Assembly: GCA_965214775.1 (NCBI GenBank)
Contig: OZ243974.1
Coordinates: 1,920,001-1,984,000, forward strand
Direction: 5' to 3'
Origin: Nitrosopumilus sp.
GTDB taxonomy: Archaea > Thermoproteota > Nitrososphaeria > Nitrososphaerales > Nitrosopumilaceae
DNA: 64,000 nucleotides
In this document: positions 1-64,000 of the stretch, piece by piece
Layout: each line of letters starts with the position of its first letter
How positions within the stretch are numbered: the stretch's first letter is position 1
Program-made: the position numbers and the translations under genes
The notes under the pieces: model-generated
Database searches by the model: none
Told to the model about the DNA's origin: nothing
Seen by the model: the letters and a program-made list of their open reading frames with translations, nothing else

Positions 1-861
1 CTTGATTGAAAAATAAAGCAGTTCTCCTTTGATGTCGCTGCCCCTCTCTACAAGTAGTATGGAGTCTTTTGCGTCAACCTGGCTTAATTCGTCAATTTTT
101 CCATATCCGCCAAAAACAATTTCTCCGGCAACCGGCCCGCCAGCTTCTGTTGAGCCTACCATTGGAATTACAGTGTACGGTTTTCCGTCAACTTCTAACG
201 TTGCAACAAGACTGGATGTCAGATTGTTATAGGTTGCCCCGACAGTTACAGAACCGTGGTTTCTGCCGGGGCTGCCAATGGTTCCAAATCCCGGACCGTC
301 GTTTCCTGCGGCAGTCACGACAAAAATTTCTTTTTCAAGCGCATAATTTACGGCTCTTTCAATCTTTGAATTTGTTTTGTTTACGCCCAGACTGATGTTG
401 ATGATGTCTGCGCCGTCTTTTATTGCCATCTCGATTGCCTCGACAATCAACTCTGATGACACCCCTTCCCCGTCTTCGGAAACCTTGTATGCGAGAATTT
501 TTGATTTCGGGGCAATTCCTGTTGCATGGCCGTCTGCTGCAATTATTCCTGCCACCTGAGTCCCGTGTCCGTTTTCATCCAAGGGCGGCTCTCCTCTCTG
601 AATAAAGTTGTACCCCCCTGCGACTTTTCCCTCTGGACCCCAACCAAACAGATCAGGATGGTTAAAGTCCACCCCGGTATCAATGACTGCAATTTTTATC
701 CCAGAACCATCTATTCCTTGAATCCTTGGAATCTCAGTTCCAACGTAGGGCGCACTTCTTTCAAGATACGCCTTGATTCCGTTTTCCGAATACGTGGATT
801 GTGACAGGATCAGTCCCGTCAAAATTACAACAATAAAAGAGAAAATTACAAAGAATTTCAC
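1..861 (-). CDS. Subtilisin-like S8 serine peptidase, N-terminal part (runs off window start)
   Basis: Manually translated open frame from GTG at 861: signal-like N-terminus, IAVIDTGVDFNHPDL (Asp), NGHGTQVAGIIA (His), VVTAAGNDGP (oxyanion Asn), followed by a PA-like region. Confidence 0.9.
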   Translation of the reverse strand, partial: MKFFVIFSFIVVILTGLILSQSTYSENGIKAYLERSAPYVGTEIPRIQGIDGSGIKIAVIDTGVDFNHPDLFGWGPEGKVAGGYNFIQRGEPPLDENGHGTQVAGIIAADGHATGIAPKSKILAYKVSEDGEGVSSELIVEAIEMAIKDGADIINISLGVNKTNSKIERAVNYALEKEIFVVTAAGNDGPGFGTIGSPGRNHGSVTVGATYNNLTSSLVATLEVDGKPYTVIPMVGSTEAGGPVAGEIVFGGYGKIDELSQVDAKDSILLVERGSDIKGELLYFSIK

Positions 862-937
862 AAGTCTTTTGTCATTTTTAGCAAGTAAAAACGATTACTT
901 GTAAACCAATAAATGGAATAAGCTATTAGATGCATGC

Positions 938-1558
938 ATGGGAAAATACACACTTCCTGAAATGCCATATGCTTATGATGCATTGGAGCCTCACATTGAC
1001 GCAAGAACTATGGAGATTCACCATACAAAGCATCATCAGACATACACTGACAAACTAAATGCAGCCCTTGAAGCATGTCCGGCTGAAATTCAAGACAGGG
1101 ATATATTGGATATCCTGTCTGACATCAGTTCGGTTCCAGAGGACAAGAGAGGTGCAATCAATTTCAACGGTGGCGGTTATGATAACCACAGGCTATTTTG
1201 GAATAACATGAAACCAAATGGAGGCGGAGAACCGGGAGGATCAATTGCTGATGCAATTAACGATTCTTTTGGAAGCTTTTCTGACTTCAAAGAGAAATTT
1301 TCATCCACTACGGCAGTGATTCAAGGCAGCGGTTGGGGATGGCTGGTATACAATCCTTCTTCTGGAAAGGTTGAGTACAAATCGATGCCAAACCAAACAA
1401 GTCCTAGAACCGAAGGATTAGTTCCGTTGTTGGGATGTGATGTTTGGGAGCATGCATACTATCTCAACTACCAAAACAAGAGACCTGCTTACATTGAGGC
1501 ATGGTGGAACGTAGTAAACTGGGATGAGGCAGAGAGCAGATTCTCCAAGGCAAAATAA
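938..1558 (+). CDS. sod: Fe/Mn superoxide dismutase
   Basis: HHTKHH, NHRLFW, DVWEHAYY motifs. Confidence 0.97.
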   Translation: MGKYTLPEMPYAYDALEPHIDARTMEIHHTKHHQTYTDKLNAALEACPAEIQDRDILDILSDISSVPEDKRGAINFNGGGYDNHRLFWNNMKPNGGGEPGGSIADAINDSFGSFSDFKEKFSSTTAVIQGSGWGWLVYNPSSGKVEYKSMPNQTSPRTEGLVPLLGCDVWEHAYYLNYQNKRPAYIEAWWNVVNWDEAESRFSKAK

Positions 1559-1663
1559 AACCCAAACTTTATTTCTTTTCTTTTCTTTTCTTTTCTAATT
1601 TTGATTCAGGTACGCGGTGGCTTGTGAATCCATTTATAACCTTCTGGGGAGGGTTTGTAGTAA

Positions 1664-2101
1664 ATGAGTGAAGAACAGGCACAACAGTTGATGCGACAGA
1701 TGCAAATGCTTGAAACGTACTTTGCCGATTTGTCTCAGCGAGAAGGCACATTTCTTGGTGTTCTAAAAGAGGCCACTGCAGCAATTGACGCGATCAAATC
1801 CCTTGGCCAAAAGCCCGAGTCTGAAACTTTGATTCCAATTGGCATGGGAGCTTACGTTCCGGCAAAAATCTCTTCAGACAAAAAAACTGTTTTGAACATA
1901 GGGGCAGGAGTTGCACTTGAAAAGGACTTTCCATCTGCAATAAATTATCTTGAATCTAGAATTAAGGAAATTGAGGTTGCCTTGCAAGACACTGCTGCAA
2001 AAAAGCAAGAAGCAGCTGCACGTTTAGAACAAGGCAGGGAACAAATGAACCAACTGATGCAGTCCGTACAGCCTCCAAATGCCGGAAAGCAAGATGTTTG
2101 A
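1664..2101 (+). CDS. pfdA: Prefoldin alpha subunit
   Basis: Coiled-coil, beta-hairpin (LIPIGMGAYV...NIGAGV), coiled-coil; lies upstream of ftsY as usual in archaea. Confidence 0.9.
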   Translation: MSEEQAQQLMRQMQMLETYFADLSQREGTFLGVLKEATAAIDAIKSLGQKPESETLIPIGMGAYVPAKISSDKKTVLNIGAGVALEKDFPSAINYLESRIKEIEVALQDTAAKKQEAAARLEQGREQMNQLMQSVQPPNAGKQDV

Positions 2102-3653
2102 TAAACTTCGAAGTGCATTCTCAAATGCGGCAAAAAGTTTGGGAGAAAAAGAACTCAACGAAAAAGACATCGAAGACGTTCTTTTTGAGCTGGAAATTTC
2201 TCTCCTAGAGTCCGATGTTGCTGCCGAAGTTATTGATTCTATCAAGGATGATCTTAAGGAAAAACTGATTGGATCTAAAGTTGGCAAAAATGAAATTGAA
2301 AAGTTTGTCAGAGACAGCCTGATTTCCGGCATATCTGCACATTTTGATGATGCAGGCCAGGTTGATCTTTTTGGAAAAATCAATGGAAAAAAGGAGCAGG
2401 GCCAGCCCTTTCTGATTTTATTCCTTGGAATTAACGGAACTGGCAAGACAACATCTCTGGCCAAAGTGGCACACATGCTGCAACAAAAAAAATATTCTGT
2501 TGTTGTCGCAGCCGCTGATACCTTTAGGGCTGGCGCGATTGAGCAATTAAGGGAGCATACTAATCGACTAAACCTGAAACTGGTTGCGCAAAATTATAAC
2601 TCTGATCCTGCAGCTGTTGCTCGTGACGCGGTGCTGTATGCAAAATCCCACAGAACTGACGTTGTTTTGATTGATACTGCCGGAAGGATGCAAACAAGTG
2701 AGAACTTGATGCAGCAGATTGAAAAAATTACCAAAGTTGTCAATCCTGATTTGAAAATTTTTGTTGGTGACTCTTTGGCAGGAAATGATACTGTTAATCA
2801 GGCCCGTGAGTTTCATGCACACACTAAATTTGACGGATCCATTTTGACTAAAAGCGATGCTGATGCAAGAGGAGGAGCCGCTCTTTCAATTGTCAAAGTC
2901 ACTGCGACACCAGTAATGTTTGTAGGCGTTGGGCAAGAGTATCCGGATCTCAGACCCTTTGACAAGAAAACTTTTCTTGAAACTGTATTTGGAACGCTTG
3001 ATGGAGTTGACATTACGAAACAGCCTGAACCAGAGCAACCAACACCAACACCGCAGCCTGAACCAGAGCAACCAACACCAACACCGCAGCCTGAACCAGA
3101 GCAACCAACACCAACACCGCAGCCTGAACCAGAGCAACCAACACCAACACCGCAGCCTGAACCAGAGCAACCAACACCAACACCGCAGCCTGAACCAGAG
3201 CAACCAACACCAACACCGCAGCCTGAACCAGAGCAACCAACACCAACACCGCAGCCTGAACCAGAGCAACCAACACCAACACCGCAGCCTGAACCAGAGC
3301 AACCAACACCAACACCGCAGCCTGAACCAGAGCAACCAACACCAATACCGCAGCCTGAACCAGAGCAACCAACACCAACACCGCAGCCTGAACCAAGTTC
3401 TGATGATCCGTTTGAAGGAATCACAGATGATGAGATTGCAACATATTCCGATTTGTTTGATGTACCCCCACCAGAAAACGATGATGAAGCCTTCAAACTA
3501 GGCAAAAAGATCCGTCAATGGATTAAAGATGGAAAACCAGAACCGGGAGCATCAGATGATCCAGGTGGCAAATACGGCAAAGAAGAGACTCACAAAAATG
3601 ATAAAGAAGAACCAAAAAAGAAAAAAGGCAGGTTCGGGTTCTTTATAAAATGA
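2094..3653 (+). CDS. ftsY: SRP receptor FtsY with Pro/Gln/Thr repeat C-terminal extension
   Basis: GINGTGKTT, DTFRAGAIEQL, DTAGR, TKSD, GVGQ motifs; start at MFDKL. Confidence 0.96.
   Translation: MFDKLRSAFSNAAKSLGEKELNEKDIEDVLFELEISLLESDVAAEVIDSIKDDLKEKLIGSKVGKNEIEKFVRDSLISGISAHFDDAGQVDLFGKINGKKEQGQPFLILFLGINGTGKTTSLAKVAHMLQQKKYSVVVAAADTFRAGAIEQLREHTNRLNLKLVAQNYNSDPAAVARDAVLYAKSHRTDVVLIDTAGRMQTSENLMQQIEKITKVVNPDLKIFVGDSLAGNDTVNQAREFHAHTKFDGSILTKSDADARGGAALSIVKVTATPVMFVGVGQEYPDLRPFDKKTFLETVFGTLDGVDITKQPEPEQPTPTPQPEPEQPTPTPQPEPEQPTPTPQPEPEQPTPTPQPEPEQPTPTPQPEPEQPTPTPQPEPEQPTPTPQPEPEQPTPTPQPEPEQPTPTPQPEPEQPTPIPQPEPEQPTPTPQPEPSSDDPFEGITDDEIATYSDLFDVPPPENDDEAFKLGKKIRQWIKDGKPEPGASDDPGGKYGKEETHKNDKEEPKKKKGRFGFFIK
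3021..3395 (+). repeat. 33-bp tandem repeat, 11 full copies plus 12 bp, encoding QPEPEQPTPTP
   Basis: cagcctgaaccagagcaaccaacaccaacaccg repeated; a single substitution in copy 10. Confidence 0.97.
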
Positions 3654-4564
3654 AACTTAAAACAAAAGATTTGCTCACCTTGGCAGAACTGACTCCAAAG
3701 GAATTTGCAGGCTTGATTGATGACTCAATCAAATTAAAAAGACAATCAAAAAAATCTGGAAATAAGCCTGTTCTAAAAAACAAAACACTTGCAATGATTT
3801 TCCAAAAACCCTCTACAAGAACCCGAGTCAGTTTTGAAACCGGAATGTACCAGTTAGGGGGTTATGCAATTAATCTTTCTTCAAACGATATGCAACTTTC
3901 ACGCGGTGAATCTGTTGAGGATACAGCCAGGACTCTTTCACGATATTCTGATTGTATAATGGCTAGGGTCTACGAACATGAACTGCTAGAAAAATTGGCC
4001 AAACATGCAACAATTCCTGTGATCAATGGACTGTCTGACGCTTTTCACCCGTGCCAAATCCTGGCTGATTTTATGACTATAAAAGAACATTTTGGAAAAA
4101 TCAAGGGATTGAAAATTGCATGGATTGGTGATGGAAACAACGTATGTAATTCAATGATGTATGGAGCTGCATTATCCGGCGTAACGATGTCTATTGCGAC
4201 GCCAAAGGAGTTTGAGCCAGACAAGAACGTAGTTGGCGAAGCTGAAAAATCCACGAAAATTGAATTGACTACTCATCCATTAACTGCAGTAAAAAACGCC
4301 GATGTTGTTGTTACTGACACTTATTCTTCAATACACAACAAGGATCCAAAGCGAATCAAGAAATTCCTGCCTAAATTCCAAGCCAATCCGAAATTAATGA
4401 AATCTGCAAAAAAGAATGCGATCTTTATGCATTGCCTTCCTGCTAAACGTGAACAGGAAGTAACATCATCTGTAATTGACGGTCCCCAATCTGTCGTATG
4501 GGACGAGACAGAAAATCGATTACACACTCAAAAGGCCTTGTTGACTGCAATCATCTGTAGCTAG
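3650..4564 (+). CDS. argF: Ornithine carbamoyltransferase
   Basis: STRTRVSFE, HPCQILAD, HCLP motifs. Confidence 0.96.
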   Translation: MKLKTKDLLTLAELTPKEFAGLIDDSIKLKRQSKKSGNKPVLKNKTLAMIFQKPSTRTRVSFETGMYQLGGYAINLSSNDMQLSRGESVEDTARTLSRYSDCIMARVYEHELLEKLAKHATIPVINGLSDAFHPCQILADFMTIKEHFGKIKGLKIAWIGDGNNVCNSMMYGAALSGVTMSIATPKEFEPDKNVVGEAEKSTKIELTTHPLTAVKNADVVVTDTYSSIHNKDPKRIKKFLPKFQANPKLMKSAKKNAIFMHCLPAKREQEVTSSVIDGPQSVVWDETENRLHTQKALLTAIICS

Positions 4565-4642
4565 GCAAAATCTGCTGAAAAATCCAGTAAAAACGGAAAT
4601 CAGGCATAGCAACGGGCAGAAGTCTTTGAGTCAAAGTAGGTC

Positions 4643-4764
4643 CAGTCTTCCCAGAAGTTCTCCACAAGACGGCTCCAAACTCGAAACAATTCAGGCTGGA
4701 CTGCCTGCAGGTCCGTACGTCACCGTCTGCACGGCCATTAGTCTGGTTACTTCTGGGAAGACTG
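4643..4764. mobile_element. MITE family A (about 121 bp, TIR CAGTCTTCCCAGAAGT)
   Basis: Perfect 16-bp terminal inverted repeats; homologous copies at 15167-15287, 16049-16169 and a degenerate one at about 15039-15160. Confidence 0.8.
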
Positions 4765-4779
4765 AGGTCATAACTACGA

Positions 4780-4905
4780 GGTTGTTTCCTAATTCCACCT
4801 GCCTGACTCAATCTGTATGTTTTTCTGAATTTTCGGTCCTTTGCACGCCTGATCCATGTAACGTCTTAACGGTTTTCAGAAATTCTGATGAATTAGGAAA
4901 CAACC
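4780..4905. mobile_element. MITE family B (about 126 bp, TIR GGTTGTYKCCTAATTC)
   Basis: Terminal inverted repeats; homologous copies at 8465-8590 (inverted) and 14428-14552. Confidence 0.8.
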
Positions 4906-5139
4906 CCCATAACTACACGTAAAAAACCTCAATTATTTCTGCTCGTTGCTATATGAGCACGGTCTCGGATTTTGCCATCTCTCCTGTTCGAGGATGGATC
5001 CCGGATCTAAATCAACCGACTGAAAATAGTTGCAGTTTTGATCAAATATTTTGGACAATGCGAGGTGCTACTGCCAGCCTGATGTATGATCAGCTTGCAA
5101 ACATGATATTTCGATCCGGGCGATTACGCATAAAGTCTA

Positions 5140-5410
5140 ATGTCAGCTTCAGAATCCAGATCAACGACAACCTCGACTTCTTTGACATTAGCATGATTGA
5201 TTGGAGCTCCACGTCCAACTCCTAAAATCGATTCTTGCAGAATTGATTCGGTATCCTTTTGATCATAATCTATCAATTTTGTTGCATCAGTGGAAGATTC
5301 ATCGGGGAGATACTCACTTGGAATGCAACAGTAGTAGTTAGTGTTTCCAGAAGATGCCATCATCTTGGAGTATATTTTTTTCATATCATCTTTAATCAAA
5401 CTTTTCATAC
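5140..5410 (-). pseudogene. Arsenite methyltransferase (ArsM-like) N-terminal remnant
   Basis: CC...YDQKDTESILQESILGVGRGAP...VVVDLDSEADI resembles the ArsM LGCGxP / VLDLGSG region but is degraded; cut at a solo IS end CGATTACGCATAAAGTCTA (5121-5139). Confidence 0.6.
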
Positions 5411-6450
5411 CTTGGTTTACTAGGCAAACTATTAAAGTTGTCAAGCACAGTGTCAAACGAAAATTCTTCAACACATATGGGTACAGACTGCTAGGAAAAC
5501 GCTTTGTTTTTGAAGAACTTTTAATCGCAACTATAAAAAATATTGTAGCAGGTGTAATTATGGAAACGTGGTTCGTCATGTCGTGGACGGTTCCTGTCCA
5601 GATGTCCACCTCTCAGGGCCAGTCAGAAATTCGAAGAGAGCCGAGCGCAAATAGTTTCACGATACCTTGTTGCAGATTTGAAGCTGGTATTCAGACAGCT
5701 CTGGCCGTATTGTTTTTGGATGGGAGTCTCCAAAGGTGTTCTGCCCATAAACGCAATTCCAGCTGAATATTAGACTTTATGCGTAATCGGCCCATCTGAT
5801 CTAAAAATACGACACAATAGATCATTATTTGCACACCAACAACCCTAAAGATCTGTATGATTCCCTAACTGTATGGGCTCAAATGACAAGACTCTCCAAG
5901 CATTTCAAGCGTTACAAGCGCAACACGAGATGCTAGTCGAGCAACACGAGATGCTAGTCGAGCAACACGAGCAGGTATCCAAGCAAAACAAACAGATGTC
6001 CAAGAAAAACGAGCGTATGAGGAAGCAGCTTGCGTTTGAGGACTCGTTGTGGCAGTCCGAAGAAAACAAGACAAAAAGAGTCGTGCGCGGCGGGACGCCT
6101 CTGCGGATGCACGCAATCGAGGTTGCAGACGGCATAATCGGCGATCCGGTGCGCCTTCGCAACGTCACGGGATGCACAAAGGAGTCATTTGAGATCATAC
6201 TGGAGCGCTTTACGGAAGAAGTCATGGACGACGAGGACAGACCCCTGTTCTGGGAGGACGACGTAAGAGGCGGCGATGCCGGAAACCGGTGCAAGCTGTA
6301 CATCAGGCACGCGCTGCTTGCAGTACTCATGAGCATAAGGACCAAGGCAACGCAGCATCATCTGGCCGCGACATTTGACGTCGACCAGTCCACAATGTCC
6401 AGGTACCTCCGGTACGGTGCCGTGTTACTGCGCCGGCTCCTGCCTGCCTC

Positions 6451-7515
6451 TCTATTGTACGAAAATTAGGTCGCACTAATTTGAGGAGGATTGCAGGGGA
6501 TTACTTTAGGCTTTACCGATCAAGAAAACCGATGGTTGTAAGGCTCGAGGCAAAGCAGATCAGATACGCAGTGACGCAATGTGCAGGGGGACGAAAGCCC
6601 TCGGAGGTGGCCCCGGAGATAGGCGTCACGACAAGGCACGTCCAGCGGATGTATGCCCGGTTCAGGAAGACAGGCGACACGCACCACGTGCCGCTCAAGC
6701 CGGGAAGGAAAAAGAGCGCCCCGGTTCCCGACGGGGACGTGCGCGCAGTTCTGGAGGAGTACAAACACAGTGCAGCAGGGGTGGTTCATACGGCCAAGAG
6801 GCTGCGAAGGCAACTCGATATAAGCTACTACGAGGTATACAGGATAATGAAAGAAAACGGGCTGGTGACGCCATCGGCTGCAAAATCAATGCCCAGAAAA
6901 TACGTCCGCTTTGAGCGCAAATACTCCAATGCCATGTGGCACGTGGACTGGCATACCATGAAGGATCCGCGCTTTGCAGGGCTCAATTTGGTCACGTTCC
7001 TAGACGACTCGTCCAGGTGCGTGACTGGTGCGGGCCTGTTCAGGGAGGCCACCTCGGAGAACGTCGTGGCGGTCCTGCGGCAGGCCGTGGCCCAGTTCGG
7101 CGCGCCTGCCACCATTTTATCAGACAACGGCAAGTGCTTTGTCGGGGCGCGCTCGGATCCGAAGAAGAAGAAGAGTCCGCCCAAGGGCGGATGGAGGCCC
7201 ACTGCCTTTGAGGAGGAGCTGCTCAACTGCGAAATCGGGCTGATAAACTCCAGGCCGTATCACCCGCAGACCAATGGCAAACTGGAGAGATTCCACAGGA
7301 GCATCGAGGAGGAGATATGGAACCACAAGAGTCTGTCTGCATACATCGACTACTATAACGAGGACAGGCTGCACTGGTCGCTTGACATCGACAACTACGA
7401 GACGCCGCTGCGGGCATTCTCCGACAGGGAGGCCACAGAAGCGATCAGGAAAAACAACCCAAGATGGATGGAGGAGGACATTGGTGATGGTGCGACATAA
7501 TTTTCATATAATACA
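6451..7515 (+). mobile_element. IS481-family element with 16-bp target duplication
   Basis: Imperfect 26-bp TIRs (TCTATTGTACGAAAATTAGGTCGCAC / GTGCGACATAATTTTCATATAATACA); GGCTCCTGCCTGCCTC at 6435-6450 and 7516-7531. Confidence 0.9.
6481..7500 (+). CDS. IS481-family transposase (HTH + rve integrase core)
   Basis: WHVD, LDDSSR, LSDNG, HPQTNGKLERFH motifs; real start may be Met at 6532. Confidence 0.92.
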   Translation: MRRIAGDYFRLYRSRKPMVVRLEAKQIRYAVTQCAGGRKPSEVAPEIGVTTRHVQRMYARFRKTGDTHHVPLKPGRKKSAPVPDGDVRAVLEEYKHSAAGVVHTAKRLRRQLDISYYEVYRIMKENGLVTPSAAKSMPRKYVRFERKYSNAMWHVDWHTMKDPRFAGLNLVTFLDDSSRCVTGAGLFREATSENVVAVLRQAVAQFGAPATILSDNGKCFVGARSDPKKKKSPPKGGWRPTAFEEELLNCEIGLINSRPYHPQTNGKLERFHRSIEEEIWNHKSLSAYIDYYNEDRLHWSLDIDNYETPLRAFSDREATEAIRKNNPRWMEEDIGDGAT

Positions 7516-8464
7516 GGCTCCTGCCTGCCTCCGAAAAGCTAACAAGCATCATCTGCAAGACCCCGGCAGGCAAGCTGGAGGAGGTGCTGATCCCAAAAAA
7601 GACGCTCCTGATTGACGGCACCCTGACTCCGGTAGACAGGCCCGGGGACAGGACCGCAAGAAAGACCAGATATTCGGGAAGAAAAAAGCGGCACATGTTC
7701 AACACGATAATTACCTCGAACCTGGACGGCCTCATACTGCACTGCGGCAAGACTGTGGACGGAAGCGTCAACGACAAGGGCGTGATGAACGCAGGGGGCG
7801 GCCCGGACTTTGGAAGGCACACCGGATCAATGAGGAATGCAAAAAACGCAGACGATCCGGAAGAGGCGTTTGTGATTTACAGCGACCTGGGATTTGAGGG
7901 CATTCAAAAGATGCTTCCGGGCGCCATACACAGGCAGCCCCCAAAGAAGCCCAGGGACGGGGATCTTACTGCAACGCAAAAGAGGCGCCGCAAGCAGATA
8001 AGCAGGGTCCGCGTCAGGGTGGAGCACCACATAGGACGGCTCAAAAGATATGGCATTCTTACCATGCCGTTTGGCGGAACTGCCAAGGATCTCAATTATT
8101 TCATGCAGATAATCACGGGTCTTGAGAACCTCAAGACTATGCTGAAAAGGAAAAAATACTATGGCCAGCTGCTGCAGCAGCTGCATCTGCTACCAGACAC
8201 ATGACATACGGCGGCACGGACCGCCATTCTTTCTGACTTGTCAACGGGGCACATTGCCGTGCTGCATGGTTGCGCACGTTCTTTTGGCGCAACTGACTTT
8301 TACGTGCGTCATGACACGAGATGCATGCGGTAATTTGATCCGATCAGCGCATTTGCGTTTGGAAAAGCCTACGGAATTTTTAATCACGGTCGATTACGCA
8401 TAAAGTCTATTATTCAAATTGTGGATTCCTGTTGGATTTTTGGAGGTTTTGAACATGTTACCGG

Positions 8465-8590
8465 GGTTGTTGCCTAATTCATCAGAATTTCTGAAAATCA
8501 TACGATGTTATCCGGACTAGGCGTGCAAAAATGGCGGATATTCAGAAAAATGTGCGGGTTGAGTCCGGCAGGTGGAATTAGGCGACAACC
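8465..8590. mobile_element. MITE family B copy
   Basis: GGTTGTTGCCTAATTC...GAATTAGGCGACAACC; internal homology to 4780-4905 in inverted orientation. Confidence 0.8.
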
Positions 8591-8816
8591 TCCATGTTAC
8601 CGTATAGTACGGTACCCTTATATCATATTTGATCATACATATGGCATGCAAGATACAGCATTCCTTCAGAGTAGCCTACACAAAATCCTCCGCACAGAAG
8701 GTCAGCTGCTATGTCTGTGGGAGTGATTGGTGGATGGATTTTCAATTACTGCCAAATCATTGCGAAATGACACTGCAATGCTTTGTCACATTCAATATGA
8801 GTGAGGGCAAGTCATC

Positions 8817-9203
8817 ATGAACCCGCAGGACGATTCAAAAAACTTGAGTGAGATTGTGATGGACAACTCCTTTCTGATTGCAATAGTCGCAGCAGGAGCA
8901 GTCATTCTGTCAGCTGGGTTGGATCCGTTTCACTCAGAGATGCTGCAGGCCCTGGGAGGTGCCTTTATTATCGCCGGTTCCGTAGGAATATACATGATGC
9001 TGGCAACACGCCGGGTAGTAAGGAGCCTTCACAAGCGGTTTGACGCATTAGATGACACCCTGAAAACCCATACCGAAATCCTCAAGGAGATGGCCTCATC
9101 TCAGAAGGAGATGACCTCATCTCAGAATCAAAATCATGGTGAGCTGATGGGTGTCATGACAAGGGTAATCTCTTCCTTGGAAAAAATAGAGAAAAAACTC
9201 TGA
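8817..9203 (+). CDS. Small 2-TM protein with C-terminal coiled coil
   Basis: Two hydrophobic helices followed by heptad repeats; same architecture as 28338-28604 and 30944-31237. Confidence 0.65.
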   Translation: MNPQDDSKNLSEIVMDNSFLIAIVAAGAVILSAGLDPFHSEMLQALGGAFIIAGSVGIYMMLATRRVVRSLHKRFDALDDTLKTHTEILKEMASSQKEMTSSQNQNHGELMGVMTRVISSLEKIEKKL

Positions 9204-9409
9204 TGTGTGTGGAAAACATCCTGACACTGCCAATACAGGAGGTTGAAAACCATGATACGTAGCAACGGGGGGTCACATCCCGTGCTGGCTAGGCATAGAA
9301 ATCATAATTACACATACCCAGTAGACGGAAATGTAACCCCACAAAGACCACCTCGACCCTACGGCGGCAGTGGTGGGCCGGCAAACCCGTATTCTGCAAG
9401 ATTCCTTCT

Positions 9410-9835
9410 AGCAGCCATGAGAAGCGCGCATGAAACTGGTAGTCGAGACACGCGCGCTGGCCGTAGCATTCAGGGAGGCAGGTTGCGCGAGATTTGCCAC
9501 AAAGCTTGAGAACGCCTCAGAATGCCTGTACACGTTCGTGCTGTATCCGGGCATGGAGCCCACCAACAACATGGCCGAGCGCATGCTGAGGCCGTCCGTA
9601 ATTGCGCGCAAGATATTCCAGGGACTCCGTACCATGGAGGGCATGGAGATGTTCACCGTGCTGATGACATGCACGATGAACTGGCGCGCCCAAGGGTTGC
9701 AACGTGAGTGAAATGGTCGCCAAGACCCTGTTGACGATTTCCCATTACATTATGGTGCCATACGTTGGTTGCAACGTGAGTGAAATGGTCGCCAAGACCC
9801 TGACTGGAAACGTCGCCTGAGGGGTAAACCCATAC
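9410..9835 (+). pseudogene. IS66 transposase C-terminal remnant with right end
   Basis: EPTNNMAERMLRPSVIARKI motif; end GGGGTAAACCCATAC resembles the IS66 TIR at 44282-44296. Confidence 0.8.
9695..9802. repeat. Perfect 36-bp direct repeat flanking a unique 36-bp insert
   Basis: GGTTGCAACGTGAGTGAAATGGTCGCCAAGACCCTG at 9695-9730 and 9767-9802; insert TTGACGATTTCCCATTACATTATGGTGCCATACGTT. Confidence 0.9.
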
Positions 9836-9890
9836 TGCGATGATCCGCGCTTAACGTATATAAGAGAAGGTTCAAACTCGGTTTCTGTAG

Positions 9891-10373
9891 ATGGCCTATT
9901 CGAAAATATTAAGAAGACTTCGAGAAGAAAAGACCAATTATAAAAAACGCGGCACCATGCTTATGGGCAAACGTGATTTCATTACGGTCACCATTTCAAA
10001 TGAAAATACCCAAGTCCAAATTCTAAAGCCTGAAATGACTGGCGACAAGGTCATTGCATCGGCCCATTCCAGATATCTGTTGGAAAAAGGATGGAAAGGC
10101 TCCAGAAAGAGTGTCCCGGCCGCATATCTGACAGGATACCTGGCTGGAAAGAAGGCGCTTGGCCAAGGAGCAAACAATGCAATCTTGTATGCAGGTACCA
10201 GAAAATACACTCAAAGAATGGCAGCTGCCCTAAAGGGAATAATTGATGCCGGCGTCCAAGTACCTGCCAATGAGGAAACCTTTCCTGCCGAAGAGAGAAT
10301 TAACGGTGAGCATCTTACAGTAAAAAACGATGTCCTAAAAATGAAATCGACAATTGATACTGAGGTCAAATGA
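9891..10373 (+). CDS. rpl18: 50S ribosomal protein L18 (uL18)
   Basis: RRLREEKTNYKKR, PAAYLTGYLAGK; operon context. Confidence 0.95.
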   Translation: MAYSKILRRLREEKTNYKKRGTMLMGKRDFITVTISNENTQVQILKPEMTGDKVIASAHSRYLLEKGWKGSRKSVPAAYLTGYLAGKKALGQGANNAILYAGTRKYTQRMAAALKGIIDAGVQVPANEETFPAEERINGEHLTVKNDVLKMKSTIDTEVK

Positions 10374-10374
10374 A

Positions 10375-11031
10375 ATGAATCAAACAACGCAAACTAGGGG
10401 GGATGGAGGACGTCCACGAAGGCCAAGACGAGAACCCGAGGAGGAAGTCTGGGTACCAAAAACAATTTTAGGAAAAAAGGTATCCTCCGGCGAAATATCC
10501 ACTCTGGAGGAAATCATTGAATCAGGATTACGAATTCAAGAAGCTGGAATCATCAAAAAATTACTTCCGGATTTGAAAAATGAAGTCGTTGACGTTGGCA
10601 TAATTCAAAAAATGACCTCAAACGGCCAATCAACCAGGTTCAAAGCAATTGTAGCTGCTGGAAATGAAAACGGATATCTTGGCATTGGCCAGGGCAAATC
10701 CAAACAAATGAGAATTGCGATTGAAAAAGCAACCAATGCCGCATATCTAAACGTAAACCCTATCAAACTAGGCTGTGGCAGCTGGGAATGCAGGTGTGAT
10801 CAAAAACATTCTGTCCCGTTCAAGGTCAGAGGAAAAGGCGGAAGCGTCACCATTGAAATCATTCCCGCTCCTCGCGGGCTGGGCCTAGTGGCAGGCGGCA
10901 AAATCAAACGATTGTTGGAACTAGCCGGTCTCAAAGACGCGTGGACTACTGCAAAAGGCTCTACTCCTACGATGAATTCCACTTCTAAAGCAATTTTGGA
11001 CTGTCTTAGGCAGACATTTAGCCAGGGTTGA
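10375..11031 (+). CDS. rps5: 30S ribosomal protein S5 (uS5)
   Basis: WVPKTILG, GCGSWEC, PAPRGLGLVAG. Confidence 0.96.
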   Translation: MNQTTQTRGDGGRPRRPRREPEEEVWVPKTILGKKVSSGEISTLEEIIESGLRIQEAGIIKKLLPDLKNEVVDVGIIQKMTSNGQSTRFKAIVAAGNENGYLGIGQGKSKQMRIAIEKATNAAYLNVNPIKLGCGSWECRCDQKHSVPFKVRGKGGSVTIEIIPAPRGLGLVAGGKIKRLLELAGLKDAWTTAKGSTPTMNSTSKAILDCLRQTFSQG

Positions 11032-11036
11032 TGAAA

Positions 11037-11504
11037 ATGGCTGATGCATATCTTGTTGTTAGGATTAAAGGACAGGCTGATGTTCCGTATTGGGCAACTT
11101 ATACGATGTCACTGCTGAAACTAGACAAAAAATACCGTGCAACAATTCTTCCGGCAAAGGATAACACCCTTGGCATGCTCAAAAAGGTACAACATTACGT
11201 CTCGTGGATTAAACTGGATGCCTCCCTTGCAAAGGAATTGATTGACAAGAAAGCAAGAAAATCCGGATATCGAAAAGTCACTCCCGAAGATCTAAAGGAA
11301 CTTGGATTTGCAAATACTGATGAACTGGCAACTGCACTATCTGAAGGCAAGGCAACCTTGTCAAAACTGAAACCTCTAAAACCGTGGTTTGCTTTGGCGC
11401 CTCCCAGACTTGGATTTAAGAGAAGCACCAAGAGACTGTATGGGCAAAAAGGAGTCCTGGGGCAAAACAAGGAGCTTGATGCCATCGTCAGGAGGATGAT
11501 TTAA
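11037..11504 (+). CDS. rpl30: 50S ribosomal protein L30 (uL30)
   Basis: VVRIKG, GMLKKVQHYVSW, LAPPRLGFK; operon context. Confidence 0.95.
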   Translation: MADAYLVVRIKGQADVPYWATYTMSLLKLDKKYRATILPAKDNTLGMLKKVQHYVSWIKLDASLAKELIDKKARKSGYRKVTPEDLKELGFANTDELATALSEGKATLSKLKPLKPWFALAPPRLGFKRSTKRLYGQKGVLGQNKELDAIVRRMI

Positions 11505-11505
11505 C

Positions 11506-11931
11506 ATGGCAACCAGACTGCGAAAAACAAGGCGGCTCAGAGGCGGACGACACATGGGATGGGGGCAGGTAGGCCAGCATCGTGCAAGCGGTCACAAGGG
11601 CGGTCTTGGAATTACCGGCATGATGAAGCACCACTACAGCACTTTGTTAAAGGATGACCCAGATCATTATGGCCATGATTCAACTAAACCACCTCACCCA
11701 AACATTACAAAGAAATGGGCCAGCGTCCGTGATCTTGATGACTTGTTCGGTAAGTTCGGTAAAGAAGAAGAAGGAAAGAAGATCATCGACCTGCAAAGTG
11801 CGGGATTTGAAAAACTCCTTGGCGGCGGAAAATTAACCAATGCGTATTCGGTCAAAATACCAAAGTTCACATCATCTGCTGAAGAGAAATTAAAGGCCGC
11901 CGGGGGAGAGGTGCTGTCTGACAATGGCTGA
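11506..11931 (+). CDS. rpl15: 50S ribosomal protein L15 (uL15)
   Basis: RLRGGRHMGWG, GHKGG, KLLGGG, SAEEKLKAAGG. Confidence 0.96.
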   Translation: MATRLRKTRRLRGGRHMGWGQVGQHRASGHKGGLGITGMMKHHYSTLLKDDPDHYGHDSTKPPHPNITKKWASVRDLDDLFGKFGKEEEGKKIIDLQSAGFEKLLGGGKLTNAYSVKIPKFTSSAEEKLKAAGGEVLSDNG

Positions 11932-13354
11932 GGGCACTGTCACTAGCTTCATTAGAAAGGCGGTATTCAGGGCCGAGCCATATCTGCCACAGGTTCCAAA
12001 GCCAAAAAAGAAGATTCCCCTGCCGACTCGACTGCTCTGGTGTGGGGTCGCATTGCTTATCTACATGGTCATGGGCCAGACTCCGCTGTTTGGAGCGACC
12101 GCGCCAGAGTTTGATTTTCTTGCCTTTGCAAGGGTTATTTTTGCATCACAGCAGGGTACCCTTGTTGAACTGGGAATTGGACCGATAGTTACGGCGGGAC
12201 TCTTAATGCAATTGCTGAGAGGCTCTGACATTCTCAAATTTGACTTTAAGAAACCTGAAGAGAGAGGCATATTCCAGACTGCGACAAAGATGGTCACTTA
12301 CATTGTAATTGTGGCCGAGTCCATCGTATATGGCGCAGCTGTCTACGGTCCCGGGCTTTCAGATCCCAACATTCTCTATATAATGATAGGGCAGCTGATG
12401 GCGGCTTCTGTCATAATCATGTTCCTAGACGAGCTGATTCAGAAGGGATGGGGAATTGGAAGCGGAATCAGCCTGTTCATTATGGCAGGTGTAGCCCAGC
12501 AAATTCTATGGAGCCTGTTTAGCCCGCTGCCTGCAGGTGACGGGGGAACAATCGGCATTCTGCCGTATATTGGCCAGTCGATTATGAACGGCGATGTCTC
12601 AAACATCTTCTTCCGTTCAAACCAGCTGCCGAGCATATTTGGCCTCTGTCTGACGGCAGGCGTACTGCTGATTCTGGTATTTACCCAGGGAATGAAAATC
12701 GAGATTCCGATTGTATCTACAAAATACAGGGGATTTTCTGCCGTTTATCCAATCAAACTGATGTATGTATCAAACATTCCGGTCATCCTAGCATCCGCAC
12801 TGACTGCAAACGCGGTGTTCATATTCCAGATGCTGTGGGCCAACATGAACCCCAGAAACAATAACTTCTTCATGAATTTTGTCGCGCAGTTTGATCCTAC
12901 CAGTCCCTCGACTCCGATAGGCGGCATCATCTACTATATCACTCCTCCTAGGGGCCTTGATGTTGCCGCGTTGGATCCGGGCCGTGCCGTAGGATATGTC
13001 TTGTTTATGATAGGAATCGTGGTCGTCTTTGGCAAGCTGTGGGTTGAGCTTGGCGGCTTGTCACCAAACAAGGCAGCCCAGAACCTGCTTGATGCAGACG
13101 TGCAGGTTCCTGGATTTAGAAGATCAAACAAGCCCATCGAGTCACTGCTAAACAAGTACATTCCGTCTGTGACAATCATCGGATCCATGATTCTGGGCCT
13201 GCTTGCAGGCGTTTCTGACGTATTGGGCGTGTTTGGCTCGGGAATCGGGGTTTTACTCATGGTGGATATTCTCATCAACTATTACACACAGCTAGTCAGG
13301 GAACAAGTGGAAGTCGTCATGCCGCGTTTGGGTGCGTTACTTGGCAGAAAATAA
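11924..13354 (+). CDS. secY: Preprotein translocase SecY/Sec61alpha
   Basis: ELGIGPIVTAG, KGWGIGSGISLFI, YPIKLMYVSNIP; multi-TM. Confidence 0.97.
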   Translation: MAEGTVTSFIRKAVFRAEPYLPQVPKPKKKIPLPTRLLWCGVALLIYMVMGQTPLFGATAPEFDFLAFARVIFASQQGTLVELGIGPIVTAGLLMQLLRGSDILKFDFKKPEERGIFQTATKMVTYIVIVAESIVYGAAVYGPGLSDPNILYIMIGQLMAASVIIMFLDELIQKGWGIGSGISLFIMAGVAQQILWSLFSPLPAGDGGTIGILPYIGQSIMNGDVSNIFFRSNQLPSIFGLCLTAGVLLILVFTQGMKIEIPIVSTKYRGFSAVYPIKLMYVSNIPVILASALTANAVFIFQMLWANMNPRNNNFFMNFVAQFDPTSPSTPIGGIIYYITPPRGLDVAALDPGRAVGYVLFMIGIVVVFGKLWVELGGLSPNKAAQNLLDADVQVPGFRRSNKPIESLLNKYIPSVTIIGSMILGLLAGVSDVLGVFGSGIGVLLMVDILINYYTQLVREQVEVVMPRLGALLGRK

Positions 13355-13919
13355 AAAGATCATAATGGTGGGGATCCCCGGTGTGGGGAAAACCAGCCTG
13401 CTGTCAAAAATCCAAGAGACTGTCAAAAATCACCAGAAGACTGTCAGCGTAACTAGTTTTGGAACCCTGATGTTTGATGTTGCAAAAGAAAACGGCCTAT
13501 CGGACAGGGACGGTCTTAGAAAACTCCCCGTTTCAGAACAACAGAACTTACAAAAAATTGCCGCCGAAAAGATTGCCGCACAAAATTCAGACATTGTGAT
13601 TATTGACACTCATGCATTTATCAGTTCCCCGGAAGGATACTATCCCGGACTGCCTGAACATGTTCTGAAAATCATCAGCCCTACAAATTTTGTCTCAGTG
13701 TCTGCCAAGCCCGAGGAAATCTATAACCGCAGGATGAAGGATGATACCAGAAACAGAGACAAGATCACCCTTGCCAATATCAAAAAAGAGCTGGACGTCC
13801 AATCAGGCATGATCTCTGCCTGTACCGTTTTGACAGGCGCCCCTGTAAAGCATATCCTAAACGGCGAGGGAAAGATTGACGAGGCAGCAGACAAGATAAT
13901 CAAGGCAATAGGGCTGTAG
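13341..13919 (+). CDS. adkA: Archaeal adenylate kinase
   Basis: GIPGVGKTS, IIDTH, GYYPGLP; follows secY. Confidence 0.94.
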   Translation: MAENKKIIMVGIPGVGKTSLLSKIQETVKNHQKTVSVTSFGTLMFDVAKENGLSDRDGLRKLPVSEQQNLQKIAAEKIAAQNSDIVIIDTHAFISSPEGYYPGLPEHVLKIISPTNFVSVSAKPEEIYNRRMKDDTRNRDKITLANIKKELDVQSGMISACTVLTGAPVKHILNGEGKIDEAADKIIKAIGL

Positions 13920-13974
13920 AGGTGGGCCTTGGCTTGCAACCAAATGAAAATGCTGCAGAAAACGCATGTCATAC

Positions 13975-14057
13975 TAGACTTTATGCGTAATCGACCTGAA
14001 TGAGATGAATTTGTTCATAATAATCCCAGATCTGAGCCGATTATGCATAAAGTCTAA
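13975..14057. mobile_element. 83-bp MITE sharing TIRs with the IS at 5771-8409
   Basis: TAGACTTTATGCGTAATCG...CGATTATGCATAAAGTCTA. Confidence 0.8.
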
Positions 14058-14210
14058 AGTTGAACTTTTGCGTTGGTGTGATGATGTTGTAATTTTCAGG
14101 GGGCGTATGGCGCATCCAGTGTGCCTGCCTGAGAGCGTGGGGGCGGCTTGGCGCCGCTGGAGTGGACGTTCGGCATCCTGGTTGCTTGAGTCATGTTCCG
14201 GTGCCTCCTG

Positions 14211-14817
14211 AGAGTTGATTCGAAATTAGCACGTCTTGATTATTTGTGAACGAATTTGCATAAAGCAGCTCAAAACATCAACAAAACGCAAGATATCTGT
14301 GAAATTACTTGGAAAATTCGCACGGCTTCTAATTCCGGATCACATCTCCGGAACGAAGTGCCAACGGCATGATGATTGGCGCGCCGGCATAAGCACCGTC
14401 CGGGTCATGTCCTGTTAGGGGGGGGGCGGTTGTCGCCTAATTCCACTTGTTTTACTCAACCTACACGTTTTTCTGAATTTCCGCCCTTTTACACGCCTGA
14501 TCCACTGGCATCTCAGCGGTTTTCAGGATTTCTGGCGAATTAGGCGACAACCCCGGTGACATGATGATGATGATGGCAGCAAGCGGTGTGCGATATGAGG
14601 ATTCGTTCCGATCCGGCGCGCAGCTGCAGTCCTGATTCCAAAAAAACATGGCAGATTGTACCAAAATCCAGCTTCCAGAGCCCGATCAGACAGATTCGTG
14701 CCTGGAATCAGGAACAGCTTCCAGAGCCCGATCTGTTACATTTTACTGGCATTTGGATCGGGTTGGTGTACATTATGTGTCTGTTTGATCAAAATTTGCT
14801 AATTTCGAATCAACTCT
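14211..14817. mobile_element. Non-autonomous derivative of the IS5-like element at 61302-62456, with a nested family B MITE (14428-14552)
   Basis: TIRs AGAGTTGATTCGAAATTAGCA / TGCTAATTTCGAATCAACTCT flanked by CTG; about 80 bp at the right end is the reverse complement of 61302-61385. Confidence 0.8.
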
Positions 14818-15166
14818 CTGGGAGATCGAGGTTCTGTTGAAGGCAGGACACCCTAGGCTCATGGCAATAGAGGAGTACCCTCCGCTTGTGAAACCGGATG
14901 ACGTTTACTAACCGGGCTTTTTGACGTGCTGCTTTGGATTTTGTGTTGTTTTTGTCTTGTTATTGAGGAATCCGCCCATTACCCGGTTTCTGTTTTTACT
15001 TGATTTTTTTTTGGCACATTTCACTTGACTGGAAATTAGGTCCTCACGAAGCTATCTCAAATAGCGATTCCAAACTCGACGCAATCAAAATTAGTCATGC
15101 CTGCAGATCCGCATGTATCTGTCTGCGTTACCATGAATCAGGCTACATCTGTGAAGACAGGCTATG

Positions 15167-15287
15167 CAGTCTTCCCAGAAGTACGCGATTCATGACTGTC
15201 CAGATGCCGGCAAGTGAATCTGCAGGCGTCATAACTTGGTTTGCCTCAAATCCGGAGCCGTTTTCCGGGTTACTTCTGGGAAGACTG
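15167..15287. mobile_element. MITE family A copy
   Basis: CAGTCTTCCCAGAAGT...ACTTCTGGGAAGACTG. Confidence 0.8.
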
Positions 15288-15995
15288 CTATGGGAGATAT
15301 CGTTTTATATCGAATCCTCTTTCCACCAGTTTTTCAAATGTTTGAGGCTTGATGCATACAAGTACATTGTTGTTACGTTCAAATAATTCAAGTCCGTCAT
15401 TGCAGTGTATCTTGTTTGATGGAATCCCAAATTCACTTGGCTGAATTTTTGGAGAAGTATGTTTGCCGATGATTCTTTTAGCAATTTCATATCTGCCTTC
15501 GCCTGCAAGTACGATAGAGTCAGTCATATTTTTACCTCCAATATCTAAAGTTGCCTTTCCATTGTCTCCTTTTTCATATATTCGTAAAACCAAATCTTGA
15601 TAGTCATACCTAGTGATATCATTACACATGTTCATGCCAATTCCCAGATTTTTGTCTTCATGATGGCTTTTGTCTCCAACCAGCCAAACGTTTCCTACGT
15701 TGAAATTTCCTATTATGTTTCCAGTGTTAATACTTGCCCACGGATTATTTTGTAAAAACAGTCGAATGAGATAGTCTTCTTCCAACACATTTCTTCCTTC
15801 TTCATAAGTAAATTCTAATCCCTCACAATCCCGTTTGTATTCACATGAATTGAGTAACTCATTTGGATACTTTGAATGGTACTCGCATGCCTCAGTTTGT
15901 TTAGGGGATGTCGCTTCTTCATCACGCAACTCGGCAAAAATCAGCGTACTTGGTACAAGCAATAATAAAAAAAGAAAAAAAAGAAGATATCTCAA
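15288..15995 (-). CDS. Secreted hypothetical protein with Nitrosopumilus-type C-terminal motif
   Basis: Signal peptide; ends SPKIQ...GI...C...CIKPQTFEKLVERG. Confidence 0.65.
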   Translation of the reverse strand: MRYLLFFLFLLLLVPSTLIFAELRDEEATSPKQTEACEYHSKYPNELLNSCEYKRDCEGLEFTYEEGRNVLEEDYLIRLFLQNNPWASINTGNIIGNFNVGNVWLVGDKSHHEDKNLGIGMNMCNDITRYDYQDLVLRIYEKGDNGKATLDIGGKNMTDSIVLAGEGRYEIAKRIIGKHTSPKIQPSEFGIPSNKIHCNDGLELFERNNNVLVCIKPQTFEKLVERGFDIKRYLP

Positions 15996-16048
15996 GTCTT
16001 TCCTACTATCCCTAACATACTTTATATTTTATCGTATGTGATAAACTT

Positions 16049-16169
16049 CAGTCTTCCCAGAAGTTCCCAGAAAAACGGCCCCACATTTGACACAATTCAG
16101 ATTATGATGCCTGCAGATCCGCATGCAGCCGTCTGCACTGCCATGAGTCAGTTACATCTGTGAAGACTG
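16049..16169. mobile_element. MITE family A copy
   Basis: CAGTCTTCCCAGAAGT...ACATCTGTGAAGACTG. Confidence 0.8.
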
Positions 16170-16380
16170 TAAACTTGGAATATCTGCCGCCTTGAGAACA
16201 AGTTGGTTGGTCGCAGAAGCCTGAATCAGCAAGACCTATGTGCATTCCATACACAGTGAAATCTCCTCTAATTATTTTTCCAACCGGGGAACCGCTATCA
16301 CCGGGACATTGATCATATCCAGAGTAGGCATAACCAATTCCCACTGCCGATACTGCACCCACATCATATCCGTAGAGACC
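16170..16380 (-). pseudogene. Trypsin-like (S1) serine protease C-terminal fragment
   Basis: CPGDSGSPV...VYGMHIG motif with no N-terminal half; truncated by a MITE. Confidence 0.45.
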
Positions 16381-16837
16381 TGATTTGCACGCATACTATA
16401 GTACCAACATCAAAAAATGGAATATGATTTTGACACGTCGTGCCTATTTCGCCAAAAAAAAATATTCGATTTTCAACTGCACACACTATGCCCAACTCGG
16501 GTATTGCTTGTGGAATAACCTGTGATGTCGTAATCCAGCCCATAAAGATGAACGGTAATATCCACGGTTTTGCCGGGATTCAGGTTCGGCAAATTCGGCA
16601 TCCTCAGTTGTGATTGCCGTCATATACTCCAGTCTAGAACCCCGATTTTGTGGGAATTCCAAGCAGACATTGGATCGTGTTGAGAATCCGAAACGCCGTC
16701 GTAATCGGCGCTAGGGGCACCCCAAAAAATGAGCGTGATGGATCCAAATCAGGCTTCACACTGCTCGTACTGCCTGCAAAAACAGGAATAAAATCGGAAT
16801 TTTAATAAAATAAGCATATGAAGCGTGTGTGGGAAAA

Positions 16838-17461
16838 ATGGATTTCAACGCTATCTTCTTGTTTATCGAGTCAATCCACCTCCAGCTTGACTTCTTTGGG
16901 GGTGAAAGCGGCGCATTGGGAAGCGACGATCCGATCATCAAGGGATTGATCCTCTCCATGTTTGCAGTCGCCGGATTCGGAATTCTCCTAAACGTGTTTA
17001 ACGCCGCTGTCAGAAAGAAGATGGTCGACCAGGTAAAGCTAAAACGAATAATGAAAGAGACGAGAGCCTACCAAAAGGAAAGGATGGCCGCCATGCGGGC
17101 AAAAGACCAGGAAAAAATGAGCGAGCTTGGCAAAAAATCCGCATACATGAACAAGATGTCCATGGAAATGATGCAGATGAACATGCGCCCGATGATGATC
17201 ACTTTTGTTCCTTTGATTCTGATCTTCTATTTCGTACTGCCACAGCTGTTCTCTTATACCGTTGCAATTTCGCCAATCCCGCTAAATGTCATCCCTGGAG
17301 ATCTCTTCCAGCTTACATGTACTGCCGAGCAGGCAGCCGATCCAGAACATGTCTGCGAAACCGAAAACGCCTTGTTTTTGTGGGCATGGTATTTCCTTTC
17401 ATCAATTGCATTTAGTGGCATTATTATGAAGCTGACAAAAACCTCCATGGATCTCAGTTGA
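16838..17461 (+). CDS. DUF106 / EMC3-TMCO1 (Oxa1 superfamily) membrane protein
   Basis: TM-coiled coil-TM, RPMMITFVP, WYFLSS; typical position between adk and cmk. Confidence 0.9.
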   Translation: MDFNAIFLFIESIHLQLDFFGGESGALGSDDPIIKGLILSMFAVAGFGILLNVFNAAVRKKMVDQVKLKRIMKETRAYQKERMAAMRAKDQEKMSELGKKSAYMNKMSMEMMQMNMRPMMITFVPLILIFYFVLPQLFSYTVAISPIPLNVIPGDLFQLTCTAEQAADPEHVCETENALFLWAWYFLSSIAFSGIIMKLTKTSMDLS

Positions 17462-18018
17462 CCAAGTCAATCGTAATTTCCGGGCCTCCTGCGGTTGGAA
17501 AAACGACTGTGGCAAAGGGACTGGCCGAAGAATTTCAACTGCAATATCTTAGTGGCGGCGACGTCCTAAAGGAGATGGCCAAAGAACAGGGGTTTGATTC
17601 TGACGGAGATAATTGGTGGGACACTCCTGGCGGAATGAAGTTTCTGAGCCAGAGGGAGGAAAATTCGGAATTTGATAGAAATTTGGATAACCGGCTGACT
17701 GAACTTTTTAACAAGGGAGGCATGGTTATTACCAGTTACACGCTGCCCTGGCTGATCTCTGGCGGAATCAAGATCTGGTTGGAGGGCTCCCATGCAAGCA
17801 GTACAAAACGGATGCAGTCCAGGGACAACATGAGCTCTGCTGACGCATATGAAATTACAAAAAAGCGTTTTGACAAAAACAAGGTGTTGTACAAAAAACT
17901 GTACAACTATGATTTTGGCGACGATACGTCCGTTTTTGACGTCATCATCAACACCGACAGTCTTACTGCACGACAGGTCATTGACGTGGCAAAAGAAACT
18001 GTGAGAAAACTGCTATGA
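17458..18018 (+). CDS. cmk: Cytidylate kinase (archaeal)
   Basis: ISGPPAVGKTTVAK, YKKLYNYD, DVIINT. Confidence 0.9.
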   Translation: MTKSIVISGPPAVGKTTVAKGLAEEFQLQYLSGGDVLKEMAKEQGFDSDGDNWWDTPGGMKFLSQREENSEFDRNLDNRLTELFNKGGMVITSYTLPWLISGGIKIWLEGSHASSTKRMQSRDNMSSADAYEITKKRFDKNKVLYKKLYNYDFGDDTSVFDVIINTDSLTARQVIDVAKETVRKLL

Positions 18019-19016
18019 CACTAAAACAACTGGAAAACCTGATCGAAATTGATCAGGACATTACCGATGATGCCTTTGGAACATACTATGATCAACGCAC
18101 TGTAGAGCAGCTGCTAAACTATGGAATCATAATTTTGGACAAGCCGTCAGGCCCTACCAGTCATGAAGCCGTAGCATGGACCAAGCGAATTCTAAAACTG
18201 CCAAAAATCGGCCATAGCGGGACTCTGGATCCTCAGGTCTCCGGGGTTCTTCCCCTGGGTCTGGGCGAGGCCACAAAAGCCCTGGGCGTCTTGCTCTTGG
18301 GCCCCAAAGAATATCATGCACTAGGCAGGATCCATTCCCTTCCATCAAAAGAGAGGCTGTCTGAAACAATTGCGATGTTCCGGGGAGAAATCTTTCAAAA
18401 ACCCCCGCAGCGCTCTGCCGTTGCAAGACAAACCAGGACCAGATCCATCTATGAGCTTGAAGTCCTGGAACAAAAAGAGCGACTGCTGCTTACCCGTATT
18501 CTGTGTGAGGCCGGAACATACATCAGAAAACTGTACTATGACATTGGTGAAGTCCTGGGTCCTGGCGCAACCATGATTGAACTGCGAAGAACTCGGGTTG
18601 ACCAATTTAGGGAAACTGACGGTCTTGTTACCTTGCACCAGCTAGCCGATGCCTTTGCCTTTTGGGAGGAAAAGAATGACGACAGTAAATTGCTGAAAAT
18701 GATAAAGCCAGTCGAACTTGCGCTAAGCGAGATAAAGTCCGTTGTCATTCGCGACTCCGCAGTGGATGCAATGTGCCATGGTGCCCAGCTGGCAATTCCC
18801 GGAATCTTGAAAGTATCTGCCAACCTGAAAAAAGGGGATCTTGTTGGCATCTATACCCAAAAGGGAGAAGCCGTCGCACTGGCCGAATCCACAATGTCTG
18901 AAAGCGAGATTCGCGATGCGGTCAAGGGATATGCCTTTGAAACCAAGAGAATCATCATGGCTCCAAACACCTATCCTAAAAAATGGAGGACAAAGCCAAC
19001 TCCGCCAAGGGACTGA
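18015..19016 (+). CDS. cbf5: H/ACA pseudouridine synthase Cbf5
   Basis: DKPSGPTSHE, GHSGTLDP, CEAGTYIRKL, PUA domain. Confidence 0.96.
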   Translation: MTLKQLENLIEIDQDITDDAFGTYYDQRTVEQLLNYGIIILDKPSGPTSHEAVAWTKRILKLPKIGHSGTLDPQVSGVLPLGLGEATKALGVLLLGPKEYHALGRIHSLPSKERLSETIAMFRGEIFQKPPQRSAVARQTRTRSIYELEVLEQKERLLLTRILCEAGTYIRKLYYDIGEVLGPGATMIELRRTRVDQFRETDGLVTLHQLADAFAFWEEKNDDSKLLKMIKPVELALSEIKSVVIRDSAVDAMCHGAQLAIPGILKVSANLKKGDLVGIYTQKGEAVALAESTMSESEIRDAVKGYAFETKRIIMAPNTYPKKWRTKPTPPRD

Positions 19017-19038
19017 CTTTTTTTGAGGTTTTGAAGGA

Positions 19039-19485
19039 TTGTTTTCCAAAAGTCTTGTAATCTTTGTTGCAATCGGCATTCTAGCCGGCCTGGGATACGG
19101 GGCATACCTGATTGATTTTAAGACAACCAGCCAGCTTGTTTATGTTGAAGGGCCGTCCATCTCGATAGTCACTGAAAAATCCGATTTTAAACTTGGAGAG
19201 CAAATCAATATCAGAATTGTAAATTCCGGAACCGTCCCAGTTATATCCTATGATGTGTCTTATGGCCTGAGGGTTACGGGGCTGTCTGGAATTCTGATGT
19301 ATTCTGCTCCTGCCGGCGAGATAGAATCAACACTGGATCCCGGCGATGAAGTTGGGTTTTCATGGGATCAAACAAAAACTGACGGTGATGCTGCATTGGA
19401 GGGCCTTTACAAAATCTCGGCAAGAGTCTTTGATGGGCAGGGCAACGCTGTTGAAAAATCTACCACTATAACAATCTGGAAGTGA
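19039..19485 (+). CDS. Membrane-anchored Ig-like hypothetical protein
   Basis: N-terminal TM followed by a beta-rich domain. Confidence 0.7.
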   Translation: MFSKSLVIFVAIGILAGLGYGAYLIDFKTTSQLVYVEGPSISIVTEKSDFKLGEQINIRIVNSGTVPVISYDVSYGLRVTGLSGILMYSAPAGEIESTLDPGDEVGFSWDQTKTDGDAALEGLYKISARVFDGQGNAVEKSTTITIWK

Positions 19486-19554
19486 ACCCCAAACAAGCTC
19501 CAAACAGCACAATATATATCGAAATCCTTCCGAATAATTTTGTCGTGAGACAGT

Positions 19555-19652
19555 GCCGGGGTCGCCTAGCCTGGTAGGGCGCGCGCCTGGAAATCATTTA
19601 CCATAAAGCGCGTTCTCGCAAGGGAACGGGAGTTCGAATCTCCCTCCCGGCG
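19555..19652 (+). tRNA. tRNA-Ser(GGA) with 14-nt intron (19593-19606)
   Basis: Cloverleaf: GCCGGGG/TCCCGGC acceptor, CGCGC/GCGCG anticodon stem, long variable arm, GGGAG TTCGAAT CTCCC; TATA-like ATATATAT upstream. Confidence 0.93.
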
Positions 19653-19993
19653 CCTTGTATGTTGTGACGCGCAGGCACAGTGAGCAAGATTCTCTCCCCT
19701 TGGAGTCGCTTGAGATTAGCAAAACCTGGTGATGCACGAACAAATTCGCATACGTCAAATCGGCTACAGCTCCTACAAGTGACACGCCGTCTGCCTGTAA
19801 AACCGCTTGGCAAACTTGCGGAAAAATCCGCGCGCTTGCATCTTCCAATTCCGGATCCCCTCTCTTGAACTCAACCCAACGTCGCATTGGTGTGAAGGAA
19901 AAAGCAGGAGGAGCCGATTGGCACAACTCAAAAAGACGAGTGGAGCTTGCATGGATGAGAATCCGAGCCATTTTTGTTTAAAAACAAATCATG

Positions 19994-21328
19994 TCACTCC
20001 TCATCCTCCTTGAGTTTGGCCGCATCCCCAAAGGAAACCCTGAGTGGCCCATGCCTACCAATTCTCCTTGCAGCCTCGCCTTTTTGCGTTATGGAATATC
20101 TTACGTTTTTGCCCGTTCCTGTCTTTTCTATAAGATTCCACGAGTACAGAGACTTTATGCCTTTTGTTATGGTGCCTCTGTTTCTCTTGGTTTTTGCAAT
20201 CAACTCCTTTGGATCGGATGACTTTTTGCTCAGATGGTTGAGGATCTTCATCTCAATCCCTGTCGGCTCTCTGATCTTGGTTGATTCGAACTTTTCCAAG
20301 TCATTCAGTATCACCTGCATGCCATTTCTTGCCCGCGTCCTTTGTATTGCGCGATAAGAATGCTCAAGCATAAGGTACAGGTTGGGAACATACATGTTGA
20401 CAATTGCCTCTATGACCTCGTCTGGAAATATGCTCTGTGCGATTTTCATTGCACGTGACTCGTTTGGTTCTACGTTTGATATTCCAAGCAACAGCCTGGC
20501 ATAGAGAATTCTTTTGAATTGATCAACTGTTGTGGGCCCTTCAATTTTTTGAGCCTGAGAGAGTCTTCCCAACGATTCTATTGTCTTTTTTTCGATTGAC
20601 TGGCCATATGTGTGAGACAAGGAAATAATCGAGCGCTTGCCCTGAAACCACCCCTGATTTCCATCAAAAAATTCTGACAGCATTGTGTCGTTTGGAACTT
20701 TGTCAAGCTCATCCATCACAAAAACAGGATGAATGTCTGACTCTGTCAGCTTATCAACAATGAAATCGACTGCAATTTTTGGTTCAATGTTTTTGTCTAT
20801 CAGCAGACTGCTCTCTCCATCTTCTCCTATCCCCAATTTATTCAGCAGTGTCGCTAATGCTTTTCTGGCTGCATGTGAGCCGACTGCAACCGGTGGAAAG
20901 ACTAGTCCCAACGCAGAGACGGCCGATGCTGCAATCCAAGGAACATGGGAGCCAACGGCTGATTTTACCTTGCCATGTTTGCTCTCCAAAGAGCCCGCAG
21001 ATATTAATCCGGACAAGACTGCACGATAGAATTTATCGGCAAGCTCAGACTGGTTTGAAACGCTGTTTGCCCCAACAACTTCGACAATTACAGGCAGGAA
21101 CTTTCTGCCGGGACTTCGCAAGCCGTGCCACAGGACAGCCTGCATCATCGTTGTCTTGCCAATTCCCCTTACGCCGTATATCGACACGCTTCTGCCGTGC
21201 TCAAAGACCTGCGTTGCAAGCTCCTTTGGAGTCTCATCGATGTCCTGGTACAGCAATCCAAAAAGTTCGTCATCATATCTGAGAAGCCAGGATGTAACAT
21301 GTTGTTGGGCAGCTAGCAGACTGTTCAT
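19994..21328 (-). CDS. P-loop AAA+ ATPase with C-terminal winged helix (archaeal ATPase / Orc1-Cdc6-like architecture)
   Basis: GVRGIGKTT, FVMDELDK, C-terminal wHTH (ELIAKTKRNRGTITKGIKSL...RYSITQKG). Confidence 0.75.
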   Translation of the reverse strand: MNSLLAAQQHVTSWLLRYDDELFGLLYQDIDETPKELATQVFEHGRSVSIYGVRGIGKTTMMQAVLWHGLRSPGRKFLPVIVEVVGANSVSNQSELADKFYRAVLSGLISAGSLESKHGKVKSAVGSHVPWIAASAVSALGLVFPPVAVGSHAARKALATLLNKLGIGEDGESSLLIDKNIEPKIAVDFIVDKLTESDIHPVFVMDELDKVPNDTMLSEFFDGNQGWFQGKRSIISLSHTYGQSIEKKTIESLGRLSQAQKIEGPTTVDQFKRILYARLLLGISNVEPNESRAMKIAQSIFPDEVIEAIVNMYVPNLYLMLEHSYRAIQRTRARNGMQVILNDLEKFESTKIREPTGIEMKILNHLSKKSSDPKELIAKTKRNRGTITKGIKSLYSWNLIEKTGTGKNVRYSITQKGEAARRIGRHGPLRVSFGDAAKLKEDEE

Positions 21329-21371
21329 TTTTTATGCCTCCATTGACCCGTCCAGATTTAAGGTGCTGATC

Positions 21372-22642
21372 GGCGTTGTCCGGAATTTTTCCAGAAATCT
21401 ACCGATAAGCTTATAGATCATAAGCGCAGGATGCGACAACCTTATGGATCATAGGATCGACGTCCCCGTATCAATGAAATCAAAGACCAACAAGAAGGAA
21501 TCCAAGAAGGAATCCAAGAAGGAATCCAAGAAGGAATCCAGCAAGGCCAGCAAGAAAAAAAAGTCAGAGTACACGAGACCTCCGGAATACTATGCCGAGT
21601 ACGAGGAAAAAAGGAGAGAGGACAGCAAGAGGTGCGGCATCGGAATCAAAAAGATCCGCAAGATCCTCCTGTCCCTCCTCCATAACACAGAGCAAGAGGA
21701 TGAAATTCCCTATCTTCTGTGCGTACTCGACATGGAGTACCGCGGAAACTCGTATCGCAGGCACGTCGAATACATGGAGTCGAATCCTGGTTCAACTAAC
21801 ATGTACGGGCTCAAAAAGGTTCCGGCCAAGTCGACACTGCATGATGCAGCCGTAAGGATAGCTGCCTGGGACAAGTCGGTGCTAAGATCGGTACTCTCAG
21901 AACAGGCAGGCGCAGACGCCAAGGGAACGCTGCTTGGCGACTCTAGCGGTTTCTCCATAATGAGATACCACACATGGGAGGACGCAAAGAAGGGCGTCAT
22001 ATCCAGGCAGATGTTTGCCAAGCTGCACATACTGTTGGCCCCGCACGGCAAGATTGCCGCCTGCGAGGTGACGCCGGGCGAATTCCATGATTCCCCGGTG
22101 TTCCGTGACGAGCTGCTGCCGCAGGTTCCCAACGGCACAGGACACGTGATCCTGGATGCCGCATACGACTCGTATGAGAACTGCAGGGTCATAGCCGACG
22201 GAGGCAGAACCCCAGTGATATGTCCGCGTACAGGATATACGGTTCACGGGTTCAACGCCCGCTCCAAGATGCTAAGATGGCACAAAAAGGACCCCGAGGG
22301 ATTCGAGAAGACGTACCACCAGCGCAGCCTCGTTGAGTCGGCCTTCTCGTCGATAAAGGCAAGGTTTGACTCCACGGTGCGCGCCATGTCGCTTCCGATG
22401 CAGTCGCTCAGGCTTACCCTCAAGGTATTCTGCTACAATCTGGTCAGCTAGGATCCATAATGCCGGTACGGTGGAATCGTCCGGCTAGCGGATGCTATGC
22501 AGTATGACGTCAAAACACGGGCCATAACTGCACAATGCGGGCCGGAGTGCGGATTCGTCTCTATGTTTGCAGTCATTGCGCCATGATTTTGTACAAATCT
22601 CCCCGGAAATCACGTCCTAAAATCACGATTCCGGACAACGCC
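21372..22642 (+). mobile_element. IS5-family element (IS903-like group), 9-bp TSD
   Basis: TIRs GGCGTTGTCCGGAAT / ATTCCGGACAACGCC; GTGCTGATC duplicated at 21363-21371 and 22643-22651. Confidence 0.9.
21444..22451 (+). CDS. IS5-family transposase
   Basis: GDSSG, KLH, HDSP, LDAAYD, YHQRSLVESAFSSIK. Confidence 0.92.
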   Translation: MDHRIDVPVSMKSKTNKKESKKESKKESKKESSKASKKKKSEYTRPPEYYAEYEEKRREDSKRCGIGIKKIRKILLSLLHNTEQEDEIPYLLCVLDMEYRGNSYRRHVEYMESNPGSTNMYGLKKVPAKSTLHDAAVRIAAWDKSVLRSVLSEQAGADAKGTLLGDSSGFSIMRYHTWEDAKKGVISRQMFAKLHILLAPHGKIAACEVTPGEFHDSPVFRDELLPQVPNGTGHVILDAAYDSYENCRVIADGGRTPVICPRTGYTVHGFNARSKMLRWHKKDPEGFEKTYHQRSLVESAFSSIKARFDSTVRAMSLPMQSLRLTLKVFCYNLVS

Positions 22643-22955
22643 GTGCTGATCAAATAATATTTATATATCAACACCTCTATTTGTAGGTGTTAATATTTAA
22701 GTTTGATATAATGAGGGAACTGGGAAGTTTACGGTAGATGATTCTCTCTGGGAAATGTAGGTAGATCTAATAAATAAAAAATAGTTACAAGGTTCTGTGT
22801 AATCTGCGTTTGGTATTTTGCCGTGCTCACTGTCGTTTGGCAGGATTTTATGAATGGGACTGTTAAGTCAGTAGGGATCCGGGAGCGGGCCAGAGACAGC
22901 GCGCCGCATCGGTGCCGGGAGGCGCAGAACCTGCCAGGATCCGGGACGTGCAGGA

Positions 22956-23420
22956 TCAGCCACGGGCAGGCACGCCGCCCATCTCGGCGTAAAGCCCCTC
23001 GTTTCTGGCGCCGGCATGCCAGTGCATCATGCCCAGCGCCCACAGCGCCCCGGCGGATACGGCAAACCACGATCCTGCAGGCTCGTAGGGGATAGAGTAC
23101 AGGACGGCAAGCGGGATGACGATTATGACTACGAGCATCTCGGCCGAGACGTGGACGGGGACCGCAGCAGAATAGCCGTACCTGCAGAGAAACGCAAAGA
23201 GCGGCGAGGCCTCCATTGCAGATACGGCCCGGGCGTCTCCAAAGAGCATGGTGCTCTTGACGTCCCGGAACATCCCGACGCTGTACACCATGCATCCCGG
23301 GATCAGGACGGCGGCAAGGAGGTCGTCGGGTATCGTCGTCGACGCGGCAAGGGACGCGCAGAAGAGGGACGCCAGGACTGAAAAATAAAGCGGCCGGCCA
23401 AAAAATCCGGGTCGGCTCAT
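22956..23420 (-). CDS. Multi-TM membrane protein (DUF5658-like D..T...E..P motif)
   Basis: Start MSRPGFFG overlaps the upstream stop (ATGA); four hydrophobic segments; DVKST...EASPL. Confidence 0.6.
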   Translation of the reverse strand: MSRPGFFGRPLYFSVLASLFCASLAASTTIPDDLLAAVLIPGCMVYSVGMFRDVKSTMLFGDARAVSAMEASPLFAFLCRYGYSAAVPVHVSAEMLVVIIVIPLAVLYSIPYEPAGSWFAVSAGALWALGMMHWHAGARNEGLYAEMGGVPARG

Positions 23421-23744
23421 TTGGGGGTCTCTCGTATCATGGGAGACATTGGTTTCCGGAAGCCCCTGCGCTCGGAGGGGGGCTGGCTCCAGGACGGTAC
23501 GTGCGCGCCGCGATGTACGCTCAGCATCATTATGCCTATGACGATGGCAGCTATGATCACGAGGCGCACTGCCCACATCAGTATGTCAAAGAGCTCCCGT
23601 ATGCCGTCGCCTATGTCGTCGCCGAGCGCGGCTGGGGCGTTGAACAGACAGTCCTCTGCGGAGAGGTCTGCGCCTCCGGCGGGATCAGAACAGTCGACAC
23701 CGGTAACGGTAACTATCAGCGTCGGGGCAAGAAAGACAATGACG

Positions 23745-25176
23745 TAGTTAATTCATAAAAAAACGAACAATTTTGACAACTGCTTTTGATCCAAACATTA
23801 AGATCAGGCAAACCATCGCACATGCATGGGAAAACAGGCAGAATTTGTGGCATCAAGGGACAAATTCCTGGGCAAGCAAAGCACTCACGTCTTCGCAAGG
23901 CGTACTAGACCCGACAGTATGGAATACGACAGTTGTTGTTGCTGCAGTAGTTAATTCGTGCATGGGGGGTTTGACATACTGCCACACAAGACCCGACAGT
24001 ATGGAATACGACAGTTGTTGTTGCTGCTGCTGCAGTAGTCAGCCCATCAAATATCGGAACATCTTTACCGGTAGGATCTCTCCACTGGCAAACATCTTCC
24101 GCACGGACTGCTCCATCTCATCAAGCGTATCAAACATCTTGGCAGACAGCCTCCGCTTTATCTCCCTCCACTGTATCTCTACAGGATTGAGCTCCGGCGC
24201 GTACGGCGGCAGGTACTCCAGTATTATCTCGCCCTTGTACTTTTCCAGCATCTCCCTTACGCCGACAGACTTGTGGTATGACGCATTATCCAGGAATATC
24301 AACACCTTTCCGTACTTTTCGTGCACCTTTTCCAAAAAGTCGCAAAAGCTGTCGGTGTTGGTCTTGTCATAGAACATATAGTAGAATATGTTAACTGCCA
24401 GCACGCCGAACATGTACCGGCGCTGCCGTGACAGCGATACGGGCGCCGTGACGCTCATGCCGCGCCTGAGCCACCCGTGTTTGGGGCTGTTTGAGGTCTT
24501 TTGTATGGATGACTCGTCTTCTGCCAGTACCGTATACCCTTGCGCCTCCTTTTCCCGTATCAGCTCCTGGGATGCCTCCTTGAACTCGTTCTGCTTTTGT
24601 TTTGAGACGGCCTTTGGGTTCTTTGGCCTCGGCTTCCTCCATGAGAACCCAAGCTCGCGTGCCAGCAGCCGCGTGCCGCTCTTGCTGTATTCTATGCCGA
24701 ACTTCTTTTTGATGTGCCGTCTCATCAGGCCCGAGTCCCACAGGCTGCTCTCAAAACCGCACTCCTCGGATCCTGACTTGAGATCCGCCGCAAGCTGTTT
24801 CAGCTGCGACTCACTCAGCTTGTGCTTGCGTCCCCTGCCTGGCCGCTCGTGCCTTGCACGTATTCCCTCGTCCTGTGCGCGGATGAGCCACTTGGATATG
24901 GTGGAATGTGCCCGGTCGAGGTTCTTTGCTATCTGTTCCACACCAAGGTCGTCCTTGCGCTGCATGTATGCAAGCAGCCTGTCGCGCTTTCTCTTGTCTG
25001 TCTCCTTTTTGTACGCCTCGTGCAGGTAGGAGCGTGACGTATTTGGCAGGAATTTGCTTCCTGATGCTACGAATTCCTTTCTCTGTCTGTCCATGCATAT
25101 GCGTATTCCTTGCCTGATCTTAATGTTTGGATCAAAAATAGTTGTCAAAATTGTTCTTTTTTTTATATGTTGACTA
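23745..25176 (-). mobile_element. IS630-family composite insertion
   Basis: Transposase 24039-25148; 23745-23905 is a diverged inverted copy of the element's 5' end; about 43 bp internal duplication (23907-23949 vs 23989-24037). Confidence 0.85.
24039..25148 (-). CDS. IS630-family transposase
   Basis: HTH, LAEDES, FLDNASYH, LPPYAPELNPVEIQW. Confidence 0.95.
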   Translation of the reverse strand: MTTIFDPNIKIRQGIRICMDRQRKEFVASGSKFLPNTSRSYLHEAYKKETDKRKRDRLLAYMQRKDDLGVEQIAKNLDRAHSTISKWLIRAQDEGIRARHERPGRGRKHKLSESQLKQLAADLKSGSEECGFESSLWDSGLMRRHIKKKFGIEYSKSGTRLLARELGFSWRKPRPKNPKAVSKQKQNEFKEASQELIREKEAQGYTVLAEDESSIQKTSNSPKHGWLRRGMSVTAPVSLSRQRRYMFGVLAVNIFYYMFYDKTNTDSFCDFLEKVHEKYGKVLIFLDNASYHKSVGVREMLEKYKGEIILEYLPPYAPELNPVEIQWREIKRRLSAKMFDTLDEMEQSVRKMFASGEILPVKMFRYLMG

Positions 25177-25335
25177 CGGCGGCGATTATCGCGCTCATGA
25201 TCATGCCCTGGTACTTGCCTATCGACTCGGAGTCCTCTTTGCGTTTCTCAAGCATACTGGGCAAATAACAGACAGTATTTAATCCCCAAATCGGGTTGCG
25301 GGGCGCACTTTTAACGTAATGCGCGCTTTGAACGC

Positions 25336-25956
25336 ATGACGTTTGCGCTTGACATAGTCAATGTCGTGGCACATGCCGACTGCGGCAGGAGGATAGACAT
25401 AGACAAACTCATAGTCCACGGCGGCGCCGTGAAGGATCTTGACACGGAGGCGGCAAAGTACTGCTTTGAGGATCCGTCCTGCGACGACGGGACACGGCAG
25501 ACCACGGTCAGCGTGTTTGCTACGGGGAGGCTGCTGTGCGTGGGGGCCAACAGCATAGAGCGGGCGCGAGGCCACACGAGGAAGGTCCTTGAGATCATAG
25601 GGTCGCCGGATACCGAGGTAAAGGTGCACATGATAGTCCTCAACGGGACCATCGAGGGCGACGTCGACGTGCTGTCAAAGATGGGCAGGCTTGAGCGCCA
25701 CTGGAACGTCAGGTTCGAGTCAAACTTTCTCAGCGGCGTGATACTCGTCCAGGGCGGCGGCATATACATGGACATATTCCCGCACTCAGAGCCGGTGCGG
25801 CTGGGGCTGCGGGGTCCGGACATGGAGACAATCCATGACGCGGTCGGCAAGCTGGAGTCGGCGCTGTTCGGCGTGGATGACGCGGTGCCGGCCTCGGGGG
25901 CGCCGGGAATCAGGGCGGACGGGATCCGGACACGTCACGGACAGGACCGGACTTAA
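25336..25956 (+). CDS. Divergent TATA-binding protein homolog
   Basis: Two TBP repeats: IVNVVAHADC...VSVFATGRLLCVGANSIERA and VHMIVLNG...FESNFLSGVIL...DIF. Confidence 0.8.
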   Translation: MTFALDIVNVVAHADCGRRIDIDKLIVHGGAVKDLDTEAAKYCFEDPSCDDGTRQTTVSVFATGRLLCVGANSIERARGHTRKVLEIIGSPDTEVKVHMIVLNGTIEGDVDVLSKMGRLERHWNVRFESNFLSGVILVQGGGIYMDIFPHSEPVRLGLRGPDMETIHDAVGKLESALFGVDDAVPASGAPGIRADGIRTRHGQDRT

Positions 25957-25983
25957 AAGGAAACGGACCGTTTTAAAGCGGAT

Positions 25984-26625
25984 ATGAGCTGGTCAGAACG
26001 GCAGTCAGAGCGGTGGCATGATGTCTGCGACGAGTTAGGAATACTTGTGATCATGATGGGCATGTTCATAATGTTCGCCTTGCTGATTATCATCGTGATC
26101 CTCGCTGGTGCCGTCTTCATAGTGGCATTCGGCCACATTGAGCTGCCAGAGGACAACTCCATGGTGCTGAATTCGTTATGGGTGTCGCTTGCGTCGGCCG
26201 TGTGTCTGGGAGTCGGAGCGGCAGTCATTGGCGTAGGCAGACTGGCGGCATGGATTTCCAGGCGGAGGGGATCCGGACACGTCACGGACAGAACCGGGCT
26301 TAAGGAATTAAACCACTGGGATGCGGACATGAGCTGGTCAGAACGGCAGTCAGAGCGGTGGCATGATACCTGGTGCGAGACCGGAATGGCGTTGATCATC
26401 ATAGGCGCGCTTTCACTGTCCATCCCGCTGGCTGTCTTAGCGATCCTCCTTGGCGCCCTCTATCTGACTCTGTTCTTTGTGCCTGTGCTTGCCGGGATCG
26501 CGCTAATGTTTGCAGGCATGGCCGGCATCGAAGCGGGAGACATGGCGGCACGGGGTTCCGGAAGGAAGAGGCGGCCGGCAGAGACAGGCCACGAAAGGAA
26601 TCGGACCGTTGGGACGCGGACATGA
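25984..26625 (+). CDS. Membrane protein made of two tandem MSWSERQSERWHD-2TM modules
   Basis: Module starts at 25984 and 26329, with DNA-level repeats. Confidence 0.7.
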   Translation: MSWSERQSERWHDVCDELGILVIMMGMFIMFALLIIIVILAGAVFIVAFGHIELPEDNSMVLNSLWVSLASAVCLGVGAAVIGVGRLAAWISRRRGSGHVTDRTGLKELNHWDADMSWSERQSERWHDTWCETGMALIIIGALSLSIPLAVLAILLGALYLTLFFVPVLAGIALMFAGMAGIEAGDMAARGSGRKRRPAETGHERNRTVGTRT

Positions 26626-26969
26626 GCGAGCCAGGACGGCAGTCCGGGCGGTGGCATGACACCTGGCGCAAGACCGGAGATATTGTGATCATCATAGGCA
26701 TATTTTCGGTGTCCGTCCCGCTGGCCTGTTGCGTGATCCTCCTTGGTTTAATCCCGCTGGCAGTATCCGGTCTCATTGAGCTGACAGAGGAGAATGCATC
26801 CCCGCTGGTGGATTTGACCGAATGGTCTACGTTGGTGGTGTTATCGTGCATGGGAGGCGGCGCGGCCATTGCTGGCATAGGCAGGCTGGCGGCATGGACT
26901 TCCGGTCGGATCGGGAACCCGCAAGGCAGGTCAGGACGCGCTGGAACGGAGTCGGCGGGTCGGACATGA
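26622..26969 (+). CDS. Third paralogous 2-TM module (MSEPGRQSGRWHD)
   Basis: ATGA overlap with the previous gene; same motif and TM pattern. Confidence 0.7.
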   Translation: MSEPGRQSGRWHDTWRKTGDIVIIIGIFSVSVPLACCVILLGLIPLAVSGLIELTEENASPLVDLTEWSTLVVLSCMGGGAAIAGIGRLAAWTSGRIGNPQGRSGRAGTESAGRT

Positions 26970-27466
26970 CTGGGCGTTCGGAGCTTCCGGCATTCCTGAT
27001 CGGAATGCATGACTGTGTGGAGGGCATGGGCAGGCTACAAAAGTACGCGTTTCTTTCTGCAATGCAGATAAAGGAGCTGCGCAGTGTCGGGTTCTACGAT
27101 GACTGGAAGGCGAGCAACTTCGGACCGTTCAGTGCAGGGCTGGCAGGCGACATCAGGGAGGCGCTGGGCAGAAGCCAGATAACAAGGCACACGATCACAA
27201 ACAGCTACGGCTTCAGGGTGGACAGGTTCGCAGTAACCGGGCATGGCAGGAAAATCTTTGAGCGGTTAAGGCACGAGCACGCAGGCCTGTACAACAAAAT
27301 CGTAGCAATCACTGGAAGATACCAGGAGTACTCCCTGGCGCGGCTGCTGCAGGATGTCTACTACCGGTACCCGCAGTATGCAAGTGCAGGCACGACAAAG
27401 GCCGGCAGGGGGATTTACGAGTCGGACTCGTATCTCAACACGGAACACGACGGATCCGGCCTCTAA
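26966..27466 (+). CDS. Panacea/SocA (DUF4065)-like antitoxin domain protein
   Basis: GMGRLQKYAFL, WKASNFGPFS, LLQDVYYRYP pattern. Confidence 0.7.
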   Translation: MTGRSELPAFLIGMHDCVEGMGRLQKYAFLSAMQIKELRSVGFYDDWKASNFGPFSAGLAGDIREALGRSQITRHTITNSYGFRVDRFAVTGHGRKIFERLRHEHAGLYNKIVAITGRYQEYSLARLLQDVYYRYPQYASAGTTKAGRGIYESDSYLNTEHDGSGL

Positions 27467-27628
27467 TCACGGGGGATCAACGGCCATGTTTTTGAACTGG
27501 TTTATGCGATGCGGTTTTCATATAAACACGCAAATTGGCGGCGCGTGTCGGGTTGAGTTACAATGTGGAACAGAATGGAGATCACGGATCATGACGCGGT
27601 TAAATGGTTAGATGAATTGTGATGGTGG

Positions 27629-27916
27629 ATGTCTCGTAAGCACTCAAAAGCCGCCTGGGGATTGGCAGTGGCTGGATTTGCAGTCCTGACTCTTGGCATC
27701 ATTCAGTTCTTAGACTTGTTTGAACTTGGAGGAGAAGACATTGGTACGGTCTTAATGACGTATGGAGGAGTGGTCATCGGCATAAGTTCTACCGCATTGA
27801 TTACATCAAAACCATCCAATCTACAAAATCCGACGACTTGCGATTGCATGAAGTCTCCCACCTTTAACCTGTCAGGAAAGAACTCACATGTGACAGTGAT
27901 TTTCATGTCCAGATAG
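27629..27916 (+). CDS. Small 2-TM protein
   Basis: Two hydrophobic helices; TTAA box 29 nt upstream. Confidence 0.5.
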   Translation: MSRKHSKAAWGLAVAGFAVLTLGIIQFLDLFELGGEDIGTVLMTYGGVVIGISSTALITSKPSNLQNPTTCDCMKSPTFNLSGKNSHVTVIFMSR

Positions 27917-27982
27917 TGATGACATAGCCTGGTCCGTTCTGATCATTCCGCGCTTAAATTCTACGGTGTGTCATTGTTGTAC

Positions 27983-28366
27983 ATGTCCCTTCAGAGAAAG
28001 GCGCGGTGCGACAGGTGCGGCAAAGACATGAGACATAGCATGCTTGCATTCTGTTATAATCCGGGATGCGGCGACGACATGGACAATCCTGTCAGGTGCC
28101 GCAACAGAAAATCTCATCAGAATATCTGTGAGGATTGCGTGCTGGAGGATGTGCAAAAGACGCGGCCTGCGGCAGCTGCCCGCGACCTGCAGGATTCCAA
28201 ACCTTCGGATGCCGGAAATGCGAGGTATGCAGCATATGGACAGGGAGACGGCCGGCTGATGGATGAAATAACAGGCACCGCTGCAGGCATTGCCATATTT
28301 ACTGTCCTAGGCATCATCACGGGAATAATCCTGGCCGCTATTTCAGCTTCCGGTTTATCTCGTTGA
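27983..28366 (+). CDS. Cys-rich zinc-finger protein with C-terminal TM anchor
   Basis: CDRC, CYNPGC, C...H, CEDC; hydrophobic tail; TTAA box 29 nt upstream. Confidence 0.6.
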   Translation: MSLQRKARCDRCGKDMRHSMLAFCYNPGCGDDMDNPVRCRNRKSHQNICEDCVLEDVQKTRPAAAARDLQDSKPSDAGNARYAAYGQGDGRLMDEITGTAAGIAIFTVLGIITGIILAAISASGLSR

Positions 28367-28604
28367 GTATATCGCGCATCTCCTTGAGGGTGTCCGATAT
28401 GTCATCTAGCTTGTCCAGCTTCTTGTCCTGCCTTTCGAATGCGGCCATGATTTTTTTCATGTCCTTCTTGCTTAGAATCAAGGCAATCAGGAAAATGATG
28501 GTTGGTATAAAAACCGCCAATGGGACACCAATGGTCATTTTGCGGAAATTTTTTTGGACAACACCAGAGTGGCGGTACCCGTCCAGCAGGATGGACAGCA
28601 GCAC
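28338..28604 (-). CDS. Small TM + coiled-coil protein
   Basis: TM then KLDKLDDISDTL; paralog of 30944-31237; start probably the internal Met (MTIGV). Confidence 0.6.
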   Translation of the reverse strand: MLLSILLDGYRHSGVVQKNFRKMTIGVPLAVFIPTIIFLIALILSKKDMKKIMAAFERQDKKLDKLDDISDTLKEMRDILNEINRKLK

Positions 28605-28683
28605 GAGATCAAGGACTTCTGATCTGACTATCTAGCATTCACCATTGCAATTCATACAATCATAAGCGCACAGCCATGATCAG

Positions 28684-28787
28684 CTAAGTGAAATGTAAAT
28701 GAGGTTTGTTGTTTTGCCTTGCTGTTGAGGCGCCGCGCCTTATACCTGGTTTCTGTTTTGCTCGATTTCTTGGCACATTTCACTTGG
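28684..28787. mobile_element. MITE family D (104 bp)
   Basis: CTAAGTGAAATGT...ACATTTCACTTGG flanked by CAG; a truncated homolog lies at about 14940-15028. Confidence 0.65.
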
Positions 28788-28879
28788 CAGGTGAATCCCA
28801 CTTCCTCCACAATGCTGCGTGTATGACTCCACACGCCGTGTGATTTTCGCCTTAAATACATACCATAATGTTTTACTCA

Positions 28880-29548
28880 ATGAACTTGAGTAACTACAAG
28901 ACAAGACGGAAAAGGACGCTGGCAGTGTCGGCAGTATTGGGGATGGTCATCGGGCTAGGAATTACGGCCGCAGTCGGCGCCGGCGTATACTATACGTACC
29001 AGGAGCAGGCTGACTTGTTCTCCACATCAGCGCAGATCGAGGTTAGAAACCTGAACGCCATAAGATCCGGCGATACGCTGACCATAACTGCAAACGTGAA
29101 GAATGTCGGATCGACTGCGCTTACTGACGTGTATCTGGCCAATATAGGAGCAGGTGGTGAATTTTCAATCACAACAGACAACCCAAACGATAACATAGAA
29201 ATCAGATCTGGGACTCATACAGCTTTTACTGAGGTGAACACATCTTATGACGGCGGGGGTGATTTGTGTGATGGGCCCCTTGCAGGTGCGGATTGTGATC
29301 CTGCAGATGAAGGAACTCTCGAAGTTTCAGGTGTGTCATATAGTTCGCCAGATGGAGGCGCATCACTTGACGGCGGGGGAACAAACGCCATTAGGCTGAC
29401 GGTTACCATGGATGGACTCACTCCACCCGACAATAACATATCAAACACGGTGACAATCTCTGACAGACTCACATTACAGCTGGGATTCACATCAGGTGAC
29501 GACGAATTCCTCTCAGACGTCTACAATACCCGAGTCCGTCCGGGTTAA
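28880..29548 (+). CDS. Archaeal type IV pilin (class III signal peptide), candidate major pilin
   Basis: RRKRTLA/VSAVLGMVIGLGITAAVGAGV, NVKNVGS; own TTAA box 28 nt upstream and T-tract downstream. Confidence 0.8.
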   Translation: MNLSNYKTRRKRTLAVSAVLGMVIGLGITAAVGAGVYYTYQEQADLFSTSAQIEVRNLNAIRSGDTLTITANVKNVGSTALTDVYLANIGAGGEFSITTDNPNDNIEIRSGTHTAFTEVNTSYDGGGDLCDGPLAGADCDPADEGTLEVSGVSYSSPDGGASLDGGGTNAIRLTVTMDGLTPPDNNISNTVTISDRLTLQLGFTSGDDEFLSDVYNTRVRPG

Positions 29549-29660
29549 CCACATTTTTTACCTTGCTCCACATAGTCGCAATCATCATCGTCTCCATTGC
29601 TTTACTTGACAGGATCATTCCACGGAGCCGATGTGATGCCGGCCCAGGGGGGTTTCACTG

Positions 29661-30074
29661 GTGAACCGCAATACGGAGATTGGCAGGATATCCGAATACC
29701 TCGATGCCGACGAGGACGTGCTGTACGCGGCAAGGCAGCGCAGGTTCGTCCCAGGGGGCTCGCCGGTGACGCCCAACGCCATATTTGCCACCAATAAAAA
29801 GCTGATAATCCGCTCGCCGCTGATGCTCGGCCTGCGAGAGCACGTCGAATACTTTCACTACCATGATATCGTAACCATAAACTACGAGCACGGCTGCTTC
29901 TCTTCCGCGCTTGTCCTGACCGCGCCCGGGATGGGAACCACTGCGCGCCCGGCAAAGGGCTCCGGTCAGCCGAGAACCGAAAGCGGTACCATAGGAGGGA
30001 TGCCAAAGGCCGACGTCATAAAAATAGCAAGCATAATCCGGGAGAGAACGGCAGGGAGGAGGCAGAAAAGATGA
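29661..30074 (+). CDS. Bacterial PH-domain protein
   Basis: LDADEDVL, IFATNKKLII, YHDIVTI pattern. Confidence 0.7.
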   Translation: MNRNTEIGRISEYLDADEDVLYAARQRRFVPGGSPVTPNAIFATNKKLIIRSPLMLGLREHVEYFHYHDIVTINYEHGCFSSALVLTAPGMGTTARPAKGSGQPRTESGTIGGMPKADVIKIASIIRERTAGRRQKR

Positions 30075-30334
30075 GCCGGGAAGTCACAAGATCCCCGTCA
30101 AAAATGTGGTACATCGCCCACGTCTTCTTCTGGGTGGTAACAGGAATCATCTGCTATATCGTCTGGAAGGACGACAACCGGCAGATGGCAAAAAAGCACC
30201 TCATCGTATCCCTCTGGATGCCGGCAGCAGTATGGATTGCAATCTCGCTTGTATCGCTTGCCATAATACCAGACGTGGAGACTGATCCACACATGTGGCT
30301 CCTGGCGTTGGGGAATAGGGGGGCATCGCATTGA
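30071..30334 (+). CDS. Small 2-TM protein
   Basis: WYIAH...GIICYIVWKDD...AKKHL; coupled to the upstream gene. Confidence 0.65.
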   Translation: MSREVTRSPSKMWYIAHVFFWVVTGIICYIVWKDDNRQMAKKHLIVSLWMPAAVWIAISLVSLAIIPDVETDPHMWLLALGNRGASH

Positions 30335-30675
30335 ATCTTCACGACCTGGCAATGGCGGGAATGATGGTATCCGTAACGGTGGCGATCATGTTTAACGTGC
30401 TGGTGATGTTTGATCCGATCCCGATAATCGGATTCCTAACCGCCGTGCTGGTAACCGTAGTACTCGTAACTGGCACAGTCGCCTGGTTTGTGCTTTCGTT
30501 TTTAGACGGCAGAAAAAAACGCACATGGCCGCCAGGCAGCACAAAGCAGGGGACACACCAGTGCCTGAAGGGGGGCAAAAGTCCAGCCCTGACCCGGGCC
30601 AGGAAAGGCACACGGATGCCGAGGGCGCCAAACACGGTGGGATCGGTCTTCAATGAGCCGTACGGCCGGCCATGA
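30331..30675 (+). CDS. Small membrane protein
   Basis: Two hydrophobic helices and a basic tail. Confidence 0.5.
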   Translation: MNLHDLAMAGMMVSVTVAIMFNVLVMFDPIPIIGFLTAVLVTVVLVTGTVAWFVLSFLDGRKKRTWPPGSTKQGTHQCLKGGKSPALTRARKGTRMPRAPNTVGSVFNEPYGRP

Positions 30676-30774
30676 CATAGGCGGTCACAGAGGTGTGGTG
30701 CGGCGAGCCGAGCGTACGCGATGATAAAAACGCAAAAAGAATAGCGCCGGGTGACACACCCGGCATGATTTGCA

Positions 30775-30900
30775 CTACCTGTGCCTCAGCGTCCTGGAGC
30801 ACCCGGGACACTTTACAGGCCTTTTGACGACGGGCTGCCACGAGTGGCCGCACAGCCTCCTTGGAAGTTTTCTTACGGCGGCCTTTCTCCTTGCTGTCAT
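30775..30900 (-). CDS. 41-aa basic zinc-ribbon microprotein (below the ORF track cutoff)
   Basis: MTARRKAAVRKLPRRLCGHSWQPVVKRPVKCPGCSRTLRHR: CGHxW-P...P..CPxC pattern. Confidence 0.55.
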   Translation of the reverse strand: MTARRKAAVRKLPRRLCGHSWQPVVKRPVKCPGCSRTLRHR

Positions 30901-30943
30901 GATTCCGAATATACGCTTCGATTCAAGGGGATGCAGGATGCGG

Positions 30944-31237
30944 CTACTTCCTCTCCGGAAGGCGCTCCTTGAGGATCTTCAGTATCTTCTGGAGTGTGTC
31001 TGACATATCGTCAAGCTTCTCAAGCTTTGCGTCTATGTTGTCAAACCGCTCCATTATCTTGCGCGTGTCATCCTTGGTCAGAAACATGTTGATTATCAAG
31101 AAGAGACTTGCTAATAAGCCGGCGCAGAGCAGCGCGTATGCGGAGGCCGTGTGCGGATGCTCCCAGATTCCTGGTATCATCGCAAAGATTACAAGCGCTA
31201 CAATGATCATGACTACCTTGCCTATCATCACATACAC
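30944..31237 (-). CDS. Small 2-TM + coiled-coil protein
   Basis: KLEKLDDMSDTL; paralog of 28338-28604. Confidence 0.6.
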   Translation of the reverse strand: MYVMIGKVVMIIVALVIFAMIPGIWEHPHTASAYALLCAGLLASLFLIINMFLTKDDTRKIMERFDNIDAKLEKLDDMSDTLQKILKILKERLPERK

Positions 31238-31423
31238 TTATGCGGCCCTCCAGATAGCCTCGCACTTGTCCCGGATCCAACGTGCCATCATGATATACGG
31301 CACGGGGATCCGAATTAACCATTGTGATCGGCGCGCCCTGGTCAAGCCGCGCAGTCAGGGAGGCCGGATCGCCGGCAGAAACCCGAATCCCCCGCCTTAA
31401 AAGCGGGCCGGCAATTTGTCTGC

Positions 31424-32116
31424 ATGCAGAGGGCCAAATATTCAGAGACAAGGATGGTCTGGTTTGCAATCACGCCGCTGATAAACCAGCCGATCTTCAC
31501 GTTCCCGATGGTAGGCTACATCTCCGCGTACCAGGCCATCATCATATTCTTCGTAGGGCTGCCGGCGATGTTCATCACCATGCACGTGACCGGCGAGCTG
31601 TCCCACGGGATACTTCCGTTTCTCGGAATAGTGGGATTCACGATGCTCCGGCCGCCACTGATATCATACGAGGGCAGGCTGCTTGCCAGGCTGAAGTTCA
31701 TGATGCTGGGGGGATCTTCGGGCGGCAGGAGCGTGAAAAAAAATCCAAAGAAAAACATGGGCAGGTACCTCGGGGTTCCGTCGGCAGAAAAGGAGGGACC
31801 GGAGGAGCCTGCGCCGGCGCCTGTCCGGGCAGTCGATGAGCCCATGACGGTCCGAGTCGGCGGGGAGCGCATGATGCAGATAGAGATAACCCTCAGAAAG
31901 CCAGACGGCGGGCTATTTGCAGGCAGGAAGGTAATCATACTGCTCGATGATGCCCCGATACTGACAAGCGTCTCCTCCCCGTCGGGACAGGTAAGAATAT
32001 ACCTGGAAAACGACGAGTGCCACGGCAGCAGGACGCTATCTGTATCGGATACTGCCCCCGACGGCTCTGCCGTCCGGACCCTTCTGACAAAGGAGATAAG
32101 GTTCGTTGGCCAGTAG
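31424..32116 (+). CDS. PrgI/VirB3-like membrane protein with C-terminal Ig-like domain
   Basis: PIF...ISAYQ followed by two TM helices and a basic stretch; first gene of a long coupled operon. Confidence 0.5.
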   Translation: MQRAKYSETRMVWFAITPLINQPIFTFPMVGYISAYQAIIIFFVGLPAMFITMHVTGELSHGILPFLGIVGFTMLRPPLISYEGRLLARLKFMMLGGSSGGRSVKKNPKKNMGRYLGVPSAEKEGPEEPAPAPVRAVDEPMTVRVGGERMMQIEITLRKPDGGLFAGRKVIILLDDAPILTSVSSPSGQVRIYLENDECHGSRTLSVSDTAPDGSAVRTLLTKEIRFVGQ

Positions 32117-34115
32117 CAGGACTGCACAGCTGCTGGCGCTGGCACTCGGACTGACGGTACTGGCATTCCCCCTGGCGTACGGGGATGAGGAAGAGGACAT
32201 GGTACGCCGGGTGCTTGCGATGCATGACAGGTGGGATCCGCAGGCAGAGCCAGGGGACAGGTACGTCTACCTGGTCTGCCAAAAGGCGGCAACATGCTAC
32301 AATCTGGATCTTGTCGCCCTGGACGCATCTGGGGATACGGCAACATGGAACGCCACGGTAACTGACGTGCTGGGACACTACAAGTACGACGGTGACGGGA
32401 CGGCATACAGGGGATTCGTGCCGGCAGGAGAGGTAGATGACGACATGTTCATGATATCATTCGAGGACACGTCAGATGTCCGCGAGCCGTTCCAGATAAT
32501 GCACGACGGCAGGCTTCACTCCATACGGGAGACTCCGGGATTCCACACGAGTGCGGACATGCGCTCGATACAGGACACGCTGCTGTTCGTGGGCGGAAAC
32601 GTGAGGATTGGCGACGGCGAGCGACTCCAGCACCGGCCCATACTTGAGACGGGGGAGGTCTGGACGCGCCAGGGATACCCCCGGATGATGGTAGACGGCA
32701 CCAGCTCCTCGTATACCTTTGATGGAATGACGCACACGGGCAAGTTCTGGAGGCTCTCATACCATTCGGACGCAAAGACCGCCGACATCCTGCTCATGCC
32801 GGAGCTCGTCTTTCCAGTATCGGTCACCATAACGGCAGACTATGACGAGATCAGAGACGATCCGGCGATAAGTCACGGGTTCTGGCTGCGGATGATCCAG
32901 GGCCCGGGAATCGGCGAGGACGCGGGAGGACCGGCAGCAGAGAACCTGCAAAAGCCAGAAGCGCCAGATGCCGTCGTGACGGGACAGGACGACACGCCAC
33001 CTGCAGCAGGGACTCCGGGAGGGGGGACTTTCACTGATCCGGCAGACCATGCCATCATTGACGAGATTACCGGCATTCCGGAAATGATAGCAGACCTCAT
33101 ATCCGATCTGATTGCGCCTCCGGGCGGGCAGGACGGGACCGGTGGTGATGCGGTGAAAGAGGGCGTGGCGCCGACAAGGCAGCAACCGTCAGAGGCGTTC
33201 AGGACCGACAGGGAATTGTACGATCACGGTGACACCGTAACGTTATACGGAACAACAGACTCGCAGTCGCCGATACAGGTTACAGCATACTCCGCAGACG
33301 GGACCGGCGTGGCATCCTTTGTGGCGGAGCCGGACGGGTCGGGGCGGTGGTCGCTCGGAGTGGGGACGGGGACATGGGACGGAATCCACGGGCAGATTAC
33401 GGCCACGATGACGCAGGACTCGGACACGCACAGCATTACATTTGCGCTGGGGCCGCAGATAAAACTGTCTGTTGATGGCAGGGCTGTGACAGAGTGGGAG
33501 ATAGGGGAGAACTATGTCACCGCAGTCATGCTTGCAGGCAGCTCAGAGTCGGCGACGATAGCGTTTCCGCGCGCAGGCCTTGACAGCAGGACAGGCGGCG
33601 AGGACGCGGGGTTTGACGTCTTTGTCGACGGCAGGGCCGCAGAATACGTGGATGCCTCAGACGAGACGCACAGGATACTCGTGATATCCGGCCTTCCACG
33701 GGCAGAGCACCTGGTGGACATATTCCAGCTGGGGGCAGACGTGGCAGAGTGCGCAGGAGAGGCATCGTGCCTGTCGGGAACGGTGGCCGACGTCATCGAC
33801 GGCGACACAATAAGGATGCATGACGGGACAAGGATCAGGCTGGCACTGGTGTCGGCGCCGGAGATATTCGAGCCCGGCGGACAGGAGGCAAAGGAGGCGG
33901 TACTGGACGTATGCCCGCCGGGAGCCAGGGTCACGGTGGACGAGGACGACGGGCAGACATCCGGCAGCTATGGCAGAACCATAGGGGTCGTATACTGCGA
34001 GTCGATAAACCTCAACCGCCACCTGCTCTCGGGCCTTTACGCAAGGATAAGCCCGGAGTTCTGCGGGATAAGCGAGTTCTCCGGCACCGACTGGGCAGTC
34101 GCATACGGGTGCTGA
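32106..34115 (+). CDS. Secreted protein with C-terminal thermonuclease (SNase) domain
   Basis: Signal peptide; VIDGDTI...RIRLALVSAPE...YGRTIGVVYC. Confidence 0.85.
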   Translation: MASSRTAQLLALALGLTVLAFPLAYGDEEEDMVRRVLAMHDRWDPQAEPGDRYVYLVCQKAATCYNLDLVALDASGDTATWNATVTDVLGHYKYDGDGTAYRGFVPAGEVDDDMFMISFEDTSDVREPFQIMHDGRLHSIRETPGFHTSADMRSIQDTLLFVGGNVRIGDGERLQHRPILETGEVWTRQGYPRMMVDGTSSSYTFDGMTHTGKFWRLSYHSDAKTADILLMPELVFPVSVTITADYDEIRDDPAISHGFWLRMIQGPGIGEDAGGPAAENLQKPEAPDAVVTGQDDTPPAAGTPGGGTFTDPADHAIIDEITGIPEMIADLISDLIAPPGGQDGTGGDAVKEGVAPTRQQPSEAFRTDRELYDHGDTVTLYGTTDSQSPIQVTAYSADGTGVASFVAEPDGSGRWSLGVGTGTWDGIHGQITATMTQDSDTHSITFALGPQIKLSVDGRAVTEWEIGENYVTAVMLAGSSESATIAFPRAGLDSRTGGEDAGFDVFVDGRAAEYVDASDETHRILVISGLPRAEHLVDIFQLGADVAECAGEASCLSGTVADVIDGDTIRMHDGTRIRLALVSAPEIFEPGGQEAKEAVLDVCPPGARVTVDEDDGQTSGSYGRTIGVVYCESINLNRHLLSGLYARISPEFCGISEFSGTDWAVAYGC

Positions 34116-34117
34116 CG

Positions 34118-35530
34118 ATGGCAAGAAAGTGGTTTGAGCTAAAGCCGTTTCAGACAGACTCGGACTCGGCATCTGTCGAGAACCTGGACCGCATAATCGA
34201 CCACCTGGACAAGATGCTGCTGGTCATATACAGGGACGCAGAAGGCACGGTCCGGATATATGTCAGGACGGACGACTCGTACTCGGCGGTGCTCACCACT
34301 CTTGAGGGAATAGAGGCAGTTGCCACGCAGGACAACCTGGGGCCCGACATGGGCGGGCTGCATTACACAAAGTATGCAATGAAGCGACACTGTGCCAACC
34401 CCATATCCCCAAAGACGATGGTCAGCGCCTCCATATACAGGATAATCACAAAGACCTCGGGGCGGGCGTTTCTGGCAGTGTATCTGCGGAGGACGCAGAC
34501 CCCGATGCAGATAAAGCAGTACATCTCGATGCTTGATGCGGGCCAGAATCCAGAGTCGATGTTTCACGGGGTGCTCACGGGCCCGCACGGTATATTTGGC
34601 GGGGAGGCAGGCAAGAAGACCGCCCTCAAGATGCAGAAGATGGCGCTTGCGCGCGAAAAGATCGCGACCAGGAACCTCTTCATGTGCAGAATCATAACCG
34701 GCGTCAGCACCAAAAGGGACGAAAAGACGCTGCGCTCGGTGTTTCCTACGGGCGCGCTGGCAGGAAAGAGCATGGGCGAGAAGGGCCTGGAGGCTGCAAT
34801 ATCGGGGAACATCTCCCAGCCGTTCTTCGGGGGGAACCGCTCGGTCATACTCAACGACGAGGAGCTTCACTCGTTTCTGTCAATGCCGTCAAACAGGGAC
34901 ATTGACACCGTGGAGTTTGATCAGGGGCGCATGCCAAGCTCCTCCTCCGGGCTTGTCGAGGGGACGGTGCCCATCCCGGGCGCCGGGGCAGTCGGGGAGC
35001 CGCCGGCAGAACCTGCCAGTCATAAGAAAAAGGCGGCAGGAGGGCTGTTCGGATTCCTGAGAAAAAAGGCGGCAGAGGACGTGCCAATACTCCAGGAGTC
35101 AAGCGAGATAAGCTGCAAGCTGGTAGGAGGAGGAGAAGGAGAAGCGTCAGGCGACAACATCTCAGAACAGAAAAACTGGGATGGGGATCCTACAGATGAG
35201 ACCGTTTCCGGAGATGGCAGCCTGCAGGCAGAACAGGATGACTCTTCTGGCAGAGCAGGAACCGTGGATGCACGGCCGGCGGCAAGTCCGGACGCAGACA
35301 AAGGGATGCCGTTGAGCGAACCCGAGCCGGCGGCAAGTCCGGACGCAGACAACAGTGACGGGGTGACGTTTGCAGACGGCCTGATGACGGGGGAAGAAGA
35401 TACACGGAACTCCGATGCAGAGACCAAAGCCGTCATAATCAGGATTTCGGGCCAGGACGCGCACGAGTTTGTCGCAAGCATCATAATGACGGCAAAAAAG
35501 TACAGAGTCAGCCTGAGCTGCGACCGGTGA
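34118..35530 (+). CDS. Protein resembling the N-terminal accessory domain of long VirD4-like ATPases, with acidic disordered tail
   Basis: Start MARKWFELKP; EKI...F.CRI...ILNDEELHSFLSMP pattern recalled from such proteins. Confidence 0.55.
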   Translation: MARKWFELKPFQTDSDSASVENLDRIIDHLDKMLLVIYRDAEGTVRIYVRTDDSYSAVLTTLEGIEAVATQDNLGPDMGGLHYTKYAMKRHCANPISPKTMVSASIYRIITKTSGRAFLAVYLRRTQTPMQIKQYISMLDAGQNPESMFHGVLTGPHGIFGGEAGKKTALKMQKMALAREKIATRNLFMCRIITGVSTKRDEKTLRSVFPTGALAGKSMGEKGLEAAISGNISQPFFGGNRSVILNDEELHSFLSMPSNRDIDTVEFDQGRMPSSSSGLVEGTVPIPGAGAVGEPPAEPASHKKKAAGGLFGFLRKKAAEDVPILQESSEISCKLVGGGEGEASGDNISEQKNWDGDPTDETVSGDGSLQAEQDDSSGRAGTVDARPAASPDADKGMPLSEPEPAASPDADNSDGVTFADGLMTGEEDTRNSDAETKAVIIRISGQDAHEFVASIIMTAKKYRVSLSCDR

Positions 35531-35606
35531 GACGGGCCTCCCCGGCACCGCAAAGGCAGGATCAGATTTAAGGCCTCCCTTTTATTCTGAGGGTTGTTTT
35601 TCAGGC

Positions 35607-35918
35607 ATGATAGTGCTCGTTATAGTGGCGATGGTAATCATATTTCTGGCCATAGGGTCTGCCGGAAACTACTTTTTGCACCGCGATGACGTCGCCCAGA
35701 CAAGGGAGGAGTCTGCCGAGACCATAAACGAACGCATGAGGGAGGACATCACGGCGTCCCTTGACACCGGAGGAAACATCGTCATAGACGACAGGTGGGA
35801 CGGTGGCAGCGAGATCCAGGGCATAATGATCCGCTGCGACAACGGGACGATGTTCACGGCGCCTGCCGGCCAGGACAATACGAAGGTGATGGAGGAGCTG
35901 TCGCTGAAATGCGGATAA
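35607..35918 (+). CDS. Small membrane-anchored protein (minor pilin-like)
   Basis: N-terminal hydrophobic helix and a short Cys-containing globular domain. Confidence 0.55.
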   Translation: MIVLVIVAMVIIFLAIGSAGNYFLHRDDVAQTREESAETINERMREDITASLDTGGNIVIDDRWDGGSEIQGIMIRCDNGTMFTAPAGQDNTKVMEELSLKCG

Positions 35919-38900
35919 TACATGCATTACTGGCCGCAGTCCTGATCACCGCATCATCCCCGCCGCTCGTCCACGCCCAGCTGGGAGGAGACGACCAGCT
36001 GCCGCTATCGCCGGACGGCGTGTTCTCGCTGCATGTACCGCACGTGATGATCGCCGACTCCCAGTACGAGGGAATGGTGCTTCTTGAGAGCCCGCGCGAC
36101 TCGGACTATGTGATAAACCTGGCATCAGACAGCAGGAACGTCAGGATTCCGCAGTCCATAACGATACCTGCAGGCCAGAACCACGCCATATTCGGGATAG
36201 AGGCTGACGCCCCCTACGACGGGGCCGCACTGGTGCACGGGGTGACATCCGAGTACTCTGCCGTGGCCGATACCAGACTCTACTCGATATCAGAGAGCCC
36301 GACGTCGATACTTCTCGTGGCCCCGGGGGTCGGGCCGGCAGTCGGAGCGGCGCAGGGGCCGAACCCAGGCACGCTGCGTACCTCGGCAGAGATTGTACCG
36401 ATGAAGGTGGTCCTGGCAAACAACTACGGGCTGCCGATCCGGGTAGAGGCAGACACAAGGGTGACGCTTACCTCGTCGGCAGGGGTAGAGTTCTCCTCAA
36501 GCTATACGGGCTTCGAGCAGAGCCACGAGATAACGATTCCTGCCGGCGAGTTCATGGCAGACATCAAGGCAAGGGTGTACGGGGACGGCACGGCGTACGC
36601 GGTATCCGACTCGCTCCTTCCAGCGGCGCTGCCTGTCAACTATGTCAGGGAGGAGCCCCGGCTCAACCTGCAGGTTGCCCCGGTACCGGCCGCCTCAGGA
36701 TCGGCTGCGAGGTACTTTGTGTGGATAGAGCTTGCCGGAAGCCTGTACATTCCTACCGAGACAGTGTTCGTGACTCTCACGTCGGGGAGCAATGACCACC
36801 TGGTGTTTAATCCGAGCGATTTTAACGCTGCCGGCTCCGGAAGCACGGCGCACGTGGTGATATCTCCGGGGAGGGAGGTGGCAAGCGGACTCGTATACGC
36901 AGGCGATCCAACGGAGGAGGACACGCTGGTATCTGTCACTGCCACCTCAGAGTCAATCGAGTCAGCAACAGAGCTTGTGGCAATAGCAGAGTTGGAAGGC
37001 GGAGGTACATTCACGCAGTCAAGCCGGCCGGCAGTGGATCATGTGGACGCAATATGCCTCTGGGTCAACCCCCTGAGCCCATCCAGGTCGGGGTGGATAA
37101 CTGCCGGGCTGTTTTATACGAACAGCACCACGGGGCTGGACTTTCAGTGCTACCAGGAGCACGAGGAGGTGAACGCAGAAGACGAGATAATTCCGGTAAG
37201 GCTCATAGATAGCGGGCTTGAGGAGCACGACATAGTGGGCCTCATCGAGCACACGCAGGGAATATCAATTGAAAGAAGGCCGGCAACAGTCCAGGCAAAC
37301 ACGTATCCTGCAACGTCTGCGGACTTTGAGTTCCGTGTCCTTGACTATGGCGCGCAGTCGGCATCAGCCGGCCTCGGGGGGGACGGGGGGGCGGCCCGGT
37401 TCACCACGGCACCCCCGTACGGCACGGACAACAGGATAACGCTGTCGGCCATACCCATCATCCAGGGCGCGCACGGCGACATTGCATACGTGTACGTCGA
37501 GAACATATCGCTTGCATCGGTATCAGACGGCTCGCTGGCAGACACGGACAGCGTCCTGGTGACCGAGTTTGGCGACTCGATTCTGGATCTGTCGGTAAGC
37601 CCGCTGTGGACGGGCAGCACAAGCACGGTCCGGGGAACGTACGTCGGCGACTCTGAGGTGCTGATAACGGCGGTTGGAACCGGCGTGATGTCGGCAGAAC
37701 CCCTGGCGTACTCTGTGTTCGGCACAAGCCGGACCATAGACGTGTGGATGCCGAACATGGTAAACACCGACTCCGAGTTTCCGGTGTCCATCCACGCCAT
37801 GAACGACGCGGGTGTTCCCGTGGCCAAGATACCTGCCGGTGCCGTAAGGATATCGACTGCCGACGGGGAGATCTCGATCCGTGATCACGACAGGCAGCAC
37901 ACGATCATCAGGGGGACGATAGGCATGGACGGCGCAGGATACATGAGCGTCATCTCGGATGACGGGCACATAACCGAGTTCGGGTTCTCAAGCTTCTCAA
38001 ACGCGGCAGATGACGTCAGCGTGGAGTCGCTCTCCCCGGACGTGATACAGCTGGGCAGCGAGATATTCCTGGATCTGCTTACGGGCTCGATGACGAATCC
38101 CGACATATCAATACTGTCGGATCTTGACTTTGTGAGGGACGCGGACACCGGCAAGTATGCAGCCAGGCCGGACAGGCCGGGAACGTACACTGCCACCATC
38201 CTCGTCGACAAGGACGGGTGGGAGAGGCATGCCACAGATCTGAAATGGGAGGTAGAGCACATGGTAGAGGTGACGTTTCAGACGGTCACCGACGACGGCG
38301 TGGGCCTTGATCTTGACATGACCATAGTGTCTGCCAAGGGAGAGGAGACCACGGTGCCGAGCGGCGTTTACGGGAACACGAGGGCAGGCGTCAACACTGT
38401 AAGCATACCACTCCAGCACAGCTTCGGAGCAGACCGCACGTACAACCTAAAGGAGATGCGCGCAAACGGGGAGGAAATCCAGACGCTTGGAAGCGGGACG
38501 GTGCAGATAACAGAAGATACCGTATTCACGGCAATATACCAGCGCGAGATAGAGGTCAGCTTTGTGCCGTTCATAGACACGGATTCGGATGCGGCCATTG
38601 ACGCAGAGATAGACGGCAACGGGGTCTACAGGTACGGCGATGCGGTACGGCTGACTGCGCCGCCGGTGCCAGAATGGTTCGGGCTGGTGTGGCACGTTCC
38701 CGACAGGTGGGTCACCGACGACATTGACGCAAGAGGCGACGGCGGAAGCATGAGGTTTGAGGCGGTCACCTCGGTATCGGGACATGTAGAGTACTCCAGG
38801 AACCACACGGCGCTCATGGCGCTCATAGTGTCGGCCACGACTGTTCCGGTCATTCTGATATGGAAAAAGTCGCCAGAGACGTTCCTTGACATCAGGGACT

Positions 38901-39028
38901 TTGTCGTAAGGGCGCGCCGGAGCCTTGCTGCAAAAAAGAGGAAGCCAAAGGCAGGGCGACAAGAGAAGAAGGGGGAGAAAAAGGCATCAATACTGTCAAG
39001 GATGCCGTTTGGGAGGCGATCAAAGTGA
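35909..39028 (+). CDS. Large acidic cell-surface protein (signal peptide, beta-rich, C-terminal TM and basic tail)
   Basis: MRIIHALLAAVL...VHA signal; TM TALMALIVSATTVPVILIW. Confidence 0.8.
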   Translation: MRIIHALLAAVLITASSPPLVHAQLGGDDQLPLSPDGVFSLHVPHVMIADSQYEGMVLLESPRDSDYVINLASDSRNVRIPQSITIPAGQNHAIFGIEADAPYDGAALVHGVTSEYSAVADTRLYSISESPTSILLVAPGVGPAVGAAQGPNPGTLRTSAEIVPMKVVLANNYGLPIRVEADTRVTLTSSAGVEFSSSYTGFEQSHEITIPAGEFMADIKARVYGDGTAYAVSDSLLPAALPVNYVREEPRLNLQVAPVPAASGSAARYFVWIELAGSLYIPTETVFVTLTSGSNDHLVFNPSDFNAAGSGSTAHVVISPGREVASGLVYAGDPTEEDTLVSVTATSESIESATELVAIAELEGGGTFTQSSRPAVDHVDAICLWVNPLSPSRSGWITAGLFYTNSTTGLDFQCYQEHEEVNAEDEIIPVRLIDSGLEEHDIVGLIEHTQGISIERRPATVQANTYPATSADFEFRVLDYGAQSASAGLGGDGGAARFTTAPPYGTDNRITLSAIPIIQGAHGDIAYVYVENISLASVSDGSLADTDSVLVTEFGDSILDLSVSPLWTGSTSTVRGTYVGDSEVLITAVGTGVMSAEPLAYSVFGTSRTIDVWMPNMVNTDSEFPVSIHAMNDAGVPVAKIPAGAVRISTADGEISIRDHDRQHTIIRGTIGMDGAGYMSVISDDGHITEFGFSSFSNAADDVSVESLSPDVIQLGSEIFLDLLTGSMTNPDISILSDLDFVRDADTGKYAARPDRPGTYTATILVDKDGWERHATDLKWEVEHMVEVTFQTVTDDGVGLDLDMTIVSAKGEETTVPSGVYGNTRAGVNTVSIPLQHSFGADRTYNLKEMRANGEEIQTLGSGTVQITEDTVFTAIYQREIEVSFVPFIDTDSDAAIDAEIDGNGVYRYGDAVRLTAPPVPEWFGLVWHVPDRWVTDDIDARGDGGSMRFEAVTSVSGHVEYSRNHTALMALIVSATTVPVILIWKKSPETFLDIRDFVVRARRSLAAKKRKPKAGRQEKKGEKKASILSRMPFGRRSK

Positions 39029-40887
39029 CTGTCATGGCAGTAGTAGCAGTAGTGGTGACAGCCGTCCTGCTGTGCGCTGCCGCGTCCCTTGCATTGCCTG
39101 CCGCATACGCCTCGTGCCAGAGCATAGAGGAGTGCAAGTATGTCAACCTGTTCGGAGAGCGCAAGGCCGAGCTGTTCCTGCCACAGGAGACCATCATACT
39201 GACAGGCGGCACGCATCACATCCTCATAGCAGGAACCGTCCCGGAGGGGGTCTCCGGGGTTCCCGTGACAATCGAGATTGAGGCCCCGGACGGCACCGTC
39301 GCGACCTCGGCGGTCCGCGCAACGACAGACGGCGTGTTTCAGCTGCTTCACGGCATCGAGTCCACGCGACACATGGCAGGCATACATGCGGTATACGTCT
39401 CGTACATCACAGGCGAGGACATCGAGACAAGTCTAAAGTCGGGCATATTCAACACCGTGCTGCAGGGGAAGGCAGATCACACCGTAATAATACTGGACGG
39501 ATCAAGCGGGTGCCAGAAGGACGACTCGTGCTATATAGACGGCGACCTGAAGGTGACGGCAGGGCAGACAGTCCAGTGGATAAACGAGAGCGGCCAGGCC
39601 CACAAGATACGGGCGGCGGCAGTAGGAACGGCAGGCGGGCCCATATCTGCAGTCGAATCGTCTGATACCGGGGGATTCTTTGACACGGGCATAATACCGC
39701 CGGGAGGCGATGCCATACTGGAATTTGACGGAGAAAGCATGCGGGGGATATACTCGTGCATGTTCCATCCGTGGATGGAGGCCACCATAAGCGTCACAAA
39801 GCCGGCCGAAAAGGCAGTCTCCATAACCCCCGATACGGTGGTGGACCTCAAGGAGGACGGGCCGTCTGCGACGTCAGTCAGGGGAAGCGTCCTGTTTGAG
39901 GGCGGCACCGCATATCATACGTCGGGGGACAGGATCGAGATTGACATAATATACGCCGGATTCTCCACGCGCGGCTCGCAGGTATCGCTGTCCTCTCCGG
40001 ACGGGTCCGAAATTACCGACAGGTTTGTCGCAAGCGAGGGGAAAAAGTCATCGTGGAGCATGATAACGCAGCCGACATGGGAGCCGGGGAAATACACGCT
40101 AAACGTAGATCCCCGGGGCAGCGTTCCCCGGACGCAGCTGACACTCCACATCGGACAGCACGAGTCCATCCGGTGCGAGGGCATACCTGCAGGAAACCTG
40201 ACTGCCCACGGGCCAAAGAACTCCCCGTGCTATGCGTCCACAGTAGGCAGGGTGGTGGATCATGACACCCTGACCATAGGCGGCAAGAAGGTGACGCTGG
40301 AGGCAGTCAGGATAACTGCCGGCAATTCCACCGAAAAAAGGAATGCAATGGATACGATTGCAGGAATCTGCCAGGAGGGCAGCATAGTGGTGGTGGATGC
40401 CGGAAACGGCATCATTCCGTCAAGGAACAGCAGGACGGTCACCGGTGCCGTATACTGTGAGGAGAACCCAAGGACTCTCAACGAGCAGATGATGGATGCC
40501 GGCATCGCATCACTTGACATGAAGGCGTGCGAGACGACGGAGTTTGCGTGGGGCAGGTGTCCTCCGCCTCCCCTTTCTCCGGAAGAAACTGCAAAAGACC
40601 GCAATGCCGCAAATGACGAAAACCCGGGCTCCCTGGACAACTGCATGATAGCGCTTGCCACTCGCGGCACGCCGCTTGCAGAGAGCGTGCAGCTGCTGCG
40701 GGAGTACCGGCAGGAGGCCGCATCCACGGTCTACGGGGCGGCCCTGGTGGATGCGGCCCATGCGGCATACTATGTCGTATCCCCGTCGATCACAGAAGCC
40801 ATAAGGGGAGGATACATCCCAGGCGAGGCGGCATATGCGGCAGTATACGTGCCTGTCCTGGTAGGTGGTGCGCTTGCTGCGCGGTGA
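39025..40887 (+). CDS. Secreted cupredoxin + degenerate SNase + CFI-box-CTERM-like protein
   Basis: AGQTVQWINESGQAH...YSCMFHPWM; VVDHDTL; CMIALATRGTPLAESVQLLREYR. Confidence 0.8.
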   Translation: MTVMAVVAVVVTAVLLCAAASLALPAAYASCQSIEECKYVNLFGERKAELFLPQETIILTGGTHHILIAGTVPEGVSGVPVTIEIEAPDGTVATSAVRATTDGVFQLLHGIESTRHMAGIHAVYVSYITGEDIETSLKSGIFNTVLQGKADHTVIILDGSSGCQKDDSCYIDGDLKVTAGQTVQWINESGQAHKIRAAAVGTAGGPISAVESSDTGGFFDTGIIPPGGDAILEFDGESMRGIYSCMFHPWMEATISVTKPAEKAVSITPDTVVDLKEDGPSATSVRGSVLFEGGTAYHTSGDRIEIDIIYAGFSTRGSQVSLSSPDGSEITDRFVASEGKKSSWSMITQPTWEPGKYTLNVDPRGSVPRTQLTLHIGQHESIRCEGIPAGNLTAHGPKNSPCYASTVGRVVDHDTLTIGGKKVTLEAVRITAGNSTEKRNAMDTIAGICQEGSIVVVDAGNGIIPSRNSRTVTGAVYCEENPRTLNEQMMDAGIASLDMKACETTEFAWGRCPPPPLSPEETAKDRNAANDENPGSLDNCMIALATRGTPLAESVQLLREYRQEAASTVYGAALVDAAHAAYYVVSPSITEAIRGGYIPGEAAYAAVYVPVLVGGALAAR

Positions 40888-42660
40888 CCCGAAGAGGCCG
40901 GCACCCAATACGCGCCTGTGCATATCTGCAGGATTCATAGCGACGCTGGCACTTGTCACGGCGCTATCTGAGGGCACAGGCGAGGACGTCATGCTTGCCG
41001 GATTCCTTGCCGTCTGTGCCGTCGTCCCGCTGCTGATACCTAGAAGAAAGAGGACATACGCGTCCTCTGACGGGACCGTAAGGGCCAGAGCGCCGACATC
41101 GTGGTCAGTATGGACCGTATTCATAATCATGGAAAAGCACATGCCCGCACTCAAGCGGCTCCGGCTCCACAACGAGCGCATGCTGGCCCGCATAGTCCCT
41201 GCCACCGGCACCACGTTTGACATAGAGCGCGCAGCGACCGTTTCCACCAGGCTCTCGCTGCTGCTGATACTGCCGTCGGCAGTCCTCGGTGCCATGGCCG
41301 GCATGCACATCCACTTTGCGTTTTATGGCGCAGCGGCAGTCCCGCTGGTCACGTTCTTTGTCCCCCTTGTCCAGCTGCGCTTTTCTGTTCTTGAGCGCAA
41401 GACCCGCATCGAGGAGGAGACGGCGTACTTTCTGTGCTTTGTCAATACAGTCCAGACGGTAGGCATGTCGCTGTACATGGCATTTGACTCGATACGGGGC
41501 AAGGGGATATTTCCCGGGATAGAGCGCGACGCGCACGAGATAGTAAAGCGCGTGGAGATGCTCGGCATGACGCAGAACGACTCCCTTGACGTGTACGCAA
41601 AGAATCATCCGTCACCGTCCTTTGCGGCGTTCGTATCCGGATACCTCTCCAAGATCGCCTCTGTCGGAGACGTTCCGGCGTATACGGAGTCCAAGGCAAA
41701 GTTCTTCTTCAACGAGTATATTGCCTCGTGGGAGCGATACGAGAAGAGCGCCCAGGAGATATTCAGCGCCGTAATCATGATCGCCATACTGCTCCCGATG
41801 ATGATGGCCTTCAACTCGATTGTCGGGACGGGATCCTCGTCGGGCCTCATGATAATGCTGGGAATCATCGTCTCACCCGTGGTCTCGGTAGTCATGATCT
41901 CCATGCTGAACTCGTCGCAGCCTGCAACGGGCAACATGCTGGCGGTCTCGTATCCCTCGATCGCCGCAGGTGCCGGCATAGGGCTCACGCTTGCAGTCGC
42001 CGGAGTGAGCATCCCGACGGTCATAGGACTGTCGGCCTTTGTAGGGGCCCTTCTCAACGCCATATTCACGAGGGGCAGGATGATGGAGATAACGAGGATA
42101 GACGACATGATGCCCGAGTTCATGCAGGACGTGACCGAGCAGAGCAGGGTAGGCAGCAACGTAAACCAGATAGTGCTGTACCAGTCGGGAAAGGGCCTGT
42201 ACGCCAGGCAGTTTGAGGAGATACTGGGGCGGCTGGCGGCCGGAATACGGAGCGGGATGAGGATGGAGGAGGCATCAAGGAAGATACGCACAAAGTCCGT
42301 CAACCTGAGGTTCATACTGTTCCTGCTGTCGCACGTCCAGTCTACCGGAGGCGGATCATCTGAGATATTCCTTGCAATCACGGACTTTATCACAAAAATA
42401 CAGCAGACCAAGATCAAGATATCAAAGGGGCTGGGGATGCTCACGATTATAGTGTATGCTTCCCCGTTCATCATGTTTGGCATATCGCAGGTCATGATCA
42501 CCATGTTCTCTGACGCAGGCTCTGCCCCCATCGGCATGACAGTCGACTCTGACATCCCGTCTGCCTTTGGCTCCGTAAGCGACGATGTAAAAAACGGCAT
42601 ACAGCTGATGACTGTCATGACCACGATACCGATGGGGGTGGTTGCCGCAAAGATCTCAAG

Positions 42661-44296
42661 GTATGAGGTCACCTATTCCCCCACATTAGGTCAAATATTG
42701 ATGACGATGCCGATCCTTATACCATGATCGCGTATACTAGACATTATGAAAGGTCAACCCTCCACATACTGTGAGATCGAGGCATCTATAGCATCGTCGA
42801 CGGAGAGGATACAGAGTCTGGAAAAGGGCATCAAGGAACGTGACAACATCATCAAGGAACAGGGCAATGTCATCAAGGAACGTGACACGACCATTGAGAA
42901 ACTAAACAATATAATCAAGGATCAGGGCAGCAGGCTCCGATACTATGAGAACGAGAACTCGCCCCCGTCGGCAGACTCGCTTGCGTGGAAGGAGCAAAAG
43001 GCACAGAGGAAAAAGGAGAGGGCCCGATCCGATGCTGCAGCCGGGAATAACGGCACCAGGAATAACAGGAAAAAGCCCGGCGGCCAAAAGGGCCACAAGG
43101 GCGTATCGCGCGTCCACCGGCCCACCCGGGTACAAAGGCACTACTTTCCGGGCGGACAGGCGCCAGAGTGCTGGTGCGGCACCCCCACGAAGATCATGAA
43201 CAGGTCGCAGACACGCGACATGATTGGATTTGAGATCAAGGCGATTGAGACTCGCCACGAGTCGCAGAGGGCAGTATGCCCAAAATGCGGCACGTATCAT
43301 ATTGCCCCCAACGGCCTGCCCCGATGCGGCAACTACGACACGAGCGTGGTCACAGCCGTCACCAAGCTGCGCAGCGAGGGCGTTCCATACAGCAGGATCC
43401 CAGGCATCCTGTCAGATATCACGGGTGTGGACATGTCAAAGTCAACTGCAATCAACAACGTGGGGCGCGTCTGCGAGGCCGCAAAGGCGCCTGCCGAGGC
43501 CATCGCAAAGGAGGTAAAGAGCTCAAAGACCGTCTGCATAGACGAGACGGGGATCAACCTGGCAGGCAAGACGGGGTGGGTGTGGACCATACTGTCAGCA
43601 GCAGGCATACTCATGATATACAACAATACAAGGAAGGCCCTGGTTCTGGACCAGTACATGAGCGGGTACAAGGGCGTCGTCACATCGGACGGATATCCCG
43701 CATACAAGAGGTTCGATCCGGGGGGAAGGCACCAGCGGTGCTGGGCGCACGAGCTGCGATCCCTCCTGTATGGTTCGCAGAAAAAGGACGCCCCGCTGTT
43801 TGCAGGGATCCTGTACCGGCAGGGGCAGCAGCTGTTCAGGGACGCCAAGACGTGTCTGGAAGGGTGGGACAAGCTGTCCCCCGAGGATCTCCTAGATCTT
43901 GAGGAGAGGACGGGGATAAGGGCCGCCGACGGGCTGATGGGCCGGCACTCGCCGGAGCTGCGCCGGCGGTTTGAGACCAACATGCGCAACGTCCTGTTCG
44001 GATACAGGGATACGCAGGACGAATCGTTGAAAGCTCTTGTCAGGCGGATGTACAATGCCCTGCCTGGCCTGTTTGCATTCCTGGAATACGAGGACGTCGA
44101 GCCCACCAACAATTCTGCAGAGCGGGCGCTGCGCCCCGTCGTACTGCAGGACAAGATAAGCGGCCAGATCAAGGGCGGCCTGGTCTGGATGGACAGGTAC
44201 GGATGGCTCAATACATGCACCTCGACGTGGAAGCTGCAGGGCAAGTCCATCATGGTTGAGGTAGCCAAAATAATTCAGGGGTAGGTGACCTCATAC
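42661..44296 (+). mobile_element. IS66-family element (single ORF), 8-bp TSD
   Basis: TIRs GTATGAGGTCACCTA / TAGGTGACCTCATAC; ATCTCAAG at 42653-42660 and 44297-44304. Confidence 0.93.
42746..44284 (+). CDS. IS66 transposase
   Basis: KKPGGQKGHKG, IDETG, SDGYPAY, QRCWAH, PTNNSAERALR. Confidence 0.95.
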   Translation: MKGQPSTYCEIEASIASSTERIQSLEKGIKERDNIIKEQGNVIKERDTTIEKLNNIIKDQGSRLRYYENENSPPSADSLAWKEQKAQRKKERARSDAAAGNNGTRNNRKKPGGQKGHKGVSRVHRPTRVQRHYFPGGQAPECWCGTPTKIMNRSQTRDMIGFEIKAIETRHESQRAVCPKCGTYHIAPNGLPRCGNYDTSVVTAVTKLRSEGVPYSRIPGILSDITGVDMSKSTAINNVGRVCEAAKAPAEAIAKEVKSSKTVCIDETGINLAGKTGWVWTILSAAGILMIYNNTRKALVLDQYMSGYKGVVTSDGYPAYKRFDPGGRHQRCWAHELRSLLYGSQKKDAPLFAGILYRQGQQLFRDAKTCLEGWDKLSPEDLLDLEERTGIRAADGLMGRHSPELRRRFETNMRNVLFGYRDTQDESLKALVRRMYNALPGLFAFLEYEDVEPTNNSAERALRPVVLQDKISGQIKGGLVWMDRYGWLNTCTSTWKLQGKSIMVEVAKIIQG

Positions 44297-44403
44297 ATCT
44301 CAAGCTTTACTGTAAAAAACACGTTTCCTGTCGCGATAACGTCGCTGCTGTCGGTGGTAGCCCTCAATATCGTGCCCGAGATCGTGTCGATGATGGGGGT
44401 GGC

Positions 44404-47223
44404 ATGACGGTGTTCGGGCGGAAAAAAAAGGAGACTGCAAGGCCCGCTCCCAGAAGGACGGCCAAAAAAACGGACTATGTGGGGTTCAGGTACGGCGACC
44501 CGGCGCTGGCGCCGACCAGCGTGGATGCGAACGCGGCATTCGGGATATCGGCAGAGGAGCGCGTCCACACAGCAATCTTCGGGCTGCCAGGATGCGGCAA
44601 GTCGTCGATACTCAAGCTCCTCATATACCAGAACATCCGGAACGGCCAGGGATTCATGGTGATAGACCCGCACGGGGAGCTGGCGCGCGACGTTATGAGG
44701 ATGATACCAGAGTCGCGGCACCAGGACGTCATATATGTCAACCCGGCCTCGCTTTACAGGTTCGGCCGGACCGTCCAGATCAACCCGCTTGAGGTAAAGT
44801 CGGAGGACGAGCGGTACGTGGTGGTCATGGGGTTTGTCAACATGCTGCAGAACCTCTACAAGGACTCGTGGGGCCCCAGGCTTGAGACTGTCCTGCGAAA
44901 TGCCGCCAACGCCCTTGTCGAGACCAAGGAACACAACAGGCTGTTCAACATATCCGCGATGATAACGGACGAGGGAAGCCGGGAGGCCATACTGGACGAC
45001 GTGGCGTCAAAGCCAGTAAGGCACTTTTGGGAGGAGATATTCGCAAAGCAGTACGCCAAGGATGCGGGCTCCTCGGCGTACAACAAGATAGACAAGATAC
45101 TCTCGACGCCGACGGTGGCAGCCATGCTTGATGCCGCAGAATCAAGCATCTCGATCCAGGACATAATCGAGAACAGGAGGATGCTCATAGTGGATCTCTC
45201 AACCGGCGCCTCGGACGACATCTGCCAGTTCCTGGGGTCCATATTTCTCAACATGGTCTACGTGTACGCCAAGAAGAGGATAGACATACACGGGGACTCC
45301 GACGACGAAGGCCTCGATCCGTTCTATCTTTACGCCGACGAGGCGCACATGTTCTCAAACACCACGATGTCGGAGATGCTCCGCGCCCTGCGAAAGTTCA
45401 ACATAAAGATGACCATCGCGACCCAGACGTGCAACGCGTACGACAGGGAGTTCTCCATGGAGATACCCGGCGTCTGCAAGACCATAATCACCGGAAGGTG
45501 CGACTATAACACGGCAAACCTGTTCCGCGCAAACATGAGCATGTCAGTAGAGGACATGCAAAAGATTCCGTCGCACTCCTTTGCGCTGGCGTCTGACGAG
45601 GGCGGGGTGAGGGCCCACGGGGTCTTCCGCTCAAGGCCGGTCCCGCTTGAGGGAGACGCAGAGTCGGCGGGGCGCGACTGGAAGGAGGTCGCAAAAAAGT
45701 CGGCTGCCAGGTGGGGCAGGCAGATAATGATGGAAAAGTACATCCCGCGTGCCGGCATCGGCAAGCTGCTCTTTACTCCGGTCGAGGCCTGCATCGTACA
45801 CCTGATGCACTTTGACAACCGCGACTGGTACCGCGAAGAGATATTCCAGGCGGCAAAGACCGTGTTTCCGGGCATACTTGAGAGGCACATAGCGGGCGCC
45901 CTGGACAAGCTGACGCGGGAGCTGTATGTCAGGATAATGTATCCCAAGAGTGATGACAGCGACCAGCACGACTCCATAAAGAGATACGTCCTGGGCGAGA
46001 GGAGCAGCAAGACGTACCTGTCAGAGGCATACGGAGGGAGGCGAGCCGGAGGCGAGGGGCACAACGACGTGCTCTTCAAGATAGCAGATGAGAACAGGCG
46101 GCGCCACAGATACTGCATACCGGATCTCGGCCAGGGCGGGGACGAGGCGCCGGACCTTCTGATAATAGAGCCGGGAACGGTAAAAAGCAGGGAGGGATAC
46201 ATGACGTACGATCCGCACAGGTGGAACGAAAAGAACAGGCTTGCCGTCGAGGTGGAGACCGATCCGGGAAAGCACATGGAGCACTCCGTATACAACTATA
46301 CCAAGAACCATGATCGCGGCTATGACGTGTGGTTTGTCTGCTTTGAGGAGCGCCACAGGGAAAGGCTTGAGGAGGCCATAAGGCAAAAGCATCCCCCCTT
46401 TGAGGGGTGCAAGATGGACACCATAAACGCCGGCCGCGTCCTGAAGGGCGCAGACGATCTGCCGGAGACGTTTGAGGAGACATTTACAGACGTCGCAGTC
46501 AGAAAGATAGACGAGATACTAAAGACACTTGCAGACGACACGCCACTTGAGAGGCAGCCCACCAAGAGTACGGTTCCACGGGAGGCGCTTGCAGACGCCT
46601 CCAAGGGAACAAGGGATCTTGCCGAGGTTTACACAAATACCGTCGGCTCATCAAGGGAGGACGTCAAGTCCTCCGTGCACGTGCCTGCGGCAGATCCCCC
46701 GCCGGGCCACATAGAGAACGAGACGCAGTGGGCGATACTTGACGGCATACGGAAGGCAGGTGCCATGGAGCGCGACGCCGATCTCATCCGCGAAAAGTTC
46801 GGGATAGGCCGCGCAAGCAGGAACGAGATAAAGGGCGCCATCGAGTACCTGCTGATGAAGAAGATGCTGCGGCAGGTATACTATTCGAGGCAGAAAAAGA
46901 CAGGCTCCCTTGACGGGAGCGGCGACAGGAAGACAAGCAGACGTGTCGCGATGCTCGTGCCGTTTGAGAGTCATCCGGAGTCCGGGTCAGGCGGTCATCC
47001 GGAGCCGGCACCCCCGGCCGATCAGGAATCTGACACAGGACACGATCCTGAACAGGATCCTGATCAGCTCCCCGGCGAAAAGCCGAGTGCTGCCATAACC
47101 GACTTTGATGCGTCCGAATACACGGACATTGCTCTTGCGGCGATGCTGGCAGATGAGACGCAAAAGGCAAACCACGCTGCGGCCAAGGCCGAGCTTGACA
47201 GACGGGAGGACGTCGAGGACTGA
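44404..47223 (+). CDS. VirD4/TraG-type coupling ATPase with C-terminal wHTH and PD-(D/E)XK-like extension
   Basis: GLPGCGKS, VIDPHGELA, WGPRLE, YLYADEAH, LRKF...IATQ; then GGEGH...APDLLII...LAVEVET. Confidence 0.85.
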   Translation: MTVFGRKKKETARPAPRRTAKKTDYVGFRYGDPALAPTSVDANAAFGISAEERVHTAIFGLPGCGKSSILKLLIYQNIRNGQGFMVIDPHGELARDVMRMIPESRHQDVIYVNPASLYRFGRTVQINPLEVKSEDERYVVVMGFVNMLQNLYKDSWGPRLETVLRNAANALVETKEHNRLFNISAMITDEGSREAILDDVASKPVRHFWEEIFAKQYAKDAGSSAYNKIDKILSTPTVAAMLDAAESSISIQDIIENRRMLIVDLSTGASDDICQFLGSIFLNMVYVYAKKRIDIHGDSDDEGLDPFYLYADEAHMFSNTTMSEMLRALRKFNIKMTIATQTCNAYDREFSMEIPGVCKTIITGRCDYNTANLFRANMSMSVEDMQKIPSHSFALASDEGGVRAHGVFRSRPVPLEGDAESAGRDWKEVAKKSAARWGRQIMMEKYIPRAGIGKLLFTPVEACIVHLMHFDNRDWYREEIFQAAKTVFPGILERHIAGALDKLTRELYVRIMYPKSDDSDQHDSIKRYVLGERSSKTYLSEAYGGRRAGGEGHNDVLFKIADENRRRHRYCIPDLGQGGDEAPDLLIIEPGTVKSREGYMTYDPHRWNEKNRLAVEVETDPGKHMEHSVYNYTKNHDRGYDVWFVCFEERHRERLEEAIRQKHPPFEGCKMDTINAGRVLKGADDLPETFEETFTDVAVRKIDEILKTLADDTPLERQPTKSTVPREALADASKGTRDLAEVYTNTVGSSREDVKSSVHVPAADPPPGHIENETQWAILDGIRKAGAMERDADLIREKFGIGRASRNEIKGAIEYLLMKKMLRQVYYSRQKKTGSLDGSGDRKTSRRVAMLVPFESHPESGSGGHPEPAPPADQESDTGHDPEQDPDQLPGEKPSAAITDFDASEYTDIALAAMLADETQKANHAAAKAELDRREDVED

Positions 47224-47309
47224 CAGTCCGCCGGCCCATGCGGTGCTGGCAGACTGACAGACAAACGGGCGGGATTTCCCCCTTAAAACGTGCCATGGCA
47301 TTTTTTTCC

Positions 47310-48032
47310 ATGAACCGAAGGAACAAAAAATACGTCGATTTCAAAAAGATCTGCGGGGTGCTCCACGTGTCAGAGGCCAGGCTTGAGAAGCTCCTGGGCC
47401 AGTGCATCCGGAGCAAAAGCGACAACATCTCAATATACAACAAGGCCACAGACATGCGGTACTATCTAAAGCCCGTATGTGTGGAGGGAGAGACGTGCAT
47501 GGTCGAACTCTACGAGGTCCACGGCGGCTCTGAAAACAAGGTGATATTCCGCAACTGGGTGTGCACCAGGAGGCCCAAGAACAGGAAGAGGGAGGCCGCA
47601 ATATCTGAGATCTTTGGCGTCGTGATCCTTATCGGGATAGCTGGCGTCGGTGCAGTACTGTTCCACTCGATTGCGATCGAGTGGGCAGAGACCGAGGAGA
47701 GGTATGACACCGAGCTGGTCGTCTTCAAGCTGGCAAAGCTGTCTGCAGGAGACAGCGTGGCGCTGGCCGAGATATCATTTTTGACGTACGGGGAAGGGGC
47801 CGTATCACTGTCATTTGGGGAGGATCTTGAATCAGTGGATCTGCTTGATTCTGACGGGGAGCCGCTGGACGGCGATACAACGCGCGTAGAGGAGCTGAGC
47901 TCGGGCAGGCTCGTAACGTTCGAGGGGCTGGTCGACATTCCAGAGGATGCGGGGCGCGGCAGCCACATCCATGCGGCCATCATACTGGATGGCGGGCAGG
48001 AGGTACAGCACGTGGTGAGGATCAGTGGCTAG
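47310..48032 (+). CDS. Pilin-like protein with internal class III signal and a long N-terminal extension
   Basis: NRKREAA/ISEIFGVVILIGIAGVGAVLF about 100 aa into the ORF; TTAA box 27 nt before ATG 47310. Confidence 0.65.
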   Translation: MNRRNKKYVDFKKICGVLHVSEARLEKLLGQCIRSKSDNISIYNKATDMRYYLKPVCVEGETCMVELYEVHGGSENKVIFRNWVCTRRPKNRKREAAISEIFGVVILIGIAGVGAVLFHSIAIEWAETEERYDTELVVFKLAKLSAGDSVALAEISFLTYGEGAVSLSFGEDLESVDLLDSDGEPLDGDTTRVEELSSGRLVTFEGLVDIPEDAGRGSHIHAAIILDGGQEVQHVVRISG

Positions 48033-49155
48033 GAGTGCAAGCCAGGCCACCGGCGAGCTGCTGTCTGCCATTGCAGTCATAGGCGTCACCGCTGTGGCAG
48101 CCGCAATACTGTTTGTTACGTTTGCAGAGCAAAACCAGGAGGGAACCGAGGTGATAGACACCAGGGGCGAGATAGAGCTGGCACGCGCCTCGGAGCTGGT
48201 CGACACCTCGCATGTCAGCTGTGCGGGCACGCGCCTCTCGTTTCTGTTACACAACTATTCCAGGGATTATGCGATGAGTACCGACGGGTTCAGGGCATAC
48301 ATTCTTGACAGCGGCGGCGAGCTTGCGTTCCGCCTGTCAGAAGGCGGCGACGACTATATCGAGATAATGACTCCAAGCGTTACCGGCGGCGCGTGGCACC
48401 ACGTCGTGCTGACAAACGACGGCAGCGGAACCCGCGAGGGCATGAAGGTCTACCTTGACGGCGAGCCTGCCGAGTCTGTTCCCGGCGGCGGAGCCGGCGC
48501 CGTCACAGGATCGATCCTCAACAATTTCCCCATAGGTATCGGGGCAAGCAGTACGGGAAAGGATCCGGTATCGGATGCGGCAATCGACGAGCTGATATTG
48601 TCCAGGCACCTGCTGACCCCCGGGCAGGTGGAGGCCTATTATTTGAGCGGGACATATCCGTACACGGCCATCATTCATCTTCCATTTGAGGATGATCTGG
48701 TTTCAAACGACGTATCCAACCACGGAACACTCGTAAGCGGAACCGAGGAGTACACCGACTCCACCAGGGAACCTGGCCTGGGACGTGCGCTGGTTCTTAA
48801 CGGCACACATGTCACGGTACCCGAGGTCAACCTGGACTATGACGCCAATGAGATATTCACGATATCGTTCTGGATAAAAAAGACGGCGCCTGACGACGTA
48901 GACGTGTCCATACTCTCAAAGTCAGACCAGTACTGGAACTCGGGGCTGAACGTGTGGATGTGGTCCGGCTCCGGAGGCAAGCTCAAGGACGGCGACCTTG
49001 GCAGCATCGAGTGGCTTGCACTCGACATGGCCACGGCCGCCGACGAGATACCTCCGGCGACCACGATAGTAGTGAGATATGACGGATACGTCTGCGGTGA
49101 CATGCTGATCCTGCAGACGCCGTCAGGGGAGATAGTCCGGGTGAGAACCGCATGA
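48025..49155 (+). CDS. Pilin-like protein with LamG/concanavalin A-like domain (putative adhesin)
   Basis: GELLSAIAVIGVTAVAAAILF; GAWHHVVLT...KVYLDG...IDELIL; FTISFWIK. Confidence 0.75.
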   Translation: MARSASQATGELLSAIAVIGVTAVAAAILFVTFAEQNQEGTEVIDTRGEIELARASELVDTSHVSCAGTRLSFLLHNYSRDYAMSTDGFRAYILDSGGELAFRLSEGGDDYIEIMTPSVTGGAWHHVVLTNDGSGTREGMKVYLDGEPAESVPGGGAGAVTGSILNNFPIGIGASSTGKDPVSDAAIDELILSRHLLTPGQVEAYYLSGTYPYTAIIHLPFEDDLVSNDVSNHGTLVSGTEEYTDSTREPGLGRALVLNGTHVTVPEVNLDYDANEIFTISFWIKKTAPDDVDVSILSKSDQYWNSGLNVWMWSGSGGKLKDGDLGSIEWLALDMATAADEIPPATTIVVRYDGYVCGDMLILQTPSGEIVRVRTA

Positions 49156-51506
49156 GGGCCGTGCCGGCAGCGCTGTTTCTACTGCTGCTGGCATCTGCCC
49201 TCCCGCTGCTGGCATCCTTTCTTGCCGAAGACGCCTTTGCCCACCCGTACGGAAGATGCAGGCCGTGGATAACGGGATCCTTGCACTATGACGTCAGGGA
49301 CGCCGACGGGAACCCGAGAAGCAACCCCAACGACACGCTGTATCCCGGCGATGCCGTAAGGTATGAGTTTAGCTATGGATGGAGCGGCAACTGCTACCGC
49401 GAAAGGACGTATCCGGTGACTGACAGCGGCGCCATAAGCGTATACGGATCGCACGGCTCCCACGGGTCGCGCGGCGGCAACGCGGAGGCGCTCATAGCCA
49501 GGACCAACGACTGCCACGGAGGGGGAAGCCGCGGTGCCGCAGGATACGGGGGCGATGACTCGTGGGACCGCGACAGCGCAAAGACCGGCTGCGGCGACAT
49601 CAAATACAAGATCTCAGGCAAGGAAAAGCACCGGCACCGGTGCGGCGATGGCTACTGCACGTTCTACATCACGCGCTGGGCACACGACACGCTGCATCCT
49701 GCCACGGTTGCCCCCGTAGTCGAGGTCCAGATGTACGAGCACATCATAAGGGATCCCTACGGATACATGGCAGCAAACGGAGACCATACAAACTATGTAT
49801 GGGATCCCATAGCAATTGAGCATGCGGCCGACTTTACGTACAAGAACCAGAGGGAGGGGACGATAACCTTTGACTATTCACGGGCGTTCTCCCCGCTCGT
49901 CGAGGAGGGGGGATACGAGTGCGACCGGAGGTGCGTCCGATCCCTGGCGGTGGCGGCAGGCTCGCCGCTTGATGCCACAGGAATAGGATTCCTTCCGTAC
50001 CAGCATGCGTCAGAGAACGGGGGAGGGATGTACGCGTATGCGTCGCCGGGGCTTGACGTGATGGGCAACAGGGAGATACGGTATGACGTCCGCGTCCTCA
50101 ACGAGGGGCGCCTGATAAACACGCACCACAACCAGACAGTCCAGCTGATAGTCAGCTATGATCCGGTGTTTGACAAATATGAGTATCCGGTGCTGGCAGA
50201 CGGGCGCAAGTACGCGTATGATGACAGGCAGGGACTCGTGATGCTGTACTCGGGCTCCGTCGGCAGCGGCCCGGACGACGACGGGCTGCTTCACGGGGAC
50301 AGGCGGAGCAGGATAAACGCGTTTTACCCCAACACCACCATGCACTCCCTCTTTGACGGCATCCCAGACGTAGCCATTGATCCCGATCTTCTTGAGTGGG
50401 ATTCCATAGATCACGTGAGAGGGACGGATCCCGACGGGTGGCTCAGCCTGGATGCAGGACACGCGATGTTCGAGGACGAGGGGTATGGCATACTGAGGTT
50501 CTCCCAGGAGATCTCTGGCATCGTGCACCGGGACTCTAACAACCTCAACTTCCGCCACAATGCAACCACACACAACGTGATAGCGTCTGACAGGTGGGCA
50601 GGCCATGATTCTTATGCCAACTTCAACTATACCTACCAGTACCCGCACACGCCGTTTGCGGCATGGTACAACGTCACGGCCTTTGACGCGTCGGGGGCAG
50701 CCGACGACGGCGTGACGCCCATAACGGTATCTGCCACCGTCGCAAACCTGACGCACGCAGGCTCCGTGCCGCAGCACATACCGGCAGGACAGGGCAGGGT
50801 CACCGTAATGCTGGATGCGTACGTCCATGACAAGGCGCTTCACGACACCGGCGATGAGGCCTTTGCTGCTGCCGTACTTGACGAGACGTACGACATGGAG
50901 AACGGCGCAGGCGGCACCGGCGACGTATCGATGTGGCTAAAAAAGACGGGACTGTCATTGGATGAGAACTACATCCCTGGAAACGACATACTCGGACAGC
51001 CGCGGTACCTCTTGCTGGGGCTCGAGTCGGAGATGGACACCGTCATAGAGATACCCGGCAGGGAGATCAGCCGCATACTTCACACGGAGTTTGACGTCGA
51101 TTACGTCGAGGAGATGACCGTGTCCGAGATTCCGCTGTCCATGTCGCGTTCTGTCAGCGACGGTCTCCGGACGCAGCTGGTCTCCGTGTCTGTCCCGGAA
51201 TGGTTCGGGTACATAAGCTCCATCGAGATGAACGGGGAGAGCGTCGACTTTGGGACCGACTGCGTCTACGAGTGCGTCTTTACTGACATCGATGGCGGAA
51301 ACGTCACGGTATACAACGTCTGGGGCGGGACTGCCGTGGGGACGCTCAACGCCTCGGACATTCTGGTGCATGCCACCCCAGAGGTCGTCTTTGAGGAAAG
51401 CCACGATCTCATCTGGTATGTCGTGGCCGTAGGCATCATGGGGTTTGTGGCGTATTCTGCCCTGAGGCATTTCTGGAAGAGGACGCTTGTATCTTCGTCG
51501 CAGTGA
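49152..51506 (+). CDS. Large secreted, membrane-anchored protein
   Basis: Signal peptide, Cys/His/Gly-rich N-domain, C-terminal TM. Confidence 0.75.
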   Translation: MRAVPAALFLLLLASALPLLASFLAEDAFAHPYGRCRPWITGSLHYDVRDADGNPRSNPNDTLYPGDAVRYEFSYGWSGNCYRERTYPVTDSGAISVYGSHGSHGSRGGNAEALIARTNDCHGGGSRGAAGYGGDDSWDRDSAKTGCGDIKYKISGKEKHRHRCGDGYCTFYITRWAHDTLHPATVAPVVEVQMYEHIIRDPYGYMAANGDHTNYVWDPIAIEHAADFTYKNQREGTITFDYSRAFSPLVEEGGYECDRRCVRSLAVAAGSPLDATGIGFLPYQHASENGGGMYAYASPGLDVMGNREIRYDVRVLNEGRLINTHHNQTVQLIVSYDPVFDKYEYPVLADGRKYAYDDRQGLVMLYSGSVGSGPDDDGLLHGDRRSRINAFYPNTTMHSLFDGIPDVAIDPDLLEWDSIDHVRGTDPDGWLSLDAGHAMFEDEGYGILRFSQEISGIVHRDSNNLNFRHNATTHNVIASDRWAGHDSYANFNYTYQYPHTPFAAWYNVTAFDASGAADDGVTPITVSATVANLTHAGSVPQHIPAGQGRVTVMLDAYVHDKALHDTGDEAFAAAVLDETYDMENGAGGTGDVSMWLKKTGLSLDENYIPGNDILGQPRYLLLGLESEMDTVIEIPGREISRILHTEFDVDYVEEMTVSEIPLSMSRSVSDGLRTQLVSVSVPEWFGYISSIEMNGESVDFGTDCVYECVFTDIDGGNVTVYNVWGGTAVGTLNASDILVHATPEVVFEESHDLIWYVVAVGIMGFVAYSALRHFWKRTLVSSSQ

Positions 51507-51578
51507 CCGCATGGCAGGCCGCGCCTAGGGGCCTGACTCCCTTCCGGCTTAATATGGAAACGCATTCCATTAGGTATC

Positions 51579-51654
51579 AGCGGGGTGGGGAAGCCAGGCC
51601 AATCCCGGCGGGTTCATTGCCCGCAGACCGGCAGTTCAAATCTGTCCCCCGCTA
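51579..51654 (+). tRNA. Initiator-type tRNA-Met(CAT) with atypical anticodon loop
   Basis: AGCGGGG/CCCCGCT acceptor (A1-U72), GGGA/TCCC D-stem, GCGGG/CCCGC anticodon stem, loop TTCATTG, GGCAG TTCAAAT CTGTC T-arm, A73; TTAA box 30 nt upstream. Confidence 0.85.
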
Positions 51655-51761
51655 TCATAGGTGCCAGCTTCCTACACCTTCCAGCGGGAACCGGCTCCCG
51701 CTGACTTGTAAGTCCCAAAATCCAGCTATGCCTTTAAATTATAAGACTCGTGGGCTCATCA

Positions 51762-52517
51762 GTGAGAACTAGGCTAATTGCTTGCGAGCATGCAAGCACG
51801 ACAATACTTGACGGGGAGACGGTCTGCAGGAAATGCGGCGTAGTCCTCGGCGAGCAGCGCGAGCAGGTGCCTGCCGGCGAGCGTGAGGCTGCCGGGGCAA
51901 AGTCTACTACAAACATCTATGAGAGGCATGTCACAGGCAGCCGGGACATAATTCCGGATACCGACCAGATGAAGTCCCTCCGGCGCTATTCGCACACGAA
52001 CATCTATGACAATGACAGCAGGAAAAAGCTCAGGAACATATCTCGGTTTTCAAACGCATGCGACTCGCTGGGGATCGATGACACCGCTGCAGAGTACGCC
52101 GTAAGGCTGTTCCACGCGGCCCTCAAGCAGAGGGGCGGCGACAGGCGGACAGCCGACGTGGCTGCCTGGTCTATCTACAAGAGCTGCAAGAACCACGGCA
52201 TCCCGATCGACGGCAACGTCATAGCCGACAACGTAAGGCGGCAGTTCGGGCGGATGCGGATAGGCGACATTATGAGCATCGCGTATGACATGATGGACAT
52301 CCCCGTCAAGGACAACCCCGACGGCGTCATGAAGTACCACTTTCGGCTGGTCCTCAAGAGGCTGACAAAAAAGCTCCCCCGCATGGACGACAGGCAGTAC
52401 TCAAGAAGGCAGGCAGATGCCTGGAACCTGTACAATACGCTATTTCTGTCCGGCTCCTACGACAAGAGGGCAAAGAACGCAGTATGCAAGGCCTTTGGAA
52501 TAAGGAGGAACACATGA
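51762..52517 (+). CDS. Divergent transcription initiation factor B (TFB/TFIIB) homolog
   Basis: Zn ribbon CEH...GETVCRKCGVVL; cyclin fold CDSLGI...A.RLF...VAAWSIYKSCKNHGIP; second repeat degenerate. Confidence 0.8.
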   Translation: MRTRLIACEHASTTILDGETVCRKCGVVLGEQREQVPAGEREAAGAKSTTNIYERHVTGSRDIIPDTDQMKSLRRYSHTNIYDNDSRKKLRNISRFSNACDSLGIDDTAAEYAVRLFHAALKQRGGDRRTADVAAWSIYKSCKNHGIPIDGNVIADNVRRQFGRMRIGDIMSIAYDMMDIPVKDNPDGVMKYHFRLVLKRLTKKLPRMDDRQYSRRQADAWNLYNTLFLSGSYDKRAKNAVCKAFGIRRNT

Positions 52518-53635
52518 AGGCCTCAGAGGAAAGGGTGATGACAAGCCGCATCGAGGAGCCCATATACCAGGCAACCGTCATCATATCATCAAACGTCAGG
52601 CTTCTTGCAAAGGCCATCGCAGAAAAGGGAGTCCCTCCTACCAGGCCGATCCTCGCAAAGCTTGACGGCAGGTACTATCCTGTCGGAAACATAGAGACCG
52701 TCATGGCTGCCATGGAGGCCGGGCTGAAGAGCATTGCATGTTCTGTCATACCCGTAAAGTCAAAGACGGACATGATAAACCTGCACCTGCTGCATACGCG
52801 CTCTAGCACCTACAACCCGGTAAGGTTCACCAGGATGATAAACGAGGCCATAAGTGAGAACGTCGAGATTGACATCGGAAACCTGCCAAACTCGTTTCGG
52901 AGGAGGATCAGTCTTGTCCCCGACGTCGAAAAGCGGCTTGACGACTTTGTGGCGGACATGGGCAGGAAGATGATCGAGGTCCCGTCCATGCTGCACATAG
53001 TGGCCCCCCTCTCCCGCCTTGAGCCCGAGGATCAAAAGGCGGCGCTGAAGATGGTCCTCAACTATACGACGATGCGCAAGCAGGCGTACCCGCCAGACCA
53101 GATAACGCTCAACCAGATCTTCGAGCAGTACCGCTACAAGGACTCTGGAGGAAACGGCGATGATGGTGATGACGGTGACGGCGGGCCCGGTGCCTCCGGG
53201 GGCGATGACAATGCAGGGGAGCCCGGGGCAAATCCTAGGTCAAAGCCGGCGCAGGATCCTGCCGGTGACGATGACGTCGAGATGGATCTTGCAAAGAAAA
53301 GGGGATCTGTCGGCGTCCGGATAAAGCCAAAGTCCGACTCGATAGAGTACCAGTGCAAGTGCAGCAGGAAGATACTCGTGAACCTCAAGAACGGGATGGT
53401 CCAGAGGATGGAGGATAATGGGGCAAACATACTTGCCGTAAACGACGATGAGAACACGTCAGTCTGCTACATGCTCCCGGGAGAGCTGGCATCACAGCTG
53501 GAGCTTGACGTCTCTGACATCATAAACTGCTACCTCATAGGCGGCAAAAAATCCGAAAAGGCCGCCCTGATCACCAAGAGAAAGATCCCAAAGAAGGTGC
53601 AGGCCGAGATCTCAAGGGCGCTGAGGTCCGCCTGA
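52514..53635 (+). CDS. ParB/Srx N-terminal domain protein
   Basis: LAKAIAEKG...PIL...GRYYPVGN...AAMEAGLKSIACSV; coupled to the TFB stop (ATGA). Confidence 0.65.
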   Translation: MKASEERVMTSRIEEPIYQATVIISSNVRLLAKAIAEKGVPPTRPILAKLDGRYYPVGNIETVMAAMEAGLKSIACSVIPVKSKTDMINLHLLHTRSSTYNPVRFTRMINEAISENVEIDIGNLPNSFRRRISLVPDVEKRLDDFVADMGRKMIEVPSMLHIVAPLSRLEPEDQKAALKMVLNYTTMRKQAYPPDQITLNQIFEQYRYKDSGGNGDDGDDGDGGPGASGGDDNAGEPGANPRSKPAQDPAGDDDVEMDLAKKRGSVGVRIKPKSDSIEYQCKCSRKILVNLKNGMVQRMEDNGANILAVNDDENTSVCYMLPGELASQLELDVSDIINCYLIGGKKSEKAALITKRKIPKKVQAEISRALRSA

Positions 53636-53721
53636 GCTTGCACGCAGCGTGCCTGTCTGGCAGCCGGCCCGGGTGCGCCGAGGCCGGCATTGGGCTTGCG
53701 TCGCCTGAGTGCTTTGTCGGC

Positions 53722-54285
53722 ATGTCACACGACTGGTACACCGAGCACATATCAAGGAGCGGCAGCATGTACGGCCTGCTGGACATCATGATGAGCCTGA
53801 TGCATGCACGCAACGCGGTTCCAAGGGAGGATCTTGCAAAGGCGGCCTGCTCGGCAGGAATCCGCAAGAATGAGATCTCGCGGTGCAAGAGGCGGGGGCT
53901 GATAGGCAGCGACGGAGCGCACCTGCACGTCACAGGAAAGGGTTACGGACTCTTTGCTGCGGCCAGGATGGGCATACGGCCGCTGTCGCTTCTGATACTG
54001 TGCCATGCCCACGCATATGTCAGGGCCACAGGAATGTACGGCAAGTCAAACGACATGTTCTCAGAGATGTACGGCGTGGTCGTAAAGAACCACGTGTTTT
54101 CCAGCAGGTTCTCTGCCCTGGTCAAGCACGGCTGGATAAGGAAACAGGGGAGGCGCGGCGCGTTCTGGGAGTTCCCGCGCGCCGGGGAGCTGGAAGGCTA
54201 TGCCAGCATACTTGACGGCATACATGCAGCAATGTCGGAGAAAAAGACCATTTTAAGTGACGCGGGGGTTTTCGCGCATGGATGA
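53722..54285 (+). CDS. Putative winged-helix protein
   Basis: RRGLI...LHVTGKG and FSALVKHGWIRK wHTH-like patterns; start uncertain. Confidence 0.45.
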   Translation: MSHDWYTEHISRSGSMYGLLDIMMSLMHARNAVPREDLAKAACSAGIRKNEISRCKRRGLIGSDGAHLHVTGKGYGLFAAARMGIRPLSLLILCHAHAYVRATGMYGKSNDMFSEMYGVVVKNHVFSSRFSALVKHGWIRKQGRRGAFWEFPRAGELEGYASILDGIHAAMSEKKTILSDAGVFAHG

Positions 54286-54958
54286 CTATCTTGCAGTCGC
54301 CGTGGCAGTCATAATGATGGCGCCTCTTGCGTGGTCGGACGTCCGGAGCCGCACCACGTACAATGACATCACGTTATCCATGACGGGGGTCGCCGCATGC
54401 TTTTTCGTCTACGGGTTCCTTACGCGGTATATGCACCAGGATCCCCTGTGGCTGCTACTGACGTTTGCCGGCATCGGCATGGCGGCAGCCATGCTCCTGA
54501 TGTATTTTATGCGCGTCTGCGGGCTCGGGGACGTGGCGGCTGCCGCCATAATCGCCATGATGATCCCGCAGGTCGGCGGGTTTCCAGCCGCGTTTGCGGC
54601 CATATTCTGCTCGTATATTCTGGGGATTGCCTTCACCGTGTCACACAACGTCTGTGCAAACATGTCTGACATGGCGCGCGGCAGAAAGTACTGCCGCTCG
54701 ATGATATACACGCACATCAAGCGCAGGGGGGAACGGTTCTGCTGCAGGCCTGCCTCCCTGTCAAGGATAGGTTCTGTCGGCCACGACGGCGACCTCCTGG
54801 ATGCGGATGGCGGCGACCTGTTTGTGGACGAGAAGGTAAAGGGAATGCCCGTTACCAAGAGCGTACCGATGGTCACCATGATGTTTGCGTCCCTGGTCGG
54901 CGTCTCACTCCTCTCGCTGTTTGGAGGCATAGGCGGGTATCTTGACTTCCTTAAATAG
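54278..54958 (+). CDS. Prepilin peptidase (A24, PibD/FlaK-like)
   Basis: AWSDVRSR, GLGD, VPMV motifs; multi-TM. Confidence 0.85.
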   Translation: MDDYLAVAVAVIMMAPLAWSDVRSRTTYNDITLSMTGVAACFFVYGFLTRYMHQDPLWLLLTFAGIGMAAAMLLMYFMRVCGLGDVAAAAIIAMMIPQVGGFPAAFAAIFCSYILGIAFTVSHNVCANMSDMARGRKYCRSMIYTHIKRRGERFCCRPASLSRIGSVGHDGDLLDADGGDLFVDEKVKGMPVTKSVPMVTMMFASLVGVSLLSLFGGIGGYLDFLK

Positions 54959-54977
54959 AACCCGGCATTACACTGTG

Positions 54978-55895
54978 ATGATTCCAATCGGACTTGACAT
55001 CGGAACAGGATACGTCAAGATTTCCGGAAACGGAAGGAAGAGAAAGTTTCCATCGCTGTATTCGTGCATGTACTCTGACGGGCGCGGCGACATCGAGGAC
55101 CAAAAGGCGCCGGCAAGAAAGAGGGTGCTCGTAGAGTCAACCGGCATGGATGCGCTTGCCATGGGTTCTGCGCGGAACGGCGTCATGATACGCCCCGTAA
55201 AGCACGGCGTCCCGCACAACGATTCGGGCTTTGCCGCACTCGTGAGGGAGGCAGTCCGGTCGATAGGGGTAAGCGACCCCTCGCAGGCAGTCATTGCCGC
55301 AGGCGTGACTTATGACGCGCAGGACAAGGTTCCGCAGATAAGCCGCATAATAACCAAGACGCTGTCCCCCGGCGGGCTGCGCATAATCCCGCAGGCCTAC
55401 GGCACGCTGATGTCATGCAAGACTAGGAGGGGCACCGTCGTGAACATAGGCCACGGCACTACCGAAATAATAGCCATACGCGACGGCATGCACGAGGGCA
55501 CGTCCATACCCAAGGCCGTAAGCTTTGTCACTGACCAGCTTGACAAGCGCCGGGGCTCCTACGTCGACTACAAGTCGCTCCTGTCGCGCGACGAGGCCAT
55601 GACCGCGCGGCTGGTAAAGCTGCTGGCAGAGCACATCGCCGACGAGGTCTCAAGGTTCGGCGCCTCGACTGAGGGGATAATACTTGCGGGCGGCGGCTCG
55701 CTCCTGCCAGGAATGCGCGAGAACCTGGAGGCCATGCTCGGTGTCACGATCACGGTTCCCGACGATCCCGTATACAGCAATGCTGCAGGCCTTGAGATGA
55801 TTGCAGCCAAGAGATCCGGCAGGGCCGCCGCTCCGGAGGACAGGGCAGAGACTGCGCCTGCGGCCGCCGGAAACCCGCCCGGGCCTTCTGCCTGA
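54978..55895 (+). CDS. ParM/StbA-like actin-fold ATPase
   Basis: IGLDIGTGYVK, IIPQAYG, VVNIGHGTTE, IILAGGGS, SNAAG. Confidence 0.85.
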   Translation: MIPIGLDIGTGYVKISGNGRKRKFPSLYSCMYSDGRGDIEDQKAPARKRVLVESTGMDALAMGSARNGVMIRPVKHGVPHNDSGFAALVREAVRSIGVSDPSQAVIAAGVTYDAQDKVPQISRIITKTLSPGGLRIIPQAYGTLMSCKTRRGTVVNIGHGTTEIIAIRDGMHEGTSIPKAVSFVTDQLDKRRGSYVDYKSLLSRDEAMTARLVKLLAEHIADEVSRFGASTEGIILAGGGSLLPGMRENLEAMLGVTITVPDDPVYSNAAGLEMIAAKRSGRAAAPEDRAETAPAAAGNPPGPSA

Positions 55896-55968
55896 CTGCC
55901 GTGGTGCATATCTGGCGCACGCAGGCCGCACGCCGATGTCTTAATAGCGGAATGATATCCTGTATTGT

Positions 55969-56907
55969 ATGTCGGCTGTGGTGACTGGTATCGTCGTTGT
56001 TCTGGTAGTCGCAGGCATAGCCTGGTTCGGGGTCAATCATGCAGGTGATGATATGACGCCGGAGATGCATGAGGATGCCGGTTATGTGCCGCCCGTCACA
56101 ATAGCCGTCGATTCACCGCCGACGAGGAATTATGCGGCAGTCGCCGGCGCGGCAAGGCAGGCGGCCGACGCATGGAACTCGGCCAATCCAGGCGGGGTAT
56201 ACTTCAGTGTCGGCGCAGCTGATGACACCGACATAGTGATTGTGCTGACAGACAAGATAGCCGGCGATACCGTGGGTCTGTACCAGTCTGGACGCTGGGG
56301 CGAGCCTGCCACCATAACCGTAGAGAGTGGAAGGCCGTGGTGTGACGGCGTGTTCCGCACGTACTCGGAGGGAATGATGGCAGATACGATAGCCCACGAG
56401 CTGGGACACCACCTGGGTCTCGGCCATACCGCCGACGAGTCGCACCTGATGTACGGCATGCATGATCCGCCCCCCGTACACGCGCATTCATTTGACGATC
56501 TCGGGTACTCCATGCCGCAGCTTGCGGGGCACCAGCAGTTTGGCGCGCTGGTGCCGCTGGCAGCCGAGATGGATGCCGCCGAGTCGGAGATGGCCGTGCT
56601 CGACGCCGGCATGGACGATGCCATCGGGCGCATAGATCGTCTTGCGGCAGAGCACGAGAGTCTTGCGGTTGTGTATGACGAGATTGCCGGCCGGTACGCG
56701 TCGCTTGCAGGCGACGGCGGCGCACACCTGCAGGCCCAGGCCCTTCATGACAGGCTTGAGGAGATTCTTGTGGAGATACGGGCAGTCGAGGACGGCATGG
56801 AGGGGGCCGTGGCAGACTATGACGACATGGAGGCCAGGTACAACGGGGCCGTCGGCAGGTACAACGCCGCTGCCGAAAAGTACAACTGCGCGGCAGGCGG
56901 GACGTAG
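55969..56907 (+). CDS. Membrane-anchored metzincin (matrixin-like) metalloprotease with coiled-coil tail
   Basis: HELGHHLGLGH and Met-turn SHLMY; N-terminal TM; long heptad C-terminus. Confidence 0.85.
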   Translation: MSAVVTGIVVVLVVAGIAWFGVNHAGDDMTPEMHEDAGYVPPVTIAVDSPPTRNYAAVAGAARQAADAWNSANPGGVYFSVGAADDTDIVIVLTDKIAGDTVGLYQSGRWGEPATITVESGRPWCDGVFRTYSEGMMADTIAHELGHHLGLGHTADESHLMYGMHDPPPVHAHSFDDLGYSMPQLAGHQQFGALVPLAAEMDAAESEMAVLDAGMDDAIGRIDRLAAEHESLAVVYDEIAGRYASLAGDGGAHLQAQALHDRLEEILVEIRAVEDGMEGAVADYDDMEARYNGAVGRYNAAAEKYNCAAGGT

Positions 56908-57218
56908 CGAATGGATGCCGGGATTGAACCCATGGAGTGGAGGGAGAGTGGCGGCGGGAGTACGACATGCTGGAGCGCGACTTTGACCGGTTCCTGGACT
57001 ATTTTGCCAGAAACAAGCAGTGCTGGTGCGACATGGACGGGTGCAAGACGTGCGAGGGGTCTGTGGTGCTGGTGTCGTTAGGAGGTGTTTGAGAATGCTT
57101 TATGTGTGAGGACGTAAATGCGAGCTGCCACAGTGCATTGGATCTGAAAGACGCAGACATGACGCAGAAGAGACGTAGAACCGGCACGCGTGATGACAGA
57201 TATCGTCTGCATCACACA

Positions 57219-58062
57219 CTTTCCACAACGATAACGTTGTGGCCCCATTGAAGCTGACAGTAATGAATTTGAGGCAGAGATGGATATGATCTTTCCACAA
57301 CGATAACGTTGTGGCCCCATTGAAGCCAGAGTATGAATCCAAAACCAGAAAGAAGGTACCAACTTTCCACAACGATAACGTTGTGGCCCCATTGAAGCGT
57401 CGTACATAGTTCCTCATAAGTAGGATCTAAGCGATCTTTCCACAACGATAACGTTGTGGCCCCATTGAAGCATGCGCCGTTACTCTGAGACCCAATTGCG
57501 CCGAGGTGCACTTTCCACAACGATAACGTTGTGGCCCCATTGAAGCTCGACATAGCAGGATTATCTTCTTCCTCATTCCCAGATCTTTCCACAACGATAA
57601 CGTTGTGGCCCCATTGAAGCTCTGGCAGGTGAGGCGACCAAAAAACAATTGGACGCGCTTTCCACAACGATAACGTTGTGGCCCCATTGAAGCCCACGAC
57701 CTGATGGTCAAGTTTTCCTCAGGAGGATCCTTTCCACAACGATAACGTTGTGGCCCCATTGAAGCTCAGTCCCCACCGCAGATGCTTTCCGAACGCCCAT
57801 TCTCTTTCCACAACGATAACGTTGTGGCCCCATTGAAGCCTGAGGCAGGCAGACAGACCATAATGCGTGACCTGATTCTTTCCACAACGATAACGTTGTG
57901 GCCCCATTGAAGCCAGCATGATTCGCACGTCCTGCTTGCAATATGCAGAAAGCTTTCCACAACGATAACGTTGTGGCCCCATTGAAGCTGTTCTATGCCA
58001 TGAGGGAGTAGTTACCAATACCCCATCTTTCCGCGACGTTATCGCTGCGGCCCCATTGAAGC
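57219..58062 (+). CRISPR. CRISPR array, 12 repeats (36 bp) and 11 spacers (36-39 bp), type I-G-like repeat, no cas genes in window
   Basis: CTTTCCACAACGATAACGTTGTGGCCCCATTGAAGC at 57219, 57291, 57363, 57436, 57511, 57585, 57658, 57730, 57804, 57878, 57953; divergent copy at 58027. Hairpin CCACAACG/CGTTGTGG; 3' ATTGAAGC handle. Confidence 0.97.
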
Positions 58063-58328
58063 GGGCCTCACCGGCGTTTTTATGCTAATCATACATCATA
58101 CATCATGGGCAGCGATGTTGGTAATGATGATGCATGTAACGGCATATGCGGAAAGCTGGATCGGACAAATGCCCTCCTGCAGGATATTCTGACAGAGCTC
58201 AAAAAAATGAATTATCCCCATCCCCCGTAAAGCCTTATCTTGCTGGAATTTCAGTATTACATACCATGGATTGTATCGTGCGCAAAAGTTCCGTCAAAAG
58301 ACAGCCGTTTCCTGATTTTATTGCAATC

Positions 58329-58712
58329 ATGACCACAAACACAATGAGCCAACTCAGTATTTCAAGTGGCGACTATGTTGTTTTTGAGAATACCCTGATC
58401 AACGAATCTGACAGGTCACAACCGCCAAAGACCCTGAAAATAAAAGCTCCCGTGATAAACGGCAGTGATGAAGTGGTAGAAATGGAGGATCTGAAGGATG
58501 GTGAGGTGGCCATGGATCAAACGTGCCGGGCAGCCATATCAGTCAAGGAGGGCGATTCAGTCAAGGTCACAATATCCATCACGGCTGTCTTTGCTATAGG
58601 CGATCCCAACCCACTCTATTGGATCCCAATCATTGCATTTGGCGTGTGGACTGCATGGAGCATACTGACATCATCCACATACAAGACCGCATCATCCGAA
58701 CTGTCTTTCTAG
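58329..58712 (+). CDS. CDC48-N-like double-psi beta-barrel fragment with C-terminal TM
   Basis: MSQLSISSGDYV...GEVAMDQTCRAAISVKEGDSVKV; start uncertain. Confidence 0.5.
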   Translation: MTTNTMSQLSISSGDYVVFENTLINESDRSQPPKTLKIKAPVINGSDEVVEMEDLKDGEVAMDQTCRAAISVKEGDSVKVTISITAVFAIGDPNPLYWIPIIAFGVWTAWSILTSSTYKTASSELSF

Positions 58713-59555
58713 TTTTTCGATTCTGAGGGGCCTTGTGCCGTGTGGCAGCTCTGCAAGCCGTATGGGATTGTCCGCAGAGTATTTTTCAGACAGTATCCTT
58801 CCGTATTCTTTGCTGTTTCTGGCAGCGCTATGCGCGAATTCAGACGCATCGCATGGTGGTGGTGGTTGCGCCTCCTGCCAGCCTGCATCATCGGCCAGCA
58901 TGCCGCACAGGGTTTCCAGCATGTCTTTCTGTGACAGCGCCCTGAACCTGCGGCCTGTGGCATGCACCTCTGCAAGGCTGATCACCTGGTTGTCAATACA
59001 CAGCACCCCCCCAGTCCCGACATATGCATAGACTGGGGAGAACGACTCTCCGTTTTTTAGTGTGAGGCCGGCGTCGATTTCGGCCAGCATGTAGTGGTTG
59101 CCGCGTCCCTCACTTGCATCCATCACCTCGATCTGCTTCTCATGCAGCACGTTGACCCACACGTCAACTGTCGTACCTGGGGATCTCGTAATTGTTGCGG
59201 GTACTGACCCGTACGAAGCAAAGAACGGGGCATACACTACATCGCAGTCATTCAGGGTTGCCCGTAACACCGGCATCGGGTCAGACTCTGAGAATTTGGA
59301 TTTTAGCTGGGCAGGACAGGCATTGGAACCATACCCCACCACCATGTATCTGTCCTGTTTTGAGGGGGCCGCAGCAATATCACTGTGGAAGTTCAAAGAC
59401 TCCTCTATCTTTTTACCGGCTGTTTCGTGTATGGGCACGATGTGGTTCCCGCAAAATACAAACGACGTGTCAGGACGCCTTCCTGGGTATGATTCGGGCA
59501 CGTGCCTTGGCGCCGGCCCAAATTCTTCCACCGGGGTTTCTCCGTTACCTGACAT
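58692..59555 (-). CDS. Gamma-glutamylcyclotransferase-like fold protein
   Basis: VVGYGSN, MDASEG..Y, VYAY motifs. Confidence 0.65.
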   Translation of the reverse strand: MSGNGETPVEEFGPAPRHVPESYPGRRPDTSFVFCGNHIVPIHETAGKKIEESLNFHSDIAAAPSKQDRYMVVGYGSNACPAQLKSKFSESDPMPVLRATLNDCDVVYAPFFASYGSVPATITRSPGTTVDVWVNVLHEKQIEVMDASEGRGNHYMLAEIDAGLTLKNGESFSPVYAYVGTGGVLCIDNQVISLAEVHATGRRFRALSQKDMLETLCGMLADDAGWQEAQPPPPCDASEFAHSAARNSKEYGRILSEKYSADNPIRLAELPHGTRPLRIEKLERQFG

Positions 59556-59752
59556 TATGCTGTGTCATGGTGTCTGCGTATTTAAGATGCGGTGATTTAC
59601 GGCATGAATGCCCGGCTCCCAGAAAGCTGAGGACCTGATTTTTTGCTTATTACCGGTGGATCCGTAATACGTGTGTTGAGCACGATGATGTATTTCGCGG
59701 CACTGGCTGCGCTCTTGGCAATGATGATCCCCCTTCCCTTCTTTATGGCACA

Positions 59753-60126
59753 CGCCGACGGGCTGATGGGCAGGCACTCGCCGGAGCTGCGCCGGCTGTT
59801 TGAGACCAAGCTGCGCAACGTCCTGTTCGGATACAGGGATACGCAGAACGAACCGCTGAAAGCTCTTGTCAGGAGGATGTGCAATGCCCTGCCGGGCCTG
59901 TTTGCGTTCCTAGAGTACGAGGGCGTCGAGCCCACCAACAATTCCGCAGAGCGGGCGCTGCGCCCCGTCGTACTGCAGGACAAGATAAGCGGCCAGATCA
60001 AGGGCGGCCTGGTCTGGATGGGCAGGTACGGATGGCTCAACACATGCACCTCGACATGGAAGCTGCAGGGCAAGTCCATCGTAGTCGAGGTAGCCAAAAT
60101 AATCTAGGGGGTAGGTGACCTCATAC
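59753..60126 (+). pseudogene. IS66 3' fragment, near-identical to the 3' end of 42661-44296
   Basis: ADGLMGRHSPELRR...EVAKII and the TIR TAGGTGACCTCATAC. Confidence 0.9.
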
Positions 60127-60393
60127 GATCTGAGCGTCGACGGGTTCGAGTGCATCAGGTCGCAGGAGATGTATCCAGTCCTGAAGCGGAGGTTCGACGT
60201 AGAGATCGAGGTTCCGGGCGTCTCATTCGCAAGGAGATTCGTCGAGTCGCCCTTCGGCCAGAACTACAATCCCGACAACCCTGCAGACAGGGCGTGGCTG
60301 GACAGGATCCTTGAGATGGATGAAAAGCATATGAAGTCACACGGCTTGAAACCCGAGAGCGTCTTCCTGATTCTCAAAGGGATCGGCGGCTGA
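60127..60393 (+). pseudogene. Orphan C-terminal gene fragment (possibly SAM methyltransferase) truncated by IS66
   Basis: Coding-like frame that begins at the IS end (FECIRSQEMYPVL...ILEMDE). Confidence 0.4.
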
Positions 60394-60660
60394 AAGTACC
60401 ACGGATCCGGGCAGAGACGGCATGGCCACCAGACTGGCAGGATCATGTGTCGGCCTTTGCAGATATACAGTGAAATCCCCTCTAGTTAGTTTCCAACCGG
60501 CGCCGAACTAGCAGGATAGCGTACCGGTAACAGGTCGGGCTCGGGAAGTTCAGGCGTGAGATTTGCCATCTTGGAGGCCCCCTTGGGCAGCACCCACAGC
60601 TAGCAGGAAGATCTGGAAAAATCACAACACATAAAGATCCCATGATCTGCCTTCCGGGTA

Positions 60661-61301
60661 TTGGTTGGGGATCCTGACATTACGGACGTGGACTGGAGAA
60701 TTCCCGACGTGATCCGCCTGTTTGAGCACATGAAGACAAGGATAGAGAGTGTTGAAAAAGACAACGGGCAGCTGCAAAAAGACAACGAGCAGCTGCAAAA
60801 AGACAACGGGCAGCTGCAAAAAGACAAAGAACAGCAACAAAAGGAAATCGAGCAGCTGCAAAAAGACAACGAGCAGCTAAGGGCGCTGCTAGGGCGACAG
60901 CCGACGACGGCCGGATCCGGGCCGGCGGTGGACTCTGTTCCAAAGGAGGCCCGCAAAGAGCCGAATTCGCGCGGCTATAACGTGCGCAAGTTCCACGACT
61001 TTCCGCATCCTGAAAAGGCGGCCCCCAAAAAGAGGCCAGAGACTAAGACAGTCACCCGCACATGCACGGCAGACGCCGAGTTCTGCCCCGACTGCGGCGA
61101 CAAGCTCTCTGAGGGGTGCGAAAGGTACGCAAGGAAATCCAAGGACCTGATCGACGGCAAGTGGACCGAGACCGAGTGGGACGTCACCAAGCGTTACTGC
61201 AAGTCATGCAAGAAAAAGCGCTCCGCCCCCGTGCCCGGCGTGCTGCCCGGCGAGCATTACGGCACGCGCGTCATCGGGATAATCGTGTTTCTTCGCTGCA
61301 T
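60661..61301 (+). pseudogene. IS66-like transposase N-terminal fragment
   Basis: Heptad repeats QLQKDNE/G, CPDCG...YCKSC zinc finger, YG motif; cut by the IS at 61302. Confidence 0.7.
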
Positions 61302-62456
61302 AGAGTTGATTCGAAATTAGCAAGTTTTGATCAAATGGGCACATAATGTACACCAACCCGATCCAAATGCAGGTAAAATGTACATAATTCATGAAGTTAT
61401 TTGATAAATTGTCAAAAAACCCCCGGACATTCAGGATGTTTGCCGGCATGACTGCCCCCGAATTTGATTTGTTGTATGCAAAGGTGGCAAAAAAACACCC
61501 AAAGATGGACAAAAAGAGGCTGCTTTCTGCCAAAAAAGACCGCAAGCGTGACATCGGTGCAGGACGTCCGACTGCCCTGAACCTAAAGGAGAGTCTTCTG
61601 CTGTCCCTGTTCTACTACAGGACGTACGTCACGCAGGACGTGGCATCTGCCATGTTCGGCATTGGACAGGCATCAGTCTCGCGCACAATTGACAGGATTG
61701 CGTCGGTTCTCAAAAAGTACATTCGATCCCCGAAAAGATCTATTGGGGCACCAAGAGAATATCCTCAGTAGAGGAGCTAATGGACGTATTACCGAAACTT
61801 GTCTGCCTGACAGACGCCTCAGAGCAAAAGATATGCAGGCCCAAGAGAAAGGACATGGAGAAATCGCACTATTCAGGCAAGGCAGGCACGCACACAGTCA
61901 AGATCCAGTACACCACCAACATCCACGGACTCATAGTGCACAAGACGCCCCACTCTCCGGGACGCGTAAACGACATCACGATGTACCAGATGAGGCATCC
62001 CACGTTCCGGTACGACCAAAGAAAGGAGAAAGAGAAAGAGAAAAAGTGCCCCGGCGGCGGGGATGGTGATGCGCCACAACAACAACCGCAGAGCATAAAG
62101 CTGCGGCACTACATGGATCGCGGATACCAGGGAGCACAGTTAGTGGATGCAGGCACGGACGTCATACTCCCTATCAAGAAAAAACCGGGCTGTAAGCTCA
62201 CCGATGCGGAAAAAGAGTACAACATCACGCACTCAAAGATACGCGTGTACGTGGAGAACGTCATACGCAGGGTCAAAACATACAGGATCATGGGCGACCG
62301 GTACCGAAACCCACTCAAAAAGTACGACCTTGCCAACAGTATCGTGTGCGGACTGGTCAACGATAGGGCGTTGGCCAGAATCGCTGCTGCGGCCTGAGTG
62401 GCGGCAGCAGGACAACTGCGGACGGGGCGCTCGATTTCTAATTTCGGATCACCTCT
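61302..62456 (+). mobile_element. IS5-like element (HTH + DDE_4), transposase in two frames (61391-61771, then to 62397)
   Basis: TIRs AGAGTTGATTCGAAATTAG / CTAATTTCGGATCACCTCT; YSGK, DRGYQG, RVYVENVIRRVK; flanks do not match (no TSD). Confidence 0.85.
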
Positions 62457-62806
62457 CTGAGAAGATCTGCGAGAATCTGCGCGTCGACCTTGTCTGTCTT
62501 TTTCTTTGATGTCGCGATGGCCCTGGTCTCAAAGGGGTTTGAGAGGATCACGTCCCTTTTGAGGGTGTCTGAGATGAACCTGAACAGCCCGTACCATACG
62601 GAGGAGGACTCCATGACGCACTTTGCGTTCTCCGGAATCCCTGCAAATATCTCTCTTATCTCGTCGTCATTGTTGCTGACTCTTGTGTTGCTGAGCACCT
62701 TGCCGCCCTTGTCCATCACCGCGACTTGGATGAACTCCTTGTGCACGTCCAGGCCGACATACTGCTGCTACTTCTGCTTCTGCTGTTGTATGGTCTTTGA
62801 TTTCAC
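62457..62806 (-). pseudogene. IS110 transposase N-terminal fragment
   Basis: YVGLDVHK, VMES, KTDKVDA; in-frame TAG upstream of the first motif and truncation by the IS5 end. Confidence 0.85.
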
Positions 62807-62924
62807 ACGCATCCTCTTTTTTGCGGTAATCTGTTTGTTTGCGTTGCCGTTTATTTTGGCACCATCTGAATTTTGTTTTTGAGACACATATGAACACGGG
62901 TTAACACCCGGGCCCGTAGTAGTG

Positions 62925-63050
62925 TCGGTGTGGATCAACCGCTGTATAACCATGCGCCTTGCGCGCTGACATATGAATGCGGTAATTCTGAGCTGCAGTG
63001 TTCGTGCACCACGGCGTGCTGATAGATGTGTGCAGCCTCTGATCCACCAA
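62925..63050 (+). ncRNA. Candidate IS110 bridge/guide RNA in left non-coding end
   Basis: Nested stems GTGGATCA (62930-62937)/TGATCCAC (63040-63047) and GCTGTATA/TGTGCAGC; TTAA at 62901; upstream of the IS110 recombinase. Confidence 0.4.
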
Positions 63051-63070
63051 AAAAAGGAAAATGAGAAAAG

Positions 63071-64000
63071 ATGCAATACAGCATAGGAATAGACATTGGA
63101 AAGAGAAAATGCGTAGCGTGCATTATGGACGACAACAAGAGGATCCTAGAAGAGACGGCATACGAGAACACCTACAAGGAGGCAGACTTGTTTGCCAAGA
63201 AGGCAAAGCTCAATTACGGTGGGAAGAACTGCCAGGCCGTCTGCGAGTCCACGGGCAACATGTGGCTCAAGACCTACGAGGCATTCGAGTCTGCAGGAAT
63301 ACCCATCAAGCTTGCCAACACCCACAGGATGCGGATAATCTCTGACATGGACGTAAAGACTGATCCTATCGACGCAAGAAAGCTTGCAAACGCCCTGAGG
63401 GCTGGAATGGTTCCCGAGTGTTACGTGGCACCGCCAGAACTCAGGAGCGTCAGGGAGCTGATGCGCTGCAGGATCCGTCTTGTGCAGGACAGGACGGCCG
63501 TGGTCAACCAGATCCACAGCCTCCTGGACAGGCATGACTGGAAGATCAACTCGTCGCACATGTACTCCAACAAGGGACTCAAGCAGCTGTTCGCCCTGAA
63601 TCTTGGCGATCCAAACGATGATGTGGTTCTCGGCGTGTATGCCAGAAGGGTCAGGCATCTTGCAGAGGAGATTGCAAGCATCGAGACAAGGATAGCGGCG
63701 CAGGCCGGCGCCAGCGAGTATGCGAGGATCCTGATGAGCATTCCGGGAATTGACTCGTTTACGGCCATGCTGCCGGTATCTGAGATCGGAGATATTGCCA
63801 GATTCAAGACCCCGAACAAACTTGTTGCGTGGTTTGGCATGTGTCCTACAGTCCACCAGTCCGGCGACAGGGAGGAGTACCACGGCAAAATGAGAAAGAC
63901 ATCCAACCGCAGGTGCAACTGGGCAATACTCCAGGCTGCGCGGACGGCTGCCATATACGATGAGAGAATGGGAAGGATCCATGCAAGATCCAAGAAGAGG
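63071..64000 (+). CDS. IS110-family DEDD transposase/recombinase (runs off window end)
   Basis: Manually translated MQYSIGIDIGK...VCESTG...KTDPIDA...LMSIPGI...VHQSG. Confidence 0.92.
   Translation, partial: MQYSIGIDIGKRKCVACIMDDNKRILEETAYENTYKEADLFAKKAKLNYGGKNCQAVCESTGNMWLKTYEAFESAGIPIKLANTHRMRIISDMDVKTDPIDARKLANALRAGMVPECYVAPPELRSVRELMRCRIRLVQDRTAVVNQIHSLLDRHDWKINSSHMYSNKGLKQLFALNLGDPNDDVVLGVYARRVRHLAEEIASIETRIAAQAGASEYARILMSIPGIDSFTAMLPVSEIGDIARFKTPNKLVAWFGMCPTVHQSGDREEYHGKMRKTSNRRCNWAILQAARTAAIYDERMGRIHARSKKR

Follow-up and report, generated by a model that had tools for sequence, protein, structure and literature searches.

The closest described systems are the thaumarchaeal ICEs (Krupovic et al. 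2019, PMC6563490; Abby et al. 2018, PMC5797428), all of which are reported to carry divergent TFIIB homologs for which an altered promoter specificity has been proposed (PMC6563490, section 12; PMC5797428). In these elements, a TFIIB/TFB homolog lies in the conjugation module, together with a VirD4-type ATPase, TadC, a prepilin peptidase and pilins, and sits directly upstream of a ParB-like gene; the same setting is seen in the 64,000-nucleotide stretch of Nitrosopumilus sp. DNA analyzed here (the window). The island in the window differs in that it belongs to one lineage of such elements that carries a TBP paralog as well. Neither "TBP" nor "TATA" occurs in the main texts of PMC6563490 and PMC5797428, and neither term occurs in the text on arCOG01981, the TFIIB homologs of archaeal type IV pilus loci (Makarova et al. 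2016, PMC4858521). An earlier, sequence-only reading of the window considered a combination of TBP, TFB and initiator-type tRNA on such an element to be undescribed; the TFIIB homologs and the idea of altered specificity are already in print (PMC6563490, PMC5797428), whereas the TBP partner is absent from the texts searched.

TBP and TFB genes have also been described in Halobacterium NRC-1, with four TBP genes on pNRC100, one on pNRC200 and two TFB genes on pNRC200, and it was suggested that particular TBP-TFB combinations recognize different classes of promoter (Coker and DasSarma 2007, PMC2121645). The likeness is that these minichromosomes, which are extrachromosomal replicons, carry both kinds of gene. 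As described there, the NRC-1 genes are close paralogs of chromosomal factors, lie on large replicons and serve genome-wide regulation, whereas the island pair is highly divergent (16 to 18% identity of the TBP-like protein to host TBPs), has a remodeled repeat 2 in its TBP-like member and is tied to a conjugation module. A further point of comparison is TFB3 of Sulfolobus, which works alongside the canonical TFB and has pili and DNA-import genes among its targets; TFB3 is chromosomal and has no cyclin core, whereas the TFB-like protein of the window retains a cyclin core and is accompanied by a TBP paralog. TFB3 is a truncated TFB paralog that activates the DNA-damage response (PMC6101591, PMC6101594), and the resemblance would lie in the use of a noncanonical, shortened TFB paralog as a switch for DNA-exchange-related genes.

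Both genes of the window lie in a GC-rich block (about 22 to 68 kb in window coordinates), a conjugative-type island that runs about 4 kb past the window end (Table 1). GC content per kb is 0.49 to 0.63 from 22 kb to the window end versus 0.39 to 0.50 over most of the first 22 kb; per 2 kb, it is 0.51 to 0.61 across 22 to 68 kb, with a genome value of 0.471. The genome codes for an archaeal AmoA (386 bits), indicating that the host is an ammonia-oxidizing archaeon. The gene content fits a thaumarchaeal ICE, with a VirD4-type ATPase, TadC, a prepilin peptidase and a TFB-like gene followed by a 383-aa gene, and with pilins read from their N termini; the transfer module resembles an archaeal type IV pilus system. 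By comparison with these elements, the 383-aa gene appears to occupy the position of their ParB-like gene (a designation from PMC6563490, section 12). Profile HMMs (Pfam and NCBIfam) detected neither a VirB4 homolog nor a ParB fold, and they gave no match for the 383-aa, 1077-aa and pilin-like (28868..29548) proteins. The coupling ATPase, whose TrwB_AAD_bind match scores 24.4 bits against a cutoff of 20.5, is present in a single copy in the genome and is 54 to 71% identical to its versions in related genomes.

Table 1. Features of the island in window coordinates, with the evidence for each assignment
Feature	Coordinates	Strand	Evidence and remarks
GC-rich integrated conjugative-type island	22000..64000		GC content and synteny
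IS630-type transposase	24039..25148	-	Pfam DDE_3 97.1 bits and HTH domains; eroded left island edge
Element-type TBP paralog, 206 aa	25336..25956	+	Pfam, AF2 model, Foldseek, tree; heads pilin/transfer row
Pilin-like protein, 226 aa	28868..29548	+	N terminus basic, then hydrophobic; "pilin" read from N terminus
Conserved transfer-module protein, 1077 aa	35795..39028	+	Homologs in 4/5 relatives, E down to 2e-168
TadC/T2SSF-type membrane platform protein	40865..42727	+	Pfam T2SSF 53.8 bits; kept in 4/5 relatives
IS66-family transposase	42746..44284	+	Pfam DDE_Tnp_IS66 131.9 bits; between platform and ATPase genes
VirD4/HerA-type coupling ATPase, 939 aa	44404..47223	+	Pfam DUF87, AAA_10, TrwB_AAD_bind
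Aberrant initiator-like tRNA gene (CAT)	51579..51654	+	ARAGORN
Compact element-type TFB paralog, 251 aa	51762..52517	+	hhalign, AF2, Foldseek, tree; 255 aa from GTG 51750
383-aa gene	52484..53635	+	Overlaps TFB-like gene by 34 bp; adjoins TFB-like gene in 5/5 relatives
Prepilin (class III signal) peptidase	54257..54958	+	Pfam Peptidase_A24 29.5 bits versus 26.5 cutoff; in 3/5 relatives
Actin/MreB-fold (ParM-like) protein	54942..55895	+	Pfam MreB_Mbl 32.6 bits; 48 to 56% identity in 4/5 relatives

Synteny places the two genes within this module. Eighteen of the 41 queried ORFs (25336 to 55895) have homologs, in conserved order, in at least three of five related genomes, which belong to the same class and to four genera. 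The syntenic row extends from the TBP-like gene to the actin-like gene and is flanked by the TBP-like gene at its head, before the pilin and transfer genes, and by the TFB-like gene at its tail. Homologs of the pilin-like protein occur in all five relatives, where the gene adjoins the TBP-like gene at a distance of 52 to 2100 bp. The proposed linkage of both factors to transfer genes was thus borne out, as both sit in a syntenic transfer module common to five other genomes. The IS630-type transposase gene, 187 bp upstream of the TBP-like gene, has identical copies elsewhere in the genome, and the IS66-family transposase has many further copies. No tyrosine integrase (PF00589) was found near 1920001-1990000, the three matches in the genome being at 534652, 1400915 and 2804946, and neither the tRNA-Ser end nor the tRNA-Met end is repeated at the island borders. 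As IS elements break up the island, the element may be unable to move and its genes may be idle.

The TBP-like gene, which the sequence-only reading had correctly placed at 25336, belongs to a small, separate and long-branched family. Its product matches Pfam TBP (PF00352) at 34.5 bits against a cutoff of 22.9 (E = 1.9e-8) over residues 6 to 88, which is repeat 1 only. The AF2 model is a two-repeat saddle (pLDDT 84.4) in which the strand-helix pattern occurs twice, with pLDDT 84 to 97 over residues 1 to 180; the model leans toward the TBP fold in that 23 of the 30 rows of its alignment were ordinary TBPs. When this model was searched with Foldseek, ranks 1 to 44 were all TBP entries, the best being 1mp9_A (E = 6e-10; TM 0.68/0.72; rmsd 2.9 over 186 columns). 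In a tree of 30 rows, all seven element TBPs form one clade (100/99), with the three host TBPs on the other side, and their end branches measure about 1 to 1.5 (a range that leaves out two pairs of near-identical rows, including the window's own protein with P0003) versus a median of 0.07 overall. An exhaustive profile search recovered 20 TBP-like clusters at E <= 1e-30, each aligned as one full-length stretch, and 22 family members, about 30% identical overall, have their own conserved motifs in each half.

The two repeats of this protein have diverged to different degrees. Of 81 reference columns, each invariant to at least 95% across 22 canonical TBPs, the window protein retains 14 out of 40 in repeat 1 and only 8 out of 41 in repeat 2. 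All seven element TBPs retain the invariant Asn-Val in the first strand of repeat 1. In repeat 2, the Asn is lost in all seven, the neighboring Val is acidic in four and the Arg is hydrophobic in six, at columns that we take to touch DNA. Because repeat 2 has been remodeled with conserved, family-specific motifs, the protein probably contacts DNA asymmetrically or at sites unlike TATA, and, judging from these residues, it may not bind DNA as TBPs do. The reading frame is intact in six of the seven genomes with an element-type TBP; the copy in genome G292 has an in-frame TGA.

A TFB-like reading frame was likewise predicted at 51762 and is present, and profile-profile comparison and fold make its product a TFB homolog. 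Against four host TFBs, hhalign gave a probability of 97.5% (E = 5e-12) over 147 columns, from the zinc ribbon through the first cyclin repeat. The Pfam zinc ribbon (Zn_Ribbon_TF) reaches 17.5 bits, under the cutoff of 29, and a genome-wide scan with PF00382 gave no match on this protein. The architecture consists of a ribbon, a short linker and a cyclin core. The zinc-ribbon ligands follow the pattern C-x-H ... C-x2-C, with C8, C22 and C25 invariant in all 21 TFB-like proteins, and AF2 modeled two ribbon strands at residues 13 to 22. The model as a whole has a pLDDT of 80.4, with nine helices at 84 to 97 over residues 81 to 250. Its best Foldseek matches are TFIIB/Brf2/TFB entries over 175 to 282 columns (e.g., 1d3u_B, TMt 0.50), one match in the list having E <= 0.001. 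Between ribbon and core, the linker (the B-reader/B-linker region) lacks about 30 residues relative to host TFBs (query 10-159 versus template 11-190); pLDDT there is 44 to 64, and a conserved family motif, S..NLYE....GS, lies in this region. The C-terminal half, including the second cyclin half, gave no sequence alignment to host TFBs with hhalign, and the C terminus, where TFBs have the helix-turn-helix that reads the BRE, carries a different conserved motif, RAR.AV..AFG. The TFB-like proteins are separated from the four host TFBs with an SH-aLRT support of 100 and form a clade with very long branches. Divergence from the host paralogs, as the sequence-only reading had it, therefore holds for both proteins, each of which falls in its own clade; both genes belong to the element and not to the host set.

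The element-borne TBP/TFB pair is real and co-inherited in related islands. With the window TBP-like protein as the query, a search of 400 other genomes from the class gave strong matches (E <= 3.1e-15) in five, and in all five a close TFB-like gene (E <= 2.8e-35) lies on the same contig, 5 to 56 kb away. A close TFB-like gene occurs in 14 genomes, 9 of which have no element-type TBP near it; of these 9, 5 are complete or near-complete (one genus) and 4 are fragmented, so that absence from the latter is uninformative. These genomes indicate that the TBP-like gene is dispensable for such elements. The co-occurrence proposed for TBP, TFB and tRNA thus extends to the two protein genes and stops short of the tRNA, which was found at none of the 14 close TFB-like loci and in none of the five related islands.

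The tRNA itself is the only one that ARAGORN reports in the window, a tRNA-Met(CAT), with 107 bp between its end and the GTG at 51762, in agreement with the spacing of about 110 bp first noted. Archaeal initiator tRNAs are recognized by an A1:U72 pair and three consecutive G:C pairs that close the anticodon stem. Read from the sequence, the stems are the same as those of the host initiator tRNA in these features, so the description "initiator-type" fits the stems; it does not fit the anticodon loop, which is TTCATTG and not CTCATAA. This loop, with U at position 37 and G at position 38, is unique among 30 initiator tRNAs, as CTCATAA is found in all 29 others of the class. In tRNAs, position 37 very rarely holds a pyrimidine. 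In the RNAfold prediction, U32 pairs with G38, giving a 6-bp stem and a 5-nt loop, and the cloverleaf is kept. All four stems are fully paired, and, relative to the host tRNA, the T-stem carries changes that preserve pairing. The gene falls below the Rfam RF00005 gathering threshold of 29 bits, whereas the host copy scores 60.6 bits; at E <= 10, its sole clan match is tRNA-Sec, at 14.8 bits. The host retains its own canonical initiator tRNA. The island tRNA lies outside the conserved module and represents an initiator-derived tRNA inserted in this lineage only, its anticodon loop damaged or altered; it is most likely a relic or noncanonical RNA rather than a working initiator.

The TBP-like gene, the TFB-like gene and the tRNA are each preceded by a TATA-like box at a distance of about 27 bp (about -28 for the tRNA). 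The element boxes, CTTAAA/CTTAAT, resemble the boxes of the host's own tRNA promoters; thus, nothing in the DNA calls for a private factor. A private transcription program, as had been envisaged, finds no counterpart in these promoters, which are ordinary TATA-like boxes with no private motif. The explanation that we favor, with moderate confidence, is an integrated conjugative-type element with a dedicated TBP/TFB initiation pair, the tRNA being outside the module. We infer that host TBP and TFB would transcribe both element genes from the ordinary TATA-like promoters, and that their products would go on to serve the element as its own initiation pair, or would each partner a host factor. Recruitment of RNA polymerase to element genes would be altered, switching a program of transfer and maintenance, a role like that of sigma factors carried by plasmids or phages.

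The same two proteins could instead act negatively or outside initiation, which we consider unlikely. The TBP-like protein might be a decoy that ties up host or element TFB, and the few canonical columns left in its repeat 2, with an acidic residue where the presumed DNA-facing Val sits, would suit such a role; retention of the repeat 1 Asn-Val in every element TBP argues against it. Alternatively, the TFB-like protein, co-transcribed with the gene in the ParB position, might serve partition or copy control and transfer repression. The 34-bp overlap with that gene, which follows in all five relatives, points this way, as do the shortened linker and the second cyclin half that does not align with host TFBs, but the invariant zinc-ribbon ligands are consistent with contact to polymerase. 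A more ambitious version of the favored reading makes the pair orthogonal: a TBP rebuilt in repeat 2 (MSG and RGPDE motifs) and the compact TFB would recruit host RNA polymerase independently of host TBP and TFB, as the archaeal counterpart of plasmid and phage sigma factors, and the tRNA, joined to the module in this one island, would be made resistant to an anticodon-loop nuclease by loop changes at positions 32, 37 and 38. This version is, in our judgment, improbable. That both genes are functionless, decaying leftovers of chromosomal paralogs is hardly credible. Very long branches, the in-frame TGA in the G292 copy and an island full of IS elements with no tyrosine-integrase match nearby would be expected of decay; on the other hand, the remaining six frames are intact, family-specific motifs are conserved across 22 members at this level of overall identity, the AF2 models are confident, and the syntenic position is kept in five genomes of four genera.

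The role of the tRNA raises two further alternatives. In the sequence-only reading, TBP, TFB and initiator tRNA formed a three-part private kit serving both transcription and translation initiation of the element. All three genes are indeed present, the tRNA lies just upstream of the TFB-like gene behind a TATA-like box of its own, and its paired stems with pair-preserving T-stem changes count in favor of this reading; nevertheless, its absence from every related locus, a 5-nt loop with U37/G38 seen in none of the other initiator tRNAs, the sub-threshold Rfam score and the canonical initiator still in the host make such a kit very unlikely. The tRNA could also be a selected, working variant, for example an initiator that escapes an anticodon-loop nuclease, an idea that we find doubtful. 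The pyrimidine at position 37 speaks against it, as do the single occurrence, which affords no comparative support, and the lack of a PIN/VapC-type gene among 10 small island ORFs scanned; the T-stem changes, moreover, may predate capture. In its favor, 3 of about 10 differences from the nearest relatives fall in the 7-nt loop and spare U33 and the CAU anticodon, the stems remain paired, and a promoter-like box lies upstream. There is also bacterial and phage precedent, as phage tRNAs have been proposed to escape anticodon-loop nuclease via loop mutations (PMC10264068) and VapC cleaves initiator tRNA in enterobacteria (PMC5175351).

A TBP family that is rare, evolves fast and is accompanied by a compact TFB would be a good test case for how far the TBP saddle can change and yet work with RNA polymerase, and also for whether archaeal mobile elements redirect transcription by general factors of their own. 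An orthogonal pair, if such it proves, would also be useful for controlling expression in archaea. The multiple TBP and TFB copies of ammonia-oxidizing archaea (2 to 5 TBP and 4 to 11 TFB per genome) have been interpreted as a regulatory expansion by the host itself (PMC7554672). In the genome studied here, one of the four TBP loci lies in a conjugation-type cluster, as do both compact TFB-like genes, beside four full-length TFBs, indicating that part of this expansion is mobile-element cargo.

The GC-rich block that begins about 22 kb into the window has a GC content of 0.51 to 0.61 per 2 kb, versus 0.471 genome-wide, and extends to about 68 kb, some 4 kb past the window end. The sequence-only reading had placed a TBP-like gene, a TFB-like gene, and an initiator-type tRNA-Met in this island as a possible private initiation kit of a mobile element, and all three are present at the positions it named, with a gap of 107 bp between the tRNA and the TFB-like gene where about 110 bp had been estimated. 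The host genome is a single contig of 2,833,656 bases and encodes an archaeal AmoA (386 bits); thus, the host is an ammonia-oxidizing archaeon, as had been assumed. A separate 2-kb GC-rich patch lies at window positions 6001 to 8000 (0.56), and the rest of the left part of the window ranges from 0.41 to 0.50. Contigs from three of four DNA-like runs (X1 to X3) are identical to the window and may share its source; they carry no information on expression.

Features in and beside the island, in window coordinates
Feature	Position (strand)	Basis or remark
Intron-containing tRNA-Ser(GGA)	19555-19654 (+)	Rfam, 40.6 bits; GC rise begins ~2.4 kb to its right
444-aa ORF	19994-21328 (-)	Adjoins tRNA-Ser(GGA); weak AAA+ and winged-helix matches
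Transposase gene	21444-22451	In or beside island
Transposase gene	24039-25148	In or beside island
TBP-like gene (protein P0001)	25336-25956 (+)	ORF, 206 aa
Pilin-like gene	28868-29548	
T2SSF/TadC platform protein	40865-42727	Pfam
Transposase gene	42746-44284	In or beside island
VirD4/HerA-type ATPase	44404-47223	Pfam; single copy in genome
tRNA-Met(CAT)	51579-51654	ARAGORN
Hairpin (8 bp, 6-nt loop)	51682-51703	28 bp 3' of the tRNA
TFB-like gene	51750/51762-52517	ORF
Prepilin peptidase	54257-54958	Pfam
Actin/MreB-fold protein	54942-55895	Pfam
Transposase gene	61780-62397	In or beside island
Transposase gene	63071-64000	In or beside island

The TBP-like protein exceeds the curated Pfam TBP cutoff in its first half only (residues 6 to 88; 34.5 bits); canonical host TBPs score about 95 to 104 bits per repeat. 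The genome contains four TBP loci: two canonical, one divergent chromosomal, and the island copy. The divergent chromosomal paralogue (G000:C1:1708646-1709209, + strand; 34 bits for repeat 1 and 67 bits for repeat 2) has the longest branch of the TBP tree (2.72). AlphaFold2 modeled the island protein as a complete two-repeat saddle (pLDDT, 84.4; 30-row alignment), a model biased toward the TBP fold because 23 of the 30 alignment rows were ordinary TBPs. The top 44 Foldseek matches in the PDB were all TBP entries (best, 1mp9_A; E = 6e-10; rmsd of 2.9 over 186 columns). In a maximum-likelihood tree, seven element-type TBPs formed one clade (100/99) and the host's three TBPs fell on the opposite side, which is the separation from host paralogues that the sequence-only reading had asked about. 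End branches of the element-type proteins were about 1 to 1.5 changes per site, versus a median of 0.07 for all rows, except for the near-identical pair formed by the window protein and P0003.

A profile search run exhaustively against 1.84 billion cluster representatives returned 20 proteins at E ≤ 1e-30, each aligned as one full-length stretch; beyond these, the matches were ordinary TBPs, aligned in two stretches. The nine element-type clusters that were looked up had 1 to 3 members each and no names. Because only 20 proteins and such small clusters were found, the element-type TBP family is, as judged from sequence, small and rare. Word-index searches with the TBP-like and TFB-like proteins each identified one close relative, and both relatives are encoded on the same 178,508-base contig; a locus search of genome contigs with the window protein (P0001) found no related locus. 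Across 22 members of the element-type TBP family, at about 30% identity, both halves keep motifs peculiar to the family (L.IENV, AKY.F, TVNVY..GKI.C.GANSV.RA, V.MSG, and RGPDE..I). Canonical TBPs (22 compared) have 81 columns with at least 95% invariance; of these, 14 of the 40 in repeat 1 and 8 of the 41 in repeat 2 are retained by the window protein. In the first strand of repeat 2, the asparagine is gone in all seven element proteins, and the next-but-one valine is a glutamate or aspartate in four of them. We read the TBP-like gene, on these sequence features, as a TBP paralogue selected for altered function rather than a decaying copy. One genome of the class, G292, has an element-type TBP copy interrupted by an in-frame TGA (G292:C1:805178-805546; 62.6 bits with the family profile) and no close TFB-like match, and its element looks decayed.

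Searching the genome with Pfam TFIIB (PF00382) brought up five genes outside the island, four full-length TFBs and a short TFB-like one, and did not match the island's TFB-like gene. A profile of 21 island-type proteins aligned with the four host TFBs at 97.5% probability (E = 5e-12). The aligned region spans the zinc ribbon, the linker, and the first cyclin repeat, the linker being shorter by about 30 residues; the zinc-ribbon ligands (C-x-H ... C-x2-C) are invariant in the TFB-like proteins. The predicted structure consists of the ribbon and nine helices (pLDDT, 80.4), and its best fold matches were Pol II and Pol III preinitiation complexes and crystal structures of TBP-TFB, TFIIB, and Brf2; only one of these matches had E ≤ 0.001, and TM-scores were 0.3 to 0.5. 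A quick tree separated 18 TFB-like proteins from the four host TFBs (SH-aLRT, 100). A complex prediction for the TFB-like core (residues 85 to 251) with the TBP-like protein scored 0.26, below the mark of 0.32, a value that counts neither for nor against a complex.

In one element lineage, the two factor genes are inherited together. Among 400 other genomes of the class Nitrososphaeria, five had strong matches to the TBP-like protein (E ≤ 3.1e-15), and G292 had a fragment. Weak matches in 25 genomes (E = 2.9e-5 to 9.1e-4) covered repeat 1 only; those of them that were included in the TBP tree are ordinary TBPs. The TFB-like protein had close matches in 14 genomes (E ≤ 2.5e-25) and weaker ones in 89 more. 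All five TBP-like-bearing genomes encode the TFB-like gene on the same contig, 5 to 56 kb away, in line with the proposed co-occurrence. In the other 9 of the 14 genomes, no element-type TBP was found near the close TFB-like gene, even when the family profile was used. Five of the nine genomes are complete or nearly so and belong to a single genus; the other four are fragmented, so that absence is undecidable there. The TBP-less genus nests in the TFB tree beside G110 and G149, both of which bear the TBP-like gene. This placement fits loss of the gene, with repeated gain as the alternative.

We compared 41 window ORFs by tblastn with 255,681 bases from the five TBP-like-bearing genomes (G148, G072, G110, G036, and G149). 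Of the 41 ORFs, 18 had homologues in three or more of the five genomes, with order kept; they extend from the TBP-like to the actin-like gene. The TBP-like gene of the relatives lies 52 to 2,100 bp from the pilin-like gene; in the window, the two are 2.9 kb apart, with small unconserved ORFs between them. Pfam identified four transposases of different IS families within the block or at its edges. Five transposase genes, likewise of different IS families, lie in or beside the island; one of them separates the platform gene from the ATPase gene, and most occur elsewhere in the genome in many near-identical copies. No match to the Pfam tyrosine-integrase family was found near the window, and no flanking repeats were found at the island ends (14-mers of the tRNA-Ser region; 11-mers of the tRNA-Met region, ±120 kb). 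From the synteny and the lack of an integrase match or flanking repeat, the island reads as a conjugative-type element of a recurring lineage; in this genome, the element may be eroded and immobile. The tRNA-Ser(GGA) gene and the adjoining 444-aa ORF may be an integration target and a replication-initiator-like gene, respectively; a counterpart repeat of the tRNA-Ser(GGA) region was not found at the island's other end. In G036, two tRNA-Phe(GAA) genes (L085:2366-2440 and L086:19065-19137) lie 36.7 kb apart, flank the TFB-like end of the related island, and may represent an attachment-site duplication.

The tRNA is the part of the proposed kit that did not hold up. ARAGORN without intron mode finds it as the single tRNA in the window and, with intron mode, finds four CAT tRNAs in the genome, among which 727225-727299 is the canonical initiator. 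The island tRNA shares the acceptor, D, and anticodon stems with this host copy and differs in the D loop, the variable loop, and three T-stem pairs (pairing kept). Its anticodon loop, TTCATTG, is changed at three of seven positions; the other 29 initiator tRNAs, drawn from the class's best BLAST loci, all have CTCATAA. RNAfold keeps the cloverleaf and pairs U32 with G38, which reduces the loop to 5 nt. The island tRNA was not listed at the Rfam tRNA gathering score, and at E ≤ 10 its sole match was tRNA-Sec (14.8 bits); on RF00005, the score of the host copy is 60.6 bits. No tRNA occurs within 1.5 kb of the close TFB-like genes at any of the 14 loci, and the five related islands contain only tRNA-Pro and tRNA-Phe. 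Its best nonself match in the 400 class genomes is 87% identical (host copy, 84%), and no near-identical donor was found among them. Because the loop is unique, relatives lack such a tRNA near their TFB-like genes and in their islands, and no donor was found, its sequence points to a single, isolated insertion whose anticodon arm is abnormal, and a normal initiator function is unlikely. The idea of an attachment-site relic is unsupported, since none of the 14-mers or 11-mers searched marks the island ends. The insertion point is not readable, the DNA upstream of the TFB-like gene being too divergent among the five elements. A scan of 10 small island ORFs turned up no PIN/VapC-type gene. The arms of the hairpin downstream of the tRNA resemble its acceptor-stem arms; the hairpin could be a terminator or the remnant of a second, collapsed tRNA copy.

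A box of the CTTAAA/CTTAAT type is found about 27 bp before each of the two factor genes, the tRNA, and the pilin-like gene, as well as before 31424 and 55969, and similar boxes precede the relatives' TBP-like genes. Host tRNA genes have the same sort of box, and no private promoter motif was found, the boxes of element genes resembling those of host tRNA genes. As far as promoter sequence indicates, the element's factor genes are probably readable by host factors.

The private-kit interpretation therefore survives in part: the TBP/TFB pair is element specific and co-inherited, whereas the tRNA stands outside any conserved kit. The TFB part is already known. All identified thaumarchaeal conjugative elements are said to carry TFIIB homologues, most of them located immediately before a ParB-like gene (Krupovic et al. 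2019, PMC6563490), such a factor could alter promoter specificity (Abby et al. 2018, PMC5797428), TFIIB homologues are common in archaeal pilus loci (Makarova et al. 2016, PMC4858521), and replicon-borne TBP and TFB genes of Halobacterium NRC-1 raised the idea of specific pairs (PMC2121645). In our island, neither Pfam nor NCBIfam confirmed a ParB nature for the 383-aa gene that follows the TFB-like gene. The main texts of PMC6563490, PMC5797428, and PMC13705601 do not contain "TBP," and PMC4858521 contains neither "TATA" nor "TBP"; in the literature searched, we found no description of a TBP on an archaeal conjugative element, although the supplementary annotation of PMC6563490 may list one. 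The TBP partner appears to be new: a small, fast-evolving family with a remodeled repeat 2 that, in one lineage of elements, is inherited along with the TFB. We infer the function of the pair from sequence.

Outside the window, a second, distantly related conjugation-type cluster (G000:C1:615000-647000) encodes homologues of the 1077-aa protein, TadC, the 784-aa protein, and the actin-like protein at 24 to 32% identity, together with a 246-aa TFB-like gene (622364-623101, - strand; PF00382, 25.8 bits); no TBP locus lies near it. A third, partial conjugation-type set is located at about 490 to 497 kb of the same genome.

Follow-up and report, generated by a model that had tools for sequence, protein, structure and literature searches.

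In the portions of the literature cited here, all described thaumarchaeal ICEs carry TFIIB homologs together with VirB4, TadC, prepilin peptidase and pilins, and as a rule the TFIIB homolog directly precedes a ParB-like gene (Krupovic et al. 2019, PMC6563490). Among the regulators predicted for archaeal type IV pilus loci, TFIIB homologs occur most often (Makarova et al. 2016, PMC4858521). The general view is that viruses and plasmids of archaea use the TBP and TFB of the host, steered by small repressors and activators (PMC5569661, in part), and ammonia oxidizers carry these factors in 2–5 (TBP) and 4–11 (TFB) copies (PMC7554672, in part). TFB homologs on thaumarchaeal conjugative-type elements are already known, and an accompanying TBP paralog is not found in the literature that was searched. 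The words TBP and TATA are absent from the main text of PMC6563490, and TATA is absent from the main text of PMC4858521; the supplementary tables of these papers may list such a gene.

We analyzed a 64,000-nt stretch of a Nitrosopumilus genome, referred to below as the window, in which a TBP-like gene lies on the forward strand with the genes of a transfer module (Table 1). The GC content is 51–61 % across window positions 22–64 kb compared with 47.1 % genome-wide, and the module itself sits in an island of 55–60 % GC. The host genome contains amoA and lacks mcrA, so a methanogen was rejected as the host, and it holds two canonical TBPs (G000:C1:2228395-2228955 and 1561973-1562536) and four TFBs. 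Ammonia oxidizers are ecologically dominant organisms for which almost no genetic tools exist. The element resembles the ICEs and pilus loci described above in its host, in a common gene set comprising a VirB4-type ATPase, TadC, a prepilin peptidase, a pilin and a TFB homolog, and in having a basal-factor paralog as part of the transfer or pilus locus (PMC6563490 and PMC4858521, both in part). It is a conjugative-like element of ammonia-oxidizing archaea, of the pilus/T4SS type and in integrated form, and the TBP-like gene heads its pilin/transfer module. A single large ATPase is recognized in it, with no clear VirB4 and VirD4 pair, and the gene that follows the TFB homolog (52484–53635) is conserved in related elements and has no ParB match in Pfam.

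The pilin-like gene neighbors the TBP-like gene in all six genomes examined. The other five (G266, G410, G167, G510 and G501) place the TBP-like gene beside homologs of the module's pilin-like, bPH, SNase-domain and large unknown proteins at 25–54 % identity, and G410 and G167 additionally share T2SSF/TadC and HerA/VirB4-type genes nearby. Elements that carry the family range from 37 % to 67 % GC. The long same-strand genes of the island had also prompted us to consider a tailed provirus; no families of capsid, portal or terminase proteins were found, and the TadC, HerA/VirB4-type ATPase and prepilin peptidase genes were found instead.

Table 1 Features of the TBP-like gene and of the surrounding element (window positions).
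Feature	Start	End	Strand	Description
TBP-like gene	25336	25956	+	206 aa, stop codon included; ORF listing, Pfam TBP, hhalign, AF2 and Foldseek, 96 % identical relative P0001
Repeat 1 (residues 3–88)	25342	25599	+	still TBP-like; N9, F61, G64 turn and G70-A-N-S kept; stirrup Phe replaced by T37, Thr by V69
Repeat 2 (residues 95–178)	25618	25869	+	degenerate; Asn replaced by M99, stirrup Phe by L132, Thr by R159; F148 kept, SGK turn lost; E128 kept, N130
C-terminal tail (residues 183–206)	25882	25953	+	lineage-specific, predicted disordered; last 43 nt in a repeat recurring at 26261–26303
TATA-like box CTTTTAA	25308	25314	+	centered ~25 bp upstream of the ATG; putative promoter of a leaderless mRNA
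Second TATA-like box ATTAAATAC	25275	25283	-	putative; 20–28 bp before the start codon (ATG, 25255) of the divergent gene
Small membrane-protein gene, N-terminal fragment (MLEKRKEDSESIGKYQ...)	25166	25255	-	divergent from the TBP-like gene, cut by IS
IS630-type insertion sequence, approximate ends	23765	25155	-	DDE_3 transposase 24039–25148, inverted ends ~45 nt; splits the divergent upstream gene
Split membrane-protein gene, C-terminal remainder	23420	23752	-	homolog of L034 15714–16181
Pilin-like protein	28868	29548	+	basic residues, then hydrophobic N-terminal stretch; without Pfam match; putative pilin from its N-terminus
TadC/T2SSF-type membrane platform protein	40865	42727	+	T2SSF match
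HerA/VirB4/TrwB-type ATPase	44404	47223	+	DUF87, AAA_10, TrwB_AAD_bind
Compact TFB homolog	51750	52517	+	255 aa; C-x-H...C-x2-C ribbon and cyclin-like region
Prepilin (class III signal) peptidase	54257	54958	+	Peptidase_A24

The earlier note on this DNA had proposed a TBP homolog with a remodeled DNA-binding face. The first half of that proposal is borne out by sequence, profile and fold. Pfam PF00352 matches the protein with 34.5 bits, above the curated cut-off of 22.9, over residues 6–88 only, and it matches all 18 family members of alignment A1 (E ≤ 0.01). Repeat 2 is invisible to Pfam alone. When the 18-row family alignment is compared with 21 canonical TBPs using hhalign, the match has a probability of 98.8 % (E = 1.1e-16) and pairs residues 3–181 with TBP residues 6–181, which spans both repeats; 164 columns are aligned, with an identity of 20 %. 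A profile search without support for a TBP fold had been named beforehand as a refutation, and the result backs that fold. An AF2 model (mean pLDDT 85.2, pTM 0.77) has a strand and helix order that fits two TBP repeats (S1-H1-S2-S3-S4-S5-H2, twice) in one saddle. In a Foldseek search of the PDB, listed ranks 1–43 are TBP chains throughout (best 1mp9, E = 3e-10), the best-ranked of them having target-normalized TM-scores of 0.72–0.79 over 183–191 columns, and TBPs of large DNA viruses are among the best fold matches in BFVD. The eight NCBIfam TBP models (PRK00394 type) give 11–26 bits against cut-offs of 181–330, with a best case of 25.6 against 255; because these scores fall so far below the cut-offs, the protein is not an ortholog of cellular TBP. 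A PHROGs search assigned no family to it. The open reading frame is a genuine two-repeat TBP-fold paralog, belonging to a mobile element rather than to the basal machinery of the host.

A TBP fold could also serve a role outside transcription, for instance in a rolling-circle initiator of the Rep_trans or Rep-Arvir type, or in an element protein that binds DNA or acts in partition or DNA architecture. Rep_trans has this fold, and so do the Rep-Arvir initiators found in plasmids and viruses of archaea (PMC13107129, in part). We regard such a role as quite improbable. No replication gene is recognized in the element, and Inoviridae Rep proteins do turn up far down the list of viral fold matches (rank 32, TM 0.39), but the top structural matches are TBPs proper over some 185–190 columns, and neither Rep_trans (PF02486) nor DUF7845 (PF25227) is matched in Pfam at E ≤ 10, against the 18 of 18 matched by TBP. 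The model of the ~180-aa protein contains no wHTH or other added domain, and the family alignment has no conserved Tyr column; among Y, H, C, D, E, K and R, the only residues conserved at ≥80 % are C16, D34, K41, C68 and R76.

In crystal structures of TBP on DNA, four Phe residues intercalate, one from the stirrup and one from S4 of each repeat. The Asn residues of S1/S1' and the Thr residues of S5/S5' form hydrogen bonds in the minor groove, and the acidic C-terminal stirrup contacts TFB/TFIIB. Like the cellular archaeal TBPs of PF00352, including the two host copies, the present protein is a two-repeat saddle of ~180 aa with no extra domains, and in repeat 1 the Asn of S1, the aromatic residue of S4 and the G-x-x-x-C-x-G-A-x-S turn are all retained. 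The differences lie in its carriage on a mobile element, its low identity, its acidity and its DNA-reading residues; the residue changes, seen in the family alignment, uphold the second half of the proposal, that of a remodeled DNA-binding face. F61 and F148 are kept and both stirrup Phe residues are replaced. Across the family, position 37 is F or W in 9/18 members (Phe in 8/18) where the window copy has T37, and position 132 is F in 4/18 and M, L or F in 16/18. At the two Thr positions, position 69, a Val here, is Thr in 8/18, and position 159 is Arg in 10/18. Position 101 is V, M or I in all 18 members and position 131 is hydrophobic in most of them. Conservation is lower in repeat 2, whose mean top-residue fraction is 0.40, than in repeat 1, where it is 0.53.

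The motifs on which the proposal was built are also present as quoted. Repeat 1 contains N9-V-V-A12 and V60-F-A-T-G64, and D34-L-D-T-E-A-A40 takes the place of the canonical P-[DE]-Q-F-P-G-L; in repeat 2, H98-M-I-V101 replaces the canonical Q-N-I-V. The claimed replacement of FxSGK needs amending: I147-F-P-H-S-E-P153 stands where L-F-S-S-G-K is canonical, so that the SGK turn is indeed lost, but the strand Phe is retained as F148.

As to function, the earlier note had suggested altered specificity, or a dominant-negative or decoy TBP. We tentatively favor a reading in which this protein is an element-specific basal transcription factor or a regulator of transfer genes, and we give it somewhat less than an even chance. 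The same residues bear on a different reading, which we consider unlikely, namely that the protein is a decoy or anti-factor that retains the shape of a TBP, including the stirrup that binds TFB, but has lost the capacity to bind or kink TATA DNA and titrates a TFB. Its target could be a host TFB, which would damp host transcription, or the TFB homolog of the element, which would keep the transfer genes off until induction. The window copy retains just two of the four intercalating Phe, one of the two Asn and neither Thr, and the repeat-2 Asn, M99 here, is Asn in none of the 18 family members. The first canonical stirrup Glu is matched by E128 and the second position is N130, each of these positions being D or E in 12/18. 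The window copy is acidic, with a pI of 5.2 compared with 9.4 for a host TBP, and it places D146, which is Gln in 9/18 of the family, on the predicted DNA face; S59 stands where 10/18 have Asn. By these comparisons, the window copy is the member most stripped of canonical DNA-reading residues and the least DNA-friendly of the family. The decoy keeps real weight because the window copy is both acidic and the most stripped in this way. A pure decoy would have no need of a conserved concave face, yet N9 is found in 17/17 members, K41 in 15/18, an aromatic at position 61 in 18/18 and K or R at position 65 in 16/18, all facing the DNA in repeat 1. Furthermore, basic proteins make up roughly half of the family: pI values span 5.0–9.1, and 9 of the 17 computed lie at 8.3–9.1.

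The second basal factor of the element also enters this comparison. The TFB homolog aligns with the four host TFBs in hhalign (A3; 97.0 %, E = 1.2e-10, residues 7–255 with 9–288), has a weak Pfam Zn_Ribbon_TF match, and has TFIIB as its nearest ESM Atlas clusters. Foldseek places Brf1, TFIIB and TFB chains first, at TM-scores of only 0.2–0.35 from a poor model (pLDDT 60.6), a ranking that weakly corroborates the TFB identity. The TBP-like protein is always accompanied by this homolog, which suits the favored reading and the decoy reading alike: in all six genomes positive for the TBP-like gene, the two lie on the same contig, 6–56 kb apart. The converse does not hold. Of 15 genomes with a strong TFB-like match, six carry both genes, a pairing that sets these elements apart from the described ICEs and pilus loci, and nine lack the TBP-like gene (E ≤ 1e-20); in the five of those nine that were examined, no TBP-like match was found within 190 kb of the TFB-like gene. 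The TFB homolog is therefore not dependent on the TBP-like protein. A complex prediction pairing the TBP-like protein (A1, residues 1–182) with the TFB homolog (A3) scored 0.00, 0.31 and 0.01, without controls, where the mark to reach is 0.32.

A TBP-like gene and a TFB-like gene occur together on one mobile element, which is therefore likely to supply promoter-recognition factors of its own. The module's TFB homolog and the conserved DNA-facing residues of repeat 1 make a pure decoy less likely than an initiation factor or regulator that works for the element. Counting against the favored reading are the occurrence of the TFB homolog in genomes that lack the TBP-like gene, the host-like promoters of the element, the acidic and stripped state of the window copy, the weaker conservation of repeat 2 and the IS load of this element copy. 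It is doubtful whether the two factors form a private, orthogonal TBP–TFB pair that recognizes element promoters in a manner beyond the host TBP, or whether the TBP-like protein is a mimic that captures TFB; were either true, this would be the archaeal counterpart of the sigma or anti-sigma factors of phages and ICEs, and no earlier TBP of a mobile element would have had its DNA face re-engineered.

The upstream regions are relevant to how such a factor would act. Boxes similar to that of the TBP-like gene, at the same distance upstream, occur in three related elements in an upstream-region comparison, the box ATTAAATAC is also present in locus L034, and CTTAAAT-type boxes lie ~25 bp upstream of start codons in the element. 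Upstream regions of the host are enriched in TTAAAT, TAAATA and TTTAAA. A private promoter motif was sought in the element upstream regions and none was seen, because the element promoters resemble those of the host. CTTAAA is present in 5/30 element and 29/1729 host upstream regions; this hint of a higher frequency in the element is small, GC-confounded and dependent on crude gene calls. For positions 25160–26000, five DNA-type data sets from two studies contain the stretch, and no RNA data set is listed.

For the proposed element-specific factor we infer the following course, including how it meets DNA, which partner it has and which way it regulates. The host machinery would transcribe the TBP-like gene from an ordinary TATA-type promoter, and the protein would then bind promoter DNA of the element, chiefly through the TBP-like repeat 1. 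Because repeat 2 is remodeled and more polar or basic, with its Asn lost and its Thr changed to Arg, the contact would be altered, probably with less kinking of the DNA. The partly retained acidic C-terminal stirrup would contact TFB, either that of the element or that of the host, and the element would thereby gain its own switch for the transfer genes.

It is also conceivable, though improbable, that the family functions elsewhere and the window copy is an inert passenger, idle in an element that is riddled with IS and decaying. The element copy in the window shows damage, or in any case a heavy load of IS. An IS630-type element splits the adjacent gene 80 bp upstream of the TBP-like gene, an IS66 transposase gene lies within the transfer module, between the TadC and ATPase genes, and further IS copies are found at both ends. 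Unlike the described thaumarchaeal ICEs, the element has no tyrosine integrase match (PF00589) from 1.40 to 2.80 Mb of the genome and no tRNA-derived direct repeat at the island flanks, which hold just IS copies and a 52-nt inverted match. The lineage-specific tail, which is predicted to be disordered and derives from a neighboring repeat, would also suit an idle gene, as would the several DNA-facing positions at which the window copy differs from its family's consensus. Against this, the gene keeps an uninterrupted frame, IS insertion has spared the intergenic promoter region, the large module genes downstream are open as well, and a 96 % identical protein (P0001) is encoded on a 178-kb contig of another assembly by an open frame of 182 residues, ending at residue 182 without the tail.

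The distribution of the family also speaks to whether the gene is a relic. A search of 1.84 billion representative proteins returned 32 matches at E ≤ 1e-3, of which 19 have E ≤ 1e-10, and most of these 19 align across most of their length at 28–44 % identity. The gene is therefore not an orphan but a member of a small family of about 19 clusters. Alignment A1 omits P0013 (a fragment of 128 aa), the partial match P0016 and P0020–P0032, which are weaker matches, mostly to repeat 1 only, and probably ordinary TBPs. By genome, the gene is found in 0/98 of the same genus, 5/400 others of the host's family and 4/401 of a phylum-wide draw, the host's own genome counted; three matches in that draw, at ~61 bits, fall in other families (G115, G137 and G148). 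This sparse spread, like the raised GC of the island, speaks for a mobile-element origin. Among the best matches in 100 relatives, the 19 loci fetched were canonical TBPs, and no relative exceeded 53 bits. A word-indexed protein search returned the 96 % relative as the sole match for the TBP-like protein and a 93 % relative as the sole match for the TFB homolog. Pattern scans, a method that detects close relatives only, gave no confirmed hits in genome contigs with the TBP-like protein (179 pattern matches), or with alignment A4 in viral contigs (56) and metagenome contigs (382). The family is conserved and not a decaying duplicate.

Three further systems invite comparison. Haloarchaea have multiple TBP and TFB paralogs, some on extrachromosomal replicons, that have been proposed to allow alternative promoter selection; their plasmid-borne TBPs are close and canonical, with the DNA-reading residues intact, whereas the present family has diverged far and goes together with a transfer module. 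The metazoan paralog TBPL1 (TRF2/TLF) is not known to bind canonical TATA boxes, yet interacts with TFIIA/TFIIB. The halophile TBP/TFB expansion is mentioned in PMC7554672 (in part). Like the present protein, TBPL1 has kept the saddle and changed its DNA-contact signature residues, and it is thought to serve a distinct promoter set (PMC7221094, in part); it is unlike it in being eukaryotic, chromosomal, without a mobile-element tie and of independent origin, and the present family changes mainly repeat 2. Poxviral VITF-3, ASFV B263R and the TBPs of giant viruses offer the likeness of selfish elements with divergent TBP-like and TFIIB-like factors (PMC12917281 and PMC7458399, both in part), but those eukaryotic viruses bring their own RNA polymerase, whereas the archaeal conjugative-type element must use that of the host.

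If the protein is an initiation factor, it would be a natural example of how far the DNA face of TBP can change while the saddle is kept, and it would open a way to study the control of transfer genes by mobile elements in ammonia oxidizers. If it is a decoy, archaea would have an anti-transcription factor of a new kind. Mobile-element cargo, rather than host regulators, may account for some of the "extra TBP copies" counted in ammonia-oxidizer genomes.

The product of the TBP-like gene is a true paralogue with the TBP fold, as an earlier note on this DNA had held in calling it a TBP homolog, and the resemblance goes beyond chance. The Pfam TBP model scores 34.5 bits on residues 6-88, above its cut-off of 22.9, and also matches all 18 aligned family sequences; archaeal TBPs top the phmmer list against PDB sequences (first 2z8u, E 2e-4). 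Profile-profile alignment (hhalign) of the 18-member family to 21 canonical TBPs, namely the host's two and 19 from relatives, gives 98.8 % at E 1.1e-16; as it spans residues 3-181 against TBP 6-181, both repeats align. An AlphaFold2 model built with the family alignment (mean pLDDT 85.2, pTM 0.77) has its strands and helices ordered as in two TBP repeats, with a disordered tail at residues 182-205. In a Foldseek search of the PDB, TBP chains occupy all of listed ranks 1-43 (best E 3e-10), the best-ranked having target-normalised TM-scores of 0.72-0.79 over 183-191 columns. Against viral models, TBPs from large eukaryotic DNA viruses make up most of the named best matches; several of the top entries are unnamed. 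A TBP fold serving outside transcription, for example in a Rep_trans-like initiator, is very unlikely, given that there are no Rep Pfam matches, no extra domains in the model and no conserved Tyr in the family alignment.

Canonical positions were mapped through the profile alignment, the model strands and the 18-row family alignment, with residue roles (Asn, stirrup Phe, S4 Phe, Thr and others) that we take to be those of TBP-DNA crystal structures. All motifs quoted in the earlier note are present: N9-V-V-A12 and V60-F-A-T-G64 lie in the first half, D34-L-D-T-E-A-A40 stands where canonical TBP has P-[DE]-Q-F-P-G-L, H98-M-I-V101 replaces Q-N-I-V, and I147-F-P-H-S-E-P153 replaces L-F-S-S-G-K. 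The remodelled DNA-binding face that it described is also borne out, with T37, V69, M99, L132 and R159 in place of canonical residues and the SGK turn gone. This face is changed mainly in repeat 2, and the mean top-residue fraction in the family is higher in repeat 1 (0.53) than in repeat 2 (0.40). The canonical Leu pair that packs against DNA has become polar in the family (N/S at 59, mostly Q at 146; S59 and D146 in the window protein), and C16, D34, K41, C68 and R76 are kept in at least 14 of 17 family sequences. In the C-terminal stirrup, the positions of the canonical acidic pair, which in canonical TBP is where TFB makes contact, hold D or E in 12 of 18 sequences each (E128 and N130 in the window protein). 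The clear constraint on concave-face positions of repeat 1, together with the acidic character that the stirrup largely keeps, favours an element-specific initiation factor or a regulator of transfer genes, a role that we assign tentatively. A serious rival, if on the whole an unlikely one, is a decoy or anti-factor role in which the protein captures a TFB; it carries weight especially for the acidic copy in the window, whose core has a pI of 5.2 compared with 9.4 for host TBP (family range 5.0-9.1).

The family is small. A word-indexed protein search returned one 96 % identical relative (182 aa, on a 178-kb contig), and an exhaustive HMMER search through 1.84 billion representatives yielded, at E<=1e-3, 32 proteins, 19 of them at E<=1e-10, most of which align over most of their length at 28-44 % identity. 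Among 100 relatives (60 of the same genus, 40 of the same order), none exceeded 53 bits to the family profile; where the best matches were followed to their loci, all 19 proved to be canonical TBPs, scoring 298-371 bits against host TBP. The TBP-like gene occurs in five others of 400 genomes drawn from the taxonomic family (0/98 in the same genus) and in three others of 400 drawn from the phylum, all three of that same family.

The TBP-like protein recurs as part of one family of conjugative-type elements. Its gene adjoins homologues of the window's module (25-54 % identity) in each of the five other genomes, and since these related elements range from 37 % to 67 % GC, protein similarity has been held despite large compositional change. 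The module opens with a divergent pair of small membrane-protein genes, then the TBP-like gene and the genes tabulated below. Its gene set matches that outlined by Krupovic et al. for thaumarchaeal integrative-conjugative elements, which carry VirB4-type ATPases, TadC, prepilin peptidase and pilins, with a TFIIB homologue in every element described (PMC6563490).

Coordinates of features in the window and host genome (G000:C1, the host's single contig), and DNA-face residues of the TBP-like protein with counts from the 18-row family alignment
Feature	Position	Strand	Remark
98-nt tRNA	19555-19652	+	~2.4 kb left of GC shift; Rfam 40.6 bits
444-aa protein gene	19994-21328	-	directly left of GC shift
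DDE_Tnp_1 IS, 1.3 kb	21371-22643		
DDE_Tnp_1 IS, second copy	73006-74302		window-equivalent; 97.8 % identical, 51 kb rightward
52-nt inverted match	22716-22767, 64445-64496		88 %
Split membrane-protein gene, remainder	23752-23420	-	vs intact homologue
IS630-type element	~23765-25155		45-nt inverted ends
Split membrane-protein gene, first 30 codons	25255-25166	-	vs intact homologue
ATTAAATAC box	25275-25283	-	20-28 bp before divergent ATG
CTTTTAA box	25308-25314	+	centred ~25 bp before TBP-like ATG
TBP-like ORF	25336-25956	+	206 aa; ORF listing
Three tandem ~345-bp units	25957-27000		67-70 % identical
ORF fusing two units	25984-26625		
Pilin-like gene	28868-29548		after TBP-like gene; N-terminus basic then hydrophobic
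bPH-domain gene			after pilin-like gene
Several large unknowns			after bPH-domain gene; one with SNase domain
T2SSF/TadC gene	40865-42727		after large unknowns
IS66-family transposase gene	42746-44284	+	
HerA/VirB4/TrwB-type ATPase	44404-47223		after T2SSF/TadC gene
Laminin_G_3 protein			after the ATPase
tRNA-Met (CAT)	51579-51654	+	
TFB homologue, 255 aa	51750-52517	+	after Laminin_G_3 protein
Conserved unknown, 383 aa	52484-53635		directly after TFB homologue
Prepilin peptidase, actin/MreB-like protein, metalloprotease			after conserved unknown, in that order
IS110 transposase gene	63071 (start)		
Second short TFB-like gene	G000:C1:622481-623053	-	outside window; 246-aa frame
Third host TBP paralogue	G000:C1:1708646-1709212	+	outside window; 188-aa frame
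Repeat 1 S1 Asn	N9		kept; N 17/17
Repeat 1 stirrup Phe	T37		F 8, W 1
Repeat 1 S4 Phe	F61		kept; Y 10, F 8
Repeat 1 S5 Thr	V69		T 8
Repeat 2 S1' Asn	M99		N 0
Repeat 2 stirrup Phe	L132		M 8, L 4, F 4
Repeat 2 S4' Phe	F148		kept; F 10
Repeat 2 SGK turn			absent in window protein
Repeat 2 S5' Thr	R159		R 10

The 255-aa protein is a compact TFB homologue with a conserved C-x-H...C-x2-C ribbon and a weak Pfam Zn_Ribbon_TF match. The ESM Atlas clusters closest to it carry TFIIB (0.92), hhalign against the four host TFBs reaches a probability of 97.0 % (E 1.2e-10, residues 7-255), and its best fold matches are TFIIB, Brf and TFB chains, from a poor model. The TBP-like gene is linked to it: 15 of the 401 genomes in the taxonomic-family draw have a strong match to this TFB type (>=163 bits), among them all six with the TBP-like gene, where the two genes share a contig and lie 6-56 kb apart. 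The TFB type occurs without the TBP-like gene in 9 of the 15, and the five of these nine that were examined have no TBP-like match within 190 kb of it. No ParB match was found in the conserved 383-aa gene, at the position where ParB-like genes have been described after the TFIIB homologue in thaumarchaeal elements (PMC6563490). Within the island, a 784-aa gene and the TFB homologue flank the tRNA-Met gene; only ~50 bp separate the two homologous ORFs in G410, a genome with a related element, leaving no room for a tRNA gene there.

The host genome, one contig of 2.83 Mb and 47.1 % GC, contains amoA and lacks mcrA, so the host is an ammonia-oxidising archaeon. Besides the TBP-like gene it has two canonical TBPs, a further divergent paralogue and four canonical TFBs. 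That third paralogue has the opposite pattern, with a canonical repeat 2 (67.4 bits) and a degenerate repeat 1 (34.4 bits, no QFPG motif). The second short TFB-like gene reaches 55.7 bits with the element TFB profile and 25.8 bits with Pfam TFIIB, and may mark another integrated element, one without a TBP-like gene.

A foreign island of 51-61 % GC runs from ~22 kb of the window to the genome position that corresponds to 68 kb on the same scale; the two DDE_Tnp_1 IS copies bracket it in direct orientation. Neither a tyrosine integrase near it nor attachment-site repeats were found. The 98-nt tRNA was missed by ARAGORN, probably because of an intron, and no repeat of it was found at the island's right end. 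The neighbouring 444-aa protein combines an N-terminal P-loop NTPase region (weak matches to AAA_16 and KaiC) with a winged helix at its C-terminus; its gene could serve the element in replication or regulation. The IS66-family gene sits between TadC-like and HerA/VirB4-type genes that stand side by side in the related G410 and G167 elements, and the IS630-type element splits the small membrane-protein gene divergent from the TBP-like gene, both halves of which are recognisable against the intact homologue in L034, a locus from a related element (15714-16181). Between the TBP-like and pilin-like genes lie the tandem units, each encoding a small multi-pass membrane protein that starts MSWSERQSERWHD; this array was not seen at that place in the five related elements. 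The last 43 nt of the TBP-like ORF are part of the repeat, which accounts for the 24-residue disordered tail missing from the 96 % relative. The frame itself and its 80-bp upstream region are intact, and we consider it quite unlikely that the gene is an inert remnant.

That 80-bp region, between the divergent start codons, holds two A/T boxes; the layout recurs in G266, and comparable boxes precede the TBP-like gene in G167 and G410, all genomes with related elements. Boxes of (C)CTTAAAT type lie 10-30 bp upstream of several other element genes, and TTAAAT, TAAATA and TTTAAA are enriched in host upstream regions (crude gene calls). Because of this resemblance the element's promoters look like ordinary host-type TATA promoters with leaderless mRNAs, and no private promoter element was seen in its upstream regions.

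Ammonia oxidisers have been reported to carry 2-5 TBP and 4-11 TFB copies (PMC7554672), and archaeal viruses, according to a review, appear to exploit host TBP and TFB (PMC5569661). Full-text searches of the literature gave no description of a mobile-element TBP paralogue in archaea; the words TBP and TATA are missing from the main text of PMC6563490, and its supplementary tables or those of PMC4858521 may list one. TFB homologues on conjugative-type elements of ammonia oxidisers are already known (PMC6563490), and in the account of Makarova et al. TFIIB homologues are the most frequent of the regulators predicted for archaeal type IV pilus loci (PMC4858521). These known TFB paralogues of archaeal elements and pilus loci likewise favour an element-specific initiation factor or regulator of transfer genes, and the TBP-like protein would be of greater interest if its altered DNA face proves functional.

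Follow-up and report, generated by a model that had tools for sequence, protein, structure and literature searches.

A foreign island in a Nitrosopumilus genome carries an extra initiator-type tRNA gene with the anticodon loop UUCAUUG

That mobile elements carry tRNAs with altered anticodon loops is a known idea. In the closest described system, the tRNAs of phages, changes in the anticodon loop have been proposed to evade anticodon nucleases, as excerpts of the work of van den Berg et al. 2023 (PMC10264068) describe. The initiator is itself a target of such enzymes, and the abstract of a second paper reports its cleavage by enterobacterial VapC toxins (PMC5175351). Extracts from two further sources bear on what a loop must retain: the CAU anticodon is the main determinant for MetRS, being enough by itself in E. 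coli and of importance in Haloferax volcanii as well (PMC9976931), and archaeal ANN-reading tRNAs carry large modifications on A37, with a functional natural U37 tRNA-Ala in Methanocaldococcus jannaschii (PMC7668247). New here are the location on a chromosomal island of an archaeon, the initiator identity of the tRNA and the pyrimidine at position 37, and so is the frequent presence of U37 initiators on viral contigs. The full-text literature, subscription journals and supplements aside, yielded no account of a mobile element that carries an initiator tRNA with a pyrimidine at this position.

The window, by which we mean the whole stretch of DNA analyzed, spans 64,000 nucleotides of a Nitrosopumilus sp. 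genome. ARAGORN identifies in it a tRNA-Met(CAT) gene, here named iMet*, whose coordinates are collected in Table 1 with those of its surroundings. Archaeal initiators are marked by a CAU anticodon, an A1-U72 pair and the G-C pairs 29-41, 30-40, and 31-39. All of these features, including the three consecutive G-C pairs, are present in iMet*. The acceptor stem reads AGCGGGG/CCCCGCT and is followed by the discriminator A73; the D stem is GGGA/TCCC with an 11-nt D loop containing GG; and the anticodon stem is GCGGG/CCCGC, with G29-31:C39-41 next to the loop. The variable loop is AGACC, and the T stem, GGCAG/CUGUC, holds a single G-U pair and closes a TTCAAAT loop. The usual set of tertiary bases (U8, A14, G18G19, U33, G53, TTC, A58, and C61) is also present. 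The minimum-energy RNA fold is a cloverleaf of -35.3 kcal/mol, with a modest z score of -1.8 against shuffled sequences. The Rfam model RF00005 matches a 96-nt slice at 46.5 bits (E 1.4e-9; gathering score 29), as against 60.6 bits for the host initiator. An earlier note, made from the letters of this DNA, had described four paired stems with A1-U72, three G-C pairs and the loop UU-CAU-UG, and ARAGORN, the sequence, the fold and the RF00005 match to the 96-nt slice all agree with that description. With default filters, the same model failed to report iMet* when given the whole window, a 451-nt slice or the complete genome, which we read as loss in the speed filters; in practical terms, standard covariance-model runs missed the gene on full-length input.

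Table 1. Features of the window, with positions counted from its first nucleotide
Feature	Position	Strand	Basis or remark
Intron-bearing tRNA-Ser(GGA) gene of the host, marking the left edge of the island	19555..19652	+	RF00005 40.6 bits; ARAGORN intron mode; synteny
Foreign island, IS-rich, ending past the window at genome ~1,996,600, ~57 kb in total	19653..64000		Synteny, GC, transposases
TBP homologue	25336..25956	+	PF00352, E 1.9e-8
T2SS-F-like membrane protein, IS66 transposase, HerA/TrwB-like ATPase (putative conjugation or pilus module)	40865..47223	+	Domain matches
784-aa protein, family unassigned, directly upstream of iMet*	49152..51506	+	Marker for finding related elements
TATA-like box TTAATAT, -30 to -24 of iMet*	51549..51555	+	Spacing as in host tRNA genes compared; consensus match only
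iMet*, initiator-type tRNA(CAU) gene	51579..51654	+	ARAGORN; RF00005 46.5 bits; same in contigs of 4 runs; CCA not encoded
iMet* anticodon loop UUCAUUG (TTCATTG in DNA)	51613..51619	+	Read from sequence, ARAGORN cloverleaf
8-bp hairpin CAGCGGGA/TCCCGCTG	51682..51703	+	Fold
Gene downstream of iMet*, weak TFIIB zinc-ribbon match (TFB-like)	51750..52517	+	E 0.0029, below Pfam's cut-off
Prepilin-peptidase-like and actin/MreB-like genes	54257..55895	+	Domain matches

The loop of iMet* does not have the canonical archaeal form, C32 U33 CAU A37 A38. U32 lies at 51613, the anticodon at 51615-51617, U37 at 51618, and G38 at 51619. These three departures from the initiator consensus all fall within the 7-nt loop (7 of 76 positions), so that the earlier claim of changes concentrated in the loop, with intact stems, holds. 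Contigs of four runs from four studies, one of which may be the source sample, cover the loop with no differences; it is therefore not an assembly error, and that origin, which the earlier note had raised as an alternative, is excluded. The predicted fold pairs U32 with G38 as a sixth anticodon-stem pair, which, if formed, would leave a loop of 5 nt. When 16 initiator-type tRNAs, loop variants included, are aligned, pairing holds in 98.2% of cells, with 10 of 21 pairs changed on both sides, and none of 500 shuffles scored as high in a control that ignores kinship.

The host genome without iMet* contains three CAU tRNAs, namely an initiator (genome 727225-727299), a G1-C72 tRNA at 379103 and an intron-bearing tRNA at 282815, all with the loop CTCATAA. 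This is a full canonical CAU set, and iMet* is therefore an extra copy. The comparison with the host tRNA-iMet, proposed in the earlier note, reveals a host initiator that has CAU, A1-U72, A73 and G29-31:C39-41 in common with iMet*; the acceptor, D, and anticodon stems are identical, and overall identity is 84%. The anticodon loop is CUCAUAA in the host gene versus UUCAUUG in iMet*, which also has a D loop one base longer and the variable loop AGACC. Two T-stem pairs, 49-65 and 51-63, have both bases replaced (A-U to G-C and U-A to C-G), and 50-64 becomes G-U. The longest exact run common to the two genes is, by eye, the first 20 nt.

Nearly all tRNAs have a purine at position 37, which in AUG readers bears a bulky modification. 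Among ARAGORN calls with a three-letter anticodon in this genome, position 37 is A in 31, G in 20, T in 3, and C in 1; the two T calls other than iMet* were made in intron mode with very long "introns" and are doubtful. The genome holds other unusual tRNA-like genes. A second tRNA-Arg(UCU)-like gene at 2746341-2746419(+) has C37 in the loop TTTCTCA and scores 47.9 bits with RF00005, its canonical counterpart lying at 697625. Three mutually similar extra tRNA-like genes, at 1226401-1226472(-), 1617530-1617602(-), and 2744588-2744660(+), have the anticodons GAA, CAG, and GAT, respectively; the 5' side of each one's own anticodon arm is partly copied 35 to 50 nt upstream, followed by a common TATA box and leader.

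Both flanking signals reported in the earlier note were recovered. Its TTAA box is part of TTAATAT, which stands at the spacing of the TATA-like boxes of the host tRNA genes set beside it. The downstream hairpin, 28 nt beyond iMet*, has a predicted stability of -15.6 kcal/mol (z -3.1), equaled by none of 200 shuffles. Its arms, AGCGGGA/TCCCGCT, copy the initiator acceptor stem, and the genome has AGCGGG with CCCGCT no more than 80 nt after it at three sites only, one in the host initiator, one in iMet* and one in the hairpin. The hairpin loop, ACCGGC, recurs in the variable loop and T stem of iMet*.

iMet* lies well inside foreign DNA. Synteny with five congeners reaches about the 3' end of tRNA-Ser(GGA), at window position 19652, and the genes that follow tRNA-Ser in congeners G012 and G017 resume here only at ~1,996,630 (window ~76.6 kb); about 57 kb have therefore been inserted. 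The insertion is absent from these two congeners, and its GC content is about 52 to 59% (54 to 59% in its core), versus 47.1% for the genome, in keeping with the earlier description of the tRNA as element-borne. The island holds many transposases, copies of which are scattered through the chromosome, and it also encodes a staphylococcal-nuclease-domain protein. A search for PF00589 integrases found none in the island and three in the genome, all elsewhere. Since the island has no recognizable integrase and is full of IS copies, it looks immobilized and may be decaying.

Several further features of this DNA deserve mention. Among the products of the island's own genes are a TBP homologue and a TFB-like protein, and an element in a genome of the same archaeal family (G379) likewise has two clear TFB genes. 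Just past the window end, inside the insertion, lies a second isoleucyl-tRNA-synthetase-like gene (1984519-1987893, minus strand; L345:516-3893). Its product has 87% protein identity to that of a copy at 2233934-2237257, and only the latter copy keeps flank synteny with a congener. The insertion copy is 13 kb from iMet*, with IS copies between, in DNA of ~50% GC. We weighed a link between this gene and iMet* and rejected it: the acceptor, D, and anticodon stems of iMet* are those of an initiator, and the synthetase gene is 13 kb away in DNA of different GC. The genome measures 2.83 Mb, compared with 0.7 to 2.2 Mb for 24 congeners, and contains dozens of near-identical IS copies. A search of the genome for McrA, run as a check for methanogens, found none.

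Of 301 genomes of the order, 30, this one included, encode a homologue of the 784-aa protein, and syntenic elements are present in G116 (51% identity for the 784-aa protein) and G238. In both, a homologue of the TFB-like gene comes after the 784-aa gene. The two genes are ~110 nt apart in G238, with no tRNA between them; in G116 they are separated by a 9.6-kb insert, and a tRNA or tRNA remnant is likewise absent. Across 20 loci with a 784-aa homologue, a tRNA lies within 1.5 kb at one, the iMet* locus itself, and at none of the other 19. Because the syntenic elements and the other homologue loci have no iMet* nearby, iMet* is accessory cargo of one element. No relatives of the 784-aa protein were found in the metagenome or viral contigs searched. 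In another genome, G169, a tRNA-Phe-like gene lies ~730 nt beyond the 784-aa homologue. The G116 element (L289-L291 joined) contains two tRNA-Phe-like genes, at 17365-17439 and 54064-54136, which have common 3' halves and, by eye, bracket most of the element. Each has a mismatch, C31-C39 in the first and A1-C72 in the second.

The loop itself is a singleton among relatives. A further 18 initiators, recovered from 40 related genomes, all show the loop CTCATAA, and a non-A37 version of the initiator-type arm pattern occurs in 1 of 351 genomes of the order, namely this one. Conservation of U37 and G38 in related elements, which the earlier note had proposed as a test, was not found, the gene being absent from G116 and G238, and because the loop is a singleton, conservation of UUCAUUG cannot be shown. 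A donor lineage was sought in 41 relatives, 121 family genomes, and 401 phylum genomes, none of which has an initiator more than 84% identical to iMet*.

Loops of this kind recur on viruses and other mobile DNA. A scan of IMG/VR for the pattern GGG-YUCAUUN-CCC followed by a T loop matched 78 stretches, 73 of them called tRNA-Met(CAU) by ARAGORN, with 49 distinct sequences. Their loops are CTCATTA (22), CTCATTC (19), TTCATTC (18), TTCATTA (6), TTCATTT (5), and TTCATTG (3), the last identical to that of iMet*. The C37 version of the pattern matched a single stretch, and this contrast of 78 versus 1 argues against random decay; it also provides a concrete set of tRNAs for testing. The canonical A37 loop is present in at least 114 stretches and G37 in at least 110, mostly as TTCATGC and TTCATGT among the matches listed. 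Virus-borne initiator-type tRNAs (L077-L154 and L351-L431) differ widely at positions 32, 37, and 38. One of the U37 cases, L077, is an A1-U72 initiator of eukaryote type on a giant-virus contig, with the loop CTCATTA, and others are members of tRNA arrays (L308; 14 viral loci have two or more tRNAs). The IMG/VR U37 initiators resemble iMet* in the three G-C pairs, CAU, U37, and often U32 with a non-A38. They differ from it in being mostly of bacterial type, with 1-72 mismatches and different bodies, and nothing points to common descent with iMet*. A BLAST search of iMet* against GenBank phage records returned no match.

The same pattern is found outside viral collections. One genome from each of 185,579 species, a set that may leave out the window's own genome, yielded 46 stretches, of which 26 are tRNA-Met by ARAGORN. 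These 26 are all from bacterial records, and the one archaeal match among the 46 is not a tRNA. In metagenomes, a scan anchored on AGCGG returned 33 stretches, including four archaeal-type U37 initiators with the loops TTCATTA (L294 and L295) and CTCATTA (L310 and L322). L310 adjoins a protein that matches a phage family (E 1.8e-89), and L294 is 5 kb from a tyrosine integrase. L294 and L295 are 94% identical over the tRNA and 142 nt upstream (219 nt), and 11 of the 13 differences, counted by eye, lie inside the tRNA, some of them compensatory.

Extra initiators with other loop changes are also carried by archaeal mobile DNA. Two Halococcus dombrowskii plasmids in PLSDB (NZ_CP095009.1, 207466-207539; NZ_CP095006.1, 351629-351702) have initiators with the loop TTCATAT, whereas the plasmid copies of Natronorubrum and Haloferax are canonical. 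The H. dombrowskii genes are like iMet* in being extra initiator-type genes on mobile DNA with an altered loop and unlike it in that the changes are at U32 and U38. Two genomes of the same archaeal family, G379 and G166, each have a canonical initiator and an extra initiator-type tRNA (L474:10832-10903 and L476:5150-5221, respectively) with the loop CCCATAA, a loop of eukaryotic initiators. These extra genes agree with iMet* in the AGACC variable loop, the GG start of the T stem, an altered loop and their place on mobile DNA; they differ in that the change is at C33 and that the short D loop lacks G18G19. The G379 gene sits immediately downstream of a gene for an ArdC-like anti-restriction protein, and its surroundings include two TFB genes, genes for a C5 methylase and an HNH nuclease, and distant homologues of genes of the present island. 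On whether the loop changes are peculiar to this copy, a matter raised in the earlier note, the answer is divided: analogous variants are carried by other elements, whereas the loop itself was found in only 1 of 351 genomes of the order.

Our leading reading, held tentatively and at somewhat less than even confidence, is that iMet* is a functional, loop-remodeled spare initiator that evades a loop-directed attack on the host initiator. It leads because the changes are confined to the loop, all pairs are kept, a promoter-like box is retained and similar loops occur on viruses; the recurrence of U37 on virus- and element-borne initiators favors a selected state over random decay. On this reading, iMet* would be functional cargo of a conjugation-type island that was acquired horizontally. 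The tRNA keeps the features read by MetRS (CAU and A73) and by the initiation machinery (A1-U72 and the three G-C pairs), and its loop is altered at 32, 37, and 38, the very positions read by loop-directed enzymes. With U37, the site of the bulky A37 modification is gone, and U32 with G38 stands in for C32 with A38. The spare initiator could then work when the canonical host initiator is attacked or disabled via its anticodon loop, whether by a host defense tRNase, by a rival element's toxin or through loss of a loop modification. It would then also be expressed, charged with methionine, used in initiation and resistant to such an enzyme. Evasion of a loop-directed enzyme, the mechanism put forward for phage tRNAs, is plausible and, by analogy, the best-supported one for the gene. 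U37 should, in turn, weaken the reading of AUG, which counts against a working initiator, as do the predicted narrowing of the loop by U32-G38, the singleton loop, the absence of the gene from G116 and G238 and of a tRNA within 1.5 kb at the 19 other homologue loci, the immobilized look of the island, and the lack of a nuclease candidate from a PIN search. That search (PF01850) of the host genome gave four hits at E<=1e-3, one of them over Pfam's cut-off and none in the island; a VapC target is therefore not indicated.

The strongest competitor, which we nonetheless consider rather unlikely, is that iMet* is a neutral passenger or young pseudogene, a donor initiator that was carried in and whose loop drifted before any stem was broken, while the host copy stayed canonical. 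The uniqueness of the loop among relatives and the absence of the gene from the syntenic elements would fit such a history, as would an IS-riddled island without an integrase, and U37 with a predicted 5-nt loop looks harmful for decoding. Neutral drift sits poorly, however, with the confinement of all three non-consensus changes to 7 of 76 positions in a gene whose stem pairs and tertiary bases are all intact, and with the retained promoter-like box. It is also hard to match with the 73 virus-borne initiators that have loops of the U32/U37/N38 kind, as against a single C37 case, a distribution unlike random decay.

Less probable still is a specialized initiator that, having no A37 modification and a different 32-38 pair, alters the choice or efficiency of start sites and might serve island genes together with the TBP- and TFB-like factors. 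The TBP homologue of the island, the TFB-like gene adjoining iMet* and the position of the G379 variant, also among TFB genes, are consistent with such a role, as is the retention of the anticodon and initiator marks. The elements of G116 and G238, however, manage without iMet*.

Two further explanations are improbable, and to a similar degree. The first gives the sequence a role at the DNA level, as a present or former recombination (att) site or integration target rather than a working tRNA gene. Elements of this family do sit at tRNA genes (tRNA-Ser here and the two tRNA-Phe-like copies around the G116 element), the clustering of L294/L295 differences in the tRNA looks as if the tRNA body had been exchanged, and a hairpin resembling the acceptor stem lies 28 nt downstream of iMet*. 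Against this, iMet* is full length and internal, its flanking island genes are syntenic in G238 and G116, the exact run with the host gene ends after the first 20 nt (by eye), no flank of the host locus is in common, and the island has no PF00589 integrase. The second holds that iMet* is transcribed and folded as a decoy RNA outside translation that would titrate a tRNase, an initiation factor or a modification enzyme. A kept fold with a loop predicted to be unfit for decoding would suit a decoy, and the nearby acceptor-stem minihelix could add to the function; a single-copy gene would be a weak sponge, however, and the presence of virus-borne U37 tRNAs in arrays suggests use in translation. 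The simplest form of the DNA-level idea, an att-site remnant of the host tRNA as mentioned in the earlier note, is rejected, since the gene is full length, inside the island, 84% identical to the host gene and compensated in its stem changes, in an island in which the PF00589 search found no integrase. Nor does the rest of the genome contain repeats of the tRNA-Ser gene or the iMet* flanks of the sort that an att duplication would leave.

Beyond the spare-initiator reading of this one gene, we suggest a wider possibility, on which we would not insist: U37 initiators, often with U32 and a non-A38, may form an undescribed functional class on mobile elements in several domains. Its members would be the 73 phage tRNAs, the giant-virus gene L077, the archaeal virus-like and integrase-linked contigs, and the iMet* island. 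If so, the class would supply initiation with no need of an A37 modification, or in a form invisible to loop-directed tRNases, and iMet* would be its first case in an assembled archaeal genome. Initiator tRNA is the one tRNA on which all translation depends, and an initiator that has neither a purine nor a modification at position 37 would tell how far the initiation machinery depends on the anticodon loop. The contest between tRNases and replacement tRNAs, argued so far for bacterial phages, would also widen to archaeal mobile elements and to the initiator.

Set beside the phage tRNAs, as far as the excerpts of that study (PMC10264068) describe them, iMet* differs in residing on an archaeal chromosomal island, in having a pyrimidine at position 37 and in that its cognate nuclease is only hypothetical. 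The island also departs from Shigella phages, which, according to the same excerpts, generally avoid encoding an initiator tRNA. Within the scope of those excerpts, the two systems are alike in that the tRNA is borne by a mobile element, duplicates a host tRNA and has a loop that differs from that of the host, and in the same comparison the loop changes of iMet* would fall beside the region where VapC is known to cut initiator tRNA.
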